64,000 nucleotides of DNA from a virus. Taxonomy: Duplodnaviria; Caudoviricetes. The stretch spans positions 164,842 through 228,841 of the IMG/VR virus record IMGVR_UViG_2889049205_000001. One strand, written 5' to 3'. Positions 1 through 64,000 of this stretch are shown here, piece by piece. Position numbers and translations under genes: made by a program. Position 1 is the stretch's first letter. Every line of letters begins with the position of its first letter. The notes under the pieces are model-generated. The model was not told the DNA's origin. It ran no database searches and saw only the letters and a list, made by a program, of their open reading frames with translations.

Positions 1-1
1 C

Positions 2-385
2 GGATGGATCTCCCCGGCAGGCGATTGGTACTCCTGCGGATTTGGCGGCCATGATGTAAAGTCCCGCATGCTTGCCGCCCACTTGAAACTCGACAAGGAG
101 ATCGCCGAGTTCACGGAGCGGATAGAAGAGGGGACTCCCTGGGGGCAGATGCGCAAAGCCGGCCTCGGTCCGAAAGATCCCTATATCCACGCTCGTGAGT
201 TTCTAGTGGAATCCGGATGGGTTCGTGTGCATGATGAGGACAATTGCGGCTATCTAACCGCAGTGTGTAAGGCACAAATGAATGAGCTGCAGGTCCAAAC
301 TTTTGGATGGATGCTGAAGCAATTCAGGTATTTATTGGACACGGAGGTTACGTTTGATGGATATAAACTTGCATTCAAGGTTTAA
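2..385 (+). CDS. Hypothetical protein, 5'-truncated by the window; paralogue of the next gene
   Basis: Frame is open from base 2 (GWISPAGDWYSCGFGGHD...). The motif matches GTLCPNGEFIPCEYGCHE in 354..794. Confidence 0.7.
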   Translation, partial: GWISPAGDWYSCGFGGHDVKSRMLAAHLKLDKEIAEFTERIEEGTPWGQMRKAGLGPKDPYIHAREFLVESGWVRVHDEDNCGYLTAVCKAQMNELQVQTFGWMLKQFRYLLDTEVTFDGYKLAFKV

Positions 386-794
386 GAATACAAATACCGG
401 ATTAAATGGTACTCTCTGTCCGAACGGGGAGTTTATCCCTTGCGAGTATGGATGCCATGAAGCTGATGCCAATGTATACCGGCTATATGCCGTCGCAGCG
501 AAGCTAGGGCTGCGTTCTAGGCGTTCGCTGGAAGAATCCATGTATGAGTTCGTCAAACGCATGGGGTTCGTTACAATGGGCAGCAGGGGCCCTGACAAGG
601 AGGTCTTCTCTCATTTGCGTATTGAAGGTGCCGAGAAGATGTCCATGAATCAGGTCGAATGGTTTGTAACGCATTTCAAGGAGCTGGACGAGATCCAGCG
701 CCAGTTCCTATTGGATTACTGGAGGGAGGTGAACATTCTTGTCGAGATACCAGGAGAAGAAGGACCTGTTGCAGGCGATCAAAAAGAAGTATGA
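354..794 (+). CDS. Hypothetical protein
   Basis: 146-aa ORF with GGAGG RBS at about 343. Confidence 0.7.
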   Translation: MMDINLHSRFKNTNTGLNGTLCPNGEFIPCEYGCHEADANVYRLYAVAAKLGLRSRRSLEESMYEFVKRMGFVTMGSRGPDKEVFSHLRIEGAEKMSMNQVEWFVTHFKELDEIQRQFLLDYWREVNILVEIPGEEGPVAGDQKEV

Positions 795-1128
795 TCTTCG
801 GTTGATGCTCACTGGCTGCCTTGATGTCCATGATTTCATGGTTGTCCATGGTAATGCAGTGCAGTCGCTCCACAAGCTGGAGCAGGAGAAAGAAGGCTCC
901 GACCGCCACGAGTGGATTCAATTCCATATGAGCATCGTTGAACAGGCAATTGATACATTGCCTGAATGGGCAGAGCGTCGCCTGACAGTTGAGGCGTTAA
1001 CCGAGAGGCAGATGCATAACCGTTCATTGATGGAGGACGAGAAGCAGCCGGAACGTGTCCGTCGGGCGGCTGAGCAGCGATACGGCAGCATAACCAAAGA
1101 ACTGGAGGCAATCGCCCATGGTCAATGA
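739..1128 (+). CDS. Hypothetical protein
   Basis: GGAGGGAGGT RBS before a TTG start. Confidence 0.65.
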   Translation: MSRYQEKKDLLQAIKKKYDLRLMLTGCLDVHDFMVVHGNAVQSLHKLEQEKEGSDRHEWIQFHMSIVEQAIDTLPEWAERRLTVEALTERQMHNRSLMEDEKQPERVRRAAEQRYGSITKELEAIAHGQ

Positions 1129-1516
1129 CATGAAGAGTATCTCTCAATCGATCAAATACCGTATGCCGTGCGCTGATGACGATCCTCGTAACGAGTATCG
1201 AGTCATTAGCCAGAAGCTATCCCCGGATCTGAGGGGAAAGGGTTTCTATTGGTTATTTAAGTCTGACCTTCCGCCGACCATTTCAGAGCTGTTCCTCGGC
1301 AGCTTGCGTCTGATGGTGCATGAAACATGCGATCTAAATCGAATTGCAGAGGCCATTAATAAAGTTCCACGTTACATGGACGCTCGAGCGGTCGCACTAG
1401 ACATGACTATTTATTTGAAAGGCACGTCATCGAACGGAGCTCCTCGGCTTCAGACTAGTTTCCACTGCTTCAAAGAGTGGGACAAGGACGGTAACGAAGT
1501 AGAAATCATCATCTAA
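1118..1516 (+). CDS. Hypothetical protein
   Basis: GGAGG RBS; operon-like packing. Confidence 0.65.
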   Translation: MVNDMKSISQSIKYRMPCADDDPRNEYRVISQKLSPDLRGKGFYWLFKSDLPPTISELFLGSLRLMVHETCDLNRIAEAINKVPRYMDARAVALDMTIYLKGTSSNGAPRLQTSFHCFKEWDKDGNEVEIII

Positions 1517-1530
1517 CATTGGAGGCCACC

Positions 1531-2355
1531 ATGACTGAAGAGAAAAAACCATATGAGCCATACACGCTCAGTATTCCTCAGCGCACCGAGCAGGATTTGC
1601 AGATCGTGACCATGACGGCCGACCAGGAGGCGCTGGCAAATAAAAGCCTGAAGGATATTTACGGCTCTGTCGGCCATCTTCATCAATTGCTCAAAGAGGG
1701 CAAGCTCACATACGAAATGCGCAACACGCTGATGAGTCTGATTGAATCTTATGTCTCTGAACTCGGCGAGCCGTTGGAGTATGCTGGTACCTTGAAAGCA
1801 GAACAGGAAAAGCGCTATAAGGATATCCGCCGGGCGAACGGCGAGATTCACCGCCTCCGGGAGCAGCTTGGCTCCAGTAAGCCAATAGACGGCCTGGACG
1901 AGCAGCTGGGGGTGCTGCATGATACCGTTCGAGACTGGTGGAACAACCATGGATTCTGTTACGTCTCTGAGGACTCCTTCACTCAATACGGCTATAAGGT
2001 GAAGTTCGGCTTCATGCTCAGCTCGATGGAACGACGGAGCTTCACCAAGACGCCAGTAAGCGATGAGCAGGATCATCGCAACAGGCTGCAGGAGCTGAAA
2101 GATGCCGGCTTCGAAATCTACATGGACGACGACGGCCGGGATCCGCAGCTTATCGACAACGATAATAATCGCCAGTTGCTCGAACAGCTGATCAAAAGCA
2201 GATTTCCATCGGCACAGATCACCAGCATCCAGAGTTGGAAGGCAAATCGAAGGGACTGCTTCGTGGTCCGGTACATGGACGTGACCATTCGGGATTATCA
2301 GGACGTTCCGGCGGCCGAGTCCGAGTCCGAAGAAGGCCAATCCGATGGACAGTAA
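1531..2355 (+). CDS. Hypothetical phage protein
   Basis: GGAGG RBS and ATG at 1531; 274 aa. Confidence 0.75.
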   Translation: MTEEKKPYEPYTLSIPQRTEQDLQIVTMTADQEALANKSLKDIYGSVGHLHQLLKEGKLTYEMRNTLMSLIESYVSELGEPLEYAGTLKAEQEKRYKDIRRANGEIHRLREQLGSSKPIDGLDEQLGVLHDTVRDWWNNHGFCYVSEDSFTQYGYKVKFGFMLSSMERRSFTKTPVSDEQDHRNRLQELKDAGFEIYMDDDGRDPQLIDNDNNRQLLEQLIKSRFPSAQITSIQSWKANRRDCFVVRYMDVTIRDYQDVPAAESESEEGQSDGQ

Positions 2356-2635
2356 ATACATGCAAGTCCGGATGCCGGACGGATCGCTTTGGCAATTTCC
2401 TATTGAAGTCGTAGCCACTCATAAGGGAGAAAACGATGATTGCGAAGTGGATTACGTCCCGGATGCAGTGGAACTGGCCATGAAGGAGTCTGATGACGTT
2501 CTTATCAATTGGGCAATCAATGAAATGCATTGGTCCGATCTGGCGCCTCATGCCGAACAGATCGAGCCGCCAACCACAACCGATTACGAGAGGGCCTGGA
2601 TGAATAGCGAACCCAAAATCGTTGACTACAATTAG
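2345..2635 (+). CDS. Hypothetical protein
   Basis: Acidic 96-aa ORF overlapping the upstream stop. Confidence 0.65.
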   Translation: MDSKYMQVRMPDGSLWQFPIEVVATHKGENDDCEVDYVPDAVELAMKESDDVLINWAINEMHWSDLAPHAEQIEPPTTTDYERAWMNSEPKIVDYN

Positions 2636-2646
2636 GGGGTAGCGTC

Positions 2647-2892
2647 ATGAAGGTTACAATTCTGCGCACCGGGGCTTCCGTTCCGGTGCAAATGAAAATA
2701 TACGTCGCTGAAACAAATACGATCTGGTATTTGGTACATGAAGGTAACTTGAAGGCTATCAACCTGCTAATCGTGCGCAATGACGTACAGGTCCTTTACC
2801 AGGATCCAAAATTCTCGATCCCAGACCAGATACTAATGCATGATAGCTATTGGTACACCAGCGAGTCCGTCATGGAAAACTTTTTATCTTAG
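2647..2892 (+). CDS. Hypothetical protein
   Basis: AGGGGG RBS; 81 aa. Confidence 0.6.
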   Translation: MKVTILRTGASVPVQMKIYVAETNTIWYLVHEGNLKAINLLIVRNDVQVLYQDPKFSIPDQILMHDSYWYTSESVMENFLS

Positions 2893-2903
2893 GAGGAAAT
2901 ACA

Positions 2904-3248
2904 ATGACCAGCTTTTATTCATCCAATTTCAATTTCAAAGACGAAGCCGGATACGACAAGCGAGTCGATGAAATGGTCAAGATCATCAACGACAACAATC
3001 TTCGCCGGGCAGTATTCGTTTGGGAAAACAAGGTCGTAGAAGTAACCAAGATGAAGGATGACGAGTTCTCGATCGATCCAGGTCCGGAGGATGAATCTGA
3101 CGTCATGGAGTTCCTCGGAAAGCAACAATGCGATGAATGTAAGACCTGGCACGACACACTCACGCAAGTGGATCTGCCACGGGTGCGTGGAACATCAGGC
3201 AGGACTGTTGATCTCTGCAAGAAATGCACGACGGACAAGTTATGCTGA
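2904..3248 (+). CDS. Hypothetical protein with C-terminal CxxC...CxxC zinc ribbon
   Basis: AGGAGG RBS; CDEC and CKKC motifs. Confidence 0.65.
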   Translation: MTSFYSSNFNFKDEAGYDKRVDEMVKIINDNNLRRAVFVWENKVVEVTKMKDDEFSIDPGPEDESDVMEFLGKQQCDECKTWHDTLTQVDLPRVRGTSGRTVDLCKKCTTDKLC

Positions 3249-3481
3249 CCGGTGAAAAATGTCGGCTGGCCGTGTCGAAGGTGACAGGGATCCCGGAGGG
3301 ATCCCTGATCATTCAGGAAGATTACGGCAAGGACGGTGCGGCTATTCAAGACGAGAGCTCTAACGAATATTACGTCGAGCCGACGAATCAAATCAAGGAT
3401 TACACACCTGCGCAGCTGCAGAGCATTGAGATCCTTGGCGAGCATGAAGGCCGAACAGTCTACAAGGAGAAGATTTCATGA
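3242..3481 (+). CDS. Hypothetical protein
   Basis: Coupled ORF in the operon. Confidence 0.55.
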   Translation: MLTGEKCRLAVSKVTGIPEGSLIIQEDYGKDGAAIQDESSNEYYVEPTNQIKDYTPAQLQSIEILGEHEGRTVYKEKIS

Positions 3482-3624
3482 TCAAAACAACGATCACAGT
3501 TGAGGTCACTCATCATTCTTATAACGCAGCCTGGCTGGAGCGCCAGATCCAGGAGACTCTGCATCGCTTGGACGATGTAAAAGAAGTCAAAACGAAAACC
3601 GTCGAGCACAAGCCGGCAAATTAA
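3478..3624 (+). CDS. Small hypothetical protein (48 aa, MIKTTITVEV...; not in the ORF track)
   Basis: AAGGAG RBS; ATGA overlap with the upstream stop. Confidence 0.55.
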   Translation: MIKTTITVEVTHHSYNAAWLERQIQETLHRLDDVKEVKTKTVEHKPAN

Positions 3625-3643
3625 CTGCGAGGAGCTTATCAAG

Positions 3644-3925
3644 ATGGGAATGCAAAAGAAATTGGAAGCGGCGAGACATGAAGGGTACCTTGCAGGGCTG
3701 AAATCTGGAGCTGCTCAGAAAGAGCTGCAGAAATCTTTCCTTGATGGTATCAAGGTGGGAGCCGATGCTGCCAATGAAGTTTGGTCATCTGCGATTCAGA
3801 ACACGCACGGCGTGGGCACGAAAACGATCCAGAAAATCTATGCCCAGGCCGAACAAGAGCATCAGCAACGGAAAGTCGAGCGAAAAATGCTTGCCTCCGA
3901 CCAGCCTGAAGAAGTTGTGGCGTAA
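3644..3925 (+). CDS. Hypothetical protein
   Basis: GAGGAG RBS; 93 aa. Confidence 0.65.
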   Translation: MGMQKKLEAARHEGYLAGLKSGAAQKELQKSFLDGIKVGADAANEVWSSAIQNTHGVGTKTIQKIYAQAEQEHQQRKVERKMLASDQPEEVVA

Positions 3926-4086
3926 TGAACAAAGTGGAGCAAGATCTGGCCCTTGTCTTGGGCATGATCCAGCAGCTATTGGACCGTGAAATGACAGAGG
4001 CTGAAGTCGCTTTAGCCACCATTTCATTTAAGTCAGGCGTTCAAACAGGACTGGAGTGGGAACCGAATCCAAATCGAAATAATTAA
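3925..4086 (+). CDS. Small hypothetical protein (53 aa; not in the ORF track)
   Basis: TAATG stop/start overlap. Confidence 0.5.
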   Translation: MNKVEQDLALVLGMIQQLLDREMTEAEVALATISFKSGVQTGLEWEPNPNRNN

Positions 4087-4175
4087 CGGCATTAAATACC
4101 TTATTTTTCCATACATGGACATATGTACAAAATACATCTTTTGTGCAGTAGTGCGGTAAAGCGTTAACTTATGAA

Positions 4176-4463
4176 ATGAGTTCTTTCATTATGCCACATG
4201 TGGCCGCTGTAATGCAAGGGGATGGTGTTCGGTATGATCGCTACAACCGAATGCTTTACCATCCGGATTACCATCCGAATCAAGGCAAGCCATATACCAC
4301 TAAGGAAAATGCGTATCTGTGCAAGCATTATATCCGTGGCCAGGTTAAAACTTTAGCTTTGGATATGGGACGCACTGAGCATTCGATCCGCCAACACGTC
4401 AACGAATTGCGGCGCCTTGGCCAGTTCGATCATTACAAGTCGATGGTATTCAAGGACGAATAA
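4176..4463 (+). CDS. Small Myb/HTH-like protein (family often labelled 'DNA-entry nuclease' in Bacillales phages)
   Basis: YHPDYHPNQGKPYTxxExxYLCK...LALDMGRTE pattern. Confidence 0.55.
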   Translation: MSSFIMPHVAAVMQGDGVRYDRYNRMLYHPDYHPNQGKPYTTKENAYLCKHYIRGQVKTLALDMGRTEHSIRQHVNELRRLGQFDHYKSMVFKDE

Positions 4464-4562
4464 ATCCCTATATAGGGGCGAAATTTTCAAAAAAAATTTT
4501 TCGGGGTTTTGCATTATCGAACCTGTATTCCATTTCAATATACATAAGGAGGATTCGCTGTA

Positions 4563-4646
4563 ATGCAATACGTCACCACCATTATCATTGCTGCTCTTTA
4601 TATTTGGGCCAAGTATTACAAGCGCAAGCACTTGCGGAGCTTCTAG
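4563..4646 (+). CDS. 27-aa membrane peptide MQYVTTIIIAALYIWAKYYKRKHLRSF
   Basis: Strong AAGGAGG RBS; hydrophobic helix followed by a basic tail. Confidence 0.55.
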   Translation: MQYVTTIIIAALYIWAKYYKRKHLRSF

Positions 4647-4894
4647 TGGATCTCACGATCGCATACTTGATTCGAACTGAACAATGGCCTGAGCCCCCGT
4701 TCCCCGGATGGCGGCGACAATGGCTGTGCTGCAAGGTTTGCGGATACCTACAGTATTACGATTATATCCCCTACTCGCTGCAGAATCCTATTATGTGGAG
4801 TGCGTGCGGCCATGATCTCAAAACGCAAATGCACCGTCTTTCCGATCCGCCGCTACAACTAAACCCGAAACCAGAAAGGAACGACCATGGATAA
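4646..4894 (+). CDS. Cys-rich protein with N-terminal MDLTIAY tag
   Basis: GGAG RBS and GTG at 4646 overlapping the upstream TAG; CCKVC...CGH. Confidence 0.6.
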   Translation: MDLTIAYLIRTEQWPEPPFPGWRRQWLCCKVCGYLQYYDYIPYSLQNPIMWSACGHDLKTQMHRLSDPPLQLNPKPERNDHG

Positions 4895-5468
4895 AGAAAA
4901 AAAAGAAATCGGAAACGTGATCAACGGGCTCTTCGGCGCCTTTGAAGCCGAGTCGGACGCAAAGAATGCGGACTGGATCCGCAGCGTTACGCAGGAATAT
5001 CATTACCTGGACCTAAACAATCCGGAGAAATTTTCTCTGCTGCTTACGATGGCCGTTCGAGACAAAGCTGATGCTTTGATGCGCCATGCCCTCCCCTCTA
5101 TCGTGCCGGCGGACCTGAACCGTAAACTCAAGCACAAGGTGGAGTTCGCCTTCCTTCATTACGATTTCATTGCCCGTCATCTGAAAAGCATCATTCTGAA
5201 GTTCGAAGGCCACGGCTGCTCCACAGACAAGACCCGTTGGCTGATCGACAGCTATGTGAAATACATTATTAGTGGCGATCTGCCCCTAATTGAGGAGAAG
5301 AAATACTGGCATCCGGCCTGCGGCGAAGTCGCCGACTGGATGGCATGGATCGATACGATGGGCGATCTCTATTACGGAAACGTTGAGCGGTATGCGCTTG
5401 CCAAGATCAAAGTCTTCAATAGCTATGCGTATAAATGGACAGAATCCGGAGGCGATTCGAATGAATGA
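4887..5468 (+). CDS. Hypothetical protein
   Basis: 193 aa; AAAGGA RBS. Confidence 0.7.
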   Translation: MDKEKKEIGNVINGLFGAFEAESDAKNADWIRSVTQEYHYLDLNNPEKFSLLLTMAVRDKADALMRHALPSIVPADLNRKLKHKVEFAFLHYDFIARHLKSIILKFEGHGCSTDKTRWLIDSYVKYIISGDLPLIEEKKYWHPACGEVADWMAWIDTMGDLYYGNVERYALAKIKVFNSYAYKWTESGGDSNE

Positions 5469-6060
5469 CACAGCGATGATCAGAACGTTTGGTGAGTACC
5501 ACAAAAAGTGGAGTGCTGGCGCCACGATGCTGATTGCACCACATGACGTGGACACTCGGGATCACAACGAATTCGGCATTATTGATGGCCGGCACTGGCG
5601 TCCTCTCTCCTTTTCCCCTGCTCTTCAGGATCTGACTGGTACCTTTGTTCGCTCGCAAATCCTGGAGTATTGCAGCGAGCGGTCTATTAAGCTGACCGAG
5701 GAACAAATCGTTTCAACTGTCGAAATCGTTCAATATTGGCTGACAGATGCGATCAGTAATTCTATCGACAATGCCATCGATAATCTGGAATTGGACCGTG
5801 AGCTCGTAATCCTGAATGCCTGGGGCGGTAAGAACGAAGGCGGTGATCTGGAGCTCCTCACCACCGACGTAAGCGAAATACCGAACGGCACCTGCGAGCT
5901 CGAGATTGTCAAGGGCTTTATCGTCAGCGGCGGCGCTGATATCCGGGATTGGGTCGAGGATAATCTCAAAGAATTCTATGAAGACAAAGATGAGCTGAAT
6001 GCTGCCCTCGTTGAGCATAATCTCACCCACCTGGTTAATGACCAAAGTGAAGGAGCGTAA
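5461..6060 (+). CDS. Hypothetical protein
   Basis: GGAGG RBS before ATG at 5461. Confidence 0.7.
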   Translation: MNDTAMIRTFGEYHKKWSAGATMLIAPHDVDTRDHNEFGIIDGRHWRPLSFSPALQDLTGTFVRSQILEYCSERSIKLTEEQIVSTVEIVQYWLTDAISNSIDNAIDNLELDRELVILNAWGGKNEGGDLELLTTDVSEIPNGTCELEIVKGFIVSGGADIRDWVEDNLKEFYEDKDELNAALVEHNLTHLVNDQSEGA

Positions 6061-6065
6061 TAAAC

Positions 6066-6497
6066 ATGGATCCACTTGTAGGAATGATGGTTGATATGAT
6101 GATTGCGGGGAACCAAGAGGCAGCCGCCATCTACGATAGCATCACCGGCATTGATGAAATGTCAGACGTGCCAATGAGCAATGAAGTGCTGAGCCTCATT
6201 TACGTGCCATGCGACGTGAAAACGATCGGATCTGATTACTATCTGATCCACGAAGGAAAAGTCGTTTACATGGGCCACATTGATAACGAAGGGTTGGTGG
6301 ACACGGTAATCAAAGATATTACCACGCTGCCCGAATTTATCAATGTCGGGATCGCCGCTAAGCTCAATGATCGAGCGAAATTGGGAGAGTTCCTTTCCAA
6401 TGAAGAGACACTGCTCAAGATCATGAGCCAGCAGCAGCTCGGACTGCAGTATCTCGAGGAGAATCACGGTCCGATCGACTCTCGGAAGGTTAACTAG
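6066..6497 (+). CDS. Hypothetical protein
   Basis: AAGGAG RBS. Confidence 0.7.
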   Translation: MDPLVGMMVDMMIAGNQEAAAIYDSITGIDEMSDVPMSNEVLSLIYVPCDVKTIGSDYYLIHEGKVVYMGHIDNEGLVDTVIKDITTLPEFINVGIAAKLNDRAKLGEFLSNEETLLKIMSQQQLGLQYLEENHGPIDSRKVN

Positions 6498-6504
6498 GTG
6501 TCCA

Positions 6505-6972
6505 ATGGGATATGTATGCCTGAATGATTTCCATAAGGTTCGTACCGACGGTCGTGCAATGCGCCGTCGGGCGGCCCATCTGGACGCCGGCGATCGCTAC
6601 GAGTTCCGTGAATCCTTGCACGGCTTCATTTATGAGGTCGTCGATCACGAGAGGATGGTCTTCTATCGTCAGGATCGCCCTGTATTCAATCAAGGGGATC
6701 TGTTTGAGGGGTTCCTCCCTTTCATGTGCGACTACTGCAAGCAAGTGGTCTACAGTACCTACTTGGTGCCCTATCGCCTGAAATTTGAAATGCTCACCCG
6801 ACCGTTTACCGATAGGCCTGAATGGAAGAGTAGCTACTTGGATATCAAGTTCTCCTGCTGTAATGCATGTCATAATGGCCCGCTGCCCATTCCGGAGAAG
6901 CTGATCGGCCATCATTTGACGGAGCTGCAGCAAGACGGCCGAGCAATCTTTACCCAAAAACGAAAACTGTGA
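6505..6972 (+). CDS. Hypothetical protein with CxxC motifs
   Basis: CDYC and CCNAC motifs. Confidence 0.6.
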   Translation: MGYVCLNDFHKVRTDGRAMRRRAAHLDAGDRYEFRESLHGFIYEVVDHERMVFYRQDRPVFNQGDLFEGFLPFMCDYCKQVVYSTYLVPYRLKFEMLTRPFTDRPEWKSSYLDIKFSCCNACHNGPLPIPEKLIGHHLTELQQDGRAIFTQKRKL

Positions 6973-6982
6973 GGTGGCTTTT

Positions 6983-7249
6983 ATGAGTAGTAAGCGCAAC
7001 AGGATTTTGACGATTATCACCCAGGGCTGTTTGGACCCGATTACCGCATTAGACGTTAAGACCGACAACATCATGTACGTTTATGGCGGCCGCAGCGAAT
7101 TTGACGACATGCTGAGTGAGATTGAAGATTTCTTCGATGTAGACGTTTCTCTTCCGGAGGACGAGGATATCGGTGAAATGACCGTTCAGAAATTTGTGGA
7201 CACTGTGCTCCATCTTCTTGGAGGCGAAGACGAGGAGGTTGCAAGCTGA
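6983..7249 (+). CDS. Acyl carrier protein-like small acidic protein (divergent)
   Basis: GGRSEFDDMLSEIEDFFDV...TVQKFVDTV aligns by eye with ACP [20 protein letters not shown]...TVQAAIDYI. Confidence 0.55.
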   Translation: MSSKRNRILTIITQGCLDPITALDVKTDNIMYVYGGRSEFDDMLSEIEDFFDVDVSLPEDEDIGEMTVQKFVDTVLHLLGGEDEEVAS

Positions 7250-7530
7250 TGGGATTCACGATCACGAAGGACAACATCCATACGGAGCCGGATGAAAAGC
7301 AGTGGGATAAGACCGGAAAGAGATTCAAATGCATCTGTGTCGATGAAGCTAAGAGCTATGCCGAAGGGCAGCATAAATTTAGGCTCCTCGATGACGACCG
7401 CAATGTTTATTTATACGGCAAGTCCGACGATGACAACTGCTTTTGTCCGCTGGACTGGTCGCAGCCGCTGTGGGGCACCACAGAGATTCAATATTATGAC
7501 GAGCAGACAAGGGAATACAAAACGCTCTAG
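7249..7530 (+). CDS. Hypothetical phage protein
   Basis: GAGGAGG RBS; FRLLDDD..VY..G motif. Confidence 0.7.
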   Translation: MGFTITKDNIHTEPDEKQWDKTGKRFKCICVDEAKSYAEGQHKFRLLDDDRNVYLYGKSDDDNCFCPLDWSQPLWGTTEIQYYDEQTREYKTL

Positions 7531-7545
7531 GAAGGAAGAAGCGAA

Positions 7546-7974
7546 ATGATGCGAGGCATGATCATCACGCATAACGACGGAACTCCGGATCTTGAAATGG
7601 AGATCAGCAAGGCCAATCTGGTTAGATCCAGCGAGCGTGGATTTGTTTACATGGAGGAAATGGCCGATGGCAAGTGGCGCCTCACATATACTGATAAGGC
7701 AATCAGTGATTTCTCTAAGATCGCAGCCTTCCGAATGATTCGTCGGGGCGGCATAGTGGAAATGCCTGAAGAGCCCTTCCATATCAAGACGTACCGGGAT
7801 CTCTTGATTGCACTTTCGGATCTCGATCCGACCGATCTGGACCGGCCCTTGCGCTTGTACGAGGCGGCTGATGAGATGAACCTCTTCACCGTTGAGACGA
7901 CAATTGAACGTGACGGCAGCGGCGATCCATTCCTCGATCTTAATTTTCTGGATTCTGATTACATCGATAGATAG
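7546..7974 (+). CDS. Hypothetical protein
   Basis: 142-aa ORF in the operon. Confidence 0.65.
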   Translation: MMRGMIITHNDGTPDLEMEISKANLVRSSERGFVYMEEMADGKWRLTYTDKAISDFSKIAAFRMIRRGGIVEMPEEPFHIKTYRDLLIALSDLDPTDLDRPLRLYEAADEMNLFTVETTIERDGSGDPFLDLNFLDSDYIDR

Positions 7975-7984
7975 GAGAATCGTT

Positions 7985-8470
7985 ATGCGATCGAACGACA
8001 CCCTCGTTGTCCTATACAACGAAACCGAATTCCCTTCGGACCTATACCAGCTTGCTTTCCCGGCCACCGCCCAAGAAATGTATGAGTTGCTGGTCAAGCT
8101 CCGCAATATCAAGACAAAGACCGGTCAGACTATGGACGAATTTGCATATGTCTTTCCAAAAGGATCCCTCTACCCTGCGGACTACAAGGCGTTCTGGGAT
8201 GAGCGTAAGAACCCGCAGCGCAAACGTTTCAACACGCAAGCTGATTTCTTCCTGCAGCGGCCAATCCGTGGCGGCAAGGTAAAGCAGAAGCTATATGCAT
8301 TCGCAGAGGATTTCGATTGGCAGTTTGATAAATGGACAGGCCAGGACGTGATTATCTTGGACATGAACGAAGCCTTGAAAGGCGATTATGTTTATGAACG
8401 GGATATCCTCAAGCGTTGGGGTGACAAAGACCCCCTCATCTCGGCAGACCTTACCTACTGCGCTCAGTAG
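7985..8470 (+). CDS. Hypothetical protein
   Basis: AGGAG RBS before ATG at 7985. Confidence 0.7.
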   Translation: MRSNDTLVVLYNETEFPSDLYQLAFPATAQEMYELLVKLRNIKTKTGQTMDEFAYVFPKGSLYPADYKAFWDERKNPQRKRFNTQADFFLQRPIRGGKVKQKLYAFAEDFDWQFDKWTGQDVIILDMNEALKGDYVYERDILKRWGDKDPLISADLTYCAQ

Positions 8471-8471
8471 A

Positions 8472-8810
8472 TCAATACACAATGTGAAGGCTGCCATCGT
8501 CGAAGATCTGGATCTCCTGCGTGGCCATCATGAAGTCGGCGCCTGACGTGTATCCTTTTTCATTGAGTTCCTTCTGACCTGCCTCCCACGTATGACGATC
8601 AATGACGAGCCGGTAGTTCCACAAATCCTGGCCATCCACATCGTAAATGTCCGTGAGCTCGAGCTCGTTGCCGAACAGCTCCGTAAAGAAGGCAGCTGCT
8701 TCTTTTTGGGATCCGAACTGCGGAAGGTCTGCTTCGAACTGGCGGGTCAGCCGCTTGTGCTTTCCATTCCACATGTGAAAATAGGATTCCAAATTCTCTT
8801 TTGTAACCAT
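8472..8810 (-). CDS. Hypothetical protein; counter-oriented moron-like gene
   Basis: AAGGGG RBS and its own promoter, TTGCGT-18-TATAAT, on the - strand at about 8836-8865. Confidence 0.7.
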   Translation of the reverse strand: MVTKENLESYFHMWNGKHKRLTRQFEADLPQFGSQKEAAAFFTELFGNELELTDIYDVDGQDLWNYRLVIDRHTWEAGQKELNEKGYTSGADFMMATQEIQIFDDGSLHIVY

Positions 8811-8934
8811 AACGCACCCCTTTGCCTTTTTCGTAATTATACTTTTTCACCGACGTGATACGCAATGAGCAAACAAACCGTGCAAGATCCAAGCATCATG
8901 CTGAACTGCCAACTTTTGAGTGGAGGTAAACCAA

Positions 8935-9297
8935 ATGGGATACATGACGACCATTACGATTCTAAACGACGCCTTTGATCAGATCGAGAAGCATCCTGTC
9001 GAATTCGTAGAGTCAATTAAGCTTGGTATGAACGGTATCGATAAGTTCGGTGCCCGAAATAAGGAGATTTCCAATTTTGGAATCGGCAACTACGCAAACC
9101 CGATTGATGTAGCAAGAGCACATCATGCTGACGATCCACGCCTATACCTGGCTTTCCAAAATATGACGGTCGCCTTTGGATACTCAAACGACCTGAAAGA
9201 TCCTCGCCACTTGGAGCTCCGCAAGCGAATGCTGAAGATGGCCAAAGACATCCTGAAGCAAGAGGAGCGATTGATTAAAGAACTTGAAGGGAGATAA
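8935..9297 (+). CDS. Hypothetical protein
   Basis: GGAGGT RBS. Confidence 0.7.
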   Translation: MGYMTTITILNDAFDQIEKHPVEFVESIKLGMNGIDKFGARNKEISNFGIGNYANPIDVARAHHADDPRLYLAFQNMTVAFGYSNDLKDPRHLELRKRMLKMAKDILKQEERLIKELEGR

Positions 9298-9302
9298 GCA
9301 CC

Positions 9303-10022
9303 ATGGGAAAACATCGCCTGGGTACCAAAAATTATCAAGCCACAAATGCCAATCAGATTTGGTTGGACGAGGATCTACTTTATCTTCTCCTCAATTATAA
9401 GAAGCTTTCTGTCCGCTATAAGCCGGACGTTTGCTTCGACATGATCGGCCGGGAGCTCGGTCGATCGGTCAAGGCGTGTGCGTCGCAGCTTAGTCTGCTT
9501 CGCACCGGCAAGACCAAAATTAACATGCTCCCTATCCAGATCATGCTGGAAGATGTGTCTAGCATGGATGACTTCACCATTCCAGAGGACGACACAGCCG
9601 ATGAGGTCCACGATCCTGTCATCTCCGTGGTTCCCAACGAGAACTATGCAGACCTGGACGCAGCACAGGATTTTATCCGGAATATGTTCGGTCAACTCAA
9701 TCAGACAGTTCAAACGCTTGAGGCGTTGAACGATAAGCTGATCGCTGACAACGAGCATTTGACCGGAGAACTTGAGGCGAAAACATCCAATGCCGAGGAC
9801 CTCCAGCTGATCGAGAAGCTTCGGGAAGAAATTGCAACTCTGGAGCAGTGGCTGCGGGAGGAGCAAGCCAAGACGCACGGGCTTACGGAAGAAAACATCC
9901 GGCACATCAATGAGATCGAGCGTCTCAAGCGCAAGCTCTCTACGGTGCTTAATATACGGCATGAGCTGGAACAGGATCTGCAGCAGCAAGAGCAGCAGCC
10001 CGGCATTCGGAGAGTGAAATGA
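9303..10022 (+). CDS. Myb-like HTH plus coiled-coil protein (RsfA-like architecture)
   Basis: W..EDLL...IGRELGRSVKAC, followed by a long heptad region. Confidence 0.55.
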   Translation: MGKHRLGTKNYQATNANQIWLDEDLLYLLLNYKKLSVRYKPDVCFDMIGRELGRSVKACASQLSLLRTGKTKINMLPIQIMLEDVSSMDDFTIPEDDTADEVHDPVISVVPNENYADLDAAQDFIRNMFGQLNQTVQTLEALNDKLIADNEHLTGELEAKTSNAEDLQLIEKLREEIATLEQWLREEQAKTHGLTEENIRHINEIERLKRKLSTVLNIRHELEQDLQQQEQQPGIRRVK

Positions 10023-10282
10023 ATCTCGTCTACAAATATCTAATCATCCACAATATGGTCGGTAATTACAAAGAGGGCGACGAGTGCCCTCTTTGCGGCG
10101 AAAAATGTGATGACCAGTCTGAAAGTGTGGATGTAGGTGTCGGCTGGGTTCCAGTCACATACGACATGTACTGTTGGAATTGCGGCGCCGAAGGGCATAA
10201 CTCCGGAACTCAGGTCAGATGGTATGCTCCGGATCCGGACTCCCCATACGGTGTCTCGGCACTCTATGGACCAGCTATATAA
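10019..10282 (+). CDS. Zinc-ribbon protein with N-terminal MNLVYKY tag
   Basis: CPLCG and CWNCG; ATGA overlap. Confidence 0.65.
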   Translation: MNLVYKYLIIHNMVGNYKEGDECPLCGEKCDDQSESVDVGVGWVPVTYDMYCWNCGAEGHNSGTQVRWYAPDPDSPYGVSALYGPAI

Positions 10283-10292
10283 ATGAAATGAG

Positions 10293-11282
10293 GTGCTTCG
10301 AATGCCAGATCTGTTCGACTTCGATTACACCATTGAGCTAACAGAAGAAGTCATTCAGGAATCGTTGCAGGGTTTGATCCTGCATTTCAAAGCAAGTGGC
10401 AACAGTCACTCTGTGCATATGAAAGACCGGGAGTTCGGCCGCATCTATCAGGCAGGCGGTGAAAGCATCATCGTCCCTGGGCTGAACGGCAAAATCCGGA
10501 TGTGTATCCCAGAGCTGGAGAAGCGTGGACATTGCCACCGATGGAATGGGAGCTCCTCCCCCATGCTTCATCTGAACGATGAGCTGCGTGACTTCCAAGA
10601 TCCGGAGGAAATCGCAGCCAAGTTCCGTGCTGCTGCCGATCGCTGTTTGGCTGCCGGCGGGGATTACTACACGCTCTATAGTATTCGAACCAATATCAGT
10701 ATCGGCGTATCCGGCCCTGGCATTGACAAGGCAATTACCAGAGAGATGGACCGTCTCGCTGTTGAGCTTGGCTTCCGCCATTACAAAGAAAAGCCCAAGG
10801 CTCTTGGCATGCGCATAAATCACATCAATAAGAAAAACAAGCCAATCATCGAAGCGATCTTCGAGGCTATGAAGCCAATGAAGGATCACCGGGAAGCTCG
10901 TCAGTTTTTTGATAGTCATGCCTTTCAGGATCCATCCAGGTACGGCGACGGCTCGGAGAACTTTATCACCCTCATGCCTTCCGTTTTCGATTGCCAGTGT
11001 CTAATTGAGTCCGACAACATCAAGGACACGGCTGAAATACTGGCACATATTGGTGGCAGCTGGTGGAAACCAGAGAACGAAGGTCGCTTGATCATCCGAA
11101 CCAAAGACGATGTGTATGACACGATCATGAGCGAGCCGGACGACGACGTAGAAGACGAAAACGAATATCGGATTTACGAAGACGACGATATCGACGATGA
11201 GGCTGCAGAGCTTGAGGAGGATCATCATGAAGCAGATTCAGACGTGCCTGGACCGAGCATTCCAGAAGGCATCCCCGCTTAA
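10293..11282 (+). CDS. Hypothetical protein with acidic C-terminal tail
   Basis: 329-aa ORF. Confidence 0.7.
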   Translation: MLRMPDLFDFDYTIELTEEVIQESLQGLILHFKASGNSHSVHMKDREFGRIYQAGGESIIVPGLNGKIRMCIPELEKRGHCHRWNGSSSPMLHLNDELRDFQDPEEIAAKFRAAADRCLAAGGDYYTLYSIRTNISIGVSGPGIDKAITREMDRLAVELGFRHYKEKPKALGMRINHINKKNKPIIEAIFEAMKPMKDHREARQFFDSHAFQDPSRYGDGSENFITLMPSVFDCQCLIESDNIKDTAEILAHIGGSWWKPENEGRLIIRTKDDVYDTIMSEPDDDVEDENEYRIYEDDDIDDEAAELEEDHHEADSDVPGPSIPEGIPA

Positions 11283-11538
11283 ACAAAAGTGGCGAGCGGC
11301 GATCGGCCAGGCTCCTATTATTCATCACCAGTGGCTGATTCTCAGACACTATCACCATATCGTTCTAATCTACGATCTGGACACCAGCGAGGTCCTTATG
11401 CAGTGGTGGGAGCGACCGGCCGACAAACGTGGACTTGACGCTGCACTTGCATATTTGGAGAGGAAGAAAAGCGATGCCAGTGAAAACGAAAGCAAAGAAG
11501 CCGGATCCGGCAGTGAGCTTCAGCGATCAGTTTATTGA
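11227..11538 (+). CDS. Hypothetical protein
   Basis: GAGGAGG RBS before ATG at 11227. Confidence 0.6.
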   Translation: MKQIQTCLDRAFQKASPLKQKWRAAIGQAPIIHHQWLILRHYHHIVLIYDLDTSEVLMQWWERPADKRGLDAALAYLERKKSDASENESKEAGSGSELQRSVY

Positions 11539-12796
11539 TAAAATCGGTCTGGATGAGATGTGCCGAAGGCATGCAAGGGCCGCTGAGATTATGCGGTCCC
11601 CTATTTTTGTTCAGCCGCCTAAGTCGGTTGAAGACTCTCATCGGTTCGGCTGGATGCGTGGCATTGCCTTAATGACCGAAACGCTGATTAATGGCCGGTG
11701 GTACGAGTGGCTCCGAGTGAACGCACTTGGCCGGCTGCCTGAAGACATCGACTGGCCGGACGTGTCGATGAGCATGTATCCGTCTGGGAGACATGAGGTA
11801 TCAAAGATGCTGGAAAACTGCATGAAGCACGTCTACCAGTACGGGCTGCGTGTCGATGTATTACTGGATTGGATCGGCTATGCGCTTGGTATTTCCTGGT
11901 TTGATAAACCGTCCATGCCCGAATCACTTTGGGGCCATTTGTACCGGTCATTCAATTTGGATTTGTTCTTCATGTATCCGTCGGATTACTTTTCTGATTT
12001 TCTGGCCACACACGGATACAGCGGTGTCGCCGATTATTTTCCGACTCCTCTGAACATCACAATCATGATGAATATGATTGCTGAGCCGCAGCTCTATGAA
12101 ACGCTCTATGAACCATGCTTGGGCGCAGCTGCGCAACTGTTACCTTCACGCAGCCTAAACATGATCGGTACGGATCTTAATCCAGCCATGGTCAAGACGG
12201 CCTCCATACAAGCGTTCCTGTATCAACCCGCCCTTCTCTACGCCCCTCATCCAATCAAAGGCATCCACTTCGACGAGAAAGAGATGCGCATGTGCCGGTA
12301 CTTCGAGTTCACCACGGATACCCGGATCTACTGCGGCGATTCCTTAATGGGCGAGTTTACGGCACCTCGTAATATTTTTGAAGAGAGCAGCGAACACATC
12401 GATGTGTACTTGTCTCCAGTGGATTTGAAGAAACGGGAGCTCTATAAGTATGAAGAGGAAATGATGATGCCTTGGGATGAACTGCCCAAGGAGATGAAAT
12501 GGAAGATCGTTGTAGCGCAATCGAGGGAGTTTCCGATGGACGTGTGTTTGAGCAATCCGCCGTTCAATATGAGTGTGGGCAAATTCTGGCGAGACAACCT
12601 GCAACGGATTGAGGATGGCAATTCGATGTTTCTTCAGGAAAGAGAACAGCGGCTGGCGCTTTGGCAGGAGAAGTATGCCAATCGGCCAGCCGCTGTATTT
12701 CAAAGCATTGAGGAAGATGTGAGTCATCGAATCGTTGTTATCGAGACACGAGCGAAGAATGTGATCAAGGGTCAGCTGGCGTTTGAGTTCGCCTAA
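11474..12796 (+). CDS. N6-adenine DNA methyltransferase-like protein (HsdM-type motif order)
   Basis: YFPTP, LYEPCLG (degenerate motif I), GTD, GDSL and catalytic SNPPF. Confidence 0.7.
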   Translation: MPVKTKAKKPDPAVSFSDQFIDKIGLDEMCRRHARAAEIMRSPIFVQPPKSVEDSHRFGWMRGIALMTETLINGRWYEWLRVNALGRLPEDIDWPDVSMSMYPSGRHEVSKMLENCMKHVYQYGLRVDVLLDWIGYALGISWFDKPSMPESLWGHLYRSFNLDLFFMYPSDYFSDFLATHGYSGVADYFPTPLNITIMMNMIAEPQLYETLYEPCLGAAAQLLPSRSLNMIGTDLNPAMVKTASIQAFLYQPALLYAPHPIKGIHFDEKEMRMCRYFEFTTDTRIYCGDSLMGEFTAPRNIFEESSEHIDVYLSPVDLKKRELYKYEEEMMMPWDELPKEMKWKIVVAQSREFPMDVCLSNPPFNMSVGKFWRDNLQRIEDGNSMFLQEREQRLALWQEKYANRPAAVFQSIEEDVSHRIVVIETRAKNVIKGQLAFEFA

Positions 12797-13053
12797 TAGG
12801 TGACTGACATGCTCCATGTCCCGCAGTTACCACAAACGAAAAGCTCGATTTCTTTGCTGTCGATAGCGGTATCCACCCAGTAGCCGGCTCCGGTCGTGCA
12901 TCCGCACTTGGTGTAGAAGCGAGCCATTTCTGGGTTCGTCTTCGTGCCAACGTGATCCTCAGATACATCAATTTTGAGAACCTCTTCCATTAAATCCGGC
13001 CGCTCTTGGAACAGCTCAGGAACAAACTTCAGTTTCTCCGCTTGGAGCAGCAT
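12793..13053 (-). CDS. Small Cys-containing hypothetical protein
   Basis: CGC and CGNC motifs. Confidence 0.6.
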   Translation of the reverse strand: MLLQAEKLKFVPELFQERPDLMEEVLKIDVSEDHVGTKTNPEMARFYTKCGCTTGAGYWVDTAIDSKEIELFVCGNCGTWSMSVTY

Positions 13054-13066
13054 GGGCAATTTCCTT

Positions 13067-13297
13067 TCAATTTGGATCGCTTTCTGGATCCTGAAGGATT
13101 TCGATCTTCTCGTCCAGTTCCATTTTTATCATCGTCAGCCGCAATTGAATGTCATCGCTCTTGTTGTAGCTTAATTTGCGGTGTGCTCTGGAGATCAGCT
13201 GCGAGGCCTGAAGGAGCATATCCGCTGCTTGCCTTCTGGCCCCGATGGCCTCTGCTAGATCCCGTTTGCGTCGGAGCTCCTTGTCACGCTCGTCCAT
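13067..13297 (-). CDS. Hypothetical helical protein
   Basis: GAGGTG RBS; directly downstream of rep. Confidence 0.6.
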   Translation of the reverse strand: MDERDKELRRKRDLAEAIGARRQAADMLLQASQLISRAHRKLSYNKSDDIQLRLTMIKMELDEKIEILQDPESDPN

Positions 13298-13304
13298 TCG
13301 TGGA

Positions 13305-14255
13305 TCACCTCATATTGTAGAACTCATTTGTGTAAAGGACCTCTTCATTATCGAGCGTCGATTTGAACCAGACGAATGGGTTCTTGTCGATCTTTCCGGT
13401 TTTGAACCCCTGCCGGAATTTGACCGCTGCCCGCTGCACTGCAACCGGGGTGTACTTGTCCCACTCGATCTCTTTCAGCACTTTGTCGGTGAACGCTTGA
13501 GGAAGTCTGATTTTGCTTGAGACTTCTTCTATGAAACAATCCTTACCCATTTGAGAGTAGATGGACTCTTCATCTTCTTCTTCAAAAGATCTATTTCTAC
13601 TATCTTTAAAATCTAATATATTTATAGATTTATTTAGGGCATCGTCGGAGCCTTGTCCCGCCTGGGCTGAAGGGCTCTCAGGTGTAGTGCTTTTGCCAAC
13701 CTCGTCGGGGTGATTTTGACTACCTTCTGTTGTCAATTTTACCCCGTCATTGGTGGCTTTTTCACTACCCGTGTTGTCGTTTATACCACCAGGGTTGTCT
13801 TTTCCACCACCGGGGTTGTCAATTTGACCACCGGGGTTGTCTTTTTTACTACCCCTGTTGTCCTTTTTACTACTGGGGTTGTCAATTTCACCCCAGTTGA
13901 CGACTTTTTTCCAATCAAAATCGTATGTCCACTCGACTTGAGTAGTCTCATCCATCACGAGGCGATAGAAATTATGGCCGTGAAGGTTGTTTTGCTCTAT
14001 GTAGCCCTTCTCCGTACACTGCTTGATGGCATTTGATGCTTGCTTCTTATCGAAGCCCAGGTACTTCACGAGATCGTTGAGGCTAAATTGGAGGCAATAG
14101 CCATCCTTTCGCCATCCGAACGTGAAACGCATCATAAATGATAGCAGCCTGATCTCTATGAGGCTCAGCTCGTTCCGCATGATCAGATCGTAGAACTCGT
14201 TGGGAGTCTGCGTAAAGCCACTTGGAATGCTGAATCCTTTGAAATTTTCATGCAA
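13305..14255 (-). CDS. Replication initiator (phage O/RepA-like N-terminal wHTH) containing internal iterons
   Basis: GFTQTPNEFYD..ELSLIEIRLL..RFTFGW pattern of O-like initiators; AGGAGG RBS with TTG start. Confidence 0.75.
   Translation of the reverse strand: MHENFKGFSIPSGFTQTPNEFYDLIMRNELSLIEIRLLSFMMRFTFGWRKDGYCLQFSLNDLVKYLGFDKKQASNAIKQCTEKGYIEQNNLHGHNFYRLVMDETTQVEWTYDFDWKKVVNWGEIDNPSSKKDNRGSKKDNPGGQIDNPGGGKDNPGGINDNTGSEKATNDGVKLTTEGSQNHPDEVGKSTTPESPSAQAGQGSDDALNKSINILDFKDSRNRSFEEEDEESIYSQMGKDCFIEEVSSKIRLPQAFTDKVLKEIEWDKYTPVAVQRAAVKFRQGFKTGKIDKNPFVWFKSTLDNEEVLYTNEFYNMR
13761..13886. repeat. Six tandem 21-bp iteron-like repeats (consensus nnnACYACCVGGGTTGTCwwt); probable origin
   Basis: ttcactacccgtgttgtcgtt / tataccaccagggttgtcttt / tccaccaccggggttgtcaat / ttgaccaccggggttgtcttt / tttactacccctgttgtcctt / tttactactggggttgtcaat. 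AT-rich tract at about 13590-13635. Confidence 0.75.
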
Positions 14256-14307
14256 CTCTTTTCCCTCCTACTTTACAAATAGTAGGGGTATCGACTATAC
14301 TAAAAGC

Positions 14308-14378
14308 ATCAAATCGCATAGCAATACCCCCAAAGGGAACCTAAACCACCGGCCAAAGTGAGAAGGTTCCTTTTTCTT
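14308..14378 (+). ncRNA. Candidate countertranscribed antisense RNA to the rep leader
   Basis: Promoter TTTACA(14272)-18-TATACT(14296); terminator GGAACCT...AGGTTCC followed by a T run. Confidence 0.5.
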
Positions 14379-14385
14379 TGTCTTA

Positions 14386-14414
14386 ATAGTAAACGATTCG
14401 TGTTAATTTTACAA
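14386..14414 (-). promoter_or_regulatory. SigA-type promoter for rep
   Basis: TTGTAA-17-TACTAT on the - strand. Confidence 0.55.
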
Positions 14415-14453
14415 ATAGTTTTGGTATGTTTTGAGAATAGTTTGGGGGTTGTA

Positions 14454-14600
14454 ATGATGCATCCTGCGGGCAAAATCCTTGTCACGCTTGGGCGTGTGGC
14501 TGCAGCAGAGGCCGGAAGGCAATTGGTGAAACATGGAGTGCCGGCTTTGCAAAAAGCGACAGCTCTGGCCTATCGAAAATATCAATCTATCAAGAAATAA
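14454..14600 (+). CDS. 48-aa cationic amphipathic peptide
   Basis: GGGGG RBS; MMHPAGKILVTLGRVAAAEAGRQLVKHGVPALQKATALAYRKYQSIKK. Confidence 0.5.
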   Translation: MMHPAGKILVTLGRVAAAEAGRQLVKHGVPALQKATALAYRKYQSIKK

Positions 14601-14665
14601 AAAATATAACGTATAACATATTACGGTACGAAATATGTTTTGCATTCCATGCTGGAGGTGATGCG

Positions 14666-14800
14666 ATGTTCAGAGTATACTGGATTAATGCAGCTGGCCA
14701 TCAGGATGAATCGTTCCATGGCAGCGAAAAATTGCGTGACGATAAAATTGCGGATCTCGAGAGTCAAGGAATTACCGCAGAATGGGAGCATACGAAATGA
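14666..14800 (+). CDS. 44-aa hypothetical protein (MFRVYWINAAG...; not in the ORF track)
   Basis: GGAGGTG RBS; ATGA coupling to the next ORF. Confidence 0.6.
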   Translation: MFRVYWINAAGHQDESFHGSEKLRDDKIADLESQGITAEWEHTK

Positions 14801-14979
14801 AGGAACTAGAAAAGGTAAGCATGTCTCGAATCGAAACCGCCCTCTTCCGGATTGATCGTGCCACTTCAGATCCGGAGGTTAAGAAGCTCGTCGAACAGGC
14901 GCTGCAGGTAGTAAAGGAAGAACGTGACCGTGTGGAGAACATCCGTGAGGTCGCATTCATGATCGCCAACAAACTGTAA
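14797..14979 (+). CDS. Small helical hypothetical protein
   Basis: GGGAG RBS; ATGA overlap. Confidence 0.6.
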   Translation: MKELEKVSMSRIETALFRIDRATSDPEVKKLVEQALQVVKEERDRVENIREVAFMIANKL

Positions 14980-15010
14980 CTGCCCTTCAGGGCTTTGTAT
15001 TGTTGTATAG

Positions 15011-15050
15011 AAAGAGCGGCACCCTTCTCTATTGGGTCGCCGCTCTTTTT
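15011..15050. terminator. Bidirectional intrinsic terminator
   Basis: AAAGAGCGGC-ACCC...GGGT-CGCCGCTCTTTTT between convergent genes. Confidence 0.75.
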
Positions 15051-15051
15051 C

Positions 15052-15432
15052 TTATCCAAAATTATCCTTCAGTGCTTGCTGCAGTAATCCCTGGCAGCGA
15101 TCGATTTCCTCTTTCAGCTGCTTCTTATAGATTTCTGCCCGATCGGCGCCATCGTCGGTGAACTGATAGTACACCAGTTTTTTGAACCGGTCATGCGGCG
15201 GTACGATTTCTTGCCTATGTAAAATGCCGTCTTCTACAAGATCATACAAGGCCTCATACATGGCCGAGTGGGTGGGCTGGTATCCGAAAGGCTTGAACGT
15301 TTCGGTCAGCGTGTCCAGGATCTGTAGTCCATATGCTTTTTTCTTTTCCATCAATGTAATGAGATACAGTTTCAGGAAGGCCCGCTGCTTGAGCATGAAC
15401 CCTCTACTTTCTCTCTTCTGTTTTTCCGCCAT
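15052..15432 (-). CDS. rtp: Replication terminator protein homologue
   Basis: GFMLKQRAFLKLYLIT...YGL...KKQLKEEIDRC..L..ALKDNF closely follows B. subtilis RTP. Confidence 0.9.
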   Translation of the reverse strand: MAEKQKRESRGFMLKQRAFLKLYLITLMEKKKAYGLQILDTLTETFKPFGYQPTHSAMYEALYDLVEDGILHRQEIVPPHDRFKKLVYYQFTDDGADRAEIYKKQLKEEIDRCQGLLQQALKDNFG

Positions 15433-15464
15433 GCAATCTATCACCCTCCTAAATCTTAATTATT

Positions 15465-15620
15465 CACTGTCTAAAATCTTCAACGTGAATCCAGTATAAA
15501 CCATCTCCACCACCCTTGTCCATATAGGTCCTGAGACTTCTTTGATACTGAACTTAGAGACGTTACAGAACTGCAGGTAATAACGGGTGAACATTTATAC
15601 GTTGAAGACTTTAGACAATG
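15465..15620. repeat. 22-bp inverted repeat pair upstream of rtp (candidate Ter sites)
   Basis: 15465-15486 cactgtctaaaatcttcaacgt versus 15599-15620 acgttgaagactttagacaatg (2 mismatches). Confidence 0.6.
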
Positions 15621-15637
15621 TTCAAATTAGATTAAAC

Positions 15638-15667
15638 TTGCATTGCAAACATATGTTCTCGTATAAT
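15638..15667 (+). promoter_or_regulatory. SigA promoter with LexA (SOS) box in the spacer
   Basis: TTGCAT-18-TATAAT; CAAACATATGTTCT at 15646-15659 resembles CGAAC-N4-GTTCG. Confidence 0.7.
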
Positions 15668-15685
15668 GGCCGTGAGGTGATTGTT

Positions 15686-15997
15686 ATGAGCAAATTAGAT
15701 GGCAATGGTGTGTGGTCGTCCAAGTTCATTGTTCCGGAGTTCGGCGCTGCACTCGCTAAGCATCAGCTCGAAAGCCGCCGCCGGGCAAAGCCCCTTCTCG
15801 ATGACCAGGAATGGGAGATTATTACGCAGGCGATCGGAACATCGAGGTTTAATCGTGAACCGGTGAAGCTGATTCTGTTCGACCCATTTGAGGATGTATC
15901 CATTGAAGGCGTCGTTGAAAAGTTTGATCCGCAGCTGCAGCAGATCCGGATGAATAGTTCCTGGTTCAAGCTGGCTGATGTGATCGGTGTCGGATAA
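15686..15997 (+). CDS. YolD-like protein
   Basis: SKFIVPE...KPLLDDQEWE...GVVEKFD..L.DVIGV; SOS box upstream. Confidence 0.8.
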   Translation: MSKLDGNGVWSSKFIVPEFGAALAKHQLESRRRAKPLLDDQEWEIITQAIGTSRFNREPVKLILFDPFEDVSIEGVVEKFDPQLQQIRMNSSWFKLADVIGVG

Positions 15998-16011
15998 ATG
16001 AAAAACCGCCC

Positions 16012-16590
16012 CTATTCGGAGGCGGCCACAAAACCATATGCTTCTCGGCCGTCACGGTTGAGTTCGGCTTTGAAATATTGAAAGACGTCCAGCCAGTTGC
16101 GGCAGCGGATGTGCCTGTTCTTCAGGTACTGGTTATACGGCATGTCCATCAGGATTCCTTTTCCCCTGAATCCTTCAATGTTGTGCGGTCCGTCGTCGAT
16201 CAAGTAATCCATCCGGAAGAGATCCTTGGGATGGAGCGGGACGAAGTGGTAGCTGTCGATGAACGGTAGATGTTTCTCCACCCACGCCCACTTGTCGGCC
16301 ACGACGTTCGGATGCGCTGACGTAACGATGAACACTTCGTAGTGGTCGTTCAGCCACGCCATGATGGAAGCTGCGCTCGGTTTGATGCCCAGGTCTCTGA
16401 ACAATCCAGGCTCCCACAAGAACTTGTACATGTCCTTGCCGCATTCCGGCTTCACGTAGGTCGTGACGTCCCAGTTGGCCATGTCGGCCACTGTTAGACT
16501 GTCATTGTACTTCTCATTATATTTGGCGAGCCACACCTGTTCCAGGTTATTCAACGTGGTGTCCAGGTCTACTCCTACGATTTTCCGCAT
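16012..16590 (-). CDS. 5'(3')-deoxyribonucleotidase (HAD, NT5C/YorS-like)
   Basis: VDLDTTL, IVTS, DKWAW and LIDDGPHN motifs. Confidence 0.85.
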   Translation of the reverse strand: MRKIVGVDLDTTLNNLEQVWLAKYNEKYNDSLTVADMANWDVTTYVKPECGKDMYKFLWEPGLFRDLGIKPSAASIMAWLNDHYEVFIVTSAHPNVVADKWAWVEKHLPFIDSYHFVPLHPKDLFRMDYLIDDGPHNIEGFRGKGILMDMPYNQYLKNRHIRCRNWLDVFQYFKAELNRDGREAYGFVAASE

Positions 16591-16623
16591 AGCTGTCTCC
16601 TCCCCTGCTATGTATAGCCCCCA

Positions 16624-17295
16624 TTAAACTGGAGGCAATACCCGCTTTGCTTCCTTGTAAATGTCTTTGTGAATCTCTTCAGCCGGCAGCTGTCCCATCA
16701 CCATGGCTGAGGATCCACGAACAAGGGTGTTGATATGGTCGTAGTACATGCTGCGCACGTCGGTCAGCAGATTAAAATCGGATTCATACCGATCGTTTCC
16801 ACCGTGTTTCCCTTTGCGATTGATGCTTTCCTTCGGCGGCAGATCGATCAGGATCGTTAGATCCGGAGTCCGGACAAACCGCAGCAGGCTTTGAAGCCAG
16901 GAGTGAATCTCGCCGTATTTGAGATTCTGATCAGCTGCTTTGTTAGCCGGCAAACCATATGCGTACTGGCTGCCAACGTAGCGGTCCAGAATCAACACAT
17001 CGGTTCCTGCGGCGTCGAGCTCTTCGAACCATTTCTGCTGCGCCTGTTTGTCGGCCGCCATAATTAGCTCAATCGTTTTCTGATCCACGTCGTAAGGTTC
17101 CATGCCCTCGGGCATATTGCCGGATCTTGTGTAGAGCCAGCGTTGGATCAATTGTCCGGTCGGCGTATCGTACCGGTGGAACTCGCTTTGCTCGACTTTG
17201 TATCCTTCAGCTCTCAAGCGTTCGACCAGCAGCTCCGTTTGCGTGTGCTTGCCGGATTTATCGAGGCCCTCCAGGGCAATGATGGTCATCTTCAT
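16624..17295 (-). CDS. tmk: Thymidylate kinase
   Basis: IALEGLDKSGKHTQ P-loop; ILDRY; PDLTILID. Confidence 0.85.
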   Translation of the reverse strand: MKMTIIALEGLDKSGKHTQTELLVERLRAEGYKVEQSEFHRYDTPTGQLIQRWLYTRSGNMPEGMEPYDVDQKTIELIMAADKQAQQKWFEELDAAGTDVLILDRYVGSQYAYGLPANKAADQNLKYGEIHSWLQSLLRFVRTPDLTILIDLPPKESINRKGKHGGNDRYESDFNLLTDVRSMYYDHINTLVRGSSAMVMGQLPAEEIHKDIYKEAKRVLPPV

Positions 17296-17540
17296 TTGTC
17301 TTCATCCTCCTGTTTTCTACGTTCCTCGACTTGCTCCATTGCAAGCTCCAGCACGGTAAGCATGACGGCAATACTGGCATTGGTCGTCGTCATCCAGTTG
17401 GCATTGTTCTTGTTGACGATTTTGCTGATCTCCTCGAACATCTCCTCTGCCATACTCCGTGACTTCGCCTTGTCCTCGTCCGTCATTTGCGACTGCAGCA
17501 CGCTCAGAAACGCTTTCGATTGATTAAGAAGTCTTTCCAT
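17292..17540 (-). CDS. Hypothetical protein
   Basis: Coupled ORF. Confidence 0.6.
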   Translation of the reverse strand: MERLLNQSKAFLSVLQSQMTDEDKAKSRSMAEEMFEEISKIVNKNNANWMTTTNASIAVMLTVLELAMEQVEERRKQEDEDK

Positions 17541-17728
17541 TGATCCTTGTCCCCTTTGATTGATTCAATCTCATCTTCCATATCCGATAGATCCGAGAAC
17601 AAAAAGAAGATCACCAACATAAATGCGAATGTTGGCCACTTCAAAACCTCGGCCAGAACATAGAAGGCGCCCATGATCGCCAGGATCCGGAAACGCTTGG
17701 CTAGGTACATCCAGTTGAATTTCTTCAT
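17504..17728 (-). CDS. Small protein with two transmembrane segments
   Basis: Two hydrophobic segments. Confidence 0.6.
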   Translation of the reverse strand: MKKFNWMYLAKRFRILAIMGAFYVLAEVLKWPTFAFMLVIFFLFSDLSDMEDEIESIKGDKDQWKDFLINRKRF

Positions 17729-17734
17729 CCCCCG

Positions 17735-18052
17735 CTACACCTCGTTGTCTTTCTCGTCGTTGCCAAATCGGCATTTCAATTCGAATAGCCAGTCATGAAA
17801 TAGCCACTTGGCAGGTTGGCCCAAGGCCAGAGACAAATCGATCAAAGCCTCCAGCTCCTCTTTGGTGCGGTATGCTTTAATCTGGTGATACCAGAAGCCA
17901 TCCTTGTATCCGTCATCGAACTCAACGATGTACCGCATCTTGGCATTGTCGGCTTGCTTGATAATGCCAAGGCGGTTCTCGCATGGTGAAAGCGGGTCAA
18001 TAATGACCACGAGTTGCTCGACCTGGTATTTCTTGAACTTGTTTTGGTCCAT
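17735..18052 (-). CDS. SH3-like plus IDEAL-like domain protein
   Basis: Beta-barrel-like N-terminus; LIDLSLALG..W.F..W..EL. Confidence 0.6.
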   Translation of the reverse strand: MDQNKFKKYQVEQLVVIIDPLSPCENRLGIIKQADNAKMRYIVEFDDGYKDGFWYHQIKAYRTKEELEALIDLSLALGQPAKWLFHDWLFELKCRFGNDEKDNEV

Positions 18053-18074
18053 GAAGATTCACCTCAATGAACCC

Positions 18075-18149
18075 CTACTTCCCTTTCCGGCCGGTCTTCT
18101 TTCCACCTGGTGGAACGATAATCATTGCATCGCCTGTGCTGATTGCCAT
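18075..18149 (-). CDS. 24-aa peptide MAISTGDAMIIVPPGGKKTGRKGK
   Basis: AAGGAG RBS 9 nt upstream; fills the gap after the endolysin. Confidence 0.4.
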   Translation of the reverse strand: MAISTGDAMIIVPPGGKKTGRKGK

Positions 18150-18155
18150 TGAGCC

Positions 18156-19286
18156 TTACTCCTTCGTCAGCTTTACCGTGTTTGTGGCTCCATCCCATTT
18201 GATGTTCAGGCCAAGAATTGCTGCAACCTCTCTCGTATGGGCGTACCCGACTTCCTGGTAGACGAAGGTCGTTTGAAGTGCAGTGCCATTCAAGCTGGAC
18301 AAGAGTGTTTCTTGATCCCAACCGACCGTTGCCCCTGCAGCATCGCCGGCATCACGGACGGCCACATACGAATTGCTATTGGCTTGCCGGATGAACCCCT
18401 TGACGGTCTTGCCCCCAATGACGACATTGCACTCGTGGACGATTTCATCGAAACCGACAGCGGAATCTTTGCCGCCCCATTTGACGTTCAATCCAAGAGC
18501 TGCAGCCACCTCGGTGGATTTGGCATAGCCTACGCCATTGATAACGAATGAGCTGTCCATCACCTTGCTGTTCAAGATTCCTTTGTTCAGTTTCGGATCC
18601 CAGTTTACGGAAGTCCGGCTGCGCTCAGCGATCGCACGAAGCGGTGTGTACGAATCAGTTCCTCGGGAGATACCTTTCTCTGCCAGCGCCGTTCCGTTGT
18701 ATTTCACATCGATGCGGTATTCACTCGGCGCAATTACCGGATGTAGACGGGCATTGACTTCTTTCTTGAACCGTTCGTATTCACTCGGTTTCTGCACCCA
18801 TGGCAGCGGACAGTCTTTCCAGCCGACAACGCCTTTGTGTGTCCAGATCTCGCTTTCCGGAAACGCATAAGTCGTGATCAAGTAAGCAGCCAGATCTGCA
18901 GCATTTTGGAAGGTTTCCTCGTGGATACTGCCGTCTTTTTCGATGCACATCTCGATCCCGATCGTACTGTTGTTCGGATAGCTTCCCAGATGATTCAGCG
19001 CTTCGGCCGTGTACGTTTTCGAGCCGCAGTGATAGGCCATCTCGTAGTCTGGAATGACACGATAGATAGACTTCCGATCGACGCTGTATTGAGCACTCGC
19101 ATAGGTGTCATCATCGCTGTCATTCTCGTGTTGGAACTGCAAGCCTGCGAAGTATTTGGCGATGTTCACGGCCGGGGCTCCTCTGGAAGCCGTATAGTGC
19201 ATGACCAGTCCTTTTCTCGCCTTCAGCTTGATGCCTGGTCTGGAGAACGGGTTAACGGGAATCATCATTTCTGTGATTGCTAACAT
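18156..19286 (-). CDS. N-acetylmuramoyl-L-alanine amidase endolysin (Amidase_2 plus copper-amine-oxidase-like repeats)
   Basis: VMHYTA, AYHCG, TIGIEMC, THK..GWKDCP; repeats of YxPLRAIAE...V.WD. Confidence 0.9.
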   Translation of the reverse strand: MLAITEMMIPVNPFSRPGIKLKARKGLVMHYTASRGAPAVNIAKYFAGLQFQHENDSDDDTYASAQYSVDRKSIYRVIPDYEMAYHCGSKTYTAEALNHLGSYPNNSTIGIEMCIEKDGSIHEETFQNAADLAAYLITTYAFPESEIWTHKGVVGWKDCPLPWVQKPSEYERFKKEVNARLHPVIAPSEYRIDVKYNGTALAEKGISRGTDSYTPLRAIAERSRTSVNWDPKLNKGILNSKVMDSSFVINGVGYAKSTEVAAALGLNVKWGGKDSAVGFDEIVHECNVVIGGKTVKGFIRQANSNSYVAVRDAGDAAGATVGWDQETLLSSLNGTALQTTFVYQEVGYAHTREVAAILGLNIKWDGATNTVKLTKE

Positions 19287-19311
19287 GTCTTCACCTCGTT
19301 GTTTTATTTTT

Positions 19312-19327
19312 GTGTAATGCATTACAC
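19312..19327. promoter_or_regulatory. Palindromic operator GTGTAATGCATTACAC at the endolysin promoter
   Basis: Perfect palindrome just downstream of a - strand TGaTATACT. Confidence 0.75.
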
Positions 19328-19360
19328 TATGAAAAGTATATCACAGTATTTCTCTTGTTT

Positions 19361-19789
19361 TCATCCATTATTTGAGAGATGTCTCATGCTCTCGAATATG
19401 AATGATCCCTCGACGGTCATCGGATCGTCCGGCCCGTTTAATCGAACCTGATAGCTGACAAGGTATGCCTTCTGCAGAAGCTCATCGCCGAAGTGGATAT
19501 TTACGCAAGGAGTGCTGGTCATGTACATAAAGAACCGATTGCAGGCTTCGTTATTGGGGAATGCGATCGCAAGTTCTGCTTGTCCCGTATAGGATGCAGC
19601 CATATAGGATCCGTCCTGCAGCTCCGTGCCTCCGGCACCGAATGTCGTGGACAATAGTCGAGCGGAGATTGGGATCTCAAGGTCAAAAGCGACGCTCGTT
19701 ATTTTACCAGGCAAGTGGCCATAGGGCCGCTGCACCCGCCAGACGACTGGATCTCCATGAAGCCGGCAATATGCTTTAACGAGCTCCAT
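19361..19789 (-). CDS. MELVKAY-tagged protein, possibly tail-tube-like body
   Basis: N-terminal tag; C-terminus AYLVSYQVRLNGPDDPMTVEGSFIFE. Confidence 0.65.
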   Translation of the reverse strand: MELVKAYCRLHGDPVVWRVQRPYGHLPGKITSVAFDLEIPISARLLSTTFGAGGTELQDGSYMAASYTGQAELAIAFPNNEACNRFFMYMTSTPCVNIHFGDELLQKAYLVSYQVRLNGPDDPMTVEGSFIFESMRHLSNNG

Positions 19790-19791
19790 GG

Positions 19792-20142
19792 CTACTCCGG
19801 AAGCGGATCGACGAGGAAACTGTACTGCATATCATCGCCGTCCAAGAAAAAAGTCATCGAAAGGATTCTGAATGGTAGCTCCTTTTGAAGTCCATTATCC
19901 AAGAGGAGGACAGCCAATCGCTTGCTCCAATTCTCGGTCTTGCCGCTGTGCATTTGCTTGTGGACCCACTCCTCGACACGGACAATAGCTCTGAACCTGG
20001 TACCAGTGAAATTGTGATCCCGCTTGAAGCTAACGAGCTTACAAAATTCCTCGTTGATTTGCTGCACGTTATCGCTCTTGTCCGTGATCCAGAGTCGGCA
20101 GCGGACGAATGTGCTTTCCAGGTACTTCTCCGTCATCTCCAT
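19792..20142 (-). CDS. MEMTEKY-tagged hypothetical protein
   Basis: GGGGGTG RBS; tag. Confidence 0.65.
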   Translation of the reverse strand: MEMTEKYLESTFVRCRLWITDKSDNVQQINEEFCKLVSFKRDHNFTGTRFRAIVRVEEWVHKQMHSGKTENWSKRLAVLLLDNGLQKELPFRILSMTFFLDGDDMQYSFLVDPLPE

Positions 20143-20148
20143 GGTGCG

Positions 20149-20433
20149 TCACCCCCGCTTCGAGCGGATCAGATTGTCGGCGAGCATCATCAGGTAGTTC
20201 TGTGCATGCGTGATATCTTCGATGACCATATCGATTGCCGAGTCCTCTGGTGCCACATTCAGGTAATTAAGGCCGTCCTTTACTTCCTCTACTTTCTTAT
20301 GGAAGCCTGCGAACAGGTACTCAGAGGTCTCCCCCTCCCATCCACCTTTCCAGACATGGATCTGCAGCTGCTCCTCCATTCTAGTGGTGTTGGCTGCAAG
20401 GGCTGGGCGAATGGTCATGTTCTCGTTTTGCAT
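20149..20433 (-). CDS. Hypothetical protein
   Basis: GGAGGT RBS. Confidence 0.65.
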   Translation of the reverse strand: MQNENMTIRPALAANTTRMEEQLQIHVWKGGWEGETSEYLFAGFHKKVEEVKDGLNYLNVAPEDSAIDMVIEDITHAQNYLMMLADNLIRSKRG

Positions 20434-20438
20434 GAATG

Positions 20439-20870
20439 TTACCTCCAGGGTCTCATCGAAAGGCCGGTTCTGCCATCTTGAGTGTTGTAGTTAAAGACAA
20501 TTTTTTTGAACGAAAATTTACGTAAGGAAAACGGAAGCGGCCCGTTGTCCATGTTTATTCTCAGCTGCAATGGCATAAGGCGTTTCAACACGCAGCTCTC
20601 AAATCGATATATGAAGCCGCCCTTTCTGAAGAAAAGCTCGAAAGGTGTCTTTTGATTCAGGCAGCGTCGCACAAACTCATCTTCATGCTCGACGTTGGTG
20701 AAACCGGCAGCAACAGAGGCTTCTCCCTTATTCCGATCGTCGCTATGTTCACGCACCCACATCTCGAGCTCCATGTCGAAGCCGGATATGGTTATCGTTG
20801 CACGGGTAAAGCCATGTTTATCAATGGCGTTCTTGGCCACAAGATCAATATAGTTGGCGATCATCTCCAT
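20439..20870 (-). CDS. MEMIANY-tagged protein, possibly tail-tube-like body
   Basis: GGAGGTG RBS; TAATG coupling to the dnaE stop. Confidence 0.65.
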   Translation of the reverse strand: MEMIANYIDLVAKNAIDKHGFTRATITISGFDMELEMWVREHSDDRNKGEASVAAGFTNVEHEDEFVRRCLNQKTPFELFFRKGGFIYRFESCVLKRLMPLQLRINMDNGPLPFSLRKFSFKKIVFNYNTQDGRTGLSMRPWR

Positions 20871-23800
20871 TAGGCGATGTCCACCTCCCACTTCTCGTTG
20901 TCCCTGGTCATGATTGTCAGTGAGTCGCAGACCAAATCATCCTTCTGTTTCTTGCCGACCACTTGTACTTTGATGTTTTCCCGCAGCGCATCCCCATGCT
21001 TATTGATGATCTTTGAGAACACAACAACCTTGCGGACATCCTCCGCTGTGTTAATCCACATCTCAGCGTACTTGTTCCCTTTTTTGGAGGTCAGCACGTC
21101 GTATTTGAAGACAACGCCGGTCATATGGACATCCGTTTTACCTTCCGGAATTTGATCCCATCTGGACTTGATCGTAACTGATGTGCCAAGGAGCTCCCGC
21201 TCGTAATCGAGGATGTGCTTCTTGTTTGTCTGCGCCGAGATTTCTTCCCACTTCTTGTCGCCCTTTGACTGCAGGAACGTCCGCAGCAGCTGGTTGCGTC
21301 CCTTGTTAATGGAATCGAAAGCGCCAACCTTGATTAGGTTAACGACCTTGGTCTTGTTGACCTTCACGCCGTTTGTGAGGAACACGAGCGCTTCAACCGA
21401 TTCATATGGTCGCTTGCTAATGATCTCCTCCACCGTGTCCGAGCTGATGCCGGCAATACTGGCCAGACCATACCGGATGTAACCGATGCTGTCGTCACCG
21501 AAATCAATGTTCTCTTTACGCTCCGGTGTCCAGGAGGCATTTGAGCGGTTGATGTCCGGCGGCAGGATCTTGATCTTCATCTCTTCGCATTCCTTCATGT
21601 AGATGACGTTCTTAGGAATGTTCTCCTTCTTCTTGCCCTCAGAAATGGTCATTAGAGCGGCCATAAACTCAACAGGGTAGTAAGTCTTCAGCCACGCCGT
21701 TTGAATCGATAGCTTGGCGTAGCAGGCGCTGTGCGCTAGGTTAAAGCAGTAGTCGCCAAACTTTACCCAGTCAGCTTTGATTTTCAGCAGCGCTTCCTCA
21801 GAGAAGCCACGATTTACGGCGCCTTCCAGGTGCGGAACCTTCATGTATTCCGGATCGTACTTGATAATAATTTCGGATGGCACGTCGTCTTTATTGGCAT
21901 AACTGGCAACGATCTCTGCGACCTTAGCACGGTCTTGCTTGTACCATTCGCTACCGTAGATCATAAGATCGATCCATTTGCTCATGATGTCGTGCTTCTT
22001 CTTTGAAATCCCTTTACGCAGAATGTTTGACTGGCCACGGGTGAATCCTCCGAGTCGAATCGAGGCCTTCATGATCTGCTCCTGGTACGTCCAAATGCCG
22101 AACGTATCCTTCAGGATCTCTTCAAGTTCCGGCACTGGATAGACAATGCGTTCACGGCCAAATTTGCGATTGATGTAGGACGGAATCAAGTCCATAGGGC
22201 CTGGCCGGCCAAGCGCCACGATGACGGAGATGTCATCAAAGCTGGATGGCCTCATCTCCTTGATAATCCCTTGATACAGATCGCTTTCGCATTGGAAAAT
22301 GCCAGCTAGGTTCAGGGCCTGGTACACATCTTGATAGACCTTCGGATCATTGAGATCGATATCGTCAATGTCTACTACGCCCCAGATGCCGGCATATTCC
22401 ATGGTCAGCTTGATGACATCGAGCGCATCAATTTTCAGGATATCGAATTTGACCAGCAATTTTTCGATCCATTCCATATCGAACATTGTCGTTTCAAGTG
22501 CATCTTTATCAAGCCGCAATGGGACACGCTTCGTAATCTTATCTGGTGACAGAACGATGCCGCCGGCATGTGTTCCGACATGATCGATGTGCCCCTCGAG
22601 TTTTCTGGCAGCCTTCCACCAATCCGGGTACTGATCAGCATAAACCTTAACCATTGGCGTATTGACGTCATTGTAGGCCTGCTCGAGCATCGACCGCTTA
22701 TCGCTGTACGTGACCAGCGCACGTTCGGATATCGATTTGGCGAATCCATCTTGTGTATCCAAGTCAAAGCCGAGTGTCTTACCGACTTTCCGAATAGCGG
22801 AGCGAGCTGCCAGTGTGCCGATCGTACCGATTTGCGCCACACGATCGATACCATATTTTTCTTTAAGATACATCTGCACGGCACGGGCGCCGGCATAAGA
22901 GAAGTCAATGTCGATGTCCGGATATTCCGCCCGTTCTGGATCGAGGAAACGCTCGAACATCAGATTGTGCTTGATCGGATCCAGCGTGGTGATCTGAATG
23001 CAATAGCAGACGAGTGAACCGGCGGCGGAGCCACGTCCTGGTCCAACGAGGTATCCGTTGTTCTTCGCCCACTGGATGAAGTCGGCAACGATTAGGTGAT
23101 AATCGGCAAAGCCGAGTTTATTAATGACCCCAAGCTCATATTTGAGCTGCTGGGAGTATCGTTCAATTTGAGCTGAAACATCAGCGTACTTCATGGCCTT
23201 TTGGAACAAGCCGTTCCAGGCCATCTTCTCAAGAAGCTGCTCGCTTGTCTCATCCCCATTGATCGGATAACGTGGCAGCAGCGGCTTGTCAGGCAGTGAG
23301 ACATTGACGAGCTCAGCGATCTTGTATGTATTGGCGATCGCTTCTTCATCATTCCAATTCTCACGGATCTCTTCTTCGGACTTCATCCAGAACTCATGCG
23401 CATACCGCATCCGGTCTTCATCGTGGATGCATTTACCGGTCGAGGAAGCCACAAGAATATCATGAATATCATAATCGTCTTTTTGTGCGTAATGCACATC
23501 AGTCGTGAGGATCTTCGGCGTATTGGTTTCAATAGCGAGTTGATCCAGCAGGGCGTTCAGCCGCACCTGGTCAGGGATCATTGTTGCTTGTTTTTCGAGG
23601 TAGAACGAGTGAAACGTTTCTTTGCATTCCTGAATGAACGCTTTAGCTTCATCCATCCTTCCTGCGAGAGCAAGACGGCTAAGCCAACTACCCAAACAAG
23701 CAGAAGTAGCAATAATATTGGCCCCAAGATTATGGCTGCGAATGAAAGAAAGATCAGTGCGAGGGTCAGAATAAAAGCCATTGATATGAGCATCGGAAAC

Positions 23801-24340
23801 AATTTCATACAGGTCCTCCAGCCCTTGATTGTTTACGGCAATCAAGACGAGATGATAGTTGTCATACAAGAGATAATCATAGATTTCTTCACGGAACTCA
23901 GCGATCTTCTGCTCGTCAGCCGTCTTGCCCTGGTGAATCGTGAATAGGTCCTCCTGGACATTCATGATCCAATCCATCAGCAGCGTGCGAGCTTCGGTTT
24001 CGAAGTCCTGCGGATTACGTTCGATATGTCGAATGAACTGCTTCAAGGGCTTGTCCTTCAGATTATATTTCTCCAAGAGTGCTGTGCGCTTCTCTTTGAG
24101 AAACTCCCCTTTAAGAAGACGATCCTTGGTCATGTATGCTTCACAACCAGGGATCGGTTTAATGCCTTGTTTGAGGCAAGAAGATATAAAATCGGGAATG
24201 GCCCCACACACACCGTGGTCGGTAATTGCCAGCGCAGGGCTTCCGATTTCTTTTGCTCGTTCGACCAGTTCATGCACTTGCGATAAGCCATCCAATGCAG
24301 AATGTTCGCTATGCACATGCAGATGAACGTGTATACACAT
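20870..24340 (-). CDS. dnaE: DNA polymerase III alpha subunit (DnaE-type)
   Basis: HLHVHSEHS.LDG PHP domain; GPGRGSAAGS; PDIDID; KFDIL; FNLAHSACYA. Confidence 0.95.
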   Translation of the reverse strand: MCIHVHLHVHSEHSALDGLSQVHELVERAKEIGSPALAITDHGVCGAIPDFISSCLKQGIKPIPGCEAYMTKDRLLKGEFLKEKRTALLEKYNLKDKPLKQFIRHIERNPQDFETEARTLLMDWIMNVQEDLFTIHQGKTADEQKIAEFREEIYDYLLYDNYHLVLIAVNNQGLEDLYEIVSDAHINGFYSDPRTDLSFIRSHNLGANIIATSACLGSWLSRLALAGRMDEAKAFIQECKETFHSFYLEKQATMIPDQVRLNALLDQLAIETNTPKILTTDVHYAQKDDYDIHDILVASSTGKCIHDEDRMRYAHEFWMKSEEEIRENWNDEEAIANTYKIAELVNVSLPDKPLLPRYPINGDETSEQLLEKMAWNGLFQKAMKYADVSAQIERYSQQLKYELGVINKLGFADYHLIVADFIQWAKNNGYLVGPGRGSAAGSLVCYCIQITTLDPIKHNLMFERFLDPERAEYPDIDIDFSYAGARAVQMYLKEKYGIDRVAQIGTIGTLAARSAIRKVGKTLGFDLDTQDGFAKSISERALVTYSDKRSMLEQAYNDVNTPMVKVYADQYPDWWKAARKLEGHIDHVGTHAGGIVLSPDKITKRVPLRLDKDALETTMFDMEWIEKLLVKFDILKIDALDVIKLTMEYAGIWGVVDIDDIDLNDPKVYQDVYQALNLAGIFQCESDLYQGIIKEMRPSSFDDISVIVALGRPGPMDLIPSYINRKFGRERIVYPVPELEEILKDTFGIWTYQEQIMKASIRLGGFTRGQSNILRKGISKKKHDIMSKWIDLMIYGSEWYKQDRAKVAEIVASYANKDDVPSEIIIKYDPEYMKVPHLEGAVNRGFSEEALLKIKADWVKFGDYCFNLAHSACYAKLSIQTAWLKTYYPVEFMAALMTISEGKKKENIPKNVIYMKECEEMKIKILPPDINRSNASWTPERKENIDFGDDSIGYIRYGLASIAGISSDTVEEIISKRPYESVEALVFLTNGVKVNKTKVVNLIKVGAFDSINKGRNQLLRTFLQSKGDKKWEEISAQTNKKHILDYERELLGTSVTIKSRWDQIPEGKTDVHMTGVVFKYDVLTSKKGNKYAEMWINTAEDVRKVVVFSKIINKHGDALRENIKVQVVGKKQKDDLVCDSLTIMTRDNEKWEVDIA

Positions 24341-24352
24341 GAAAGCCAACCC

Positions 24353-24691
24353 CTATTCTTCCGACGAACCTCCACCGATTACTTCAAGTCCAGGCACCAT
24401 CAAAGGTGCTGCAATAATCCGGGCCGTATGTTCATCTCTCATTTTCTTGATGCGTGTTACGATCGTCGTAGCTTGTACAGCTGCACCCACCAAAAGAGTT
24501 TGGTTCAAGCTGGACGTGACAATGACGGAGCGGGTTTTCTTTCCCTGCGTAAGGTCGATGAAGCGGCCGGAGTCCTTCGCCTCTTTCATCAGGCGCTTGA
24601 TCGGAGAAGAATCCGGGCGGCTGATCGTGATGATTTTTTCGACCTCTACAAAATTATTAAATCCAACGTCTACGAACATTCCATATTCCAC
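24353..24691 (-). CDS. RemA/DUF370-family protein
   Basis: VGFNNFV..II.I..PDSSPIKRL...A..G..IDLT.G.KTRSVIV matches B. subtilis RemA. Confidence 0.8.
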   Translation of the reverse strand: MEYGMFVDVGFNNFVEVEKIITISRPDSSPIKRLMKEAKDSGRFIDLTQGKKTRSVIVTSSLNQTLLVGAAVQATTIVTRIKKMRDEHTARIIAAPLMVPGLEVIGGGSSEE

Positions 24692-25554
24692 CTTTGTGTG
24701 TATTGAGTAACCAGCTCATTTTTTCTCGTCACTTCTCGAACTAAGTCACCATTGGTGGAACCTTCAAGTACATCTGGAATCGGATCGCCCTGCTGGATGG
24801 CTGCGATAATTCGCAGCACGTCTTGGTAGATTTCGCTTCCCATATTGAATGGGATTGGATACCTCACAGCTCCATCTTGTCTCGTTGCACCGGCGTGACA
24901 GTAGATATTGTAAGGGCATTGCGCACACTTGTAGTTGCTCGGCGTATATCCTTTTTCAATCGCCGGCAGCCTGCGTTGTTGCGCCATTTCTATCAAGCGA
25001 TGAGCCTTGTTCATGAGTTGCTGACCCAGCGCCGGATCGTACTCCAGCTCGTATTCCCAGACCTCTTGGGTGTCTTTGTTTTCCACGAAGATGATTCCTT
25101 TTTTGATCCCGGTCAGGTGCATGTAGAACGTGAGCTGTGCTCGGTGTTCCTTCTTTGGTAAATTGTTCTTGACCATCCACTCAAAGCTTTTGCTGAATGC
25201 ACTTTTCAGCTCGACCAGGTAATCCTCTCCGTGAGGGTTTGCGAAGCTGCGTATTTTTACCCAAGCATCCGTGTGGCCGCTGATATTCTCCAGCTCAATC
25301 CTCATTTCCGCTTGAACCAAGATCCCCATATCCTCGAACATCTTTTCGTAACGATGGTGCATGCCGTGGCCGTTATCGAAGATCCGCATGAGCTGCGCAT
25401 CATTGGCCTCTTTGGGCACCATGATCATGTCGAAAACGATGCGCCGGTCACACATGCCGATTGTGCTTGGGTGAAGCTTGCCTCTCATCGGCCGGTTCCC
25501 GTCTTTTTGTGACTCATGATAGTAACTCTTGATCATCGGCTCCAGTACGCCCAT
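24670..25554 (-). CDS. Cas4-like PD-(D/E)XK exonuclease
   Basis: PSTIGMC, SGHTD, VELKS, QLTFY and CxxCxxxxxC Fe-S ligands. Confidence 0.8.
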   Translation of the reverse strand: MGVLEPMIKSYYHESQKDGNRPMRGKLHPSTIGMCDRRIVFDMIMVPKEANDAQLMRIFDNGHGMHHRYEKMFEDMGILVQAEMRIELENISGHTDAWVKIRSFANPHGEDYLVELKSAFSKSFEWMVKNNLPKKEHRAQLTFYMHLTGIKKGIIFVENKDTQEVWEYELEYDPALGQQLMNKAHRLIEMAQQRRLPAIEKGYTPSNYKCAQCPYNIYCHAGATRQDGAVRYPIPFNMGSEIYQDVLRIIAAIQQGDPIPDVLEGSTNGDLVREVTRKNELVTQYTQRWNMECS

Positions 25555-25571
25555 TCCATCATTCCCTTGAC

Positions 25572-25618
25572 GTAATGCATTACATATTTATTATACTGGT
25601 GAAAACAAGAGAAATCAA
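25572..25618 (-). promoter_or_regulatory. SigA promoter with operator GTAATGCATTAC at +1
   Basis: TTGATT-17-TATAAT followed by the palindrome. Confidence 0.7.
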
Positions 25619-25623
25619 GAGAA

Positions 25624-25866
25624 TCAAGGAGTTCCGATGAGATTATCTTGCTCTTTTGCGGCTTTCTTGAAGTTTGCGAATGTTTGGTTCGTGTGCAGGT
25701 CGATGGCCTGGTACATGGCCACTGGATAGAGCACGTTTTTGACCTGCAACGCCAGTCCGGATTCATGCATTTTGATCTCGTCTTGATCTACATTGCAGGG
25801 AGTGAAGAACAATTCGCCATTACGGGCAAGCGCACCAATACGTGTAACTCGATTCATCTTAGCCAT
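25624..25866 (-). CDS. Hypothetical protein
   Basis: GAGGAG RBS. Confidence 0.6.
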   Translation of the reverse strand: MAKMNRVTRIGALARNGELFFTPCNVDQDEIKMHESGLALQVKNVLYPVAMYQAIDLHTNQTFANFKKAAKEQDNLIGTP

Positions 25867-26681
25867 TTTATTTCTCCTCGCTTTCTCATGTCACGGAAAT
25901 GCTCCACCAGATCCCGCCGCACCTTTCCGATGTAAACCGGGTTATAGCCGATATCCCGTGCGATATCCTTGTCCTTGTAGCCACATTCATAATATTTGAC
26001 GAGCACCCGGCGCTGCATGTAAGACAGGTCCTTGAACAGATCCCCGTTACCATAGCCATTGAACCAGTTCTCATTGTTCAAATCATCCTGAATATCGGGG
26101 TCCAGCTGCAGCGGGTTCTCAATTGTATCCATAAGGGAATCAACAAACGGTACACGTTGTCCAGCCTGCATCATGTCAGAGTATGTAGAGCTGGAATCAC
26201 TGGCGTCGTACATTTTGGCATCGATATGATGCTTGAGGCGGTACCGGAAAGTTTTGTAGACGTATCGCTGGAATCCTGCGCCTTGATCAACATAATCTTT
26301 GGCGCAGCCAAGGAAGATCATGACGAGCTCATTGTACAAGTCGTCATACGGTATGAAGTCCTTTATCTCGGAGTCCCTATAGTCGAGCGGGATTCGTGCC
26401 CAATCGTAGTCCTCAAAGACTTTTACGATCAAAGAAAGCATCCGGTAGGCGGCGGCCCGTGCTTCTGCACTTTGATACTTGGGCCCACGCCGCAGGCTTT
26501 TCACATGCTCCGGATTGCGAATATAGCAAGACATGAACTGTCGGATGTCATAGTTTTCAAAATCAATATGTTTCTTCCGAAACAGCATGTAATATTTCAG
26601 TATGAAATACTTATAAGCTGCTACCAGGTCATCGGATTTACCCGACGCCTGGTAGGCTTTGATTAACTCGTCGCTCATCAA
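25854..26681 (-). CDS. Phage sigma-70-like factor
   Basis: DDLYNEL...F..Y...FRYRL (region 2) and LSYMQRRVLVKYY..GYKDKDIARDIG (region 4 HTH). Confidence 0.7.
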   Translation of the reverse strand: MMSDELIKAYQASGKSDDLVAAYKYFILKYYMLFRKKHIDFENYDIRQFMSCYIRNPEHVKSLRRGPKYQSAEARAAAYRMLSLIVKVFEDYDWARIPLDYRDSEIKDFIPYDDLYNELVMIFLGCAKDYVDQGAGFQRYVYKTFRYRLKHHIDAKMYDASDSSSTYSDMMQAGQRVPFVDSLMDTIENPLQLDPDIQDDLNNENWFNGYGNGDLFKDLSYMQRRVLVKYYECGYKDKDIARDIGYNPVYIGKVRRDLVEHFRDMRKRGEIKWLR

Positions 26682-27243
26682 CCATCATCTCCTGGCCATA
26701 TAGCCGCTGCTGCAGGATCTCGTCCTCATCAGCCTTGCGGTAAATGTAAAGCTCGAAGAATGGCTTTTCGCCCGGAGCGACCGTTTTGAAGTCCATGACC
26801 CTCGGCAGCGCAAAGTGGTCGTCATCGTAGATGATTTTATTCAATGCGTCCATCAGCAGCTTGAATACGTTATTCGTGTCCCGGTCCCGGCTCTCGTCAG
26901 GGAAGTGAGCGATCATCTCGACGACGATCTTCTCCTTCTCAGTCATCTGCCAGGCTGTGTCGTGCGCCCACATAGAGGCCAGTGCCTCCCACTTCTCTTT
27001 CAGCGCCTCAGCCGGCTTTGAGAGCCTGCGGCCGCCCTTGCCAGTATGAACGTAGATATGATTGACACTCGGGTATACCCCCGCATCGCCACTCTCTTCT
27101 TTATGAATGATCCAGACTTTTTCCTTGACGGAAGCCTCCTTGCCTTTGAGCATTTTCTTCACGGTATTGCCTTCGGCGTCCCGCTTCACTCTCACGCCTC
27201 GGAACTTGCCATACATCATCATTGGTAGCATTAACGGCTCCAT
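26638..27243 (-). CDS. rusA: RusA-family Holliday junction resolvase
   Basis: PSVNH.Y; RDTNNVFKLLMDAL..IIYDDD. Confidence 0.8.
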   Translation of the reverse strand: MEPLMLPMMMYGKFRGVRVKRDAEGNTVKKMLKGKEASVKEKVWIIHKEESGDAGVYPSVNHIYVHTGKGGRRLSKPAEALKEKWEALASMWAHDTAWQMTEKEKIVVEMIAHFPDESRDRDTNNVFKLLMDALNKIIYDDDHFALPRVMDFKTVAPGEKPFFELYIYRKADEDEILQQRLYGQEMMVDERRVNQSLPGVG

Positions 27244-27253
27244 GTCGATCCCC

Positions 27254-27703
27254 CTATCGCACAGTGATATTCATTTGTGGAATCAGGGCCATGGTGATCA
27301 CGACAGCCTCGCCAATGAATTGGCCGCCCGGCGCATAGCGCTTGGTGTAATTCATGTCTTTCGCAGCATACTGCTCGGAATTGATCTGGTACTCTTCTTT
27401 GGCGAATTTAAGCATCGTGGCTTCGATCAGTGCGTCACGGGTCAGGTTGACCATATCTTTCATGCGCAGCTCGTGCCAGTCGCTCTCCTCTTCTTCCAGC
27501 AGCTTGTTGATCGTGTCGCAGTATTCTTCATACGAGAGGCGGCATTTACTGCCAAGCTCGTCGAACTTGTCCGGCTCGAGGGTAAGCTCGATCGTCTTGA
27601 TTCCGCCCTCCTGCCGCTCGCTCAAGCTGACAAGCTTACTGTTTTGCTCCATCTCGTGGGTCTGGCTTTCCTTCATGAAATTCTTCTTTTTTCCGACCGA
27701 CAT
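27254..27703 (-). CDS. Hypothetical protein (start uncertain)
   Basis: AAGGAG RBS; long ORF. Confidence 0.55.
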   Translation of the reverse strand: MSVGKKKNFMKESQTHEMEQNSKLVSLSERQEGGIKTIELTLEPDKFDELGSKCRLSYEEYCDTINKLLEEEESDWHELRMKDMVNLTRDALIEATMLKFAKEEYQINSEQYAAKDMNYTKRYAPGGQFIGEAVVITMALIPQMNITVR

Positions 27704-27801
27704 CTTTCGCATCTCCTTTCTGTGCCAATCCTTCTTGTATGATCCCTTTTCCGAGATCCTCAACGATGTTTACCATCCGTTTCATTCGATCACCATCCCC
27801 C

Positions 27802-27819
27802 TGTGTAATGCATTACACA
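27802..27819. promoter_or_regulatory. Operator TGTGTAATGCATTACACA
   Basis: 18-bp perfect palindrome just after a - strand TGcTATAAT. Confidence 0.75.
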
Positions 27820-27883
27820 AAATCATTATAGCACATTATGGCAGAAAAAAAAGAGGGATTTCTCCCTCTAGCTCGTGAAATCT

Positions 27884-28786
27884 TTATTTTCCTAGCAATT
27901 TCACAAGATTGATCAATCCAGCGCCGTAAAGATCGTCTTTCCCATTCGATCCTAAATCGACAACCGCTTTGACCACAGCCTGGTGAACCTGCTCAACCGG
28001 CGGCCGCACGATGCCCTGCTTCTTCAACAGCGAAAGATATAAGGCAATTGCCCCGGCGATGACCGGTGTTGCCATGCTGGTCCCCGACAGCTCAGCATAC
28101 TGGCCAGTCGGATACGTGCTGTAAATCTCCACGCCCGGAGCCATAACCTCATTCTTCATTCCATAATTGGAGAAGGTGGCCCGCTCATAGGTAAGGTCCA
28201 TCGCCGATACGGCAACTACCTCGTCGTACATGGCCGGCCAGCCAACGCTGCGGTTCTCATTGCCGGTTGCAGCCACCAGGAAGATTCCAGCTTCGTGCGC
28301 CCGCTTGACAGCCTCGTGCATGGCCGCCGGCGGCTCCTCGCTGCTGCCCAGGCTCATGTTGATCAAATCCACGCCCTGAGCAATGGCCCAGTCAATGCCC
28401 CTGACGATCGCCTCAAAGGATCCGCTGCCGTTGTCTCCGAGCACCTTGGCGATATACAGCTCCGCATGCGGCGCCACGCCGATCATGCCGATCCCGTTAT
28501 CAACGCCCGCAATGATGCCGGCAACGTGGGTGCCGTGCCCTTTCTTGTCTACGACGCCATAAGGCGACCCGGTAAAGTCCATGGCCGCCTTGATATTGCC
28601 CTGCAGATCCGGATGCGTCGTGTCCACACCGGTATCCAGAATAGCGACCTTGACGCCTTCTCCTTTTGTCTTCTTCCAAGCCTGCTGCGCCATGATTGCG
28701 TTCAAGCCCCAGTCGATCAGTTCTTGCCCGGCTGAAGCGGGAAGAATGTTCTCGACGGTTACGTCTTGAGTGAAAAGTTGATCCAT
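27884..28786 (-). CDS. Subtilisin-family (S8) intracellular serine protease
   Basis: ILDTG, HGTHVAG and GTSMATP catalytic triad; no signal peptide. Confidence 0.92.
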   Translation of the reverse strand: MDQLFTQDVTVENILPASAGQELIDWGLNAIMAQQAWKKTKGEGVKVAILDTGVDTTHPDLQGNIKAAMDFTGSPYGVVDKKGHGTHVAGIIAGVDNGIGMIGVAPHAELYIAKVLGDNGSGSFEAIVRGIDWAIAQGVDLINMSLGSSEEPPAAMHEAVKRAHEAGIFLVAATGNENRSVGWPAMYDEVVAVSAMDLTYERATFSNYGMKNEVMAPGVEIYSTYPTGQYAELSGTSMATPVIAGAIALYLSLLKKQGIVRPPVEQVHQAVVKAVVDLGSNGKDDLYGAGLINLVKLLGK

Positions 28787-28833
28787 TGGACCCTCCTTGT
28801 TTTTCACCCTGTCCCTTTGGTTATTGTAACACA

Positions 28834-29262
28834 TTACATCCTCATAAGGTATATGAGTAAGGAACCGACGGCAACACCCAGCACAAGAGGCAATACCCCC
28901 TTGAGGAAGACTCTGAGAATTACTGCGTCATTCCCTTCGTACATGACACGGCCCATTGGCCGTATCGGCAGCCTGGAGACGTAATGCTGAAGCTGGCTGC
29001 CGTCTTCTCCGGCATATTCCTTCTTGAGTCGTATTAGGTGGACATCATTGTTGGCCATGTATCGGACCTCGCTACAGAACTCCTCGTAATCGCCATTGTG
29101 GCGGCGCTTTTCCCACTTTTTTTCAACTCGCTCACGGCAGGTCTTGATGATGGATTCGGCATGCGCATGTATCATCACATCGATCGCCCGGCGATCCTCA
29201 TACCGCACGTAATCCTTAAATACGCCTTTGCGTATTTCAATATACTCAGCTACCAGCTCCAC
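28834..29262 (-). CDS. MELVAEY-tagged protein with C-terminal transmembrane helix
   Basis: GAGGTG RBS before GTG at 29262. Confidence 0.65.
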   Translation of the reverse strand: MELVAEYIEIRKGVFKDYVRYEDRRAIDVMIHAHAESIIKTCRERVEKKWEKRRHNGDYEEFCSEVRYMANNDVHLIRLKKEYAGEDGSQLQHYVSRLPIRPMGRVMYEGNDAVILRVFLKGVLPLVLGVAVGSLLIYLMRM

Positions 29263-29278
29263 CCGCTCACCTCTTCCA

Positions 29279-30013
29279 TTACGACCACTCCATGCAATAG
29301 TTTTTGGCTGGGCATTTATCGCAGGCATACGACTCTCGTGGATAGTAATAGCCCTTCTCCATGTGCTCCTTAAAAAGTCGGACCTGTTTGTATAGGCGCT
29401 GATAGTCTTTGCGACGCCGCTCCACATAGGCATTGGTGCCGAGCTTCAGATACTCCAGGCACATGCTGTCTGCTTCTCGATTGAACATAGAGTGGAACCC
29501 GATCGCCTGCAGTGTAAGCGCCATGTCGGTGCGGTTCCAGAACTCGTCTTGCTTGTGGTTAGACGTCTTGAAATTAACGATCTCCATGCCTCGTGTCGTA
29601 TTCCGGATCAGTGGAATCTTCCCGGTGATGAAGAGGTCTGGTCCGAAAGGGATCCTGAACTCTGTGTTGACGGACACGACTTCGTCCGGCACGTACCGCT
29701 GCTTCCGGTGGAAGCTGGCCAGCATGCCAAATGCATCGAGTTCCCGCTTCCGCTGCGACTGGCTGCTGTCGAACTTGATGTTCAGCACCTTGCCTCCGTA
29801 CCAGAGACTGGTAAATTTCTGCTTCATCGACTCCATGGAAAGCATTTTGTCTTCCTTGAGCTTCATGTAAAAATAGGAGATCGTCATCAGGACCGCCTCC
29901 CTGAGCCCGTCGTTTTCTGACATCTGCATGTTGGGTACCCGGTCAACGTGCGTGAGCTTGAACTTGAGCCCACACGACTTAAAATCGTACAGTTGGTCGA
30001 TCGTAATCTCCAA
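29279..30013 (-). CDS. PD-(D/E)XK/AddB-like nuclease fold, apparently catalytically dead
   Basis: GKIPLI and IVNFKT replace G.ID and .DYKT; Fe-S cysteines retained. Confidence 0.7.
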   Translation of the reverse strand: MEITIDQLYDFKSCGLKFKLTHVDRVPNMQMSENDGLREAVLMTISYFYMKLKEDKMLSMESMKQKFTSLWYGGKVLNIKFDSSQSQRKRELDAFGMLASFHRKQRYVPDEVVSVNTEFRIPFGPDLFITGKIPLIRNTTRGMEIVNFKTSNHKQDEFWNRTDMALTLQAIGFHSMFNREADSMCLEYLKLGTNAYVERRRKDYQRLYKQVRLFKEHMEKGYYYPRESYACDKCPAKNYCMEWS

Positions 30014-30452
30014 GAATATCTCCCCCTTCTTTTTTCGACCACCCCGGCCCCCGGAGTGCCTTCATCCAGTTCGGCTGGTAGCCTTTAAAGTAAGGCTGCT
30101 TCGCCTTTTCTGCTTTCCTCTTCATCGAATCCATAGACAAGATCTCTTCGATCATTTGCTCGTCACTGATCCGTTTCCCTCGATGATCAGCGAAGTATGT
30201 GGACAGAACAATCGTGCCGATCTGAGCTGACTCTTGGATATCGACCATGATGAATCGATTAGCTGGCAGATAATCCTGCTCCAATTTCTTCAGGGCAAAG
30301 TTGATTTGCTCCTGCATGAGTTGCCGATTCTGGTTCGTGTTCGGCTTATGTTTGTAATGGCTTGTGGCCATCTCGATTGTATCGCTTGCGATCTTTAGGA
30401 TCTTGGCCAAACGGTCATAGGATCGATTCAGGTATGAAGCGACTAACTCCAT
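29979..30452 (-). CDS. MELVASY-tagged hypothetical protein
   Basis: AGGAGG RBS. Confidence 0.65.
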   Translation of the reverse strand: MELVASYLNRSYDRLAKILKIASDTIEMATSHYKHKPNTNQNRQLMQEQINFALKKLEQDYLPANRFIMVDIQESAQIGTIVLSTYFADHRGKRISDEQMIEEILSMDSMKRKAEKAKQPYFKGYQPNWMKALRGPGWSKKEGGDILGDYDRPTVRF

Positions 30453-30742
30453 GCGATCATTCGCCCTCCTTCGTCTACACTGAACTTCACGTCCATGTCG
30501 ATGTTTCCGGATCGATCATACTTGAAGTCCAAGTGGATGAAGCCGCCATATCCGATCTCTTGGATCACGGCCTCTACCTTCTCCTCCACCTCGCCGATAT
30601 ATTCACTCGTAACGACCCTCGTCTTCATGCGCAGCTCCAGCATCGCCTTGCTGTAAGCCACTCGGATTAGCTGGATCTGATCCTCTGAGGGATGTCCAGG
30701 ACGAGGCGGATTGATTTCTAAATAGCGGTTGGCTAACTCCAT
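30443..30742 (-). CDS. MELANRY-tagged hypothetical protein
   Basis: GGAGGTG RBS. Confidence 0.65.
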   Translation of the reverse strand: MELANRYLEINPPRPGHPSEDQIQLIRVAYSKAMLELRMKTRVVTSEYIGEVEEKVEAVIQEIGYGGFIHLDFKYDRSGNIDMDVKFSVDEGGRMIAWS

Positions 30743-31023
30743 GGTGACACCTCCCTGCATACAAACGCCTTGTATTGGATATCGACTATGGCGTGATCGG
30801 AAATCGGATACGCAAATCGAATGCAGTGACCAAGAACCTCATAATCAGTTTGCATGACGCCATTGACATAGGCGGTGACGCTGCCATTCTTCGGCGTTTT
30901 CTGCAGCCAGAACTCCCCTTGCCAGTCAGATGGCTCGAAACGATCTGCACAGCTGCATATTTCAAAGATGAACTGCGGCTCATCAAATGTGCGCTGAACA
31001 AGATACTCCTCTACGAGCTCCAT
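30733..31023 (-). CDS. MELVEEY-tagged protein with a small virion-type beta-sandwich
   Basis: VTAYVNGVMQTDYEVLG..IRF......VDIQY. Confidence 0.65.
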   Translation of the reverse strand: MELVEEYLVQRTFDEPQFIFEICSCADRFEPSDWQGEFWLQKTPKNGSVTAYVNGVMQTDYEVLGHCIRFAYPISDHAIVDIQYKAFVCREVSPWS

Positions 31024-31580
31024 TTGCGTTTCCCTCTCTGATTCTCAAAGAAGTCACGCATCCGTGGTGGCTTTGGATCCTCTTCGTCTTTTCTCCGCTC
31101 CGACCGGCTACGTGGATCACGGTAGGTATCCAAGCAAGCCATATAACACACTACCTGCTCCAAGCGTTGGGTCAACTCTTCTGGCGCAAAGTTATAATTA
31201 CAGAAGGTTATATAGTATCCGATTTCTCTATAATGGCGCATATTGTGATCATCGATCTTCTTTTGTAATTGCTTCTGCTCTTTCTCATAGCCTTTGGCTA
31301 GCTGTTCCAGGTAAGCGGACACCAGCTCTACCTTCCGTCGCTTCTTAATCTTCTTTCTCTTCTTCGGCCTGACCACGGCCTGGTGATATTGGCTAATAAA
31401 TTCTTGGGAGTACGGATTGTATGGAAAGGACCATTCCTGGACGCTAAAGTCATTCGCCGGCATAACTTTCCCTGACGTATCCATACCCATAATCATTTCT
31501 TCAAGTGTATCGGCCGTCAGCGTGCCTCTTCCAATGATTACGACCGGCTCAAAACCGTTATAGGCATTTACGAGATCCAT
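31011..31580 (-). CDS. MDLVNAY-tagged protein with a second internal ELVSAY
   Basis: AGGAGG RBS. Confidence 0.65.
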   Translation of the reverse strand: MDLVNAYNGFEPVVIIGRGTLTADTLEEMIMGMDTSGKVMPANDFSVQEWSFPYNPYSQEFISQYHQAVVRPKKRKKIKKRRKVELVSAYLEQLAKGYEKEQKQLQKKIDDHNMRHYREIGYYITFCNYNFAPEELTQRLEQVVCYMACLDTYRDPRSRSERRKDEEDPKPPRMRDFFENQRGKRKWSS

Positions 31581-31588
31581 GGCGCCTC

Positions 31589-31789
31589 CTATGCGAATAG
31601 CTGCGGCAGTTTGCGGATTTCTTGCATGCGCAGATAGGCAGCCACCAATTCAATGGGATTCTTTATCACAGGTCGTGGTGTCGATGTAAATGTGTATTGC
31701 GTGCCATTTGTTGAGTATGTATACCGCTTCCAAGGTGTCCCTCGGTGCGGCATGTGATGTCGTTTAAAATAGGCGAGTGCAAGTTCCAT
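31589..31789 (-). CDS. MELALAY-tagged small protein with a second internal ELVAAY
   Basis: GGAGG RBS. Confidence 0.65.
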   Translation of the reverse strand: MELALAYFKRHHMPHRGTPWKRYTYSTNGTQYTFTSTPRPVIKNPIELVAAYLRMQEIRKLPQLFA

Positions 31790-31804
31790 ACTGGCATTTC
31801 CTCC

Positions 31805-32236
31805 TTAGCCCATCTGGCGAGTGATGGCTGCTTGAAGTTTCGGATAGGGATCTTCCCATCCGTCTGGCTTTTTCACTTTTCCGTCTTCCTTGTAATGCGG
31901 CTTGCCGTCTGGCCAGAGCTTGCTCATGTTGGCATGCTGCACGATGTCCATCAGCTCTTGCGGTCGGACGCCCATCTCAACAAGGGTGCCGACTGCGAAG
32001 TAGATGACATCGATCATGGCGTCAGCCTGATCAACGACATTATCGGACTCCTTGAACTCCTGGACCTCTTCTTGGATCCAGCTCATCCGCTTCTCGGTGC
32101 GATCGGCGCTCAGCATCGTCGGCTTGTCCATAGCCGGGTGATTGAAAGCCAACTGGAAGGCTCGAACCTGCTCATAGGTAAGGTCCAGTCCGTTAAGCAC
32201 GGTGCGGTCTTGATAAGCTCCTACTAATTCGCTCAT
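31805..32236 (-). CDS. MazG-like/PRA-PH dUTP pyrophosphatase with MSELVGAY N-terminus
   Basis: EEVQEF...DAMIDVIYF.VG...VQHANMSK..DGKVKKP.GW. Confidence 0.75.
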   Translation of the reverse strand: MSELVGAYQDRTVLNGLDLTYEQVRAFQLAFNHPAMDKPTMLSADRTEKRMSWIQEEVQEFKESDNVVDQADAMIDVIYFAVGTLVEMGVRPQELMDIVQHANMSKLWPDGKPHYKEDGKVKKPDGWEDPYPKLQAAITRQMG

Positions 32237-32246
32237 AGATATCCTC

Positions 32247-33275
32247 CTACATTCGGCGCAGCTTGAGGCGCTCGTTGACTCGATCGAAATCGGCTTTGGT
32301 AATTGGCTGAACGTTGGCTTTCTTGTATACGCCCTTCTGGCTGAAGAAGTCATGCGTGATGAACTCTGCGATCTTGGACGTTGCGTTCATAACAATGACA
32401 TTGATATGTTCTTCCGGAAAATAGTCGTCGAAGCCAAGGTTCTGCATGGCACGGTTTGCGTTATAGCGTACATACGCTTTAACTTCATACGCCAGGCCGA
32501 GCTCTCCATAGATCTCTTCGGTATAAGCCATTTCAATCTCATGCAGCTCCTCAAGGAGCGCATACATGGTTTTCTTCAAGCGGCTCTGTACGTCTTCATC
32601 GAAACTTTCAAACAATTCTTGCGCAAGCAATCCGATGAAGCTCCCGTGGACGGCTTCGTCCCTCAAAATCAGGTTAATAATCTCCGCCGAATTCGTCAGC
32701 ATCGCTTGGCCATCAATCCCGCCGCCGGCCAAAAAGAGTGGCAGGAAGAAGCCGGAATAGAACAAGTAGCTTTCAAGGAAAACCGATGCCACCATGGCCA
32801 GCCAGAGATCTTCATCCGTCTTGATGCGGAGATAGATCTTTTGGATAATCCGGGCTTTCTTCTGAAGAAGCGGGTGGTTCTTGACCCAATCCTCCAGCAG
32901 CCAATCGATGTAGGAGCCGTCGGTAATGAGTGTTGTGAAAATCGTACTGTAGCTCTTGGCATGCATGTGCTCCATCATGGCCATGAATCCGGCGACGGAT
33001 TTTCGTTTGAGCTCCTTGATGTGGATGGCAAGCTGCGACATGCCGACATTCGCCTGTATAGTATCAAGGAACGTCAGACCTGCCAGGGCAAAGGCGTAAG
33101 CTTCTTGAAGCGCTTTGTCCATCTTCTTCCAAACCTTGATGTCATCGGATGGGACGAACTCGGTATCGATCCAATTCTGCCGGTTGTTTTGCTCCCAGAA
33201 CGTCTCGGTGAAATGATCGATCTTCCGGTTCCAGTTCACGGCATGTTCGATCATTTGAATATCGTTAAACGGCAC
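32247..33275 (-). CDS. nrdF: Class Ib ribonucleotide reductase beta subunit
   Basis: GLTFLDTIQ, MEHMHAKSYS, LESYLFYSGF and RDEAVHG; all metal ligands intact. Confidence 0.92.
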   Translation of the reverse strand: MPFNDIQMIEHAVNWNRKIDHFTETFWEQNNRQNWIDTEFVPSDDIKVWKKMDKALQEAYAFALAGLTFLDTIQANVGMSQLAIHIKELKRKSVAGFMAMMEHMHAKSYSTIFTTLITDGSYIDWLLEDWVKNHPLLQKKARIIQKIYLRIKTDEDLWLAMVASVFLESYLFYSGFFLPLFLAGGGIDGQAMLTNSAEIINLILRDEAVHGSFIGLLAQELFESFDEDVQSRLKKTMYALLEELHEIEMAYTEEIYGELGLAYEVKAYVRYNANRAMQNLGFDDYFPEEHINVIVMNATSKIAEFITHDFFSQKGVYKKANVQPITKADFDRVNERLKLRRM

Positions 33276-35358
33276 AAGCTTCACACTCCTCTTTAGCCAA
33301 TTCACGGGACCGTGTGTAGTACAGGCTCTTTAGCCCCTTCTTGGCAGCGTAGACGTAATACATTGCAAGCTCGTTCGTTGGAATATCAGAGTCCACGAAA
33401 AGGATGCAGCTGATCGCTTGGTCCACATGCACCTGTGCAGCGGCCACAATATCGATCAGATTAAACATGTCCATCTTGTATGCGCTCTTGTAGGCGAAGT
33501 GATTCTGCCTGGACAGGTGCGGCATTGGATAATATGTTTTGGATTTTTCATAAGCCCGTGTCTCCACCTGGTCTGTAATTGGCATAAACCCTTGGGTACT
33601 GTTTTGGATATAGGAAATACTTTGGGTCGGCGCCCCGGCAAGACGGTAGCTATGGTAGATACCGTGCTTAATGACTTCGCCCTTCAGCCATGTCCAATCT
33701 TCTGGTCCCGGCAGTCGCTGCGATCCGAACAGCGCTTTGACACGGTCCGTCGTTGGGCGGTAATCCGTTGTCAGGTAATGATCGAAGTAGCTGCCGTCAG
33801 CGTAGTCACTTTTCTCAAACCCTTCGAATGTCTCGCCAAGTTCGATTGCGATCTCCATGGAGCGCTTCAAACTGTAATAGTTCATGGCATTGTAGAAGGC
33901 CGTAACGAATTCCAGTGCATAGTTGCTCTCATAACCAATCAGCTGGCTGGCCAGATAGCCGTGCAGGTTCATAAGTCCAAGACCAACGCTGTGCATTTCA
34001 CGATTTGCTTTCGCTACACCAGGAGCGTTCTTGACGTTCGAGAGGCGTACCACGTCGGTCAACATATCCATGCCGTCGTAAACCGACTCTTCGATCGCTT
34101 CGTCAATCATGACGTTGTAGGCATTCAAGGAGCCGAGGACGCAGTTAATGTCTCTGCGGATCGTATGCTTCTTGCCCCAGTCATTGATCTCTGACACTTC
34201 GATCAGCTGCATGATCTCTGTGCAGAGATTCGAGAACGAGACATTACCGAGATTACGAAGCGGGTGGAACTTATTCGCATTCGTTTGATACATGAGATAC
34301 GGGTAGCCTGTTTCGACCTGCTGCTTGGCGATTTCGTTCAGATAATCGACCGTGTCCTTCGGTTCGCTTTTCCGGATGTTCTCATTGGCCACCAAATCGT
34401 AGTACATCTTGTCGAAGTCCACGTCGGTCATTTGGATGCCGTACTCTTTCTTGATATCGTAAGGGCTGAATTGATAGAAGTCTTCGCCACGTTCAGCAAG
34501 CTCAAAGAAGATGTGCGGCACGACAAGTCCTGTCGAAAGTTTCTTCAGGCGAATCTTCTCATCGGCGTTATGCTTCTTGGAATGCAAGAGCATGTCAGCG
34601 TCCAGGTGGAAGATGGACACGTAGCCCGCCCCGCTGCCGTTACGCTGCCCCATTTGATCCCAGGCGGAGAAAGTATCCTCCATGAGCTTGGCGACGACCA
34701 TGATGCCCTTTGCGGCGCCCTCGTAGCCTTGGATCGGATCGGACATGGCCCGGAGATTCGAGAGATTGACGGACACTCCACCGCCGACCTTGGAAAGCTG
34801 TCCGCAGCAGTTGAGCACGTAGTTGATACTGTTGAGCGAATCATCAGCGATCAGCAAGAAGCAAGACACCAGCTCGCCTCTGCGGGCACGGCCAGCGTTC
34901 ATGTAAGAAGGCGTCGCCGGCTGGTAACGCTGCTTCATGAGCGTCGCAATATAGCGGCGAGCACGATCCATGCGGCCGGCTGCGTAATACAGCGCCACGA
35001 TCGTGTTATGATCCTCGTAGGTCTCAAGATATTGCTGCTTGTTATTGGTCATCAGTGCATAGTCCTGATAGAACTTGCTGATCGCCATAAAGCTCTTGAA
35101 GCCGAAATTGAAAGAGCGAGCAAGGTTGTGGATCTCTAAGATATCCTCCATGCTGTATTCCTTCAGCAGCTGCTTGTAATAATATTTGTGCCTGACCAGC
35201 CACTTGAAGCGTTGCTCCGGCGTTTTGAATTTCTTCATTTTCGAATTCACTTCGGCCTGGAACTTCCATATCGCATCTTGATCATGCTCCAGTTGATAAA
35301 AGCCGTCTTCGTGCTTTTGCAGAATCATGTTATTCGATTCGATGTAACTCAAGATCAC
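33265..35358 (-). CDS. nrdE: Class Ib ribonucleotide reductase alpha subunit
   Basis: QPATP, SCFL, SNLCTE, KSLYYTR and C-terminal CxxC. Confidence 0.95.
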   Translation of the reverse strand: MILSYIESNNMILQKHEDGFYQLEHDQDAIWKFQAEVNSKMKKFKTPEQRFKWLVRHKYYYKQLLKEYSMEDILEIHNLARSFNFGFKSFMAISKFYQDYALMTNNKQQYLETYEDHNTIVALYYAAGRMDRARRYIATLMKQRYQPATPSYMNAGRARRGELVSCFLLIADDSLNSINYVLNCCGQLSKVGGGVSVNLSNLRAMSDPIQGYEGAAKGIMVVAKLMEDTFSAWDQMGQRNGSGAGYVSIFHLDADMLLHSKKHNADEKIRLKKLSTGLVVPHIFFELAERGEDFYQFSPYDIKKEYGIQMTDVDFDKMYYDLVANENIRKSEPKDTVDYLNEIAKQQVETGYPYLMYQTNANKFHPLRNLGNVSFSNLCTEIMQLIEVSEINDWGKKHTIRRDINCVLGSLNAYNVMIDEAIEESVYDGMDMLTDVVRLSNVKNAPGVAKANREMHSVGLGLMNLHGYLASQLIGYESNYALEFVTAFYNAMNYYSLKRSMEIAIELGETFEGFEKSDYADGSYFDHYLTTDYRPTTDRVKALFGSQRLPGPEDWTWLKGEVIKHGIYHSYRLAGAPTQSISYIQNSTQGFMPITDQVETRAYEKSKTYYPMPHLSRQNHFAYKSAYKMDMFNLIDIVAAAQVHVDQAISCILFVDSDIPTNELAMYYVYAAKKGLKSLYYTRSRELAKEECEACAV

Positions 35359-35695
35359 TCACCCTCTCCAAAAATTTTTCTACATCACTTGGACTACCGG
35401 CAAGCTCAAATCGATGGAGAACCGGCACATGGTAGCGGGCAGCAATGACATCCGCTGCATGTGCGAATTTCGGCCAGTTCCGACTCCCACTAGCCGCAAT
35501 GCCTCGCAGCATGCTGCGATTGCGATCAAGGAATCGCAGCATGTCCTCCGGGGCTTCTCCAAAGCCACATGTATATGTGACTGCCACAAAGGGTTCGTCG
35601 ATGATTAATCCATCTTCGATTTCCCTTATCGGCAGTCCGAGCTTATTGACAAACCGCCTCACCTTTCCGGTGAAACTGTTAAAGACAACCATCAC
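35330..35695 (-). CDS. nrdI: RNR flavodoxin
   Basis: S.TG.V.RFV, TYTCGFG, ASGSRNW and FELAG. Confidence 0.92.
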   Translation of the reverse strand: MMVVFNSFTGKVRRFVNKLGLPIREIEDGLIIDEPFVAVTYTCGFGEAPEDMLRFLDRNRSMLRGIAASGSRNWPKFAHAADVIAARYHVPVLHRFELAGSPSDVEKFLERVSDLELHRIE

Positions 35696-35708
35696 GAAAC
35701 CACCCTCC

Positions 35709-35724
35709 GTGTAATGCGTTACAC
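35709..35724. promoter_or_regulatory. Operator GTGTAATGCGTTACAC next to the nrdI RBS
   Basis: Near-perfect palindrome. Confidence 0.75.
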
Positions 35725-35786
35725 TAAAACAATGGTAACTTTCATTTTAGAATAGAAAGAAAGAATATTCAAGCTATTGACAAATT

Positions 35787-35817
35787 AAAAACCCCAACAC
35801 TCAAGATGTTGGGGTTA
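35787..35817 (-). terminator. Intrinsic terminator
   Basis: AACCCCAACA...TGTTGGGGTT stem with a - strand U tail. Confidence 0.7.
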
Positions 35818-35831
35818 TGGTTATGAGTCCT

Positions 35832-36110
35832 CTACGAGTTCGTGTTGCCGATTCTTGGTTGGCCGGTCGGGCCTTCGTTGGCCTTCATAGCATCAAGAAC
35901 GACGTAGCTGGATTTCTGTAGAACTGCGGCCGCCCCCAAGTGCTCGATAATTGCCTGGTTGTTCCGGACGACGAGCTTGGCTTGAGGTGACGGATCATTG
36001 ATGATCTTGTTGATCTTATGAGCCACTTCATTGCAGAGCTGGTCCAGCACATCCTCGAGCTTCAATCCTTCCGGATTTTCTGCCCCCATTAAGATTGGCT
36101 TCACCGTCAT
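35832..36110 (-). CDS. Hypothetical protein
   Basis: PILMGAENPEGLKLE motif; GAGGTG RBS. Confidence 0.65.
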   Translation of the reverse strand: MTVKPILMGAENPEGLKLEDVLDQLCNEVAHKINKIINDPSPQAKLVVRNNQAIIEHLGAAAVLQKSSYVVLDAMKANEGPTGQPRIGNTNS

Positions 36111-36114
36111 CACC

Positions 36115-36600
36115 TCACAGAGCCACTTCGATAAAGTCGAAGCGCACAAGTTGATTGGCAAGACCGACGATGAATCCAGGCTGGCCCATCTTCGGCTCCA
36201 GCGACTTGGACGGCGACTTTGGACCTTCATGGCCTTCAATCATTTGCACAAGCGCATCGACCATCTGCGAGTTCAGGCCGTCGCCGAATTGGCGTACCAC
36301 GGTGGCAGCGGTAATCGGGTGCAGGTATTTCATGTCTTCCGGCAGCGAGTTGAGCGCAATATCCTGGAACAGGATGGCGCACAAGATCATGTCTCGGAAC
36401 GGGCCGCCGGTTCCTTCCTTGGCGAGCAGCATGTTCACGATCTTGAATACTTTTTTGGTATAGTTTACGAGTTGCTCGTCCTGGTAAAAGGATGGCTGCG
36501 CATTACCAATCACGTTCTCAGCAAGCACCTTGATATCTGCAGAGATGATTAGCTCCAGCTCCGGTCGAAAGATTAAATGCGCTTCATTGACTTGTATCAT
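36115..36600 (-). CDS. Degenerate HD-domain protein
   Basis: LVNYTK, AILFQDI, HP and H.G pattern, with HD changed to QD. Confidence 0.55.
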   Translation of the reverse strand: MIQVNEAHLIFRPELELIISADIKVLAENVIGNAQPSFYQDEQLVNYTKKVFKIVNMLLAKEGTGGPFRDMILCAILFQDIALNSLPEDMKYLHPITAATVVRQFGDGLNSQMVDALVQMIEGHEGPKSPSKSLEPKMGQPGFIVGLANQLVRFDFIEVAL

Positions 36601-36604
36601 AGCT

Positions 36605-36844
36605 TTATTGTCCCCTTTGTTTGTTGACTTCTTCTTGATAGCAGCTAACATGGCATTTGTTCGCAATCTCCAAATCTAAGTACCTCATCCAAGCCCCGTT
36701 GTTTCCCGGCGGGGACTTGCTGCTTGGCTCCTTTACATTACGGCCGCAGAGCCGGCAGTACACCGGCGCATCCACGGCTTGTAATGTTTGCTGCATGGCG
36801 ATCTGCGTGAAGCTCATTTGACCAAAGCTCTTGTTCTTTGCCAT
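36605..36844 (-). CDS. Small zinc-binding hypothetical protein
   Basis: CRLC and CHVSC. Confidence 0.6.
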   Translation of the reverse strand: MAKNKSFGQMSFTQIAMQQTLQAVDAPVYCRLCGRNVKEPSSKSPPGNNGAWMRYLDLEIANKCHVSCYQEEVNKQRGQ

Positions 36845-36846
36845 GA

Positions 36847-37461
36847 TCACATCGGCTCCTCGGGCCCATCCATCCAGATGGCATTAACACCAGACTTGGT
36901 TGGTTTGATGTCCGTCAGTTTCCGCTTGCCCTGTCCTACTCCGTCAATGAAGTAATCAAACTGATTTCCAATAAACGGGCGCATAGGTTCGAAATCGATC
37001 TTGTCGGCCGCCTCGTCGTATCGGATCATTGTGCCGTCCGGCAGTTTGATCTTCTCGATAAAGCCCTTGTTCTCTTCCACATGCTTGTAGTGGACCTCGA
37101 ACCTACCGGCGTCCAGATCGATTCGCTCCCGGCGGATCATCATATTCAGAGCCTGCTCGGTATGCAGTTCCCGCTTACAGAGGCTGCCCTCTTGCGTCAG
37201 GACGCACGATCGGCATGCCATATGCGAAGAGTCATACGAGCGGCACTTGTAGCAGATAGGGCATTCCTGGAAGGCCGAGCAGACGCCATGCACTTTATGC
37301 CTCGGCATATTGAGCGGATCCCCGGTACTCAAGTTTACTCTCTTTCCTGGATTGATCTTCAGGCTCTTGCGCTGTTCTTCCTCTTTGTATTCTTCCACCA
37401 GGTCCTGACGCTTGCTGCGGGTCAGTCCCTTTTCATAAAAGCGAGTCTCGTCAAAGGCCAT
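36847..37461 (-). CDS. Cys-rich hypothetical protein
   Basis: Multiple CxxC; AAGGAG RBS. Confidence 0.65.
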   Translation of the reverse strand: MAFDETRFYEKGLTRSKRQDLVEEYKEEEQRKSLKINPGKRVNLSTGDPLNMPRHKVHGVCSAFQECPICYKCRSYDSSHMACRSCVLTQEGSLCKRELHTEQALNMMIRRERIDLDAGRFEVHYKHVEENKGFIEKIKLPDGTMIRYDEAADKIDFEPMRPFIGNQFDYFIDGVGQGKRKLTDIKPTKSGVNAIWMDGPEEPM

Positions 37462-37473
37462 GTTGCATTCTCC

Positions 37474-37824
37474 TTACGCAATATCGTTATCAAAGCCAAG
37501 GTCGATCAGATCTTTAAGCGTCAGCGTGAGCTTGCGATCTTTGTTCGGATCTTTCTCCGCTTCCTCCAGTTTTATCTCCAGCTTTTTGTTTTCAGAATCG
37601 AGCTCGTCCATCTTGGCCGTCTTCTCCCGGATCTCGTTGACGACCTCAACCATGCGGCCTGTCGGTGGCTCACCTTTGATCTTTGGCAGCGAATTGTATT
37701 CCTGGTTCAGCTTGCCGAGCTGCGTGGATAGGCTCTTCATCTCCATCTTGTTCATGGAGATTTTGTTGCTCATTTGCTCCTCGATCTCAGCGAGGGTTTT
37801 GGATGGTCCGATTAACATGATCAA
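37474..37824 (-). CDS. Coiled-coil hypothetical protein
   Basis: GAGGAG RBS; heptads. Confidence 0.65.
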   Translation of the reverse strand: MIMLIGPSKTLAEIEEQMSNKISMNKMEMKSLSTQLGKLNQEYNSLPKIKGEPPTGRMVEVVNEIREKTAKMDELDSENKKLEIKLEEAEKDPNKDRKLTLTLKDLIDLGFDNDIA

Positions 37825-37838
37825 TTCACTCCTCTTTC

Positions 37839-38810
37839 TTATTTGTAATACGTTACGTTAAAGTTGTCGATTAAGGTTTCAACAGCACCACTGGAAGTGT
37901 TGGCCCCTTCAAAGGTCAAGGTTTGTACCGAGAACGATGGATCGTAGGTGGTCGTCAGCTCGGTTTCATTGTAACGAACCTTCAGCGTCCCATTGCCGTC
38001 ACCTTCTACCACCAAACGTGAAGGAGACAAGAAGAAGGTGCCGTCGTGCAGCTTGGTCAGATCAATCGGCAGGTTGTACTGCTTTGAGCTGTCTTTGCCA
38101 TTCACCGAGAAAATGATGTAGTTTTGGGTGACATAGACGGTGCCGACGCCACTGGCATGAAGCATGAACAGCGTCTCGGTCATGTCGCTCACGGACTTCG
38201 GCGCTAAGTATACGTCAATGACGAAACGGCTATGATCCGGAATCGGCTCCGGAAGCGTCTGCTTGAAGTCCTGCAGATCGTAATACTTCTTGGCCGGCTC
38301 ATAGATGGCCGTGCTGCTTTCAAAGCCTGGCGGATACTCGAACGTATCGAACGTCGCTGCCAAAAGCGTTTGCTGCACGACCGGAGGGACATACGATTGC
38401 TCCAGGCGGGCCAGGTTATTCCCCTTGAGCCCGGCATCATAAATCGGGCTGATTTGGGTGATATCCAGGCCAAGCGGATTGATGTTGGCCGTACTCGAGA
38501 TCAGTCCGATCACCATGCTCTCTGCTGTGTTCTTGTTGTTCTTCGCCTCGAAGACCCATTTCTGGTGCGGCGCAAACCGGGTGCGGAGAAAGTCGATGTC
38601 ATGCTTCGTATCGCCTTCTACTGGCGCATCGAAGTTGAAGGTGCCAAGCTTAAATTCGGACTTCTTCACGGCGTTATTCATAATCTCGGAGATCTTCATG
38701 TTGAAGATCAGCTCGATCTTGGTATTGTTCTTGACGTTGTAGCTGAGAACTTCGAACAGGCATTCAAGCCGGTGCGTCTTTTCCGTGTCGAAATAATATG
38801 AGAATAGCAT
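37839..38810 (-). CDS. Hypothetical beta-rich protein
   Basis: 323 aa; GGAGGAG RBS. Confidence 0.7.
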   Translation of the reverse strand: MLFSYYFDTEKTHRLECLFEVLSYNVKNNTKIELIFNMKISEIMNNAVKKSEFKLGTFNFDAPVEGDTKHDIDFLRTRFAPHQKWVFEAKNNKNTAESMVIGLISSTANINPLGLDITQISPIYDAGLKGNNLARLEQSYVPPVVQQTLLAATFDTFEYPPGFESSTAIYEPAKKYYDLQDFKQTLPEPIPDHSRFVIDVYLAPKSVSDMTETLFMLHASGVGTVYVTQNYIIFSVNGKDSSKQYNLPIDLTKLHDGTFFLSPSRLVVEGDGNGTLKVRYNETELTTTYDPSFSVQTLTFEGANTSSGAVETLIDNFNVTYYK

Positions 38811-38813
38811 CGA

Positions 38814-39365
38814 TTAGTTCTCCTCCCGCTTCGTGATCGTCATCTGGGAGCTGTCTTTCCAGCTTGCCAGATCCGTGGCGATCGCTACTTCCACGCTGCC
38901 CTGTGGCTTAAATGTCAGCGCCTTGCTGGCCTCGTCGAACTTGATGTTGGTGCGAAGTCCAAAGCTGTGCGCCACAAAGCCGCCCAAACCGATTTCAATA
39001 TTCGAGAGCTGCCGCATATGCGTTTGCATGTCATCCACCATTTGCTGGTTACGACCCCCGAGATCAGAAAGGATCTTCTCAAAATCAACCTTTAGCCCAA
39101 GATGCCGATCCAGCCGTGACTTGGCCGTTTCAAGTTGCTTTTGCTTATCGGGCGGGATGACCGGAAAGCCCGCAACCTCCGTCTCCAAGTTGCGGATGAT
39201 CTGCGCCTGGTCCACGATGTTTTCTGTGTTCTTGGCGACTTCAGCCTTGTACGATTGAATGGTATCTTCCAATCGTACCTTCGTCTGAATCTCCCCGACC
39301 ATCAAATTGCGCAGATACTTCTGCTGCTGTTCAGGTGTGCTGCTTTCTTGTATTACGAACTCCAC
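38814..39365 (-). CDS. Hypothetical coiled-coil protein
   Basis: AGGAGG RBS. Confidence 0.7.
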   Translation of the reverse strand: MEFVIQESSTPEQQQKYLRNLMVGEIQTKVRLEDTIQSYKAEVAKNTENIVDQAQIIRNLETEVAGFPVIPPDKQKQLETAKSRLDRHLGLKVDFEKILSDLGGRNQQMVDDMQTHMRQLSNIEIGLGGFVAHSFGLRTNIKFDEASKALTFKPQGSVEVAIATDLASWKDSSQMTITKREEN

Positions 39366-39377
39366 TTGAATCCCTCC

Positions 39378-39710
39378 TTAAATGTTGAGCGAATGTTGAT
39401 GATATTGGCTCTGCCGGCGCCGGCGCTTGCGGGCTACTTCTGCATCGGTCGGATGATACAGCCCGTTCTGGTTGATCTTCTGACGGCAGCGGCGGATGTC
39501 CTCCGGCGGCGTGGCATACACCATATCTTCCAGACTCACGCAGCTGTCATAAGTGCGCCAGTACAGATAGATCAGTACGTTGTCGCTGTTCCGAGCAGCC
39601 TCGTGCTCATGAAGCAGGCTCATTACCCGATCACCGATTGTTTTCAAGTCTCTAATCGGCTGGATGGATGCTGGTTCGCCAAACAGATCCACATTTTTAA
39701 ATTGTTCCAT
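39378..39710 (-). CDS. Hypothetical protein
   Basis: GGAGG RBS; 110 aa. Confidence 0.65.
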   Translation of the reverse strand: MEQFKNVDLFGEPASIQPIRDLKTIGDRVMSLLHEHEAARNSDNVLIYLYWRTYDSCVSLEDMVYATPPEDIRRCRQKINQNGLYHPTDAEVARKRRRRQSQYHQHSLNI

Positions 39711-39769
39711 GCTCTTCGCCTCCAGTGAAGAAGAATTTGATATATGAACTCCCTGCGGAGTTAATATCC

Positions 39770-40852
39770 CTATGCTTGATTAATCAGGGATGCGTATCGT
39801 CGGCAATCCTCGATTGGCGCCTCAACCGCATACGACCAGTCCGGCGTGAACTCATAGAACCGGGTTCCCTTGAAACTACCAAACTTGTTCTTGCCGATAC
39901 GCATTTCAATAACGGGCATCTTGCGTTCCTCATCTTCGTTAATCCAATAGACTGCTGCATTCTCTTCCTTCACGCCTACATCGCTGTAGAGCAGGCAGAT
40001 CAGGTTGGCCTCGTATTGAAGCTCGATGGTATCCTTCAAATCCTCGACGGTCGGCCGCTTGTTGCCGGTCTTACGAAGATGGGCAGTACACATGACAACT
40101 GCGTTGTAGGTGACGGTCCATTTCTTGAGCGCCTTGGCCACGTAGGTGTTTTTGGCGTCGCTGTTGTTAAACTTCTCGCTCTCGACAGTAATATCGTTGA
40201 ACGAGTCGATGGCGATAACGATCCGTGTTCCCTCGGGCAGCGTCATGATGATGTCCTTAATATGCTGCTCCATACCTTCAAGAGAAGTAGTGTGATTCGA
40301 ATCGAACATGCCGAACCTATCCGTGCGGCGAAACAAATTCTTGAGCCCTTCGTTGCGCTTTTCCAGGATGTCTTTTTGTTCAGAAAAGCGTTCCGGCATC
40401 TTGGCTTGGGCGATTGTAATCCGCTGATCACAGGCAATATAACGTGGCATCAGCTCGTTGTTGCTGTCATCAAGGGAATGATACGAGACATAAACCCGGT
40501 CATTCCGCTCGGCCATCTGTTTGCAAATCTGAAGCATGAGGGCAGATTTACCCACGTTTGGTGCTGCAGCAAAGAGGATAAGCCCCGGCTGAGCTCCGCC
40601 CTCAATCAATTCATCGAAGAGATCGAAGCCTGTAGCCAAGCCTCCTCGAGATCCCCTGCTCCATGCATAGTTGTCCATGCTTAGGATGTTCGCCACCATT
40701 TGCCGCTCAATGATATTGAGGTCCCGGCCGAATAGCGCTCGTTCATCGGTAATCATGAGGCGCTGCGGATTGTTTGGATCCTGCACGAAAACGCTGCTGT
40801 CCGTCCGCATCTGTTCATTCATCTGCCGCATTAAATCCTCGAAATTGCTCAT
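39770..40852 (-). CDS. DnaB-like replicative helicase
   Basis: TGFDLFD, AAPNVGKS Walker A, IAIDS, RPT.EDLK..E.EA and KNKFG. Confidence 0.88.
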   Translation of the reverse strand: MSNFEDLMRQMNEQMRTDSSVFVQDPNNPQRLMITDERALFGRDLNIIERQMVANILSMDNYAWSRGSRGGLATGFDLFDELIEGGAQPGLILFAAAPNVGKSALMLQICKQMAERNDRVYVSYHSLDDSNNELMPRYIACDQRITIAQAKMPERFSEQKDILEKRNEGLKNLFRRTDRFGMFDSNHTTSLEGMEQHIKDIIMTLPEGTRIVIAIDSFNDITVESEKFNNSDAKNTYVAKALKKWTVTYNAVVMCTAHLRKTGNKRPTVEDLKDTIELQYEANLICLLYSDVGVKEENAAVYWINEDEERKMPVIEMRIGKNKFGSFKGTRFYEFTPDWSYAVEAPIEDCRRYASLINQA

Positions 40853-40859
40853 TCTGACT

Positions 40860-41080
40860 GTCTCCTCCGGCGGGGTCGTCTTCACCCCTTGCGCATAGCT
40901 GCTTCCATACCTCGCCCTATTTCAGAAGTCACGTATGAATTCTGATGTAGATATGTAACGAGGAAGCGACCCTATGCGCAAGGGGAGCTGGCGAACTCCC
41001 CTCTATATGTTCACAGGAGGCGGAGCGGGTATGCGACGCCCACTCCTGTCTGGATACGTGATGGTACGTGATCCACACAG
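40860..41080 (-). ncRNA. Highly structured intergenic RNA leader upstream of the helicase
   Basis: A 100-nt hairpin closed by CCCCTTGCGCATAG/CTATGCGCAAGGGG plus three further stems. Confidence 0.45.
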
Positions 41081-41092
41081 GAAAGGGCCTCG

Positions 41093-42178
41093 TTATCCGA
41101 TGGCCTTCCCTCTAAATAATGGGCAATTCACTTTATCGCACACGCCGCTGGCTGCTTTGAATGTCTCGCACCCATAGCGATACTGGCCGTTAAAGACCGA
41201 ATGCACGGTTGTTTCTACCTCCCGTGACGGCAGCGACGGAACGCAGTTTTCCTCACCCCATAGAACTAGGCGAGCAAGCGCCTCCTCCCTCTCCATCCCT
41301 TGTTGCATGAAGAAGCTGGCAAGTGCTGCGCATGCGTTGTTGCGGCCGTCAATAGTTTCCCGGAATGTTTTGTCCAGCATTGTAGTAATGCAGATCGGCA
41401 GCTCCTCGAGCTTGCGCATCCGGCCACTGAACTCTTTGCGGCTGTTGGCTCGATCTGTCCATGTCTTGATGTATTTCTCCAGTGCGAGCTTTGCCCGCTG
41501 CGAGAGCATCGGCGGCGGCTTACGGAGCTGCCTTGGCGACATGGCCAAATTTCGAATATCCTGCAATGACATGTTCGTAAGCTCCTGGTACGTGACCGGG
41601 ATCTTGTAACGCTGGCCCTTGATGTTGAAGCTGTTGACCATACGGAACATCCGTTTATCGTCATACATCTTCGGGTCCATCGTGTCATGCAGGCAGTATT
41701 TTTTTATATCGTTAAAGATCTCTTTGTAAATCATGTTCAGCGAGTAGTGCGGCTGCAGGCCGAGCACGGCGGCATCCACGGTTAAATGGATCCCCTTCTG
41801 ACCGGAAAAGTAGAGATTGACTTGGTCAGGCTCGACGGCCAGGATCAGCTTCAGATACCGCATCGCCACGCTTACGTCGAATTTGATCTTGTCGAAGTCG
41901 TCGTCAGTTTGAAGCGGGTAATCGAAATCAAGGTAGAAGTCTCCGTATTTCAGCGACTCTCCAGCATTGATCAGCCACTTCTTCTTATCATTTTGGTACC
42001 ATACTGGGTTGATGTATTGCATCATGGTCATGTACACGCCGGCATTGTTGTACTTCTGCCGGAACTCGTCCACTTGCTGAGGTGTCATGTAGTGCTTCCG
42101 AGTGAACGTAAACTTGCTGTCTTTGACCCAAGGCAGATCCGCTCCACACTCCACGAATATGGCTGGCTGTTCGTTCAT
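41093..42178 (-). CDS. AEP-family primase with PriCT-type C-terminus
   Basis: FYLDFD, YFSGQKGIH, RMFRMVNS and GRNN...P.L...EV.....SV. Confidence 0.85.
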   Translation of the reverse strand: MNEQPAIFVECGADLPWVKDSKFTFTRKHYMTPQQVDEFRQKYNNAGVYMTMMQYINPVWYQNDKKKWLINAGESLKYGDFYLDFDYPLQTDDDFDKIKFDVSVAMRYLKLILAVEPDQVNLYFSGQKGIHLTVDAAVLGLQPHYSLNMIYKEIFNDIKKYCLHDTMDPKMYDDKRMFRMVNSFNIKGQRYKIPVTYQELTNMSLQDIRNLAMSPRQLRKPPPMLSQRAKLALEKYIKTWTDRANSRKEFSGRMRKLEELPICITTMLDKTFRETIDGRNNACAALASFFMQQGMEREEALARLVLWGEENCVPSLPSREVETTVHSVFNGQYRYGCETFKAASGVCDKVNCPLFRGKAIG

Positions 42179-42900
42179 GCTTGATCCTTTCTTCGAATCA
42201 CTCTATTGATCCCTACCTGCTTATGGGTGTTCTCTTTTTCACGAATAAACTCCAGCGCCTTGTCCATGTACCGCTCCAAGTCAAACGCATTGCGCAGCGG
42301 CGACAAATTCATTTCGGCCCGGCTGGACTTGGAGACATCAATGGCAAACAGGATCTCGTCGAGCCCGTAAATGCCAAGAAAATGTTTGAACTTGCCCTCG
42401 TCTTGCCGCTTCATATGATCATGCGGCGTGATTTGGCAGCTCGTATACCAGTAGTCCATAAGCTCCTTCATCGTAAAGCGCCTCTTCATTTCGAGGAAGA
42501 ACGGCTCCGAATGACGGATCATTTGACCGGTTTCCGGGTCCATGCGCATCCGAACTGGCGGCGGCACCTCCCGCAGGATGTTGTGATAATAGAACACGTC
42601 AGGTTGCATGATGTTGTCGGGAGGCTGCTTGTTCACGAAGATCTCTTCCAAGTGATAAATCCTCGTCACCATGGATGGATACTCCTTGGCAAACTTCATG
42701 ATTTCTTCTTGGATATCTTCGAGCGCCCAGCCACCGCTGATCAATCGTTCGATTGTTTTTATGGACTTGGCCACTTTATTTTCAATGTTGGCTGCAGATT
42801 GATTAACCTCTCTGACAAACCATTCTGCCAGTGCGAGGTTGGTACCGTCGGGGGCCGCCTTGCGGACCCCTTCGATTTCCATGTCCCATCGTTGATTCAT
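42175..42900 (-). CDS. Hypothetical replication-cluster protein
   Basis: 241 aa, coupled to the primase. Confidence 0.7.
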   Translation of the reverse strand: MNQRWDMEIEGVRKAAPDGTNLALAEWFVREVNQSAANIENKVAKSIKTIERLISGGWALEDIQEEIMKFAKEYPSMVTRIYHLEEIFVNKQPPDNIMQPDVFYYHNILREVPPPVRMRMDPETGQMIRHSEPFFLEMKRRFTMKELMDYWYTSCQITPHDHMKRQDEGKFKHFLGIYGLDEILFAIDVSKSSRAEMNLSPLRNAFDLERYMDKALEFIREKENTHKQVGINRVIRRKDQA

Positions 42901-42914
42901 GAGCTCATCCCCCT

Positions 42915-44162
42915 TTACACGGCGATGTTCATCAGATAATCATTCAGCCCTTTGAGATTTTCAGGGGTGATGTCTTTCATCGAAGCTTCGGAATTTTTCA
43001 GGTAATCCCGAATATACGAATTCATCTGCTCTTCCGACTGGATGTTGAGGCGGCCACGGTGCTCATGCATGCGCATCAATTCGCTTTGATTCCACTCAAT
43101 CGGAACAGCGCTCGGCTGCGTTGCCTGCTGCTCCTGCGCCGATGCGGGCGTCATGGGTTGCTGAGCTTGTACGGGCGCCCCGTAGCTTTGAGGCTGTGCG
43201 GCGTATCCCTGCGGCTGTGCTTGTCCCTGTGGCTGCGCTGCGCCTTGTGGCTGTGCCATGAATGCTTGTTCTTGCGGCTGGCCATTTACCGGCTGCTGCT
43301 GATTAGGCATGTTCACTCGATCCCACTCTGCAGCTTCCGGTGTACCCTCGTTATGTGGGTTGAATGGATAGCTGTTCGGATTGGTCGCATCGAAGTTCCC
43401 ATTAGCCTCCTGGTTCACATCCTGCGGCCATCCGCCTTGCTGCTGTTGCACTGGCAATTGCTGACCAGTTGGATACTGGTACACATTGCCGAATGCTTGC
43501 TGTTGTTGTGGCTGCTGATATCCTGGGTTCATATCATAAGCCTGCGGCTGTGCCTGCCACTGAGGTTGCGGCGTCCATGTCGGATCCGTTGCCGGAGACC
43601 ACTGCTGCTGTTGGCCATTCGGATACGGAGCGGGCTGCTGCTGATATTGTGGCGCCTGTTGGAATTGGTAGTTTGGATCGCCCATCATTTGCTGGTACTG
43701 CTGCTCGTCATCCATCTCGACTTTAATCTTGGAGTAGATTTCTTCACCGACACTGAAGAGCGAAGCAGCCTTTTTGAAGGCATCAGATGCGGCCGCCTTG
43801 TATGCGGAGTTCTGGTTGTCCTTCCCACCAATAGCGATCTTACAGCCGTATTGTTCCCGCTGCCCAACGCCCGCTATGTAGAGCCAGCCTTTTACGTGAT
43901 ACACGTAGCCGTCGAACTGATAGCTGTTTGAAACTTTATCATGTTTGTAAACTTCTTCTCGCCACTCCCGCTCGATACCGAAGTCCCAATAAGAAACGCC
44001 TTCCACGGCGTGGTCAATGATCTGGCGCATAGTATTGTGGCCGAGGACCGGTTTACCCTTAGGGTCCTTCTCCAGCCACTCGTCCTTACACTTTTTCAAT
44101 GTTTCTTTGATCTTCTTGATCTGCTCAAAATCCGGCAAATACTTCTCGATCGTCGGTCGCAT
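42915..44162 (-). CDS. Rad52/Rad22-like single-strand annealing protein with long Q/P-rich linker
   Basis: AYKAAASDAFKKAASLFSVGEEIY motif. Confidence 0.7.
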   Translation of the reverse strand: MRPTIEKYLPDFEQIKKIKETLKKCKDEWLEKDPKGKPVLGHNTMRQIIDHAVEGVSYWDFGIEREWREEVYKHDKVSNSYQFDGYVYHVKGWLYIAGVGQREQYGCKIAIGGKDNQNSAYKAAASDAFKKAASLFSVGEEIYSKIKVEMDDEQQYQQMMGDPNYQFQQAPQYQQQPAPYPNGQQQQWSPATDPTWTPQPQWQAQPQAYDMNPGYQQPQQQQAFGNVYQYPTGQQLPVQQQQGGWPQDVNQEANGNFDATNPNSYPFNPHNEGTPEAAEWDRVNMPNQQQPVNGQPQEQAFMAQPQGAAQPQGQAQPQGYAAQPQSYGAPVQAQQPMTPASAQEQQATQPSAVPIEWNQSELMRMHEHRGRLNIQSEEQMNSYIRDYLKNSEASMKDITPENLKGLNDYLMNIAV

Positions 44163-44185
44163 GAATCAATCGCCTCCTGTTTCAA

Positions 44186-44250
44186 TTCGCCATTTTATTA
44201 TAGCCCGCATATGAGGGTGTTGCAATGATCATTATTGTAATGCGTTACAC
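44186..44250 (-). promoter_or_regulatory. SigA promoter with upstream operator TGTAATGCGTTACAC
   Basis: TTGCAA-17-TATAAT on the - strand; operator at 44236-44250. Confidence 0.7.
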
Positions 44251-44294
44251 AATAATAATAACACCACCTTCAACAGTAATCAATGCCTAGACGC

Positions 44295-44330
44295 AAAAAA
44301 ACGCAGGATATGTTGCGTATCCTGCGTTTT
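44295..44330. terminator. Intrinsic terminator ending the structural/lysis operon
   Basis: AAAACGCAGGATA...TATCCTGCGTTTT. Confidence 0.8.
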
Positions 44331-44342
44331 ACTCTGTTTTTC

Positions 44343-44615
44343 TTACGTTTGCTTCTTCTTTGTGAAGATGCCGACGAGATTATAGAAATTAACCACGACG
44401 CCGATCGAACGTTCTGCAACGGAATGAACGAAGTCTTTGGAGATTTTCAGCTCGACAACTTTGCCGAGTTCATCATAGGTCATATCGACAGCTTCGAGAA
44501 CGGCTTCTTTCTTCTGCTCGCCGTTACCTTCAACTTCAAAGGTCTTTACGAGCTCAGCGACCATGATCAGAATAGCCGGCGTAATCGTGAGGTATTGCAC
44601 AGCAGCTTTAATCAT
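44343..44615 (-). CDS. Small holin-like/lysis-associated protein
   Basis: N-terminal hydrophobic helix and G..KK.AV pattern; next to a holin. Confidence 0.5.
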   Translation of the reverse strand: MIKAAVQYLTITPAILIMVAELVKTFEVEGNGEQKKEAVLEAVDMTYDELGKVVELKISKDFVHSVAERSIGVVVNFYNLVGIFTKKKQT

Positions 44616-44616
44616 A

Positions 44617-45138
44617 TTAGACACTCTCCTCTTCATTTGGATCCGCAGTCCGGCGATTCCGAGACGTTTTGGATCTGGTTTGCTTGGCTTTGATTTCCGA
44701 CTGAACCGAATTGATGATGGCTTTTGGAATCCACTTTTCCCATCCTGCCCGGACCGAGTTCGCTGTTAAGCTGTTCCAGGTATGAAAGATCAGGCCCGAT
44801 GTTACGCCGTAGAAGAAAACGCCTGGTGTATGAAAGACGAAATCTAGCATGTTGGCGGCGGCCGGAAAACAGAGAATGAAAATTGTTCGAAGGATTCCGT
44901 TGATACCATATTCAGATGCATAGGTCCCATCCTTCCTGGAAGCTGCGATGCCGCTAATCCAATCCATGAAGATGAAAAATGCATAAATACCGATTAGCGA
45001 CATCCTATCCTCCCCTGTCCCATAAATGGTTTCTGCGAACGATCCGATCGCAGCACCAGCGACACCAATAAAGATCTTCACAGGGGTAATGAAATTCTCA
45101 AAATCGAATGTTTTGTTCGACAAGAACCTTTGCATCAT
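44617..45138 (-). CDS. Phage holin (holin_4_1-like)
   Basis: DWISGI.AS...S..GI.G; S..AN..RAG...P; three hydrophobic segments. Confidence 0.75.
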   Translation of the reverse strand: MMQRFLSNKTFDFENFITPVKIFIGVAGAAIGSFAETIYGTGEDRMSLIGIYAFFIFMDWISGIAASRKDGTYASEYGINGILRTIFILCFPAAANMLDFVFHTPGVFFYGVTSGLIFHTWNSLTANSVRAGWEKWIPKAIINSVQSEIKAKQTRSKTSRNRRTADPNEEESV

Positions 45139-45152
45139 TCCCAACCTCCTTT

Positions 45153-46397
45153 CTATCTCGAATAATTTAGTCTTACAGCATGGAGACATGGATTTACACC
45201 GTTGTTGGGATCTGGATACAGCTTGGTTTTCACCCAAAGTGTCCTGGCATATTGGCCAGTCCACTCGTAGCTTTGCAGCGGCACCAGAGTCCCATCCATC
45301 TCTTCTTTCAACACCTCGTACTCGTAAATCGCTCCATCCAAGAGATGGTCCAGCTTAGTGTCGTAGCTGAAGGCAGAGCGATTGAGAAAGACGTGATCGA
45401 TGGATTCTATGTTGTAAATACCGTCCATGCTGAAAGGAGATAGAATGAAGCCTCCGCCTGGTTCGAACATTGTCAAAAGGACACTTATTTCTTGAGCGCC
45501 AAGAACGAATACCTTCTTGCCATTCAGATCAATTGGGTTCTTCTGAACCAGTGTGATGCGGATCTTCTGCACCGGGACACTTGGAAAGTACCATTTCTTC
45601 CGAGGTGCAAATTCATACGTGTCGATCGATGATATCTCATCCTGTGTGAATCCTTTGATCTGCTGCCACGCATTGGCGTAATGCATTTCTATGTTTTGGA
45701 TCTGGATGCCACGCTCCGGATGCGGATGAATCGTAATCGTATTGATGTTCAGGTTATTGACGAGATGGCTCGGCAGCTCTATCTCCAGAACAGCGTCTTC
45801 TTGGTCCGGCGCCGCCGAGAAGTCATAGCTGACCTTGCGCTGCCAGAAACTTTCATTGTCGCCATTAAAGGCGTTTATCACGTCATTATCGGATACCGTA
45901 CCACCGGTGTTCGTTCGGCCCACCTTCACCTTCAGCTCGGAAGGAACGATGATTTCGCCCGATTTATCATTGACCAGATGTGTCTTTGGAATCTGGTGGA
46001 TAATCGGCAGCGTGACCAGCCGGTACGCCGGGTCCACGTCGCATCGAAGCGCTGTGTCCGCAAGCTCCTGCGCAGCCGCCGGATACTTGGCTTTCATATT
46101 CAAGGCGAAGGTGGATTTACTGAAGATGGGCTCATACGGCGTTACTGCCTCAATGCCGGTCAGCTGCTCTTCCATGCTGGCCATCTTTGATTCCAGGAGG
46201 CTGATGTACTGCTGCTGCGCCGCATGTTCCGCAAGCACGATCTGGTGGACCTCTGTCAGCTGCGCTAGATTCTCATTGCTTTGCCGATAGAGCTCCACCA
46301 TTTCCAGGTACTTGTCATCTTCGTTTGTATTGTAATCGTGAGAGGACGTGGGACCCCTGAACTGGGCCCCGCCGCCTTTACTTGTAGGCATTCTCAT
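45153..46397 (-). CDS. Putative virion structural protein (paralogue family, discoidin-like domain)
   Basis: RGPTSSHDYN...; NAFNGDNESFW. Confidence 0.6.
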   Translation of the reverse strand: MRMPTSKGGGAQFRGPTSSHDYNTNEDDKYLEMVELYRQSNENLAQLTEVHQIVLAEHAAQQQYISLLESKMASMEEQLTGIEAVTPYEPIFSKSTFALNMKAKYPAAAQELADTALRCDVDPAYRLVTLPIIHQIPKTHLVNDKSGEIIVPSELKVKVGRTNTGGTVSDNDVINAFNGDNESFWQRKVSYDFSAAPDQEDAVLEIELPSHLVNNLNINTITIHPHPERGIQIQNIEMHYANAWQQIKGFTQDEISSIDTYEFAPRKKWYFPSVPVQKIRITLVQKNPIDLNGKKVFVLGAQEISVLLTMFEPGGGFILSPFSMDGIYNIESIDHVFLNRSAFSYDTKLDHLLDGAIYEYEVLKEEMDGTLVPLQSYEWTGQYARTLWVKTKLYPDPNNGVNPCLHAVRLNYSR

Positions 46398-46956
46398 ATT
46401 GACTGTACCTCCGTTCCACTTCCCCCATCCGATCGCTCAGACGCTGAATCCGGTCATGGATCTCGCTCACGCCGACCATGCGCTGGTTCTTGATAGGAAC
46501 CGTGACGGTATATTTAACATCCAAGAGCCCATCCTGTAACGCATTACTCATGAACATCAAGTACCCATTGTCGATTGAATATTGATTAGAGCCTAGCAGG
46601 GCCCCATTCAATTCTACCATGAGGGATTCAAATTGACCCGCCGCCGCACCGGGCACCAGCAGGTACGAAAGTTGGCTGGCTGTTGCGGTGAATGTTTTCT
46701 CTCCCGAATACGTAATATTTTCCACCGGTTCTTGCGATTCCCCGTGAATCCATGCAAATATGCTATCTTGCTGCTGATTTGTCACAGAATCAATGTCCTT
46801 AAAGTTTTGTCTGATATCATAGATTTCTTCTTGATGGTCGGATAGGAACTTCTCGGATTCCCGCTGCCCTCGGTGCCGGGCATTGCGCTTCATCATGTTG
46901 GGCATCTTGAGCGGCCGATCCGCCGGTTCGATTGTTTTCCATTCCATTCCGATCAC
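46378..46956 (-). CDS. Putative virion structural protein (short paralogue)
   Basis: RGQRESEKF...D N-terminal motif. Confidence 0.55.
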   Translation of the reverse strand: MIGMEWKTIEPADRPLKMPNMMKRNARHRGQRESEKFLSDHQEEIYDIRQNFKDIDSVTNQQQDSIFAWIHGESQEPVENITYSGEKTFTATASQLSYLLVPGAAAGQFESLMVELNGALLGSNQYSIDNGYLMFMSNALQDGLLDVKYTVTVPIKNQRMVGVSEIHDRIQRLSDRMGEVERRYSQYENAYK

Positions 46957-49023
46957 CTCGCTCTGACTTCGATCAGATTTATTTTCGGAGAGATATGCGG
47001 GACGTTCTCCTCCCGCTTCAACATCGCTCGCAGCACCACTTGATTGTTCTGTGCCTCGCTGTCTTCGACTTCATAAGAAAGCTGGAAGATGCAGCTCTTG
47101 GGCAAATAATTTAACACGACCTGCTGCTCGTAGATGGCGAAACAGTCCCGGCTGTTCGGAGAGATGTTGTAATACAGCGTGTGAGCATCCACGAGCTTGA
47201 GCGGCTCTTTATCAGCTCGCACCCTCTTCTCCAGTGCAAGGTTGAACTTGCCGAGGTAGGTTTCATTCGGCAGCTCTGTCTCGATAAAATCCTGGCGCAT
47301 CTGCATGTTGCCGAAATGATACAGCACCTGGATCTCGTTCCAGCCTGGTTCTAGGGTAATTGTGACTTCCTCGTTGGAGGCGACAAGCCGTTTCTGATTG
47401 ACGTATACGGCGAAGGCACCCATCCGCTTCTTCGGTCCATTCTCCTGGCTCTTTAGAATGGCCAATGACATCGGCACGACTCGTGTCTCGTCGCTTTGAA
47501 TACACGTCGTGAACCGATAAAAGTTGTCCGTGCTGCCGCCGCCGTCCCGCTTGAGACTTAGTGTATTGCTGATCGCCAAGTAATCGATCCGCACCGCCTC
47601 TGGCCGGTTATCGTACTGATCCTTCCACGAACCATTCAACGGCATCGTGCCGTCAAACTTCACATACGTCCTCTCCCGGCGCCACTGATTGATTCCTCGC
47701 ATCAGCACTTGGTTGCGCATCTCCTCGAAGTCATGCGGCAACGTGCCGTCGCCATCGTCTTTGATCAGGCGGAACACCTGCATACCGTTCTTGATCTCGA
47801 GCGTCGGCTCCGCTTTGGCCATCTCCACGAACTTGGTCGGCCGAGCCGAGAACTCCACGACCTTGGCATACTTCGGCGTGGTCTCATCCAGCGAGCTGAT
47901 CGGAAACCAGAGCAGCGTGTCCAGATCCTTGCTCTCGTCATAGGAGGCTACTTCGTAATCGACCTCCGTACCATGCGGGATCTCATGGCCGGCCTTGATG
48001 GACACCTGATTAATGTTGGGCGTATCGAATACGATCGGTGTCGTGTAGAGGATACCCTCGCTCACATAATCCTTCTTGCTGGCTGTAATATTCTTGGCTC
48101 CGAAATAATACTGGTACACACCGCCGCTGTAATCGTCGTGATCCTTTTTCTCGAAGCTAAAGCGAATACCCTTTACTGTAATCTTGGAGAAGCTCCATAC
48201 CGATTTATCAACGACTTTCCGTTTGTCCTTCTCGCCTGGGATTGGGGAGAACGTGAGACCGTCATACGTATATTCCAGCTGCATGAAGACTGGCTTCACG
48301 CTGTGGGCGACATACACCACCTCGTTGATCTCTTCTTCTTGTGGGAACACCACAATCAGCTCTGCCTGGATCGTTGTTGGCGCATCGACTTTGACGACCT
48401 GCCACCAGGCAGAATTGATGTCATCATCAAACGCATTGTTAATAGTCTCGAGGGCGGCATGAACCACGTTTGCCGTAAGCGAATTAAACTTGGCTTGGGA
48501 TCCATTCAGAAGAACTTTATTACTGTTGCGTTCATTCTCCCGCAGCGTCACTTGACGATCCTTCAAGTTGATATAAGCTGTTGTACGTTGGCCATTTACG
48601 GAGGACATGTCATAGAAATTCAGAATGTTGGCGTCCACATACCCCGCTCCGTTTTGGGAAACAAGCAGGAGTTGATCAACCTTTTTTGAGATACCAGCTA
48701 GGAGGTTCCACATCTTCTGCCGCTCCGTATCCGCAAAGGTGAAGTCGGACATAATTCGGGTGGTCTGCTGAATCGTCGCTTCATAGGCGTCGGAGATGTC
48801 TTGATGAATGAGCCTAATATCGCTGTTATACAAATCGGTGTCGGACTTTTGCCTGCGAAACAATTTCGTAGCTTTGAAACCGGGAGCTCCAGGGACATTG
48901 CCCCCGGAGCCATTGGCCAAAGTGATACGTAATGGTTTGCAGCGTCGGATATTTGCCTTCCAGCAAATAATATTTCACGATCTTTTCGATCGCCCGTGTA
49001 ACTTGGATCTGCCTGATTCCCAT
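46953..49023 (-). CDS. Putative virion structural protein, frameshifted at a G5 run (about 48901-48905)
   Basis: The 65-aa ORF starting at 49023 joins the 655-aa ORF (WLRG-NVPGAP) if one G is removed. Confidence 0.6.
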
Positions 49024-49042
49024 TGAATATCACCCGCTTCTT

Positions 49043-51922
49043 TTATACTGGACAGAGAACTTTATAGCTCCATGCTGTTGAGCCTGAACCGATGACAACG
49101 ACTTTAATGAAATCGACGCCGTTATACGGATTGTAGTAGAATGACAAACTATTTGTTCCGGATACCGGTCCACCGGTTTGCGCCACTAGCATATCTTGAT
49201 AGTACACTTGCATTTCATCTGGAACTGTTTGCATGTTGTAGTCGATCACGACATTGCCTGGCGTACCTCCAAGCTTATGGAAGTTGGTTGTCGTACCAGC
49301 GCCCCCGGATTGCGATTGTACACCGCATGCGTATACATTGCCGTCGCTGGAGCACGTAATAATGTTGACCTGCTTTGTGGTGCTCGCCGTCGTTCCGCCA
49401 ACCATTGTCACTTCAAAAAATGAAGGTGTACATGCCCGGAGAGAGCGTGTCCTTGGAGATGGTAGTCGAGAATGACCTTACCCGAATGCACCATTGCCGG
49501 TGTACCAAACATGCCCAGTAGTATCGCTGATCTTCACGGTGCTAACACCTCGGCTATCCCCACCGATAACATTCATACCAACAGCCAAATCCTTATTGCT
49601 GCACTCTATGCCAGAGACAACAGCATCTATGGTTGGTGGCGGCGTGCATTGACGGAAGATGGTCGTCGTCGCCATATCCGTTCGCCCCTCCATGTCCTCA
49701 ACAGTAGCCGTCAGCGTGATCGTTTGACCGCCCGTATAGGTATTGGCTGGCACAGTGATACTGTAGCTGCCGGTCGTTGTTGAACCATTGACGTTTTGCT
49801 GCGTCCATGTCCGGCCAAGATTATCTACGACCTTATAAGATTTAATGCGACGCTGCGCACTGACTGATCCGCTAAACGTCCAACTGACGTCATTACACGT
49901 ATCGATTAAAGTGCTGATCGTAATATCCGGCGAACAATTCATGAGCGTAAATTCCATAATTGGTTTGTTCGGTGTCGATACGACAGTTGGACTCACCTGA
50001 TCGCTGTTGTTCGTTGCCCATCCCGTTACACGATAGTCGCCCGGCTGCAGAGAGCTCGTGTTGATCGTAAAGTTGAAATCAATCCGTTTTTGGCCAGTGC
50101 CTATGATACGGTACGGCGACATATCGATTAGATCGCCGGTGAAGAAGAACTTCACTTCTTTTAGGCCATCAAAGTCCTCTGCGTATCCCTTCACTTGAAT
50201 AGCGTCCATGATGCAGGCCTGAATATGGCTGAACGGGAATGGCTCGATGTAAACGTGGGGCACATTCGGCGGATTGGCCGGATCAATACCGATGTCGTCA
50301 TCGTTTTGTTTGGAGTCATCAATCGGACAATGGTTGTTCGTGAACTCCTCCATGAACTTGAAGGCCACGTAATCGTTGACGTTCATCATGCTTGGCGCAT
50401 TCGCATAGTTTCCGGCTTTGATCTCGCTGATCCATGGGCAGTTCACGATTTCCTTTGGCTCACCAACCATGAGCTCGTAATGACGAGTACCCTCTGTTGC
50501 AAAGGCTACTTCTTGGGACCATGCCTCTTTTGAATTGCCATAGTAATCGGAGAACTTGATCGCCACGCCGGTGACGTGTGCGTTATAAGAGCCGGCGCCT
50601 TCTTTTAACTGCTTTACCATAACAGTTACACCATTGAACATATCCGACCAGCCAATCATCATCTTCACGTCGCCCATCATGACGGGCGTGCTGCCGAGCC
50701 CATCCATAGGAATTACAGCCCGCTCCAGCTTGTCGGTATTCGGATCATAAAATTGTACGATGATTCCGTCCCATAGAAGACAATCTCGCTGCGGGCCATT
50801 ATCCGGATCGTATGGTTCGACTGGAGGGTCTGTTAGATCCAAATCCTTCGTGTGATCTCCGGGCTTGAAATCATGCGAGATTAGACAATGTTTGCTCGTA
50901 AAGTCAGCATCGAATGTGAAGATCACGTAGTCGTTCTGTGCGCCGATCGCCGGTGCAGTGGAGAAGTCTCCATTCTGTGCTGCCGTAATCCAGACACTTG
51001 GGTTTTTCGAAGATGGCTCGCCGAGCATCGCCCCGACGTTTTTGGCGCCATTAGACTTGCTAGCCACGGCGGCGGCCCACGTCGTGATCTCCTTATCGTA
51101 ATTGTCCTTGTACACCACGCCAATCGAGGAGAGCTGAAATGCAGTGCCGCTGGAATCATAGCTTTCAGTCATCATGACAATGACGCCGTTGTTTGCTGCG
51201 TTCCATCCGAAGGTGACTTTATCCCCGTTCCCGTTATCCAATTCGTAAGGAAGCCAGTCATACGGAATGTCGATGGATTCCAGTGTTTTGGTGTCACGAT
51301 GGTAATATTGCACCAGCAGGGTGTCGAACAACATGCAGTCACGGACTTTGACCGGCGGCGGCGGTATCGTGCAGTCCTTCAGAGAAAGCACGTAGCTGTC
51401 AGTATCGACATTGCCTTTGCTGTCGTATCCTTTCACCTCAATGGAGATGGTTCCGCCCATCAGGTATTTATCGGTAGGGACCTTGAAGTTATAGGCCATC
51501 TCCGTTCTGTCGCCGACTCCCTTTTTCTCTTCGACCACTTCTCCGTTGATCAGAAGCACGACTTTGGTGATTCCAAATGGCCCGTCAACAACACCGGACA
51601 CGGGTAATTGATCGCCATGACAAAGGGACGCCAGTTTGTTTGTGATCCTCACGTTTAATTCCGGATGATCCGGATCTGGCTCATCTCCGTCATCATCGAC
51701 GGGTGGTGGCGTCTGCGGATGTTCATCTGGATCCGGCGGTGGCGGTGGATCTCCAGCCGACGGTGGTGATGGTGGGAAGTACGGTGGGTCGATCACCTCG
51801 TCGCCGTCTCCTGCGTCCTCGTATGCTCTGCGGCTGGAGGCCTGGCTGTCCGATGCCTCGCCCTGCAGATACGCCTTAATAGTGAATCCCTTTAAGATGG
51901 GTGATGTATATTTCTCACTCAC
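49043..51922 (-). CDS. Large fibre/adhesin-like protein with Pro-rich linker, Ig-like domains and an internal duplication; interrupted at about 49481 and 49415
   Basis: The 814-aa and 122-aa ORFs are bridged by VRSFSTTISKDTLSPGMYTFIF in the third frame. Confidence 0.55.
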
Positions 51923-53736
51923 GCCTCTCCCCCCGTTTCCGCCGGCCGTTCAAATAGCATTCGCATCCGGATACTGTACACCGGATATTCTGTTTCCAGA
52001 TACCCCGGCCGTGGGTTCGCCTGTTGCGACTGCTTCTCTACTTGCTGAATCGTGTAGATCTTTGGCGCCATCGCCTCGTCAGAGCTGCTCGCCATTTGCC
52101 GGCCCATTGGCGTAATGTCGTGCCAGGTCGCTCCATCATCAATTGATACCTGGTACTTGATGTACTGCGGCATTTCTTCTCTGACGTCGAGTGTGATTTT
52201 CTCGAGCGGCTGCTCAAAGTAGTACGGCTCCGTGACGATTTCACCAGTAGCTTCGTATTCGGTTGAGAAGATCTCGATGTCCCGGATCCCAATACAATAC
52301 CGCCATCCCTCAAATCGTTCGATGCCCATTTCGATGTTCTCGTCGTTCAAACTGTATTGCACGTTGGAGATGATGTTCTCCATTGATTGCGTCGTGCCGT
52401 CCGGCGTCTGCGGGCCATATGTAGCGTCTACAGAGGTGGGCGTCGCTTTAACCTGAACACCCAGATCCTGCAGCGCAATCTGCGGACCCTCGACTCGTGG
52501 CAAATGCGTCGGTGAATATTCCTTATTGATCGTGTCGAATACATAGTCCGGGCCGTTTTCGATCTGCCGCTTGGCCTCATAATAGATGTGGCCAATGTCC
52601 GTAAAGTATTTCTCCGGCTGCTCAAACAGGATCGTGATGACCTTCGCCGTGCGTGGCGAGAAATGGAACGTGTAGTCGGAATCGAGCTTGGCGCTGGTCA
52701 TCACTGATAATGGTGCGCTCGTGCCGTCCGAAACCAGGATATCTTTGACGATCGCCGTTTTGGCGCCATGGTTGGGCGGCGTGTACATATTCACATTGAT
52801 TTGGTTGATCAGCGATTCTTCAGCCAGGATAACCTGCAGATTCAGCTTCAGCACTCCGCCGTCAGGATCTCGGGCGAATCGAAGTGTCTGGTTCCCATTC
52901 ACTTGATAATCCCATCCGAGATTCTTGGCCACCGCTTGTTTGTCTTGCTCTCGCACATTGACGAGCTCGTATTCGAACCATGTGTTTGCGTCGCCATCCA
53001 GCACAACGCCATATGCACCATGGTTGTTCTTCTCGCCCACGAACCGGTATGTGTAATCGTTGTTCGTTAAGGAGCTGCCCGGTGACACGGTGATCTCATG
53101 ATTATTACCAGGGAAGCCATTGGACTCGCTGCCGATAATGAAATTCTTGTAGGTCTTGTTGCCGGGAACAATCGTAATCGTGGCTTCTTTGCCGACGCTT
53201 GACTGGCTTGTCTGGCCCAGTGTGACGGTGCCGTTCTCGATATGCGCTGGCGTCCCGCTGATCCGATCAAAATCAATCTTATCGTTATTGGCGAAGTCGT
53301 TACGGCAGAAAACGATCTGGCCGTTGACATTCAGGTTGGACGAGAGTAGCTCCAAATCCTTGAGCTTGTCGGCGATCTGGTCGAACTCGGCCTGGAGCAT
53401 GCTTTGCTGCACGACGTTATGATTGAAATCCGCATACAGTGCCCGGCCGATGATATCGACTTCTTGAAAGAGCAGATCCATATCCTGTTTAATCTCGCCC
53501 ATCATATTGTTGAAGTCGGCACTCCATGGGGGGCCGCCATCGACCGCATATCGAGGAATCATCATTGGCTGGCCGGCTGATACGAAGAAGTCCTGAAACG
53601 CCTTGAAGACTGTTTGAATCAGCTTGGTATCCGACTTGATCGTGCCATCATCGAACTTGGCCTTTGCCTGCTCGAACTGGAAACGGGCCTGCAGATAAAG
53701 CATCTGCGAGTTATTTTTAATCGGCTCATTAGACAT
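51919..53736 (-). CDS. Putative virion structural protein (paralogue), probably continuous with the downstream ORF
   Basis: AGGAGG RBS; SADFNNMM.EI..D motif; G6 run at the junction. Confidence 0.6.
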   Translation of the reverse strand: MSNEPIKNNSQMLYLQARFQFEQAKAKFDDGTIKSDTKLIQTVFKAFQDFFVSAGQPMMIPRYAVDGGPPWSADFNNMMGEIKQDMDLLFQEVDIIGRALYADFNHNVVQQSMLQAEFDQIADKLKDLELLSSNLNVNGQIVFCRNDFANNDKIDFDRISGTPAHIENGTVTLGQTSQSSVGKEATITIVPGNKTYKNFIIGSESNGFPGNNHEITVSPGSSLTNNDYTYRFVGEKNNHGAYGVVLDGDANTWFEYELVNVREQDKQAVAKNLGWDYQVNGNQTLRFARDPDGGVLKLNLQVILAEESLINQINVNMYTPPNHGAKTAIVKDILVSDGTSAPLSVMTSAKLDSDYTFHFSPRTAKVITILFEQPEKYFTDIGHIYYEAKRQIENGPDYVFDTINKEYSPTHLPRVEGPQIALQDLGVQVKATPTSVDATYGPQTPDGTTQSMENIISNVQYSLNDENIEMGIERFEGWRYCIGIRDIEIFSTEYEATGEIVTEPYYFEQPLEKITLDVREEMPQYIKYQVSIDDGATWHDITPMGRQMASSSDEAMAPKIYTIQQVEKQSQQANPRPGYLETEYPVYSIRMRMLFERPAETGGEA

Positions 53737-56182
53737 TGCGTACCTCCTGGTCATAGCTTTGGCAGCGGAGCGTGTAATTGTAAAGGGCCGGCGTAATGCT
53801 CTCATAACCGGCATGATTGCGGCGCAGGATGGCTTTAAGCCGAACGTCGGTTGTTAGGTAGTAATAGTCAACCGTTATATCTTTGAGCTCATCAACGGTC
53901 GGCGTGGTTGGGAAATAAATCTTGCTACCGATCTGAGCGAATACCTTCTCGCCGCTTGTCGCTTGTAACCGCTCCTTGTCATAAGTCCCGTTCGTGTAAT
54001 TGGTGATGTTCGTATACTCTACTCCGCCGACCCGCACGATGATCGGGTAGTACATGTCGGCAGCATTGAACTGGCTGCTGTCTTGGTTGTAGCGCTCGTT
54101 CTCCCCGTCGTAGCTGAAAACTTGCTCCCGGAAAATGTAAGGCGTATGCTTCAGCGTGACCGTGTAATTGGCATCGACCGCATCGAACGTTTCACCCGTC
54201 TCCCCATTGTCATTGATGTATTGCAACGGCTCAATGAGCGCCTGATCGATATCTACGAAGTAGGCGTCGTCGGATGGCTTGTAGCTTGCGGTATATGTGC
54301 TGGCCGGTGAATAGAAGTCTCTCAAAATGCCGATCTTCTTGCCGTCAACTGAGAGCTTATACATGAATGCTGGGAGTGGCTCGCCATTTCTCCGAATCGT
54401 TACTGTGTCGTTCGAGATAGCCTGGAAGCGGAAGCTAAATTGGATCGTGTCTTTCAGCTCTTCATACTCCTCACCCACGGTGTTGCCCATCAAGAGTTCG
54501 CCTTCGACATAGGCTTTGTTGGATGGCAGGATCGGTTTCCAGGATCCCGGATCCGGATTCTTGGTGTACCCCAGGTAGAATTCGATGTCCGTGATCGGCG
54601 CCTTGTCGCCCTGATCCATGTCAATTGTCTGATGCTTCTCCACTGTAGTCAGTGTGACTGTTTTCAGGTTGCTGGCCAGCGGCAGCGGCTTCGACACATA
54701 AATCGACTGCTGGTTGTAGCGGCGGCCGACGATGCTGATGTTGTAGGCGCCATATAGATAGGTGTATTTGGATACCGGCTGCCACTCGCTCGCCAACGTC
54801 CCTTCTGTCTCTGCCTGAGTCTTCTTCTGATTCGGCGCAATGGCTCGCAGTGCTAGCTGCATTGGGTTGGTATACTGGCCGGTCTTCACGACCTCCATGG
54901 CCTGCTTGGCGGCATCGAGCACGCCTTTTGCCTGTTCTCCCTTTTCCTTTGCCCAGTCCTGAAGAGCGGTGAGGTACCGACTCCATCCAGAGATTTCGTT
55001 TTTCTTGTCGAACTCAGCGATGGACTCGCCCGGCTGTTTGAAGTCCTGTGTCAGCTGCCGGTTGCCGGCGATCTTATCCCAGAGCTCAGCTTGATTGGCT
55101 TCATCCTTATTGACGATAAAGTTCTCTTTCGCATAGTTCTCTTGGCGAATCAACACTCGGAGCTTGGATATTTCTACAGAAGGAAATTGGAAGCTCATCT
55201 GTGTGTTGGACGTTTGGCTGCGCTGATATGGACTCTCGTGAACTGGTGTGACGAGCTCATACACGTTGCCGTCGTACACCGATGATTCGTAGCCGTGAAT
55301 ACTAACGATTTGCATCGGGAATCCACAGTATGGATCGAAGGTGATTTCTGAGACAGGCGTAACACCGTTCAGGGTAATTTCTAATTCACAAAGCGCTCCA
55401 GTGGTCGGTGTGTTCTTGTAGTCATGATTCCAGATATCGTCAATGTTGTGCTCAAGCGGTGCATCCGCCAAAATGACCTCCGCCCAGAAGCTTTCCTGCG
55501 AGCTGTCGATCGCATAATCAATCGTGTACTTCGGATTGCCGGCAACCATGCCGGTCCGGTTTTTCACTTCAATGCGAGCCAGCTTGGCGCCATAGGGATT
55601 CTTGAGCTGATCAATCGTCTGTGCTGAAGAGAGCTGCAACCGGTCCACCACCGTTTCGGCCATGTACTCCGGAGGTAAATAGTTGCCCTGGCGTTCTTTC
55701 TGCAGAAGCAGCAGCGCATCGCTGGACGTTTCTGTATACTGCGGCGCCTTGAACTGTTCATGAACACCGGATAGGAATCCATCCGTGTTGGACATGACCA
55801 GCTTGTGCCGCTCTAACCTGGAGTCCAGGGCAGCGATCTTCTTTTGAATATCGGCCAGCATGGAGCGAGTGAGCTGCTGGTTATCGGTCAAAAGACGGTC
55901 GAGCTGATCTGAAACATCAAAGAGTGTGGCCAGATCGAACTCAATCTCCTGCATATTGGCGTTATAGGATTCGGAGCTGGTCAGCTCGGATTGATTGCGG
56001 GGCGTGAACGTCGGTTTTCCGTCCCGCCGGTCCAGGCCCTTGAGCAGCCGCTCGAGTTCTGCAGCCAGCTCGGTTTCCGACTTGATAATACCTTGACGCT
56101 GGCGGCTTTCCAGTAGCTCCATCAATTTCTTTCGCTGCGTCTCCGGCATGGTTAAGAGAAAATCATTAAGGAACTTACCCAC
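53729..56182 (-). CDS. Putative virion structural protein (paralogue)
   Basis: TSSESYNANMQEIEFDL; AIDSSQESFW; C-terminal ITPALYNYTL. Confidence 0.65.
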   Translation of the reverse strand: MGKFLNDFLLTMPETQRKKLMELLESRQRQGIIKSETELAAELERLLKGLDRRDGKPTFTPRNQSELTSSESYNANMQEIEFDLATLFDVSDQLDRLLTDNQQLTRSMLADIQKKIAALDSRLERHKLVMSNTDGFLSGVHEQFKAPQYTETSSDALLLLQKERQGNYLPPEYMAETVVDRLQLSSAQTIDQLKNPYGAKLARIEVKNRTGMVAGNPKYTIDYAIDSSQESFWAEVILADAPLEHNIDDIWNHDYKNTPTTGALCELEITLNGVTPVSEITFDPYCGFPMQIVSIHGYESSVYDGNVYELVTPVHESPYQRSQTSNTQMSFQFPSVEISKLRVLIRQENYAKENFIVNKDEANQAELWDKIAGNRQLTQDFKQPGESIAEFDKKNEISGWSRYLTALQDWAKEKGEQAKGVLDAAKQAMEVVKTGQYTNPMQLALRAIAPNQKKTQAETEGTLASEWQPVSKYTYLYGAYNISIVGRRYNQQSIYVSKPLPLASNLKTVTLTTVEKHQTIDMDQGDKAPITDIEFYLGYTKNPDPGSWKPILPSNKAYVEGELLMGNTVGEEYEELKDTIQFSFRFQAISNDTVTIRRNGEPLPAFMYKLSVDGKKIGILRDFYSPASTYTASYKPSDDAYFVDIDQALIEPLQYINDNGETGETFDAVDANYTVTLKHTPYIFREQVFSYDGENERYNQDSSQFNAADMYYPIIVRVGGVEYTNITNYTNGTYDKERLQATSGEKVFAQIGSKIYFPTTPTVDELKDITVDYYYLTTDVRLKAILRRNHAGYESITPALYNYTLRCQSYDQEVRNV

Positions 56183-56186
56183 GATG

Positions 56187-56483
56187 TCACCTGCTTTCTG
56201 TTCGTAATGATGCCGGCTTTGGCGGCGTCAGGCCTGGTGGCCAGCCATAATTCTGTTCTTCTTTCTCGTACTCGTTATAGCAAGACCCGCAGCAAGTATA
56301 TGTCCAGTCGCCGTTTCGCCGCTTTTGTGTGAACACATTTTTCCTGGTATTCACCCGAAACCAAACCTTGCACTTATCACATTTCCAATCACCGATCAGC
56401 CACCGAGCAATGTGATATAAAATCCAAGCAGGGATAATAATCCACCCGAACAAGATCCAAAATATTGGCATCCTAAAAATCAT
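56187..56483 (-). CDS. Small membrane-anchored zinc-binding protein (moron-like)
   Basis: N-terminal transmembrane segment; CDKC and CGSC; AGGAGG RBS. Confidence 0.6.
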   Translation of the reverse strand: MIFRMPIFWILFGWIIIPAWILYHIARWLIGDWKCDKCKVWFRVNTRKNVFTQKRRNGDWTYTCCGSCYNEYEKEEQNYGWPPGLTPPKPASLRTESR

Positions 56484-56526
56484 GAGAACCCCTCCTATGT
56501 AGAGAGGCAGCCGAAGCTGCCTGTGG

Positions 56527-57582
56527 TCATTTCGTTATGAGTCCCTGATCGCCATCAAACGGCAACCATGATTTGCTGAGCTCGTCCCATTTTTCAGCGA
56601 TGAAGTGCGATAGATGTGGGTGATCATTGTACGACCACGTTGCATGCACAATGCCATCGACTGCACTGATGTTGAGTCCCTTCGGCGTAATGCCTTCTTG
56701 GACGATCTCCTTCTGGTTCCGCATTATGGAGAAGTCGGCCGTCCAGTCCGTTCCCTTCATGGCCGTAATATCGGTTACGATATCCATCAAGAGCTTCTCG
56801 AATTTAAGCAGGCTCTCCATGATCGGGCTCGATTTGGAGATGACGGTTTCAAGCAGCAGCATTAGGAAGTCTTCCGGCACATCCTTAAATGACAGGCGCA
56901 CCGGATAGTAAAGGCGAACCGAAACCATCGGGGCATCGCTCAGAAGAACATTACCGTCCGCATCGATCGTGCCCTCTATCATCTTGCCGCTGTCATTAAG
57001 GATGCCTTGATTTCCTGTTACATCAAGGACCGTAACTCGGCCGGAAACGAACTCCACGTTTTCCTCTTTCGGAATGGTAAGTCGATCCGACACCAAGCGA
57101 TCCGACACTTCAAAGCGATATGGCATCACGACATCCCGGTTGCTAAAGTCGGCTCCAGCTTGTCCAAGCTCTTGGATTTTCCGCAACCGATAATCCAGCT
57201 TGACGCCATCTGCAAGCGTGCTGTCCACCGAGGAGATGGCGTTATTAATTTCCATGCTCAGGTAATCAGGGACACTTGCCCCGCCCGTGGCATTTTCTGC
57301 GATCTGAATAACCTGCTTTTTGAGATCGTCCAGCAATTTACGCAGACGTTGACCCTTCGCTGCAACGACGCCATAGGTTGCCGTGTTCAGCTCAGCAAGC
57401 GCATCTTCGGCTTTTACGATTGCAGAAGTCGCTTGCACCCGTATGCTGCTGACCTGCGGAATAGCAGCCAGGATCGTTGCCTTGTTTTGTAGCCACGATT
57501 CCATACCGTCCTCTACCTCATTGAGCTTAGACTCAAGTCCGTTGACGAAAGGCACTATATCTCGTGTATCTTTAATCGGCAT
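56527..57582 (-). CDS. Hypothetical protein, probably virion-associated
   Basis: AAGGAG RBS; helical N-terminus. Confidence 0.65.
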   Translation of the reverse strand: MPIKDTRDIVPFVNGLESKLNEVEDGMESWLQNKATILAAIPQVSSIRVQATSAIVKAEDALAELNTATYGVVAAKGQRLRKLLDDLKKQVIQIAENATGGASVPDYLSMEINNAISSVDSTLADGVKLDYRLRKIQELGQAGADFSNRDVVMPYRFEVSDRLVSDRLTIPKEENVEFVSGRVTVLDVTGNQGILNDSGKMIEGTIDADGNVLLSDAPMVSVRLYYPVRLSFKDVPEDFLMLLLETVISKSSPIMESLLKFEKLLMDIVTDITAMKGTDWTADFSIMRNQKEIVQEGITPKGLNISAVDGIVHATWSYNDHPHLSHFIAEKWDELSKSWLPFDGDQGLITK

Positions 57583-57658
57583 CTCGTTCACTCCTTTAAC
57601 AAGATAATGGGCCGCCCCAATGGGCGGCACCTCGTCAGCCATTACCATTATAATATCA

Positions 57659-57673
57659 TGTAATGCGTTACAC
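57659..57673. promoter_or_regulatory. Operator TGTAATGCGTTACAC upstream of a - strand TATAAT
   Basis: Same motif as the other operators. Confidence 0.7.
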
Positions 57674-57678
57674 GGAAA

Positions 57679-60600
57679 CTATATTTCTGTCACTTCAAGA
57701 CTGTCGTCTTCATCATGATACTCGATGATCGGCAAGAGCCCGTATGCCTTGTGCTTGGCAATCGATGCTTGGATCTGCGATTCAGTGAATGTCTCCAGCA
57801 GCTTGCGTGGCAAATGAATGATCATGACGCCATTCTCTTGGTATGCCTCGCCGTCGAAATAACCAATATCCCAGTGGTGTAAGCTCTCCTTGTTCACTCG
57901 GGCGATGATTTCCCGACTGAGCTGCTCGTCGAGCCCCCCACCTCGGGAGCGGGTGTCCAGAATTACCATGTCCTTGTAAATGTCCGAGTTGGCCTGAACA
58001 AAGACTCGGCCAAGCCGAAGCATTGTCGAATCGAACATGCCGTCTTTCGGATTAAACCAGTAGTCCTCGTCCGTATGGTAGATTGATGCTGTTTTGAGCG
58101 TGCCGGCAATCAGATCTGTGCTTGTTTCCGTTGCGAGCCAGATGCCTGTTGGTTTCAGGTACACGTTGATCTGGCGGACCAGCAGCTCGCTGCCTGGCGC
58201 CTCTATGATCGCATATTCTTCTACCTTTTCATTCACCGGCACCCAGCGGTGGAAGCTGTTCTTTCCGAGCGTGAAGCTGTGCCCTGGCGTCGGATTAAAA
58301 TCCATGTGGAAGAAACGAAGCAGCTTGTTCTGATCCTTCATGACCACCGGTACGGTGACAGTCACGTAAATATCAATTACGTCGTTAAAGGAGGCTTCCC
58401 TTTGCCCGATCGCTTTCCCGTCGGATTGATACAGGAACTCGGACTTTACAATCACAAGCGTTGCTCCTTCAATAGCCGCCATCGGCGTCAACGTAAGCTT
58501 TGTTGCCGCCTTATACTTATCGATGAACTGCTTCATCTCGTTTCCAAAATCCGTATACAGTGCAATGCTCGCCACCTTGATCCGCTGATCAAATGCCGTC
58601 TCTTTGGACGGAATCGTCGTCGTGAACTTATTCGAGACGTAGGCATCCTTCGTTTCTTTCGTATCGTTGTACACCGGCGAAGACGTCCAGCTGAGGATGT
58701 TCTCGATCATCCGTCGGTTTCCAGGATTCTGGAAACCACGCTCATCATCCATGGCGTTGCAGTCCGTCATAAACACGATCCGCTGCTTGTCGTTTTCATA
58801 AGCAGCCACAACCGGAAGTCCATTCGAGTAAGCAACGGGCTGAATACGACTGCCGCTAATTCTGTAGTAGGAGGCTGCCTGCATTGTAAAGCTCGTACAT
58901 CCTTGAGCAAGCGGGTGGCTCGTGTTAAACGTGCCGCTTGTGGTTACGATAGCGTCCGGAACGAGTGTCAGATCCGGAAAGTCCTGAGAAACGATGCTTA
59001 GAAAGTTTGCGTTCCAGTCCGTTAATCCGGAGTGCTCGGCGGTGATGATAGCAGATCCTCCCGCTGCGATAAAACTCCGGATTCCTGCCACGCATTCAGC
59101 AGGCACAGGATTCATCATATAAGCCACAATGATCAGATCGTAATCTTTGTAGTTCGCCACCTTGCTTATTGTCCATTTGTCCTGGTCAACCGCCAGTCCT
59201 TTGGATAGCAGCAAATGGTACATCTGAGAGAAGATGCCTGTGATGGTATACTCGCTTTCGTTATCAGTCAAGATCAAGGCTTTCGTAAAAGTTCCTGACC
59301 CGCCGCCGGTCTGTTCCGTAATGATGCCCTCGGCATGCAGATCGGCATGGTACCGGACTTCCAAGTCAACTGGACTTCCGACATCAATGACTTCAGTATT
59401 GTCACTGCTGTAGAATCCACGGTACGTGTACCAGTCTTCACGATACGCATAGCGTACGGTGATCTCGTCTTGGTCCCGGATCCGATCGTGCAGATAAATA
59501 ATGCCTTTCTCTGCATCCACATCCGAGACACGGAGGCGGCGGTTGTTGTTAATCCGACTCGCATTGACTTCCAGATAGCTGACTCCTTCCTCTGAAGCAA
59601 GTACGATTGGCCGGAACTGAACCTGAATCATCTGCTCGTTGAGGACGACTGGATACTCTTTCTCCACTACGATTGTTGGGAGATTCGTGAACTCCTGATT
59701 TTCGTACTCTGGAATGGAATAGTCAAGCACGACCTCTACGGAATCTCCGGCACTCTGAGGCCGATAGGCGACCAACTCCGGGTTGGAGAGGTATAATTGC
59801 GGCACACGCTCTTCTGGCTCGTAATACGGCAGCCGGATGCGCCGCTTGAATCGGCCGTTTTTTACCCGCAGGTACCAGTTCTCCCGCTCCGAGGATCTCT
59901 TTTCTACCCGTGGCTTCTCGATATCAATTTTATGCCGCTCGTCAATTTTGATGGCAAGCACCGGCACAGCCGAGAGAACTTCGAAGTTCGTCCAGGCGAC
60001 CAGGTTCACCTTCAGTGCATCCAGAAATTCATCCGTTCCTTTTTTCAGGACATTGCGGAGGCGGATCCGGTTTACCCCGTGCTTGATCTGGTCAACTTCA
60101 AATCGTTTGTTCCCATTCAGGTTGTACAGGAATCGGTAGTTGACCCGGTACTCGGCGTTCAATCCACTCTCGTTCTCCCCACGCTCAATGCGGAGCAGAA
60201 CTTCATGCAGCGGCGTGTCGCCGAGGTTTAGTTTCGTCAGCAGCCCACCATCGCCCAAGAGAGTGCCTAGTGTTTTGACTCCCTCGTGCTTGTAGATTTC
60301 ATCCTCATCGATTGTGTATGGCGAACCGAGCGGATAGATCGGCGGCACCGGTGCGCTGGCCATCGGCTTATTGCCGGAACCGAGCGATACGGTTACGCTG
60401 CTGTCTCCCCCGGTTTTGCGGATGCTCCAGGCAAAGTTCTTCACTTTCTCTGGAATCTCGGCATCAATCTCGGCCGGCTTGAACTCGTACCCCATTGTGC
60501 CATCGGGAGATAAGAATGCAATACCTGTTCCATTGATGTCCATGCCGTTATCGCTCGTGCGCCAAGGAGTGATCTTGGTGCCGCCAGCCTGCGGGTCATT

Positions 60601-63089
60601 CGTGTAGCCATACACATAACCGTCACTCTTGATACGGCCTTGTACCGGTCCGGTGGAAACGAACTGGATTGGATCAACGGGCTGGAAGATCGGCTTGCCT
60701 GCAGTCAGCGCATCAAGTTTCGGCTTGAGAATGTCCTCTGCTTTTGTATCGTTCAACTTCATCTCCGAATTGGATGTGAACTCGACCGGATACATCTCAC
60801 TCGCTGCTTCCTTCCCCTCAAGCTCAGTGAAGGTCAACTTCGACCAATAGCACTCTTGCTGGGAGATGTTAAATATTCCATAGGATCCATCGGTATGTTT
60901 CGGCAAGTTCTTTGTTCCGTTGTCAGGGATATCGTGGCTCCCGGTGTCCTCTCCGATACAAACAAGCTCACCCAACTCCGTGCTGCCAGGCTGACCAATG
61001 TAAATCCGGAACTCATCTTCCTGTACGACGACGGTGATCTTATATTTGCTGCTAGTCGCCCAGCCAGACGGGTTATACGTTTTGTTGTAGGCTGTGACAT
61101 CGATGTAAGATACGCCGGTCTTATCAGACTGAAATCTAGTGTGTGGCTCGTCTGCACTATTGTACGAAGGCAAGATGTTTGGAACGGCTTTGAATACTTT
61201 CTTCTTCTTGTTCGTAAAGCTTTGATTGTATTGAAGGTAGCTGCTCCAGTTTGGCTCATACGCATAGCCTGGAATCGATGACGTGTTGACGACAGCTGAT
61301 GCCCCACGATGACTCATCAGAATCCGTCCTGCCCCGTTATTGTCAGCGGCAACCGAGTTGTTCAACTGGTTGCGCTCCCAAGCGAACACGTAGTAGTTCT
61401 TCGAGTCTCGCACACGGAACATGATGCCGATAACGTCATCATCGTAGCCACGATCTTCGACATGAACCTCGGCCGAGAACATATAGTCTTTCTTGCCGGT
61501 CGCCGCCGGATTGTAGAATCCACCTAAATCGATCTCATTTCGAGTCAAATAGATTTCCTCAACGCCGCTGTTGCGCACCACTTTCCAGTCAGACCGGTTG
61601 GTCACTTGTCCGATATTGTTCCAGCTGCTCAGAGTCGTACCAGTTTCCGTCGTAGCTTGATGGATAATATAGATCTGCTGCTTGATCCCCCATGTCGCCT
61701 GCAGGGTTGTGCTCTCGATGATCTGGCCCTCGCCGCTCGCCGTCCAGGTGAAGGGCAGCTCTTGTTTTTGCTGCTCTGGAATAATTGTGCAACGATGTTT
61801 TATTGCATCGTTCTTGATCCGGACGTTGCTCTCCTCGGCCCCTCCCAATTTCCGGTGGCCACATTGGACTTAGCCTTGGCCGGCTCTCCGCCGCTCTGCA
61901 GCACGGCGCTGGTGACGCTTGAATTATCTGCTGCCTGCTCAGTCGTGTAGAGCAGATTTCCATTGGCATCTTCTACCGTGTAGATCGTCTCTGCCGGCAG
62001 CGATGGCATGTCGATTGGAATCATCATGCCCATGGTGCTGCGAGCATCCATGACGGCTGATCCAGACTTTAACCCGAGCATCTTCCACTCGTTTGCGTAA
62101 TCCAACATCTCATGCTCAAGGAGTGCTTCTTTGGGCAGAACGGAATCCGTAATGTAGCCTGTCGTGATGACCCGCTCCTTGCCGTTCTCGTCCTTGTATT
62201 TAGCATTAACCCTGTAGCTGAACATGGGTGCTTCTCGTGGATCACTCTTGGATTTTTGCGGAACATAAATGCGGTACCCATCCACATCCGGCCGCTCCTC
62301 GAACGCATAGATTTCTTTGAGCTCTCCAGCCGACTCCACCTGCGCTAGTGTCGCTTCAGTAAAGGCGCTAACCCCGTTGATGATCCGAAGCTTCCCGCCT
62401 TCAATTGCATTCCCGTTGACTTGATTCGAGTACAGCTCAATGGTTTTCTTAACCGCCCGTGCGTTGGCGTCGATCGCAGGTGTATCCACATGGTTGTACC
62501 TTACTTTGAAGGTCTTCTCCTCATCGGTATTGAATTGCAGATACAACCAGGCCCGGTATACATTGGACTTGGTTTCCGGTGGCACCGCAGCCTGAGCCTG
62601 CACGAAGATGATGTATTTGAACGTCGAATCCAGTAGATTACCGTTCTCGTCGGTGATCTGAATTTGGTTTCCTGTATAGCGGATCACCTTCTCCGGCTCG
62701 CCCGGTTCGCTGTCGTAATGATAGAAAATCTCGAAACGATAATACAGCGCAGCGGCGACCGTGTGCTCGTTTCGGATGAAACGTTTGGTAATGTTCACTT
62801 CCTTGGATGGGAACATGTCATACGGCGCCCGCAGCACGATCGGCTGGTCTTCGGAAAGAACTGTGGCATACTGCAGCTTTCCATTTTCGTCCGGCACGAC
62901 CATTGATTCAATCTGGTCGATTGGGATTAGATTGTCAGGCGTAGATGAGGTATGGATCAGGGAAATGTTCTGATCAGAATCTACTCGTGGTGTATGAACA
63001 AAAGCCAGATTCACGTCGCCTTCTGGCACTTTCTCTCCAACCCGCAAAGCATAGGTGCTGTTAGGCAGCATCTTGTTGAACTCTTTCAT
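57679..63089 (-). CDS. About 1800-aa virion protein with thrombospondin-C-like lectin and GATase-like insert; frameshifted at G4 (about 61840)
   Basis: The 439-aa and 1389-aa ORFs join (NWEG-AEES) with one extra G; DDDVIGIMFRVRDSKNYYVFAW. Confidence 0.6.
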
Positions 63090-63133
63090 GTGCTTCTCAC
63101 CTTCCCCTTCAAGGAGCAAAGCGACTGGCGGGG

Positions 63134-64000
63134 TTAACCGCCAATCACCTTGATATAAATGAAGTTGCTTGCTGTTTCGCCACCTATGTCAAAATTGGCA
63201 TGAACTGCAATCTGCCCCTGGATTTCATTGATCCCGTTCAAGGCAATCTTGGCGTCTCCGCTGCTGTTTGTCAAAATGACTTCGCTTCGTGTAACGCCCT
63301 TCGTGTCCTTATAGGAGATTGTGATAGACTTGTCGCCAAGTCCGATCCAGTTTTCGTTCTTGAGCGAAACTGTAATGATCGTTTGCTCATTTTGGCCCGA
63401 GCGAATAGCTGTCTTGCTCGGATTCAGTACGATGTGGTAGCGGTCGGCGACGGCAGGCTCATAATAATTCAGCAATCCGGTCGAGCTTTTACCCTCACAG
63501 ATTGCCTCGTATTTCGAGATCCGACTGGCCGGTGCAATCGGCTGATCCAACTTATACACCTCGCCGGCCTGGTTTGTCATCCCGGTATAGATGATTTCGC
63601 CATCCCGGTAGATTTCGATCCGCTTATTCTCGATCGGATTATTGTTCAAGTCCTTGATTTGTGCGGTGATCGTCGCTTTACTTAGACCGTCTGCCGGCAG
63701 CGTCTTTGGTGACACGGTGATCAGTATGCGGTCTACAGCGTCCTCTGTCCGCTCTGTCATATACAAGAACCCCCGATGGTTATGATTCAAAAGCGGATTG
63801 AATACGATCTCCTCGGCTCGGTAGAACGGCGTATTCTTGGCGCCTTCGTAGAGGATCTCCATGTTCTTCATACTTTCAGCTACATAGTTCGAGTGGAGCG
63901 TGAGCATTGCGACATCTCCGCTCACATCATAATTGTAATCGAGCATGTAACTGTAATTCAGTTTGTACTTAACCTCAATTATATCAGAAAATTCCAGCGA
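63134..64000 (-). CDS. Virion protein with Big-1 Ig-like domains; start lies beyond the window
   Basis: PKTLPADG.S.ATITA.IKD.NNNP; frame open to the window edge. Confidence 0.7.
   Translation of the reverse strand, partial: SLEFSDIIEVKYKLNYSYMLDYNYDVSGDVAMLTLHSNYVAESMKNMEILYEGAKNTPFYRAEEIVFNPLLNHNHRGFLYMTERTEDAVDRILITVSPKTLPADGLSKATITAQIKDLNNNPIENKRIEIYRDGEIIYTGMTNQAGEVYKLDQPIAPASRISKYEAICEGKSSTGLLNYYEPAVADRYHIVLNPSKTAIRSGQNEQTIITVSLKNENWIGLGDKSITISYKDTKGVTRSEVILTNSSGDAKIALNGINEIQGQIAVHANFDIGGETASNFIYIKVIGG

Follow-up and report, generated by a model that had tools for sequence, protein, structure and literature searches.

A short N-terminal tag on unrelated proteins of a Paenibacillus jumbo phage behaves like an undescribed address label

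Tagged genes in the window

The window analysed here comprises the last 64 kb of the 229-kb contig C3, which represents a jumbo myophage: a 212-kb Paenibacillus jumbo phage that was assembled beside a 7-Mb Paenibacillus-type host (chromosome of 7.05 Mb). A first-pass annotation of this DNA had reported 12 open reading frames (ORFs) that share an N-terminal tag, and all of these starts are present and read as given (Table 1), with ATG as start codon in 10 cases and GTG in two. The ribosome-binding support that had been claimed for them also holds, with a Shine-Dalgarno (SD) sequence of the GGAG type 4–12 nt upstream of each start. The tag spans 7–8 residues and follows the consensus M-E-L-V/I-x-x-Y-L.

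Table 1. Tagged ORFs of the window, with positions counted from its first nucleotide and the first eight residues of each protein.
Position	Strand	Length (aa)	N-terminus	Features
4646..4894	+	82	MDLTIAYL	GTG start; no match in Pfam or PHROG searches
10019..10282	+	87	MNLVYKYL	Two CxxC pairs, zinc-ribbon-like; matches phrog_6115 (unknown function), 1e-6
19361..19789	-	142	MELVKAYC	No family match (Pfam, PHROG)
19792..20142	-	116	MEMTEKYL	Weak homologues in G401 and G408, both tagged
20439..20870	-	143	MEMIANYI	Immediately 3' of the DNA polymerase gene
28834..29262	-	142	MELVAEYI	GTG start; strong SD (GAGGTGA); hydrophobic C-terminus
29979..30452	-	157	MELVASYL	
30443..30742	-	99	MELANRYL	
30733..31023	-	96	MELVEEYL	
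31011..31580	-	189	MDLVNAYN	Internal tag copy V-ELVSAYLEQ, residues 84-93
31589..31789	-	66	MELALAYF	Internal tag copy I-ELVAAYL, residues 46-53
31805..32236	-	143	MSELVGAY	MazG-like / PRA-PH pyrophosphohydrolase; one residue added before the tag

Several of these ORFs have counterparts in the related phage G401. The orthologue of the first ORF (68% identity) starts with MDLTIAYF at an ATG, which corroborates the GTG start at 4646, whilst the orthologues of 10019..10282 (56% identity) and 29979..30452 (46% identity) exhibit the N-termini MNLTFRYL and MELVTAYM, respectively. In case of 20439..20870, the G401 homologue (31% identity) aligns with the sequence NELASIYL one residue beyond the usual tag position; the homologue of 30443..30742 begins at an in-frame MNLVETY within a longer ORF, and the ORF syntenic with 31589..31789 contains three in-frame tags. 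The internal copy in 31011..31580 is preceded by GTA rather than by a start codon. The presence of two internal copies in window ORFs and the tolerance of one or two extra residues after the methionine (MS-ELV, MT-ELA, MSK-ELV) argue against a strict dependence of the tag on a free N-terminus.

A thirteenth match to the pattern, MDLIPSYINRK at 22155..22195 on the minus strand, was rejected as a false positive: it lies inside a DNA polymerase III alpha-like gene with 719 open codons upstream, and the motif, which we take to be a conserved DnaE motif, is kept in the polymerases of all relatives.

Enrichment of the tag at gene starts

Across the whole phage, 30–31 ORFs (approximately 11% of the genes) begin with M-[EDN]-[LM]-[VIAT]-x-x-Y-[LIM]. 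The enrichment implied by the first-pass annotation is borne out by comparison with controls: the regular expression matched 22 of the 259 called proteins, compared to a mean of 0.15 and a maximum of 2 for shuffled N-termini and a mean of 0.47 and a maximum of 4 following column permutation. In an unbiased search, E2-L3-Y7 was the top residue triple at the N-termini (17 observed, 0.49 expected). We also searched all six frames for x[EDN][LM][VAIT]..Y, where x is a start codon, in ORFs of at least 40 aa preceded by an SD-like 4-mer: this yielded 28 starts in C3 (229 kb), 5 in the 7.05-Mb chromosome, nearly all of them internal to long frames, and 0 in C2. Per kb, the tag is enriched approximately 170-fold in the phage over the host chromosome. 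Internal copies of the motif are found at background level and the motif is therefore start-specific.

Selection on the peptide

The third codon positions 9, 15, 18 and 24 of the tag carry 0.01–0.03 bits and position 12 carries 0.13 bits: thus, the wobble positions are random and selection acts on the peptide. Conservation 5' of the tag starts is restricted to the SD sequence, with no other conserved upstream nucleotides, which agrees with the earlier claim that the tag is not a DNA repeat. The start-associated sequences of cluster K mycobacteriophages are comparable in that a conserved element occurs at many gene starts within one phage clade, but these are conserved as DNA/RNA in the ribosome-binding site and 5' of it, whereas in the present phage only the peptide is conserved. 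One sign of an effect on translation, with selection on the initial codons or on the emerging peptide for efficient initiation or early elongation rather than for binding, is the preference for GAG over GAA at codon 2 in C3 (21:4, compared to 52% genome-wide). This bias is, however, absent in G401 and G402, wobble positions are otherwise random, and selection at this level leaves both the invariant Tyr 7 and the hydrophobic residue 8 unexplained; given also that the majority of phage genes lack the motif, strongly expressed structural genes amongst them, we hold this to be the most improbable of the explanations considered.

Attachment of the tag to unrelated proteins

The protein bodies that follow the tag had been described as dissimilar, and this stands: an all-against-all BLAST comparison of 30 tagged ORFs from residue 10 onward revealed only two related pairs, and grouping by body similarity splits 86 tagged ORFs of five phages into 65 families. 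Amongst the tagged proteins, Pfam recognised PRA-PH and a Tad2-like domain, along with a weak match to a P-loop. In case of the MazG-like protein (31805..32236), the PRA-PH domain (PF01503, E = 5.9e-15) starts at residue 24; bacterial MazG-like homologues begin at this core and are untagged, so that homologues without the tag do exist elsewhere, whilst close phage homologues possess an N-terminal extension that can be either tagged or untagged.

AF2 models of two tagged proteins place the tag outside the folded domain. The MazG-like protein adopts the all-alpha PRA-PH fold, with a pLDDT of 96–99 for the core and approximately 50 for residues 1–10, whilst the founder family (C3 153243–153998) is modelled with a YugN-like alpha+beta fold, residues 1–10 exhibiting a pLDDT of 57 and the best structural match beginning at model residue 11. 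Both models (otherwise pLDDT 91–99) show a low-confidence short helix at residues 2–9 or 3–8. Positions 9–18 contain a proline more often in tagged proteins (44%) than in small proteins without the tag (28%; p = 0.0025).

These data bear on common descent, under which the tagged proteins would be fast-diverged paralogues with only the N-terminal helix still recognisable, and the tag a family signature rather than a transferable element. The tandem arrangement of small tagged ORFs (C3 105960–110383) and the few detectably related pairs are consistent with such an origin, as is the founder family, which is tagged throughout (almost all of 41 database representatives), meaning that part of the spread could reflect descent instead of independent tagging. 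In spite of this, the number of body families, the two different folds and the occurrence of the tag both on a Tad2-like domain protein and on a PRA-PH/MazG-like domain with hundreds of untagged bacterial homologues make common descent a quite unlikely explanation for the tag.

Distribution among relatives and concerted change

IMG/VR relatives with a portal identity of at least 44% contain 3–22 tagged ORFs each. Exact-pattern counts are 7, 11, 5 and 2 in G401–G404, respectively, 1–11 in G405–G413 and 0–1 in relatives with a portal identity of 38% or below, with no exact-pattern matches in 0305phi8-36 (a Bacillus phage), WH1, MTATph1 and KLEB27-3; a reversed-pattern control gave approximately zero across the relatives. 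The tag is restricted to one clade. Homologues of the tagged proteins were not found in 0305phi8-36, for which a virion proteome has reportedly been published. Within the clade the tag is conserved in orthologues: amongst 26 homologous pairs between genomes, called on the sequence from residue 13 on alone, identity reaches 71% for the tag positions, compared to 29% for the x positions and 37% for the bodies.

Position 4 of the tag is occupied by Met in 17 of 22 tags from G402 and in 4 of the 5 pattern matches from its sister G403, whilst V or I is found outside these two genomes, orthologous pairs included. Such a concerted change within one sub-lineage indicates one common reader of the tag. 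The first-pass annotation had envisaged a short helix docking on one hub: a helix is indeed predicted outside the folded body and the concerted change implies a single reader, and the proposal is to this extent supported.

The tag as a probable docking label

Taken together, these findings lead us to favour, as the probable explanation, an N-terminal docking label: a short linear motif through which many unrelated phage proteins address one common partner. The heptapeptide would form a short amphipathic N-terminal helix with L3, V/I4, Y7 and L8 on one face, often followed by a proline or linker; it would have been appended to unrelated, mostly small proteins of accessory or early type in one clade of Paenibacillus jumbo phages, and a single partner would read it as a docking label. 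We infer that this reader is one protein and phage-encoded, since genuine tagged host N-termini are lacking and the consensus shifts with the phage lineage. The phage Cdc48/VAT-like AAA ATPase (C3 139378–141033) heads our ranking of candidates, albeit tentatively; the assembling procapsid, acting as for the capsid-targeting sequence (CTS) of T4, follows as a somewhat less likely second and a host protease or chaperone as a doubtful third, with the phage beta-clamp a very improbable fourth and something else accounting for the remainder.

Alternatively, the tag could be a degron that causes early proteins to be removed at a set time, either by a host AAA+ protease (ClpXP, ClpCP, Lon or FtsH) itself or via a phage factor that feeds them to such a protease. 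The tag is short, terminal and present on many unrelated accessory proteins of the short-lived type, and its placement in the AF2 models is exposed and flexible, which speaks for a degron. Essentially no genuine host N-termini carry the motif, however, whereas a native degron of the host would be expected on host proteins too, the concerted shift from V/I to M follows the phage lineage and, to our knowledge, the tag is unlike published N-terminal motifs for ClpX; we therefore consider a degron unlikely.

Comparison with capsid targeting and clamp binding

In T4, a short N-terminal amphipathic peptide is found on unrelated proteins. Applied to the present phage, tagged proteins would bind the procapsid scaffold or core and be packaged and injected with the DNA, like the T4 internal proteins and Alt. 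The same logic of one short N-terminal peptide on unrelated bearers applies to both systems, and the T4 CTS (IPI, IPII, IPIII and Alt) is likewise amphipathic, N-terminal, lineage-specific and presumed to have one partner. The cargo is plausible as an injected toolkit (the Tad2-like anti-defence domain and the MazG-like enzyme), and two tagged genes (C3 94044–95793) head the structural-gene strand block. The two tags nevertheless show no sequence similarity, and the prohead protease site L/I-x-E that directly follows the T4 CTS has no conserved equivalent: no residue is conserved beyond position 8, with E or D at position 9 in only 23 of 65 tags (35%). Bearers number approximately 30, compared to a handful in T4, none of them is a structural protein, and they show no pI bias of the type expected for DNA-associated internal proteins. 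Furthermore, most tagged genes are located either in arrays of small early-type ORFs 3' of a putative RNA polymerase gene or amongst replication and nucleotide-metabolism genes. The analogy to the T4 CTS drawn in the first-pass annotation thus stands for the shared short peptide on unrelated proteins, but not for a conserved cleavage site or a head-gene location, and capsid targeting, although the main rival reading, is possible rather than probable. Encapsulin cargo-loading peptides and microcompartment encapsulation peptides are also short terminal helices that bring diverse cargo to one shell protein, which in encapsulins exhibits the HK97 fold of phage capsids; the former are usually C-terminal and the latter approximately 18 aa long, whereas the phage tag is shorter and N-terminal, and no shell besides the capsid is evident in the phage.

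A sliding clamp is another ring-shaped hub with many clients, and docking of the tag in the hydrophobic cleft of the phage beta-clamp would resemble that of a PIP box, the consensus of which is Qxx[LIM]xx[FY][FY]. PIP boxes and bacterial clamp motifs are terminal and place hydrophobic and aromatic side chains at positions i, i+3 and i+4, and the tag spacing (hydrophobic 4, aromatic 7, hydrophobic 8) fits. A DnaN homologue (C3 159006–160319) is encoded in the complete tag-bearing relatives, and weakly in one other, with two tagged genes near dnaN. However, the tag lacks Gln and has an aliphatic residue at position 8, thus matching neither the PIP consensus nor QL[SD]LF; DNA polymerase, RNase H and UDG, which would be expected amongst the clients, have untagged N-termini, and it is difficult to see why a clamp should serve thirty clients that are not DNA-centred, such as a nucleotide pyrophosphohydrolase and a Tad2-like protein. 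With the clamp itself poorly conserved (25–51% identity) against a nearly invariant tag, we regard clamp binding as very unlikely.

A Cdc48-like AAA ATPase as candidate hub

The AAA ATPase that leads our ranking as reader of the docking label exhibits a Pfam AAA domain (3e-29) with AAA_lid_3, together with an N-domain of approximately 230 aa without a Pfam match; its closest solved relatives are the D2 domains of VAT/Cdc48/p97 (E = 4e-71). It is found in every complete tag-bearing genome with 59–74% identity, exceeding that of the portal, and is amongst the best-conserved genes common to tag-bearing phages and absent from 0305phi8-36 and MTATph1, a presence/absence profile displayed by approximately 50 other genes. 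Co-occurrence with the tag is not exclusive: five untagged relatives (G414, G419, G421, G424 and G425) carry AAA homologues with 34–42% identity. One pair of untagged, AAA-bearing relatives displays a different small N-terminal motif.

The tagged proteins would in this case be interchangeable adaptors or clients of the AAA ATPase, like p97 cofactors or the Vps4 MIT-MIM system. The p97 motifs (VIM, VBM and SHP box) and MIT-MIM similarly connect unrelated proteins to one AAA N-domain through a short, often helical terminal motif, and the phage likewise encodes a conserved Cdc48/VAT-like AAA ATPase with a large N-domain as candidate hub. The tag does not resemble these motifs in sequence, and the phage protein has only one ATPase domain. 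Its pore loop is non-aromatic, with K/R-V-G in pore-loop-1 rather than the aromatic-hydrophobic-Gly of threading AAA unfoldases, which counts against this candidate, as do the non-exclusive co-occurrence and the many genes of the same presence/absence profile. The F-box-like handle proposed earlier finds a possible hub in this conserved Cdc48-like protein, on circumstantial grounds.

An extension of this, which we consider speculative and unlikely in its full form, is a takeover system in which the AAA ATPase recruits approximately 30 fast-evolving adaptors by their N-terminal handle; the variable body of each adaptor would then seize its own host or defence target and hand it over to be remodelled. 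If real, such a system would amount to a viral equivalent of p97 and its cofactors or of SCF and F-box proteins, expanded and reshuffled within the clade.

Enrichment of the tag at phage N-termini and selection on the peptide

All twelve starts in the window at which the first-pass annotation had placed the N-terminal tag M-[EDN]-[LM]-[VAIT]-x-x-Y read as described, each preceded by a GGAG-type ribosome-binding site and two of them using GTG; the tagged set itself proved larger, with 30–31 ORFs across the complete phage contig (C3) that start M-[EDN]-[LM]-[VIAT]-x-x-Y-[LIM]. In the comparison with the host that had been proposed, start-linked matches backed by a Shine-Dalgarno sequence numbered 28 on C3 versus 5 on the 30-fold larger chromosome (almost all of these inside long reading frames) and 0 on the second extrachromosomal contig (C2). 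The proposed shuffled control, performed on our own gene calls, gave the same picture: 22 of 259 C3 proteins match, against a mean of 0.15 for shuffled and 0.47 for column-permuted N-termini. A motif-blind search for residue triples at positions 2–10 returned E2-L3-Y7 as the top triple on C3 (17 versus 0.49 expected) and also in two IMG/VR relatives of the phage, G402 (13 versus 0.27 expected) and G408 (7 versus 0.15 expected), with no comparable triple in the distant phages 0305phi8-36 and MTATph1. Internal occurrences of the motif are at background level. The tag is thus real, highly non-random and conserved within a clade; our literature search found no description of this motif. One further match, at window position 22195, was rejected as a chance resemblance, being internal to the DNA polymerase and kept in the polymerases of all relatives.

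That selection acts on the peptide, and that the tag is not a DNA repeat, was borne out by 65 tags from three phages: third codon positions carry 0.01–0.13 bits, and upstream only the Shine-Dalgarno sequence is conserved. Leucine and tyrosine codons of the tag are used as they are genome-wide, and a preference for GAG at codon 2 (21:4) occurs in C3 only, being absent in G401 and G402. The consensus is M-E(80%)/N/D-L-[V/I/M/T/A]-x-(A)-Y-[L/I/M/F]-(E/D), in which helix geometry places hydrophobic residues 3, 4, 7 and 8 on one face; proline at positions 9–18 is found in 44% of tagged versus 28% of untagged small proteins (p = 0.0025).

Two adjacent ORFs of the window each hold a second in-frame internal copy of the tag, after the non-start codons ATT and GTA, and the syntenic ORF in G401 holds three in-frame copies, two at possible start codons. 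Together, the internal and the triple copies thus suggest that tagged mini-genes fuse and split here, or else that the tags are multivalent.

Coordinates of tagged genes and of other features of the phage contig
Feature	Location	Comment
PRA-PH/MazG-like tagged protein	window 31805-32236	Pfam E = 5.9e-15; domain from residue 24
Tad2-like anti-Thoeris domain, tagged 146-aa protein	C3 95353-95793	Pfam E = 1e-6, above cut-off; residues 65-124
Tagged protein with weak P-loop/terminase-N match	C3 94044-94757	Pfam
Tandem array of 15 tagged ORFs	C3 105,960-110,383	
Tagged single genes	C3 94,757; 95,793; 153,243; 158,565; 162,609	
Two adjacent ORFs with internal tag copies	window 31011-31789 (-)	
Founder family member	C3 153243-153998	most widely conserved tagged family
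1,227-aa protein	C3 99362-103045	
Three-gene module	C3 137369-141033	radical-SAM protein, 302-aa protein, AAA ATPase
AAA ATPase	C3 139378-141033	551 aa
End repeat, first copy	C3 1-17066	17,066 bp
End repeat, last copy	window 46930-64000	17,071 bp
605-aa ORF in the end repeat	window 51919-53736	528 + 77 aa in the other copy

The tag is shared by otherwise unrelated proteins

The bodies behind the tag are unrelated, as had been claimed: BLAST from residue 10 onward detected two related pairs only among 30 C3 proteins, and the 86 tagged ORFs of five phages fall into 65 body families. Pfam placed three tagged bodies in three different families, one of which makes the Tad2-like (Thoeris anti-defence 2) gene a candidate anti-defence gene; neither a word-indexed protein search nor the phage records yielded a homologue of its product. 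With PHROGs, 10 tagged proteins of the window gave a single match, to a family of unknown function.

The tag is nevertheless retained in all detectable orthologues in other phages. In 26 orthologue pairs, assigned solely on the sequence from residue 13 on, the tag positions are 71% identical, compared with 29% for the two x positions and 37% for the bodies. Homologues without the tag, for which the first-pass annotation had proposed to look, were found for the MazG-like protein, whose bacterial homologues (126–131 aa) have the conserved core at their very start. Those of jumbo phages are extended by 10–15 residues at the N-terminus, and the extension is tagged in some (MSELVGAY, MSKELVQAY, MELMTQY, MNLTETY, MSELIQAY, so that the initiator methionine may be followed by one or two additional residues before the tag continues) and untagged in others of 71–75% identity. 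Given that these homologues are tagged, untagged or begin at the core, the tag is a lineage-specific appendage.

The phage and the distribution of the tag amongst its relatives

C3 (228,841 bp, 50% GC), whose final 64 kb form the window, is one of three contigs in a 7.5-Mb genome with a chromosome of 55% GC, and its PHROGs matches (portal, tail sheath, DnaE/PolC-type DNA polymerase, ribonucleotide reductase, helicases and a virion structural protein) identify it as a jumbo myophage. C2, at 246 kb, differs in GC content (47%) and lacks tag enrichment. The ends of C3 repeat each other over 17 kb with 99.94% identity, so that the unique genome measures ~212 kb; the repeat is either a long terminal one or, if the genome is circularly permuted, an overlap left by assembly. 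The two copies differ by a few indels, with ORFs split or fused between them.

The C3 portal is 32–40% identical to the portals of Bacillus phage 0305phi8-36, WH1, Edson, KLEB27-3 and Moorella phage MTATph1, and 44–79% identical to those of uncultivated IMG/VR contigs of 70–216 kb; source names on homologous proteins point to Paenibacillus/Paenibacillaceae as hosts. Megablast of window 28–33 kb against phage records gave no match, and amongst 400 host-family genomes the portal was matched only in the genome carrying this window. Several relatives (G405, G407, G409 and G410, together with 187–214 kb contigs from Paenibacillus isolates) derive from isolate assemblies, where, like C3, they form separate large contigs, and are labelled 'provirus'; in Paenibacillus cultures, jumbo phages of this group may thus be maintained episomally or in a carrier state.

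Relatives were scored by an exact DNA pattern for M-E-L-[VAITM]-x-x-Y, for which the reversed-pattern control gave ~0. Matches numbered 7, 11, 5 and 2 in G401, G402, G403 and G404 (portal identity 59–79%), 1–11 per record in G405–G413 (44–58%), 0–1 in the twelve relatives G414–G425 (38% or less) and 0 in four named Bacillus/Moorella phages (32–40%). Full genome scans found ~15 tagged ORFs in G401, 22 in G402 and 15 in G408, and no more than 3 in G411, which is more distant. By this distribution, the tag is a derived character common to a single clade, and it has multiplied in a subset of its members. Two distant, related phages of 240 kb, G421 and G425, lack the MEL tag and have 4–7 dispersed small ORFs starting with M-N-I-x-D-R; in G421 this motif has 13 six-frame occurrences, 6 of them at starts, against 0 for the reversed pattern, and it may represent a different, smaller N-terminal tag.

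Predicted structure and possible origin of the tag

The proposal that the tag is a short helix holds in AlphaFold2 models, albeit at low confidence and outside the folded body. For the MazG-like protein (60-sequence alignment), the core reaches a pLDDT of 96–99, while residues 1–10 score ~50 and form a helix at 2–9 followed by coil. The founder family, the most widely conserved tagged family and present in every tag-bearing relative, gave a model with a mean pLDDT of 89 (57 for residues 1–10) and a helix at 3–8. Its best structural match in a VIA-wide comparison, a YugN-like protein (Z 8.8) that is itself uncharacterised and so gives no hint of function, starts at model residue 11; Foldseek against the PDB returned nothing at an E of 0.001 or better. 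A linear motif that folds on its partner would be expected to show just this: a sequence that does not vary, yet lies outside the domain and is modelled with low confidence; and these models are consistent with the tag being one.

An exhaustive profile search of 1.84 billion proteins retrieved only 41 representatives of the founder family, and a word-indexed search a single non-self match. Nearly all representatives begin with the tag or a near variant, with the motif a few residues inward in a few, and this family may be where the motif originated, with other genes acquiring it later.

Genomic context and comparison with known address labels

The nearest described precedent for the tag is the T4 capsid-targeting sequence. 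By analogy, the tag would be alike in logic to this signal and to encapsulin and microcompartment cargo peptides, AAA-cofactor motifs and clamp-binding motifs, although it resembles none of them in sequence. Several observations speak, though not decisively, against a capsid-loading role of the T4 kind: no conserved cleavage motif follows the tag; tagged and untagged small proteins do not differ in pI; the tagged clusters of the window lie between ribonucleotide reductase and DNA polymerase genes; and in all four tag-rich phages the main tagged array is found directly downstream of the gene for a 1,227-aa protein, where a block of small early-type ORFs begins. For this clade-specific protein, sequence searches of Pfam and the PDB gave no match, and protein-language-model features group it with viral clusters in which 39–46% of members belong to the RdRP (YonO-like two-barrel polymerase) family; on these predictions it may be a YonO-like single-chain RNA polymerase. 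A sigma-70 promoter scan of window 18–36 kb returned 18 sites versus 19.5 expected and hence gives no clue to expression timing.

A probable common reader of the tag

Position 4 of the tag is methionine in 17 of 22 G402 tags and in 4 of the 5 pattern matches of its sister G403, whereas outside these two phages it is valine or isoleucine, also in orthologous pairs; position 8 in G402 is, as judged by eye, much less hydrophobic. That so many unrelated proteins in a single genome changed in parallel is most readily accounted for if the site to which they all bind was altered, and very probably the tag serves one reader as a docking label. We infer that this reader is encoded by the phage, because the host proteome lacks genuine tagged N-termini; a host protein that differs between host species is a possible alternative.

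Some 50 C3 genes are shared by G401, G402, G408 and G411 yet undetectable in 0305phi8-36 and MTATph1. If the structural modules are left aside, one of the most highly conserved (59–74% identity across the clade) is a classical AAA ATPase (Pfam AAA + AAA_lid_3). The solved structures closest to it are those of the VAT/Cdc48/p97 D2 domains (E = 4e-71), and its N-domain of ~230 residues has no family match. Cdc48/p97 and Vps4 act as hubs, with N-domains that bind short motifs common to many cofactors, and because of this analogy the AAA ATPase ranks first amongst the candidate readers, although the case is weak. Against it, homologues (34–42% identity) occur in five relatives without this tag, and pore-loop-1 is K/R-V-G and hence non-aromatic. 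Of 211 AAA alignment columns that are invariant elsewhere, 9 carry substitutions common to G402 and G403; these outline no obvious pocket and, since the two phages are sister taxa, are uninformative.

The AAA ATPase belongs to a conserved module with a 302-aa protein without family and an NrdG-like radical-SAM protein (Fer4_12 and a C-terminal treble clef); in distant relatives, too, ~1.5 kb separates the radical-SAM gene from that of the AAA ATPase. NrdD (class III ribonucleotide reductase) was not found in phage or host, and the radical-SAM gene is therefore an orphan without known substrate. The tag as a site of radical-SAM modification was rejected: the gene is also present in tag-less relatives and nothing ties it to the tag. 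A further candidate reader is the phage beta-clamp, to which the tag would putatively bind: the clamp is restricted to the clade and the spacing of the tag is PIP-like, but no tag is present on the polymerase, RNase H or UDG, and conservation of the clamp itself is poor.

To our knowledge, the use of short address labels by phages is experimentally documented mainly for the T4 capsid-targeting sequence. A single reader of the kind proposed here would tie a tenth of the phage genes, mostly orphans, to one molecule, and its identity would open a functional entry to ~30 orphan proteins at once, with the tag providing a portable 8-residue label for this phage system. The lineage switch at position 4 and the loosened position 8 would amount to a natural experiment in which co-variation could point to the reader.

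Follow-up and report, generated by a model that had tools for sequence, protein, structure and literature searches.

Small tagged proteins outside the tail genes of a phage-plasmid, with predicted tail-tube-like and tail-fiber-like folds

Results and discussion

Four small tagged genes outside the tail genes

The stretch of DNA analyzed here (the window, 64,000 nucleotides) forms the terminal part of a 229-kb phage-plasmid that is distantly related to Bacillus phage 0305phi8-36 (jumbo phage clade); a megablast comparison of the whole window with 50,697 phage records gave no match. A sequence-only reading had picked out four open reading frames (ORFs) in this window, here called A to D, as resembling isolated virion domains, and had suggested that such tagged mimics might serve as decoys or as poisons of assembly. 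All four ORFs are present as that reading gave them, and each begins with the clade-specific peptide M-E-L-h-x-x-Y-h (Table 1). We could confirm the resemblance in part, and the interpretation placed on it is likewise partly supported.

All four are small genes sited outside the tail genes; A and B are found at 184-186 kb of the contig, between dnaE and the endolysin gene, and C and D belong to a cluster of tagged genes upstream of a subtilase gene. Searches of Pfam, PHROG, NCBIfam, and PADLOC with the bodies of the four proteins found no significant family, and profile searches against PDB sequences returned nothing relevant. Relatives are few: a word search of 5.8 billion proteins gave 0-1 for each of A, C, and D, and a full HMMER search of 1.84 billion proteins gave three homologs for B.

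Table 1. Features of the window discussed in the text (positions are those of the window; L numbers denote related contigs)
Feature	Position	Strand	Description and evidence
A	19361..19789	-	Tagged, 142 aa (MELVKAYC...); ORF; predicted tail-tube-superfamily beta-barrel with central helix
Cassette protein	19792..20142	-	Tagged, 116 aa (MEMTEKYL...); dN/dS 0.11; homologs in L009, L001, L003, and L007
Cassette member	20149..20433	-	Untagged, 94 aa; phrog_18269, E 1.2e-6; 93% identity in L009
B	20439..20870	-	Tagged, 143 aa (MEMIANYI...); predicted Hcp/tail-tube beta-barrel; 1-base overlap with the dnaE stop codon
Subtilisin-like protease	27884..28834	-	Without signal peptide; final gene in the transcription unit of the tag cluster; kept in 8/8 relatives
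Tag-cluster protein	28834..29262	-	Tagged, 142 aa; true start GTG at 29262 (VELVAEYI read as M...); the L006 homolog starts exactly there
C/D tag-cluster protein	29979..30452	-	Tagged, 157 aa (MELVASYL...); member of the tag cluster that includes C and D
C	30443..30742	-	Tagged, 99 aa (MELANRYL...); proline-rich linker; by eye, two helices and three strands
D	30733..31023	-	Tagged, 96 aa (MELVEEYL...); predicted small beta-sandwich of viral tail-fiber type (ESM Atlas model)
MazG-like pyrophosphohydrolase	31805..32236	-	Starts M-S-E-L-V-G-A-Y; PRA-PH, E 5.9e-15; homologs align from the tag onward
Comparator in virion block	46378..46956	-	192 aa; central module with a D-like loose motif; lies between PHROG virion structural proteins

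A common peptide on unrelated proteins

Tag-bearing ORFs number 28, with positions 1, 2, 3, 7, and 8 of the peptide conserved, and in blastp comparisons the bodies that follow the tag show no relation to one another, with a single paralogous pair in the tag array as the exception. The exact tag pattern occurs three to 11 times in each of seven related contigs, and gave 0 matches in reversed controls, in 0305phi8-36, and in Moorella phage MTATph1. The tag works at the peptide level and is clade-specific; some proteins carry it twice. Between this element and L002, identity is 36-57% for tagged small genes and 73-85% for core genes, a contrast that has the look of an arms race.

A few tagged bodies can be recognized. 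One is a Tad2-like, putatively anti-Thoeris domain (PF11195; L015:1854-2294, minus strand), whose match lies above the Pfam gathering score (29.6 bits, cut-off 25; E 1e-6); another is a stand-alone terminase-ATPase-like protein (Pfam 1.3e-3, PHROG TerL 8e-5). The tag is also found on ordinary enzymes (a dUTPase in relatives and the MazG-like pyrophosphohydrolase in the window), and it therefore does not mark decoys as such.

Predicted folds of A and B

The carboxyl-terminal beta patterns of A and B had been read by eye as tail-tube-like or Hcp-like, and structure prediction points the same way: both are modeled as a sandwich or barrel with one helix between strands, and solved tube or Hcp structures align to the models with TM-scores of 0.35-0.6. 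In the model of B the tag is helical (residues 2-18), all five AlphaFold2 models agree (pLDDT 63-75), Hcp is the top structural match in an unbiased search of 48,161 chains, and the tube protein from the DSR2 complex is one of the Foldseek matches. For A, residues 1-23 (tag and linker) come out disordered, the five AlphaFold2 models run in pLDDT from 63 (best) to 30, and the ESM Atlas model falls in the same fold family as the AlphaFold2 prediction; the best structural matches of A include Dit proteins as well as tube initiators and terminators (Foldseek against PDB and BFVD, VIA).

The closest known fold for both proteins is that of the tail tube/Hcp (TssD) superfamily (phage tube, initiator, terminator, Dit N-domain, and type VI secretion system Hcp), with sizes at the small end of its range. 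A and B differ from these proteins in carrying an amino-terminal tag helix, in lying far from the tail module, in not being conserved across the clade, and in having no sequence-profile match: the curated tube and Hcp families gave no hit to either protein, with E-value limits of 1 for Pfam and 0.1 for PHROG and NCBIfam. The lack of any sequence or profile method that ties a body to a virion family, together with the low TM-scores and the spread in confidence among the models of A, is what one would expect if the resemblance were an artifact of shallow alignments (two to four sequences) and unreliable models, the bodies being orphan folds unrelated to virion proteins; we consider this improbable, given that two predictors concur on A, that the models of B agree with one another, and that Hcp heads the unbiased search. 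It is also unlikely, if less so, that the barrels are ligand-binding modules of a PilZ-like or split-barrel kind, with nucleotides or other small molecules as the ligands bound or sequestered, in which case their likeness to tubes would be one of shared barrel arrangement only.

A and B cannot be taken as paralogs of each other, because their hhalign score of 27 falls among the scores of 20-28 that unrelated tagged proteins obtain from the tag alone.

A variable cassette, distant from the sheath and tube genes

A and B are two of the four genes of a cassette, and the slot between dnaE and the lysis genes is variable; synteny of the cassette is kept in the four nearest relatives, and in a Bacillus thuringiensis plasmid relative the slot 3' of dnaE has decayed. 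Of the other two members, the tagged 116-residue protein is the one that, within the cassette, the largest number of relatives carry, and Pfam gave only weak, sub-threshold PAS matches for it. A and B are real genes, as shown by dN/dS values of 0.07 for A (against L009) and 0.03-0.11 for its neighbors, and by ribosome-binding sites upstream; A is under purifying selection. The family of A has four members, each directly upstream of an endolysin gene, and a six-frame search of three complete related genomes gave no match to it. Nucleotide identity falls to 62% in B, as against 82-92% in its flanks, and this sharp divergence trough has the appearance of an arms-race signature.

The element's sheath (922 aa), tube (241 aa), and tube paralog (170 aa) are encoded at about 62-70 kb of the contig, more than 100 kb from A and B. 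We found the sheath gene via gp139 of 0305phi8-36; a search of the genome with the Pfam sheath family PF04984 gave no match. The families of A and B are confined to the nearest relatives, and the virion gene at 46378-46956 is matched in 5/5 relatives searched. A and B are neither core genes nor conserved with the tail module. Because the sheath and tube genes are distant, because there is no profile similarity to them, and because only the nearest relatives carry A and B, we conclude that these two proteins do not serve as ordinary tail subunits; had they done so, the proposal of the sequence-only reading would, by its own criterion, have failed. Nor can either be regarded as a copy of the element's own tube genes, since hhalign of the families scores only 9-14.

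A less ordinary part in the virion deserves weighing. These proteins could help to build the phage's own virion, as auxiliary components or as assembly factors (extra tube initiator, terminator, or adaptor subunits, or tail chaperones). As in other jumbo phages, their genes would then lie apart from the main module, and the tag would direct the proteins into the virion or capsid. The initiators, terminators, and Dit proteins among the matches of A, its position directly upstream of late lysis genes with no terminator in between, and the syntenic cassette are all consistent with this. So is a parallel in phage T4, whose internal proteins IPI-III have a common amino-terminal capsid-targeting sequence and in some cases anti-defense roles: here too a large phage has small, fast-evolving proteins that are unrelated to one another and yet begin with a common short peptide, although in our case it is also found on enzymes and sometimes twice per protein. 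Against a virion role, most relatives lack the families of A and B and yet retain the same virion genes, A and B evolve much faster than structural genes, no PHROG-recognized virion protein in the window starts with the tag, and the tagged enzymes and the Tad2-like protein are not tail parts. On balance we think this explanation unlikely.

C and D

For C, which had been likened to sheath and gp25 domains, searches of Pfam, PHROG, NCBIfam, and PDB sequences gave no match, gp25-like and sheath families included. The prediction for D, like those for A and B, is of virion type, so that three of the four bodies have predicted folds related to those of virion proteins; folds unrelated to such proteins, the other outcome that the sequence-only reading had named as refuting it, were not what A, B, and D gave. 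The Atlas model of D matches viral clusters with TM-scores of 0.62-0.76 over 72-88 residues; in its neighbors at 0.62-0.66, DUF4183 occurs in 18-40% of cluster members, and both sides of these comparisons are predicted structures. The clusters matched carry DUF4183, DUF2460, and T7 tail-fiber amino-terminal families of small beta-sandwiches, from which D differs in being a stand-alone 96-residue tagged protein and not part of a fiber; its Pfam match to DUF4183 (PF13799) is below threshold (E 0.23; 11.7 bits, with the cut-off at 25.1). Its only homolog is in L002 (36% identity).

D had also been said to share a pattern with the structural gene at 46378-46956, the positional counterpart of 0305phi8-36 virion protein gp174. 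The motif itself, [VIL]NG..Q..Y...G..I.F...Y, does recur in both, and looser variants of it occur in a 102-residue and a 2193-residue ORF of the element; the two proteins show no significant sequence or profile similarity (BLASTP E 1.6; hhalign of the families 4% probability and out of register), and the idea that they contain the same module is not supported. The comparator is 45-59% identical in four relatives and about 30% identical overall in a fifth, whose copy is without the central module; these relatives were found by six-frame search of related genomes, and a pattern scan of viral contigs found none.

Possible roles as virion look-alikes

The reading that we prefer, with a probability of roughly one in three (about 0.35), is that A and B are minimal tail-tube/Hcp barrels and D a tail-fiber-type sandwich, and that all three are tagged accessory look-alikes of virion proteins that occupy a sensor or assembly interface. 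Each body would stand behind an amino-terminal docking helix (M-E-L-h-x-x-Y-h) and a flexible linker, and would present a tube-like or fiber-like surface that does not itself assemble. We infer that this surface would occupy a protein whose normal role is to hold surfaces of this kind (a host sensor that recognizes the tail-tube fold, or the tail-assembly interface of a rival phage), and that the common tag would deliver all tagged proteins to one partner setting their location or lifetime.

That such proteins are decoys for immune sensors, or poisons for the assembly of rivals, may be so on circumstantial grounds. The idea is favored by the divergence of B, far faster than that of its flanks, by the conflict theme of the Tad2-like and terminase-ATPase-like domains that are also tagged, and by published sensors that recognize the tail-tube fold: DSR2 binds it (PMC10981675, PMC11087589), and Avs16 contacts the tube beta-hairpin (PMC13581612). 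It is disfavored by the tag on the dUTPase and the MazG-like enzyme, by the host, in which we found no DSR2 (its sole SIR2_2 protein, PDC-S65, is encoded by the second replicon), and by the expectation that a look-alike of the trigger would activate the sensor and not silence it.

Our literature search found descriptions of tail-tube sensors, and no phage decoys of structural proteins. The nearest published logic is that of DSAD1 of phage SPbeta, an anti-DSR2 protein that counteracts the tail-tube-protein sensor (PMC10981675, PMC11087589); the likeness is one of role, as a small phage accessory protein concerned with a host tube sensor, the present host differs in lacking DSR2, and the papers searched do not describe DSAD1 as a tube mimic. 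Bacterial immune receptors recognize conserved phage structural folds, the tail tube included; fast-evolving, stand-alone tube and fiber folds outside the virion module, under one address peptide, are a testable candidate for a way in which phages escape such recognition. Even should the proteins prove not to be decoys, A and B would represent Hcp-fold proteins of a new class, working outside the tail in phages of Gram-positive bacteria, and the set offers a handle on the tag.

A broader version, which we regard as doubtful and less probable than a role in the phage's own virion, is that the clade keeps a tagged arsenal in which virion modules (the tube barrel twice, the fiber sandwich, and the terminase ATPase) have been copied out as baits for sensors (DSR2, Avs). 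The tag helix would couple baits, sponges, and nucleotide-degrading enzymes to one handler, for example the phage's intracellular subtilase, and a bound sensor would be neutralized, not activated. The subtilase gene, which is followed by a strong terminator (27852-27869), is context for the tagged proteins and may at most be a candidate partner; a strict link between tag and subtilase is rejected, as Moorella phage MTATph1 has a subtilase and the same gene order without tags.

Four tagged proteins and the predicted folds of three

The four tagged ORFs singled out by a sequence-only reading (proteins A to D; see table) are present on the minus strand exactly where it placed them, and the starts of B (20870) and C (30742) are fixed, because the first residues of their homologues are those of the tag. 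For none of the four was there a significant match in Pfam, PHROG, NCBIfam or PADLOC or a sequence match in the PDB, and blastp of their bodies (the protein minus its tag) against one another and all ORFs of the contig returned nothing significant. C, in which the sequence-only reading saw a likeness to sheath/gp25 domains, may have such a body, though the family searches gave it no match of this kind.

The alignments behind the structure models of A and B contain two to four sequences. In the AlphaFold2 model of A (two-sequence alignment; pLDDT 63, pTM 0.55) a helix at residues 80-92 follows three to four strands and precedes three more, and among the Foldseek matches listed from the PDB nearly all are tube-type (tail tube, tube initiator, tail terminator, Hcp and contractile injection system tube; best E 2e-4). 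BFVD contributes 28 matches at E<=1e-3, the named ones being Dit-like, tail completion, sheath stabiliser, TP901-1 major tail and tail terminator proteins, and the model that the ESM Atlas itself provides for A has neighbours in TssD, Phage_tube_2, Phi812_tail_tube and Dit clusters (TM 0.50-0.57). On these models, a tail-tube fold for A is probable, not certain. A full HMMER run over 1.84 billion representatives gives B only three relatives; its model (four sequences; pLDDT 74.9, pTM 0.70) agrees across all five models, T6SS Hcp proteins rank top in Foldseek, in a list that also contains the SPR tail tube protein complexed with the defence protein DSR2, and an Atlas fold search gives T6SS_HCP (TM 0.60/0.60) and TssD (TM 0.57/0.61). 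The predicted Hcp/tail-tube fold of B is well supported by these comparisons. Kinship between A and B beyond the tag was rejected (profile score 27, which unrelated tagged proteins reach through the tag alone).

For D we used a pre-existing ESM Atlas model (pLDDT 0.73), whose neighbours (TM 0.62-0.76) are almost all viral and are annotated as DUF2460/Phage_connect_1, Gp53-like_C/YomF_N, DUF4183, T7 tail-fibre N-terminal, collagen-like and PTL_trimer; as modelled, D has the general look of a tail-fibre-type beta-sandwich. The earlier claim that D shares a motif with structural gene 46378-46956 stands, as, loosely, does a virion-type fold, but the similarity between the two is not significant, and D as a copy of that gene was rejected (BLASTP E 1.6; hhalign of both families, probability 4%). 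A 102-aa ORF with weak hits to DUF2460 and a virion PHROG carries a looser variant of the motif, and another lies within a 2193-aa protein. A match to gene 46378-46956 turned up in each of the five relatives searched, at 45-59% identity in four and more weakly, about 30% overall and without the central module, in the fifth. This module (about residues 80-155) is absent from the homologue in the complete relative G003 and therefore behaves as a discrete insertable domain between the N-terminal region and the C-terminal coiled coil.

The guess, made by eye, that A and B have tail-tube/Hcp-like bodies thus holds at the level of predicted folds; rather than folds unrelated to virion proteins, the models give A and B tube-type folds and D, more loosely, a fibre-type one. 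The virion-like folds might be an artefact of modelling from so few sequences, which we consider improbable with all five B models in agreement. It is unlikely, though less so, that the bodies are ligand-binding barrels.

Coordinates of tagged proteins and associated features
Feature	Location	Strand	Tag	Evidence
Protein A, 142 aa	19361-19789	-		
Protein B, 143 aa	20439-20870	-		
Protein C, 99 aa	30443-30742	-		
Protein D, 96 aa	30733-31023	-		
Structural gene, 192 aa	46378-46956	-		
MazG-like pyrophosphohydrolase, tagged	31805-32236	-		profile match
Tagged Tad2-like (Thoeris anti-defence 2) protein, 146 aa	L015:1854-2294 = C3 95353-95793, outside window	-		above Pfam cut-off
Tagged terminase-like protein, 237 aa	L015:545-1258 = C3 94044-94757, outside window	-		weak resemblance to large-subunit ATPase domain
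Tagged dUTPases of relatives	L004:14575-15147, L008:16965-17480		MELTQPYL, MELTIEYL	Pfam dUTPase E 8e-25, 1e-28
Intrinsic-terminator-like hairpin and T-run	27852-27869	-		directly 3' of subtilase gene

Genomic context and divergence

Similarity to gp136-143 of phage 0305phi8-36 places the phage's own tail genes around contig position 62-70 kb: a sheath of 922 aa, a tube of 241 aa and its paralogue of 170 aa, with other tail genes beside them. Over 100 kb separates this block from A and B, whose families are restricted to the nearest relatives. By position and distribution, A and B are not ordinary tail subunits; had they been, the sequence-only reading would have been refuted. The A and B families were also rejected as relatives of the two tube genes (hhalign scores 9-14 only). 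That A, B and D are auxiliary virion or assembly components is an unlikely alternative.

Between the DnaE stop codon and the endolysin/holin genes lies a cassette of four: B, a gene for 94 aa, a tagged one for 116 aa, and A. Its layout is identical in three relatives, L009, L027 and L001 (A counterparts 87%, 42% and 26% identical, respectively); in more distant ones the same slot holds other tagged ORFs of 110-190 aa, including dUTPase (L004, L008). Relative to L009, dN/dS is 0.07 for A and 0.03-0.11 for its neighbours, which are therefore, like A, selected coding genes. B is a sharp divergence trough, with 62% nucleotide identity compared with 82-92% for the flanking genes.

C (two homologues, 27-38% identity) and D (a single homologue, 36% identical, in L002) sit in a run of tagged genes closed by a subtilase and then a strong terminator, the hairpin there marking the end of the transcription unit. 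Compared with L002, the run's tagged genes are 36-57% identical and core genes 73-85%. In L001 a 161-aa single frame (3504-3989) with three copies of the tag joins the counterparts of C and of a double-tag 66-aa ORF (31589-31789). For the long ORF 28834-29433 (minus strand) the GTG at 29262 is the probable start, giving a 142-aa tagged protein (M-ELVAEYI); its L006 homologue starts exactly there, and the ORF so shortened loses most of its overlap with the Cas4-like gene.

The tag and its carriers

The tag, M-[E/D/N]-[L/M]-[V/I/A/T]-x-x-Y-[L/I/M...], opens 28 ORFs of the contig, a density of 83 per Mb; the chromosome has 1.7 per Mb. Its DNA pattern occurs 3-11 times in each of seven related contigs and zero times in a reversed control, in 0305phi8-36 and in the Moorella phage. 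The codons differ synonymously from relative to relative; conservation therefore acts at the peptide level. A linker with proline often follows, and the tag is predicted to be helical (residues 2-18) in the B model and disordered in the A model. Within the tagged set, virion/packaging-type modules stand beside one counter-defence-type domain and ordinary enzymes of nucleotide metabolism; the terminase-like protein is a weak match (PHROG terminase large subunit E 8e-5; Pfam E 1.3e-3, which misses the cut-off).

Because the Leu codon of the tag invariably has T at its second position, the tag often supplies the stop codon of the upstream gene. C, D and a 189-aa ORF end in W-S or W-S-S because they overlap the next gene's tag by 10-13 nt (30733-30742, 30443-30452, 31011-31023); for example, ATGGAGCTAG shifted one base later reads TGG AGC TAG.

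Possible roles of the look-alikes

Tail-tube proteins trigger DSR2 (PMC10981675, PMC11087589), and Avs16, also triggered by a tail-tube protein, contacts the tube beta-hairpin (PMC13581612). Because of these known triggers, the very fast evolution of B and the tag on the Tad2-like protein, a role in conflict is plausible for the tagged look-alikes, and A, B and D may act as decoys or poisons, as the sequence-only reading proposed. We give roughly one chance in three to non-assembling look-alikes that occupy partners binding tube or fibre surfaces. Against a simple decoy, housekeeping-type enzymes also bear the tag, DSR2 is absent from the host, a faithful mimic would be expected to trigger a sensor rather than block it, and our literature search gave no published precedent. 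The host genome's sole SIR2_2-domain protein (588 aa; L018:1123-2889, second replicon C2, 71809-73575) matches the PADLOC candidate defence family PDC-S65 (E 1.5e-187). The remaining probability falls to something else altogether.

The element and its relatives

The window comprises bases 164,842-228,841 of a contig 228,841 bp long, one of three that make up a genome of 7.5 Mb. Virion proteins of the contig have distant matches (25-28% identity) to Bacillus phage 0305phi8-36 and Moorella phage MTATph1, and the three have a common gene order: virion block, primase, helicase, small genes, subtilase, resolvase, sigma-like regulator, Cas4-like nuclease and DnaE. DnaE relatives (54-84% identical) lie on eight IMG/VR contigs (13-216 kb) and one Bacillus thuringiensis plasmid. 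On these grounds we read the element as a jumbo phage-plasmid in a clade related to 0305phi8-36. All eight relatives have the core genes that run from RNR to DnaE (32-87% identity). The plasmid (p1, NZ_CP186315.1, 145 kb; DnaE 55% identical) also has the subtilase and sigma-like genes and looks like a decayed relative, since its post-dnaE slot holds short ORF remnants alone. In L005, L007 and L008 dnaE is broken into two or three ORFs with gaps of 0.4-3.5 kb, which suggests inteins or homing-endonuclease insertions.
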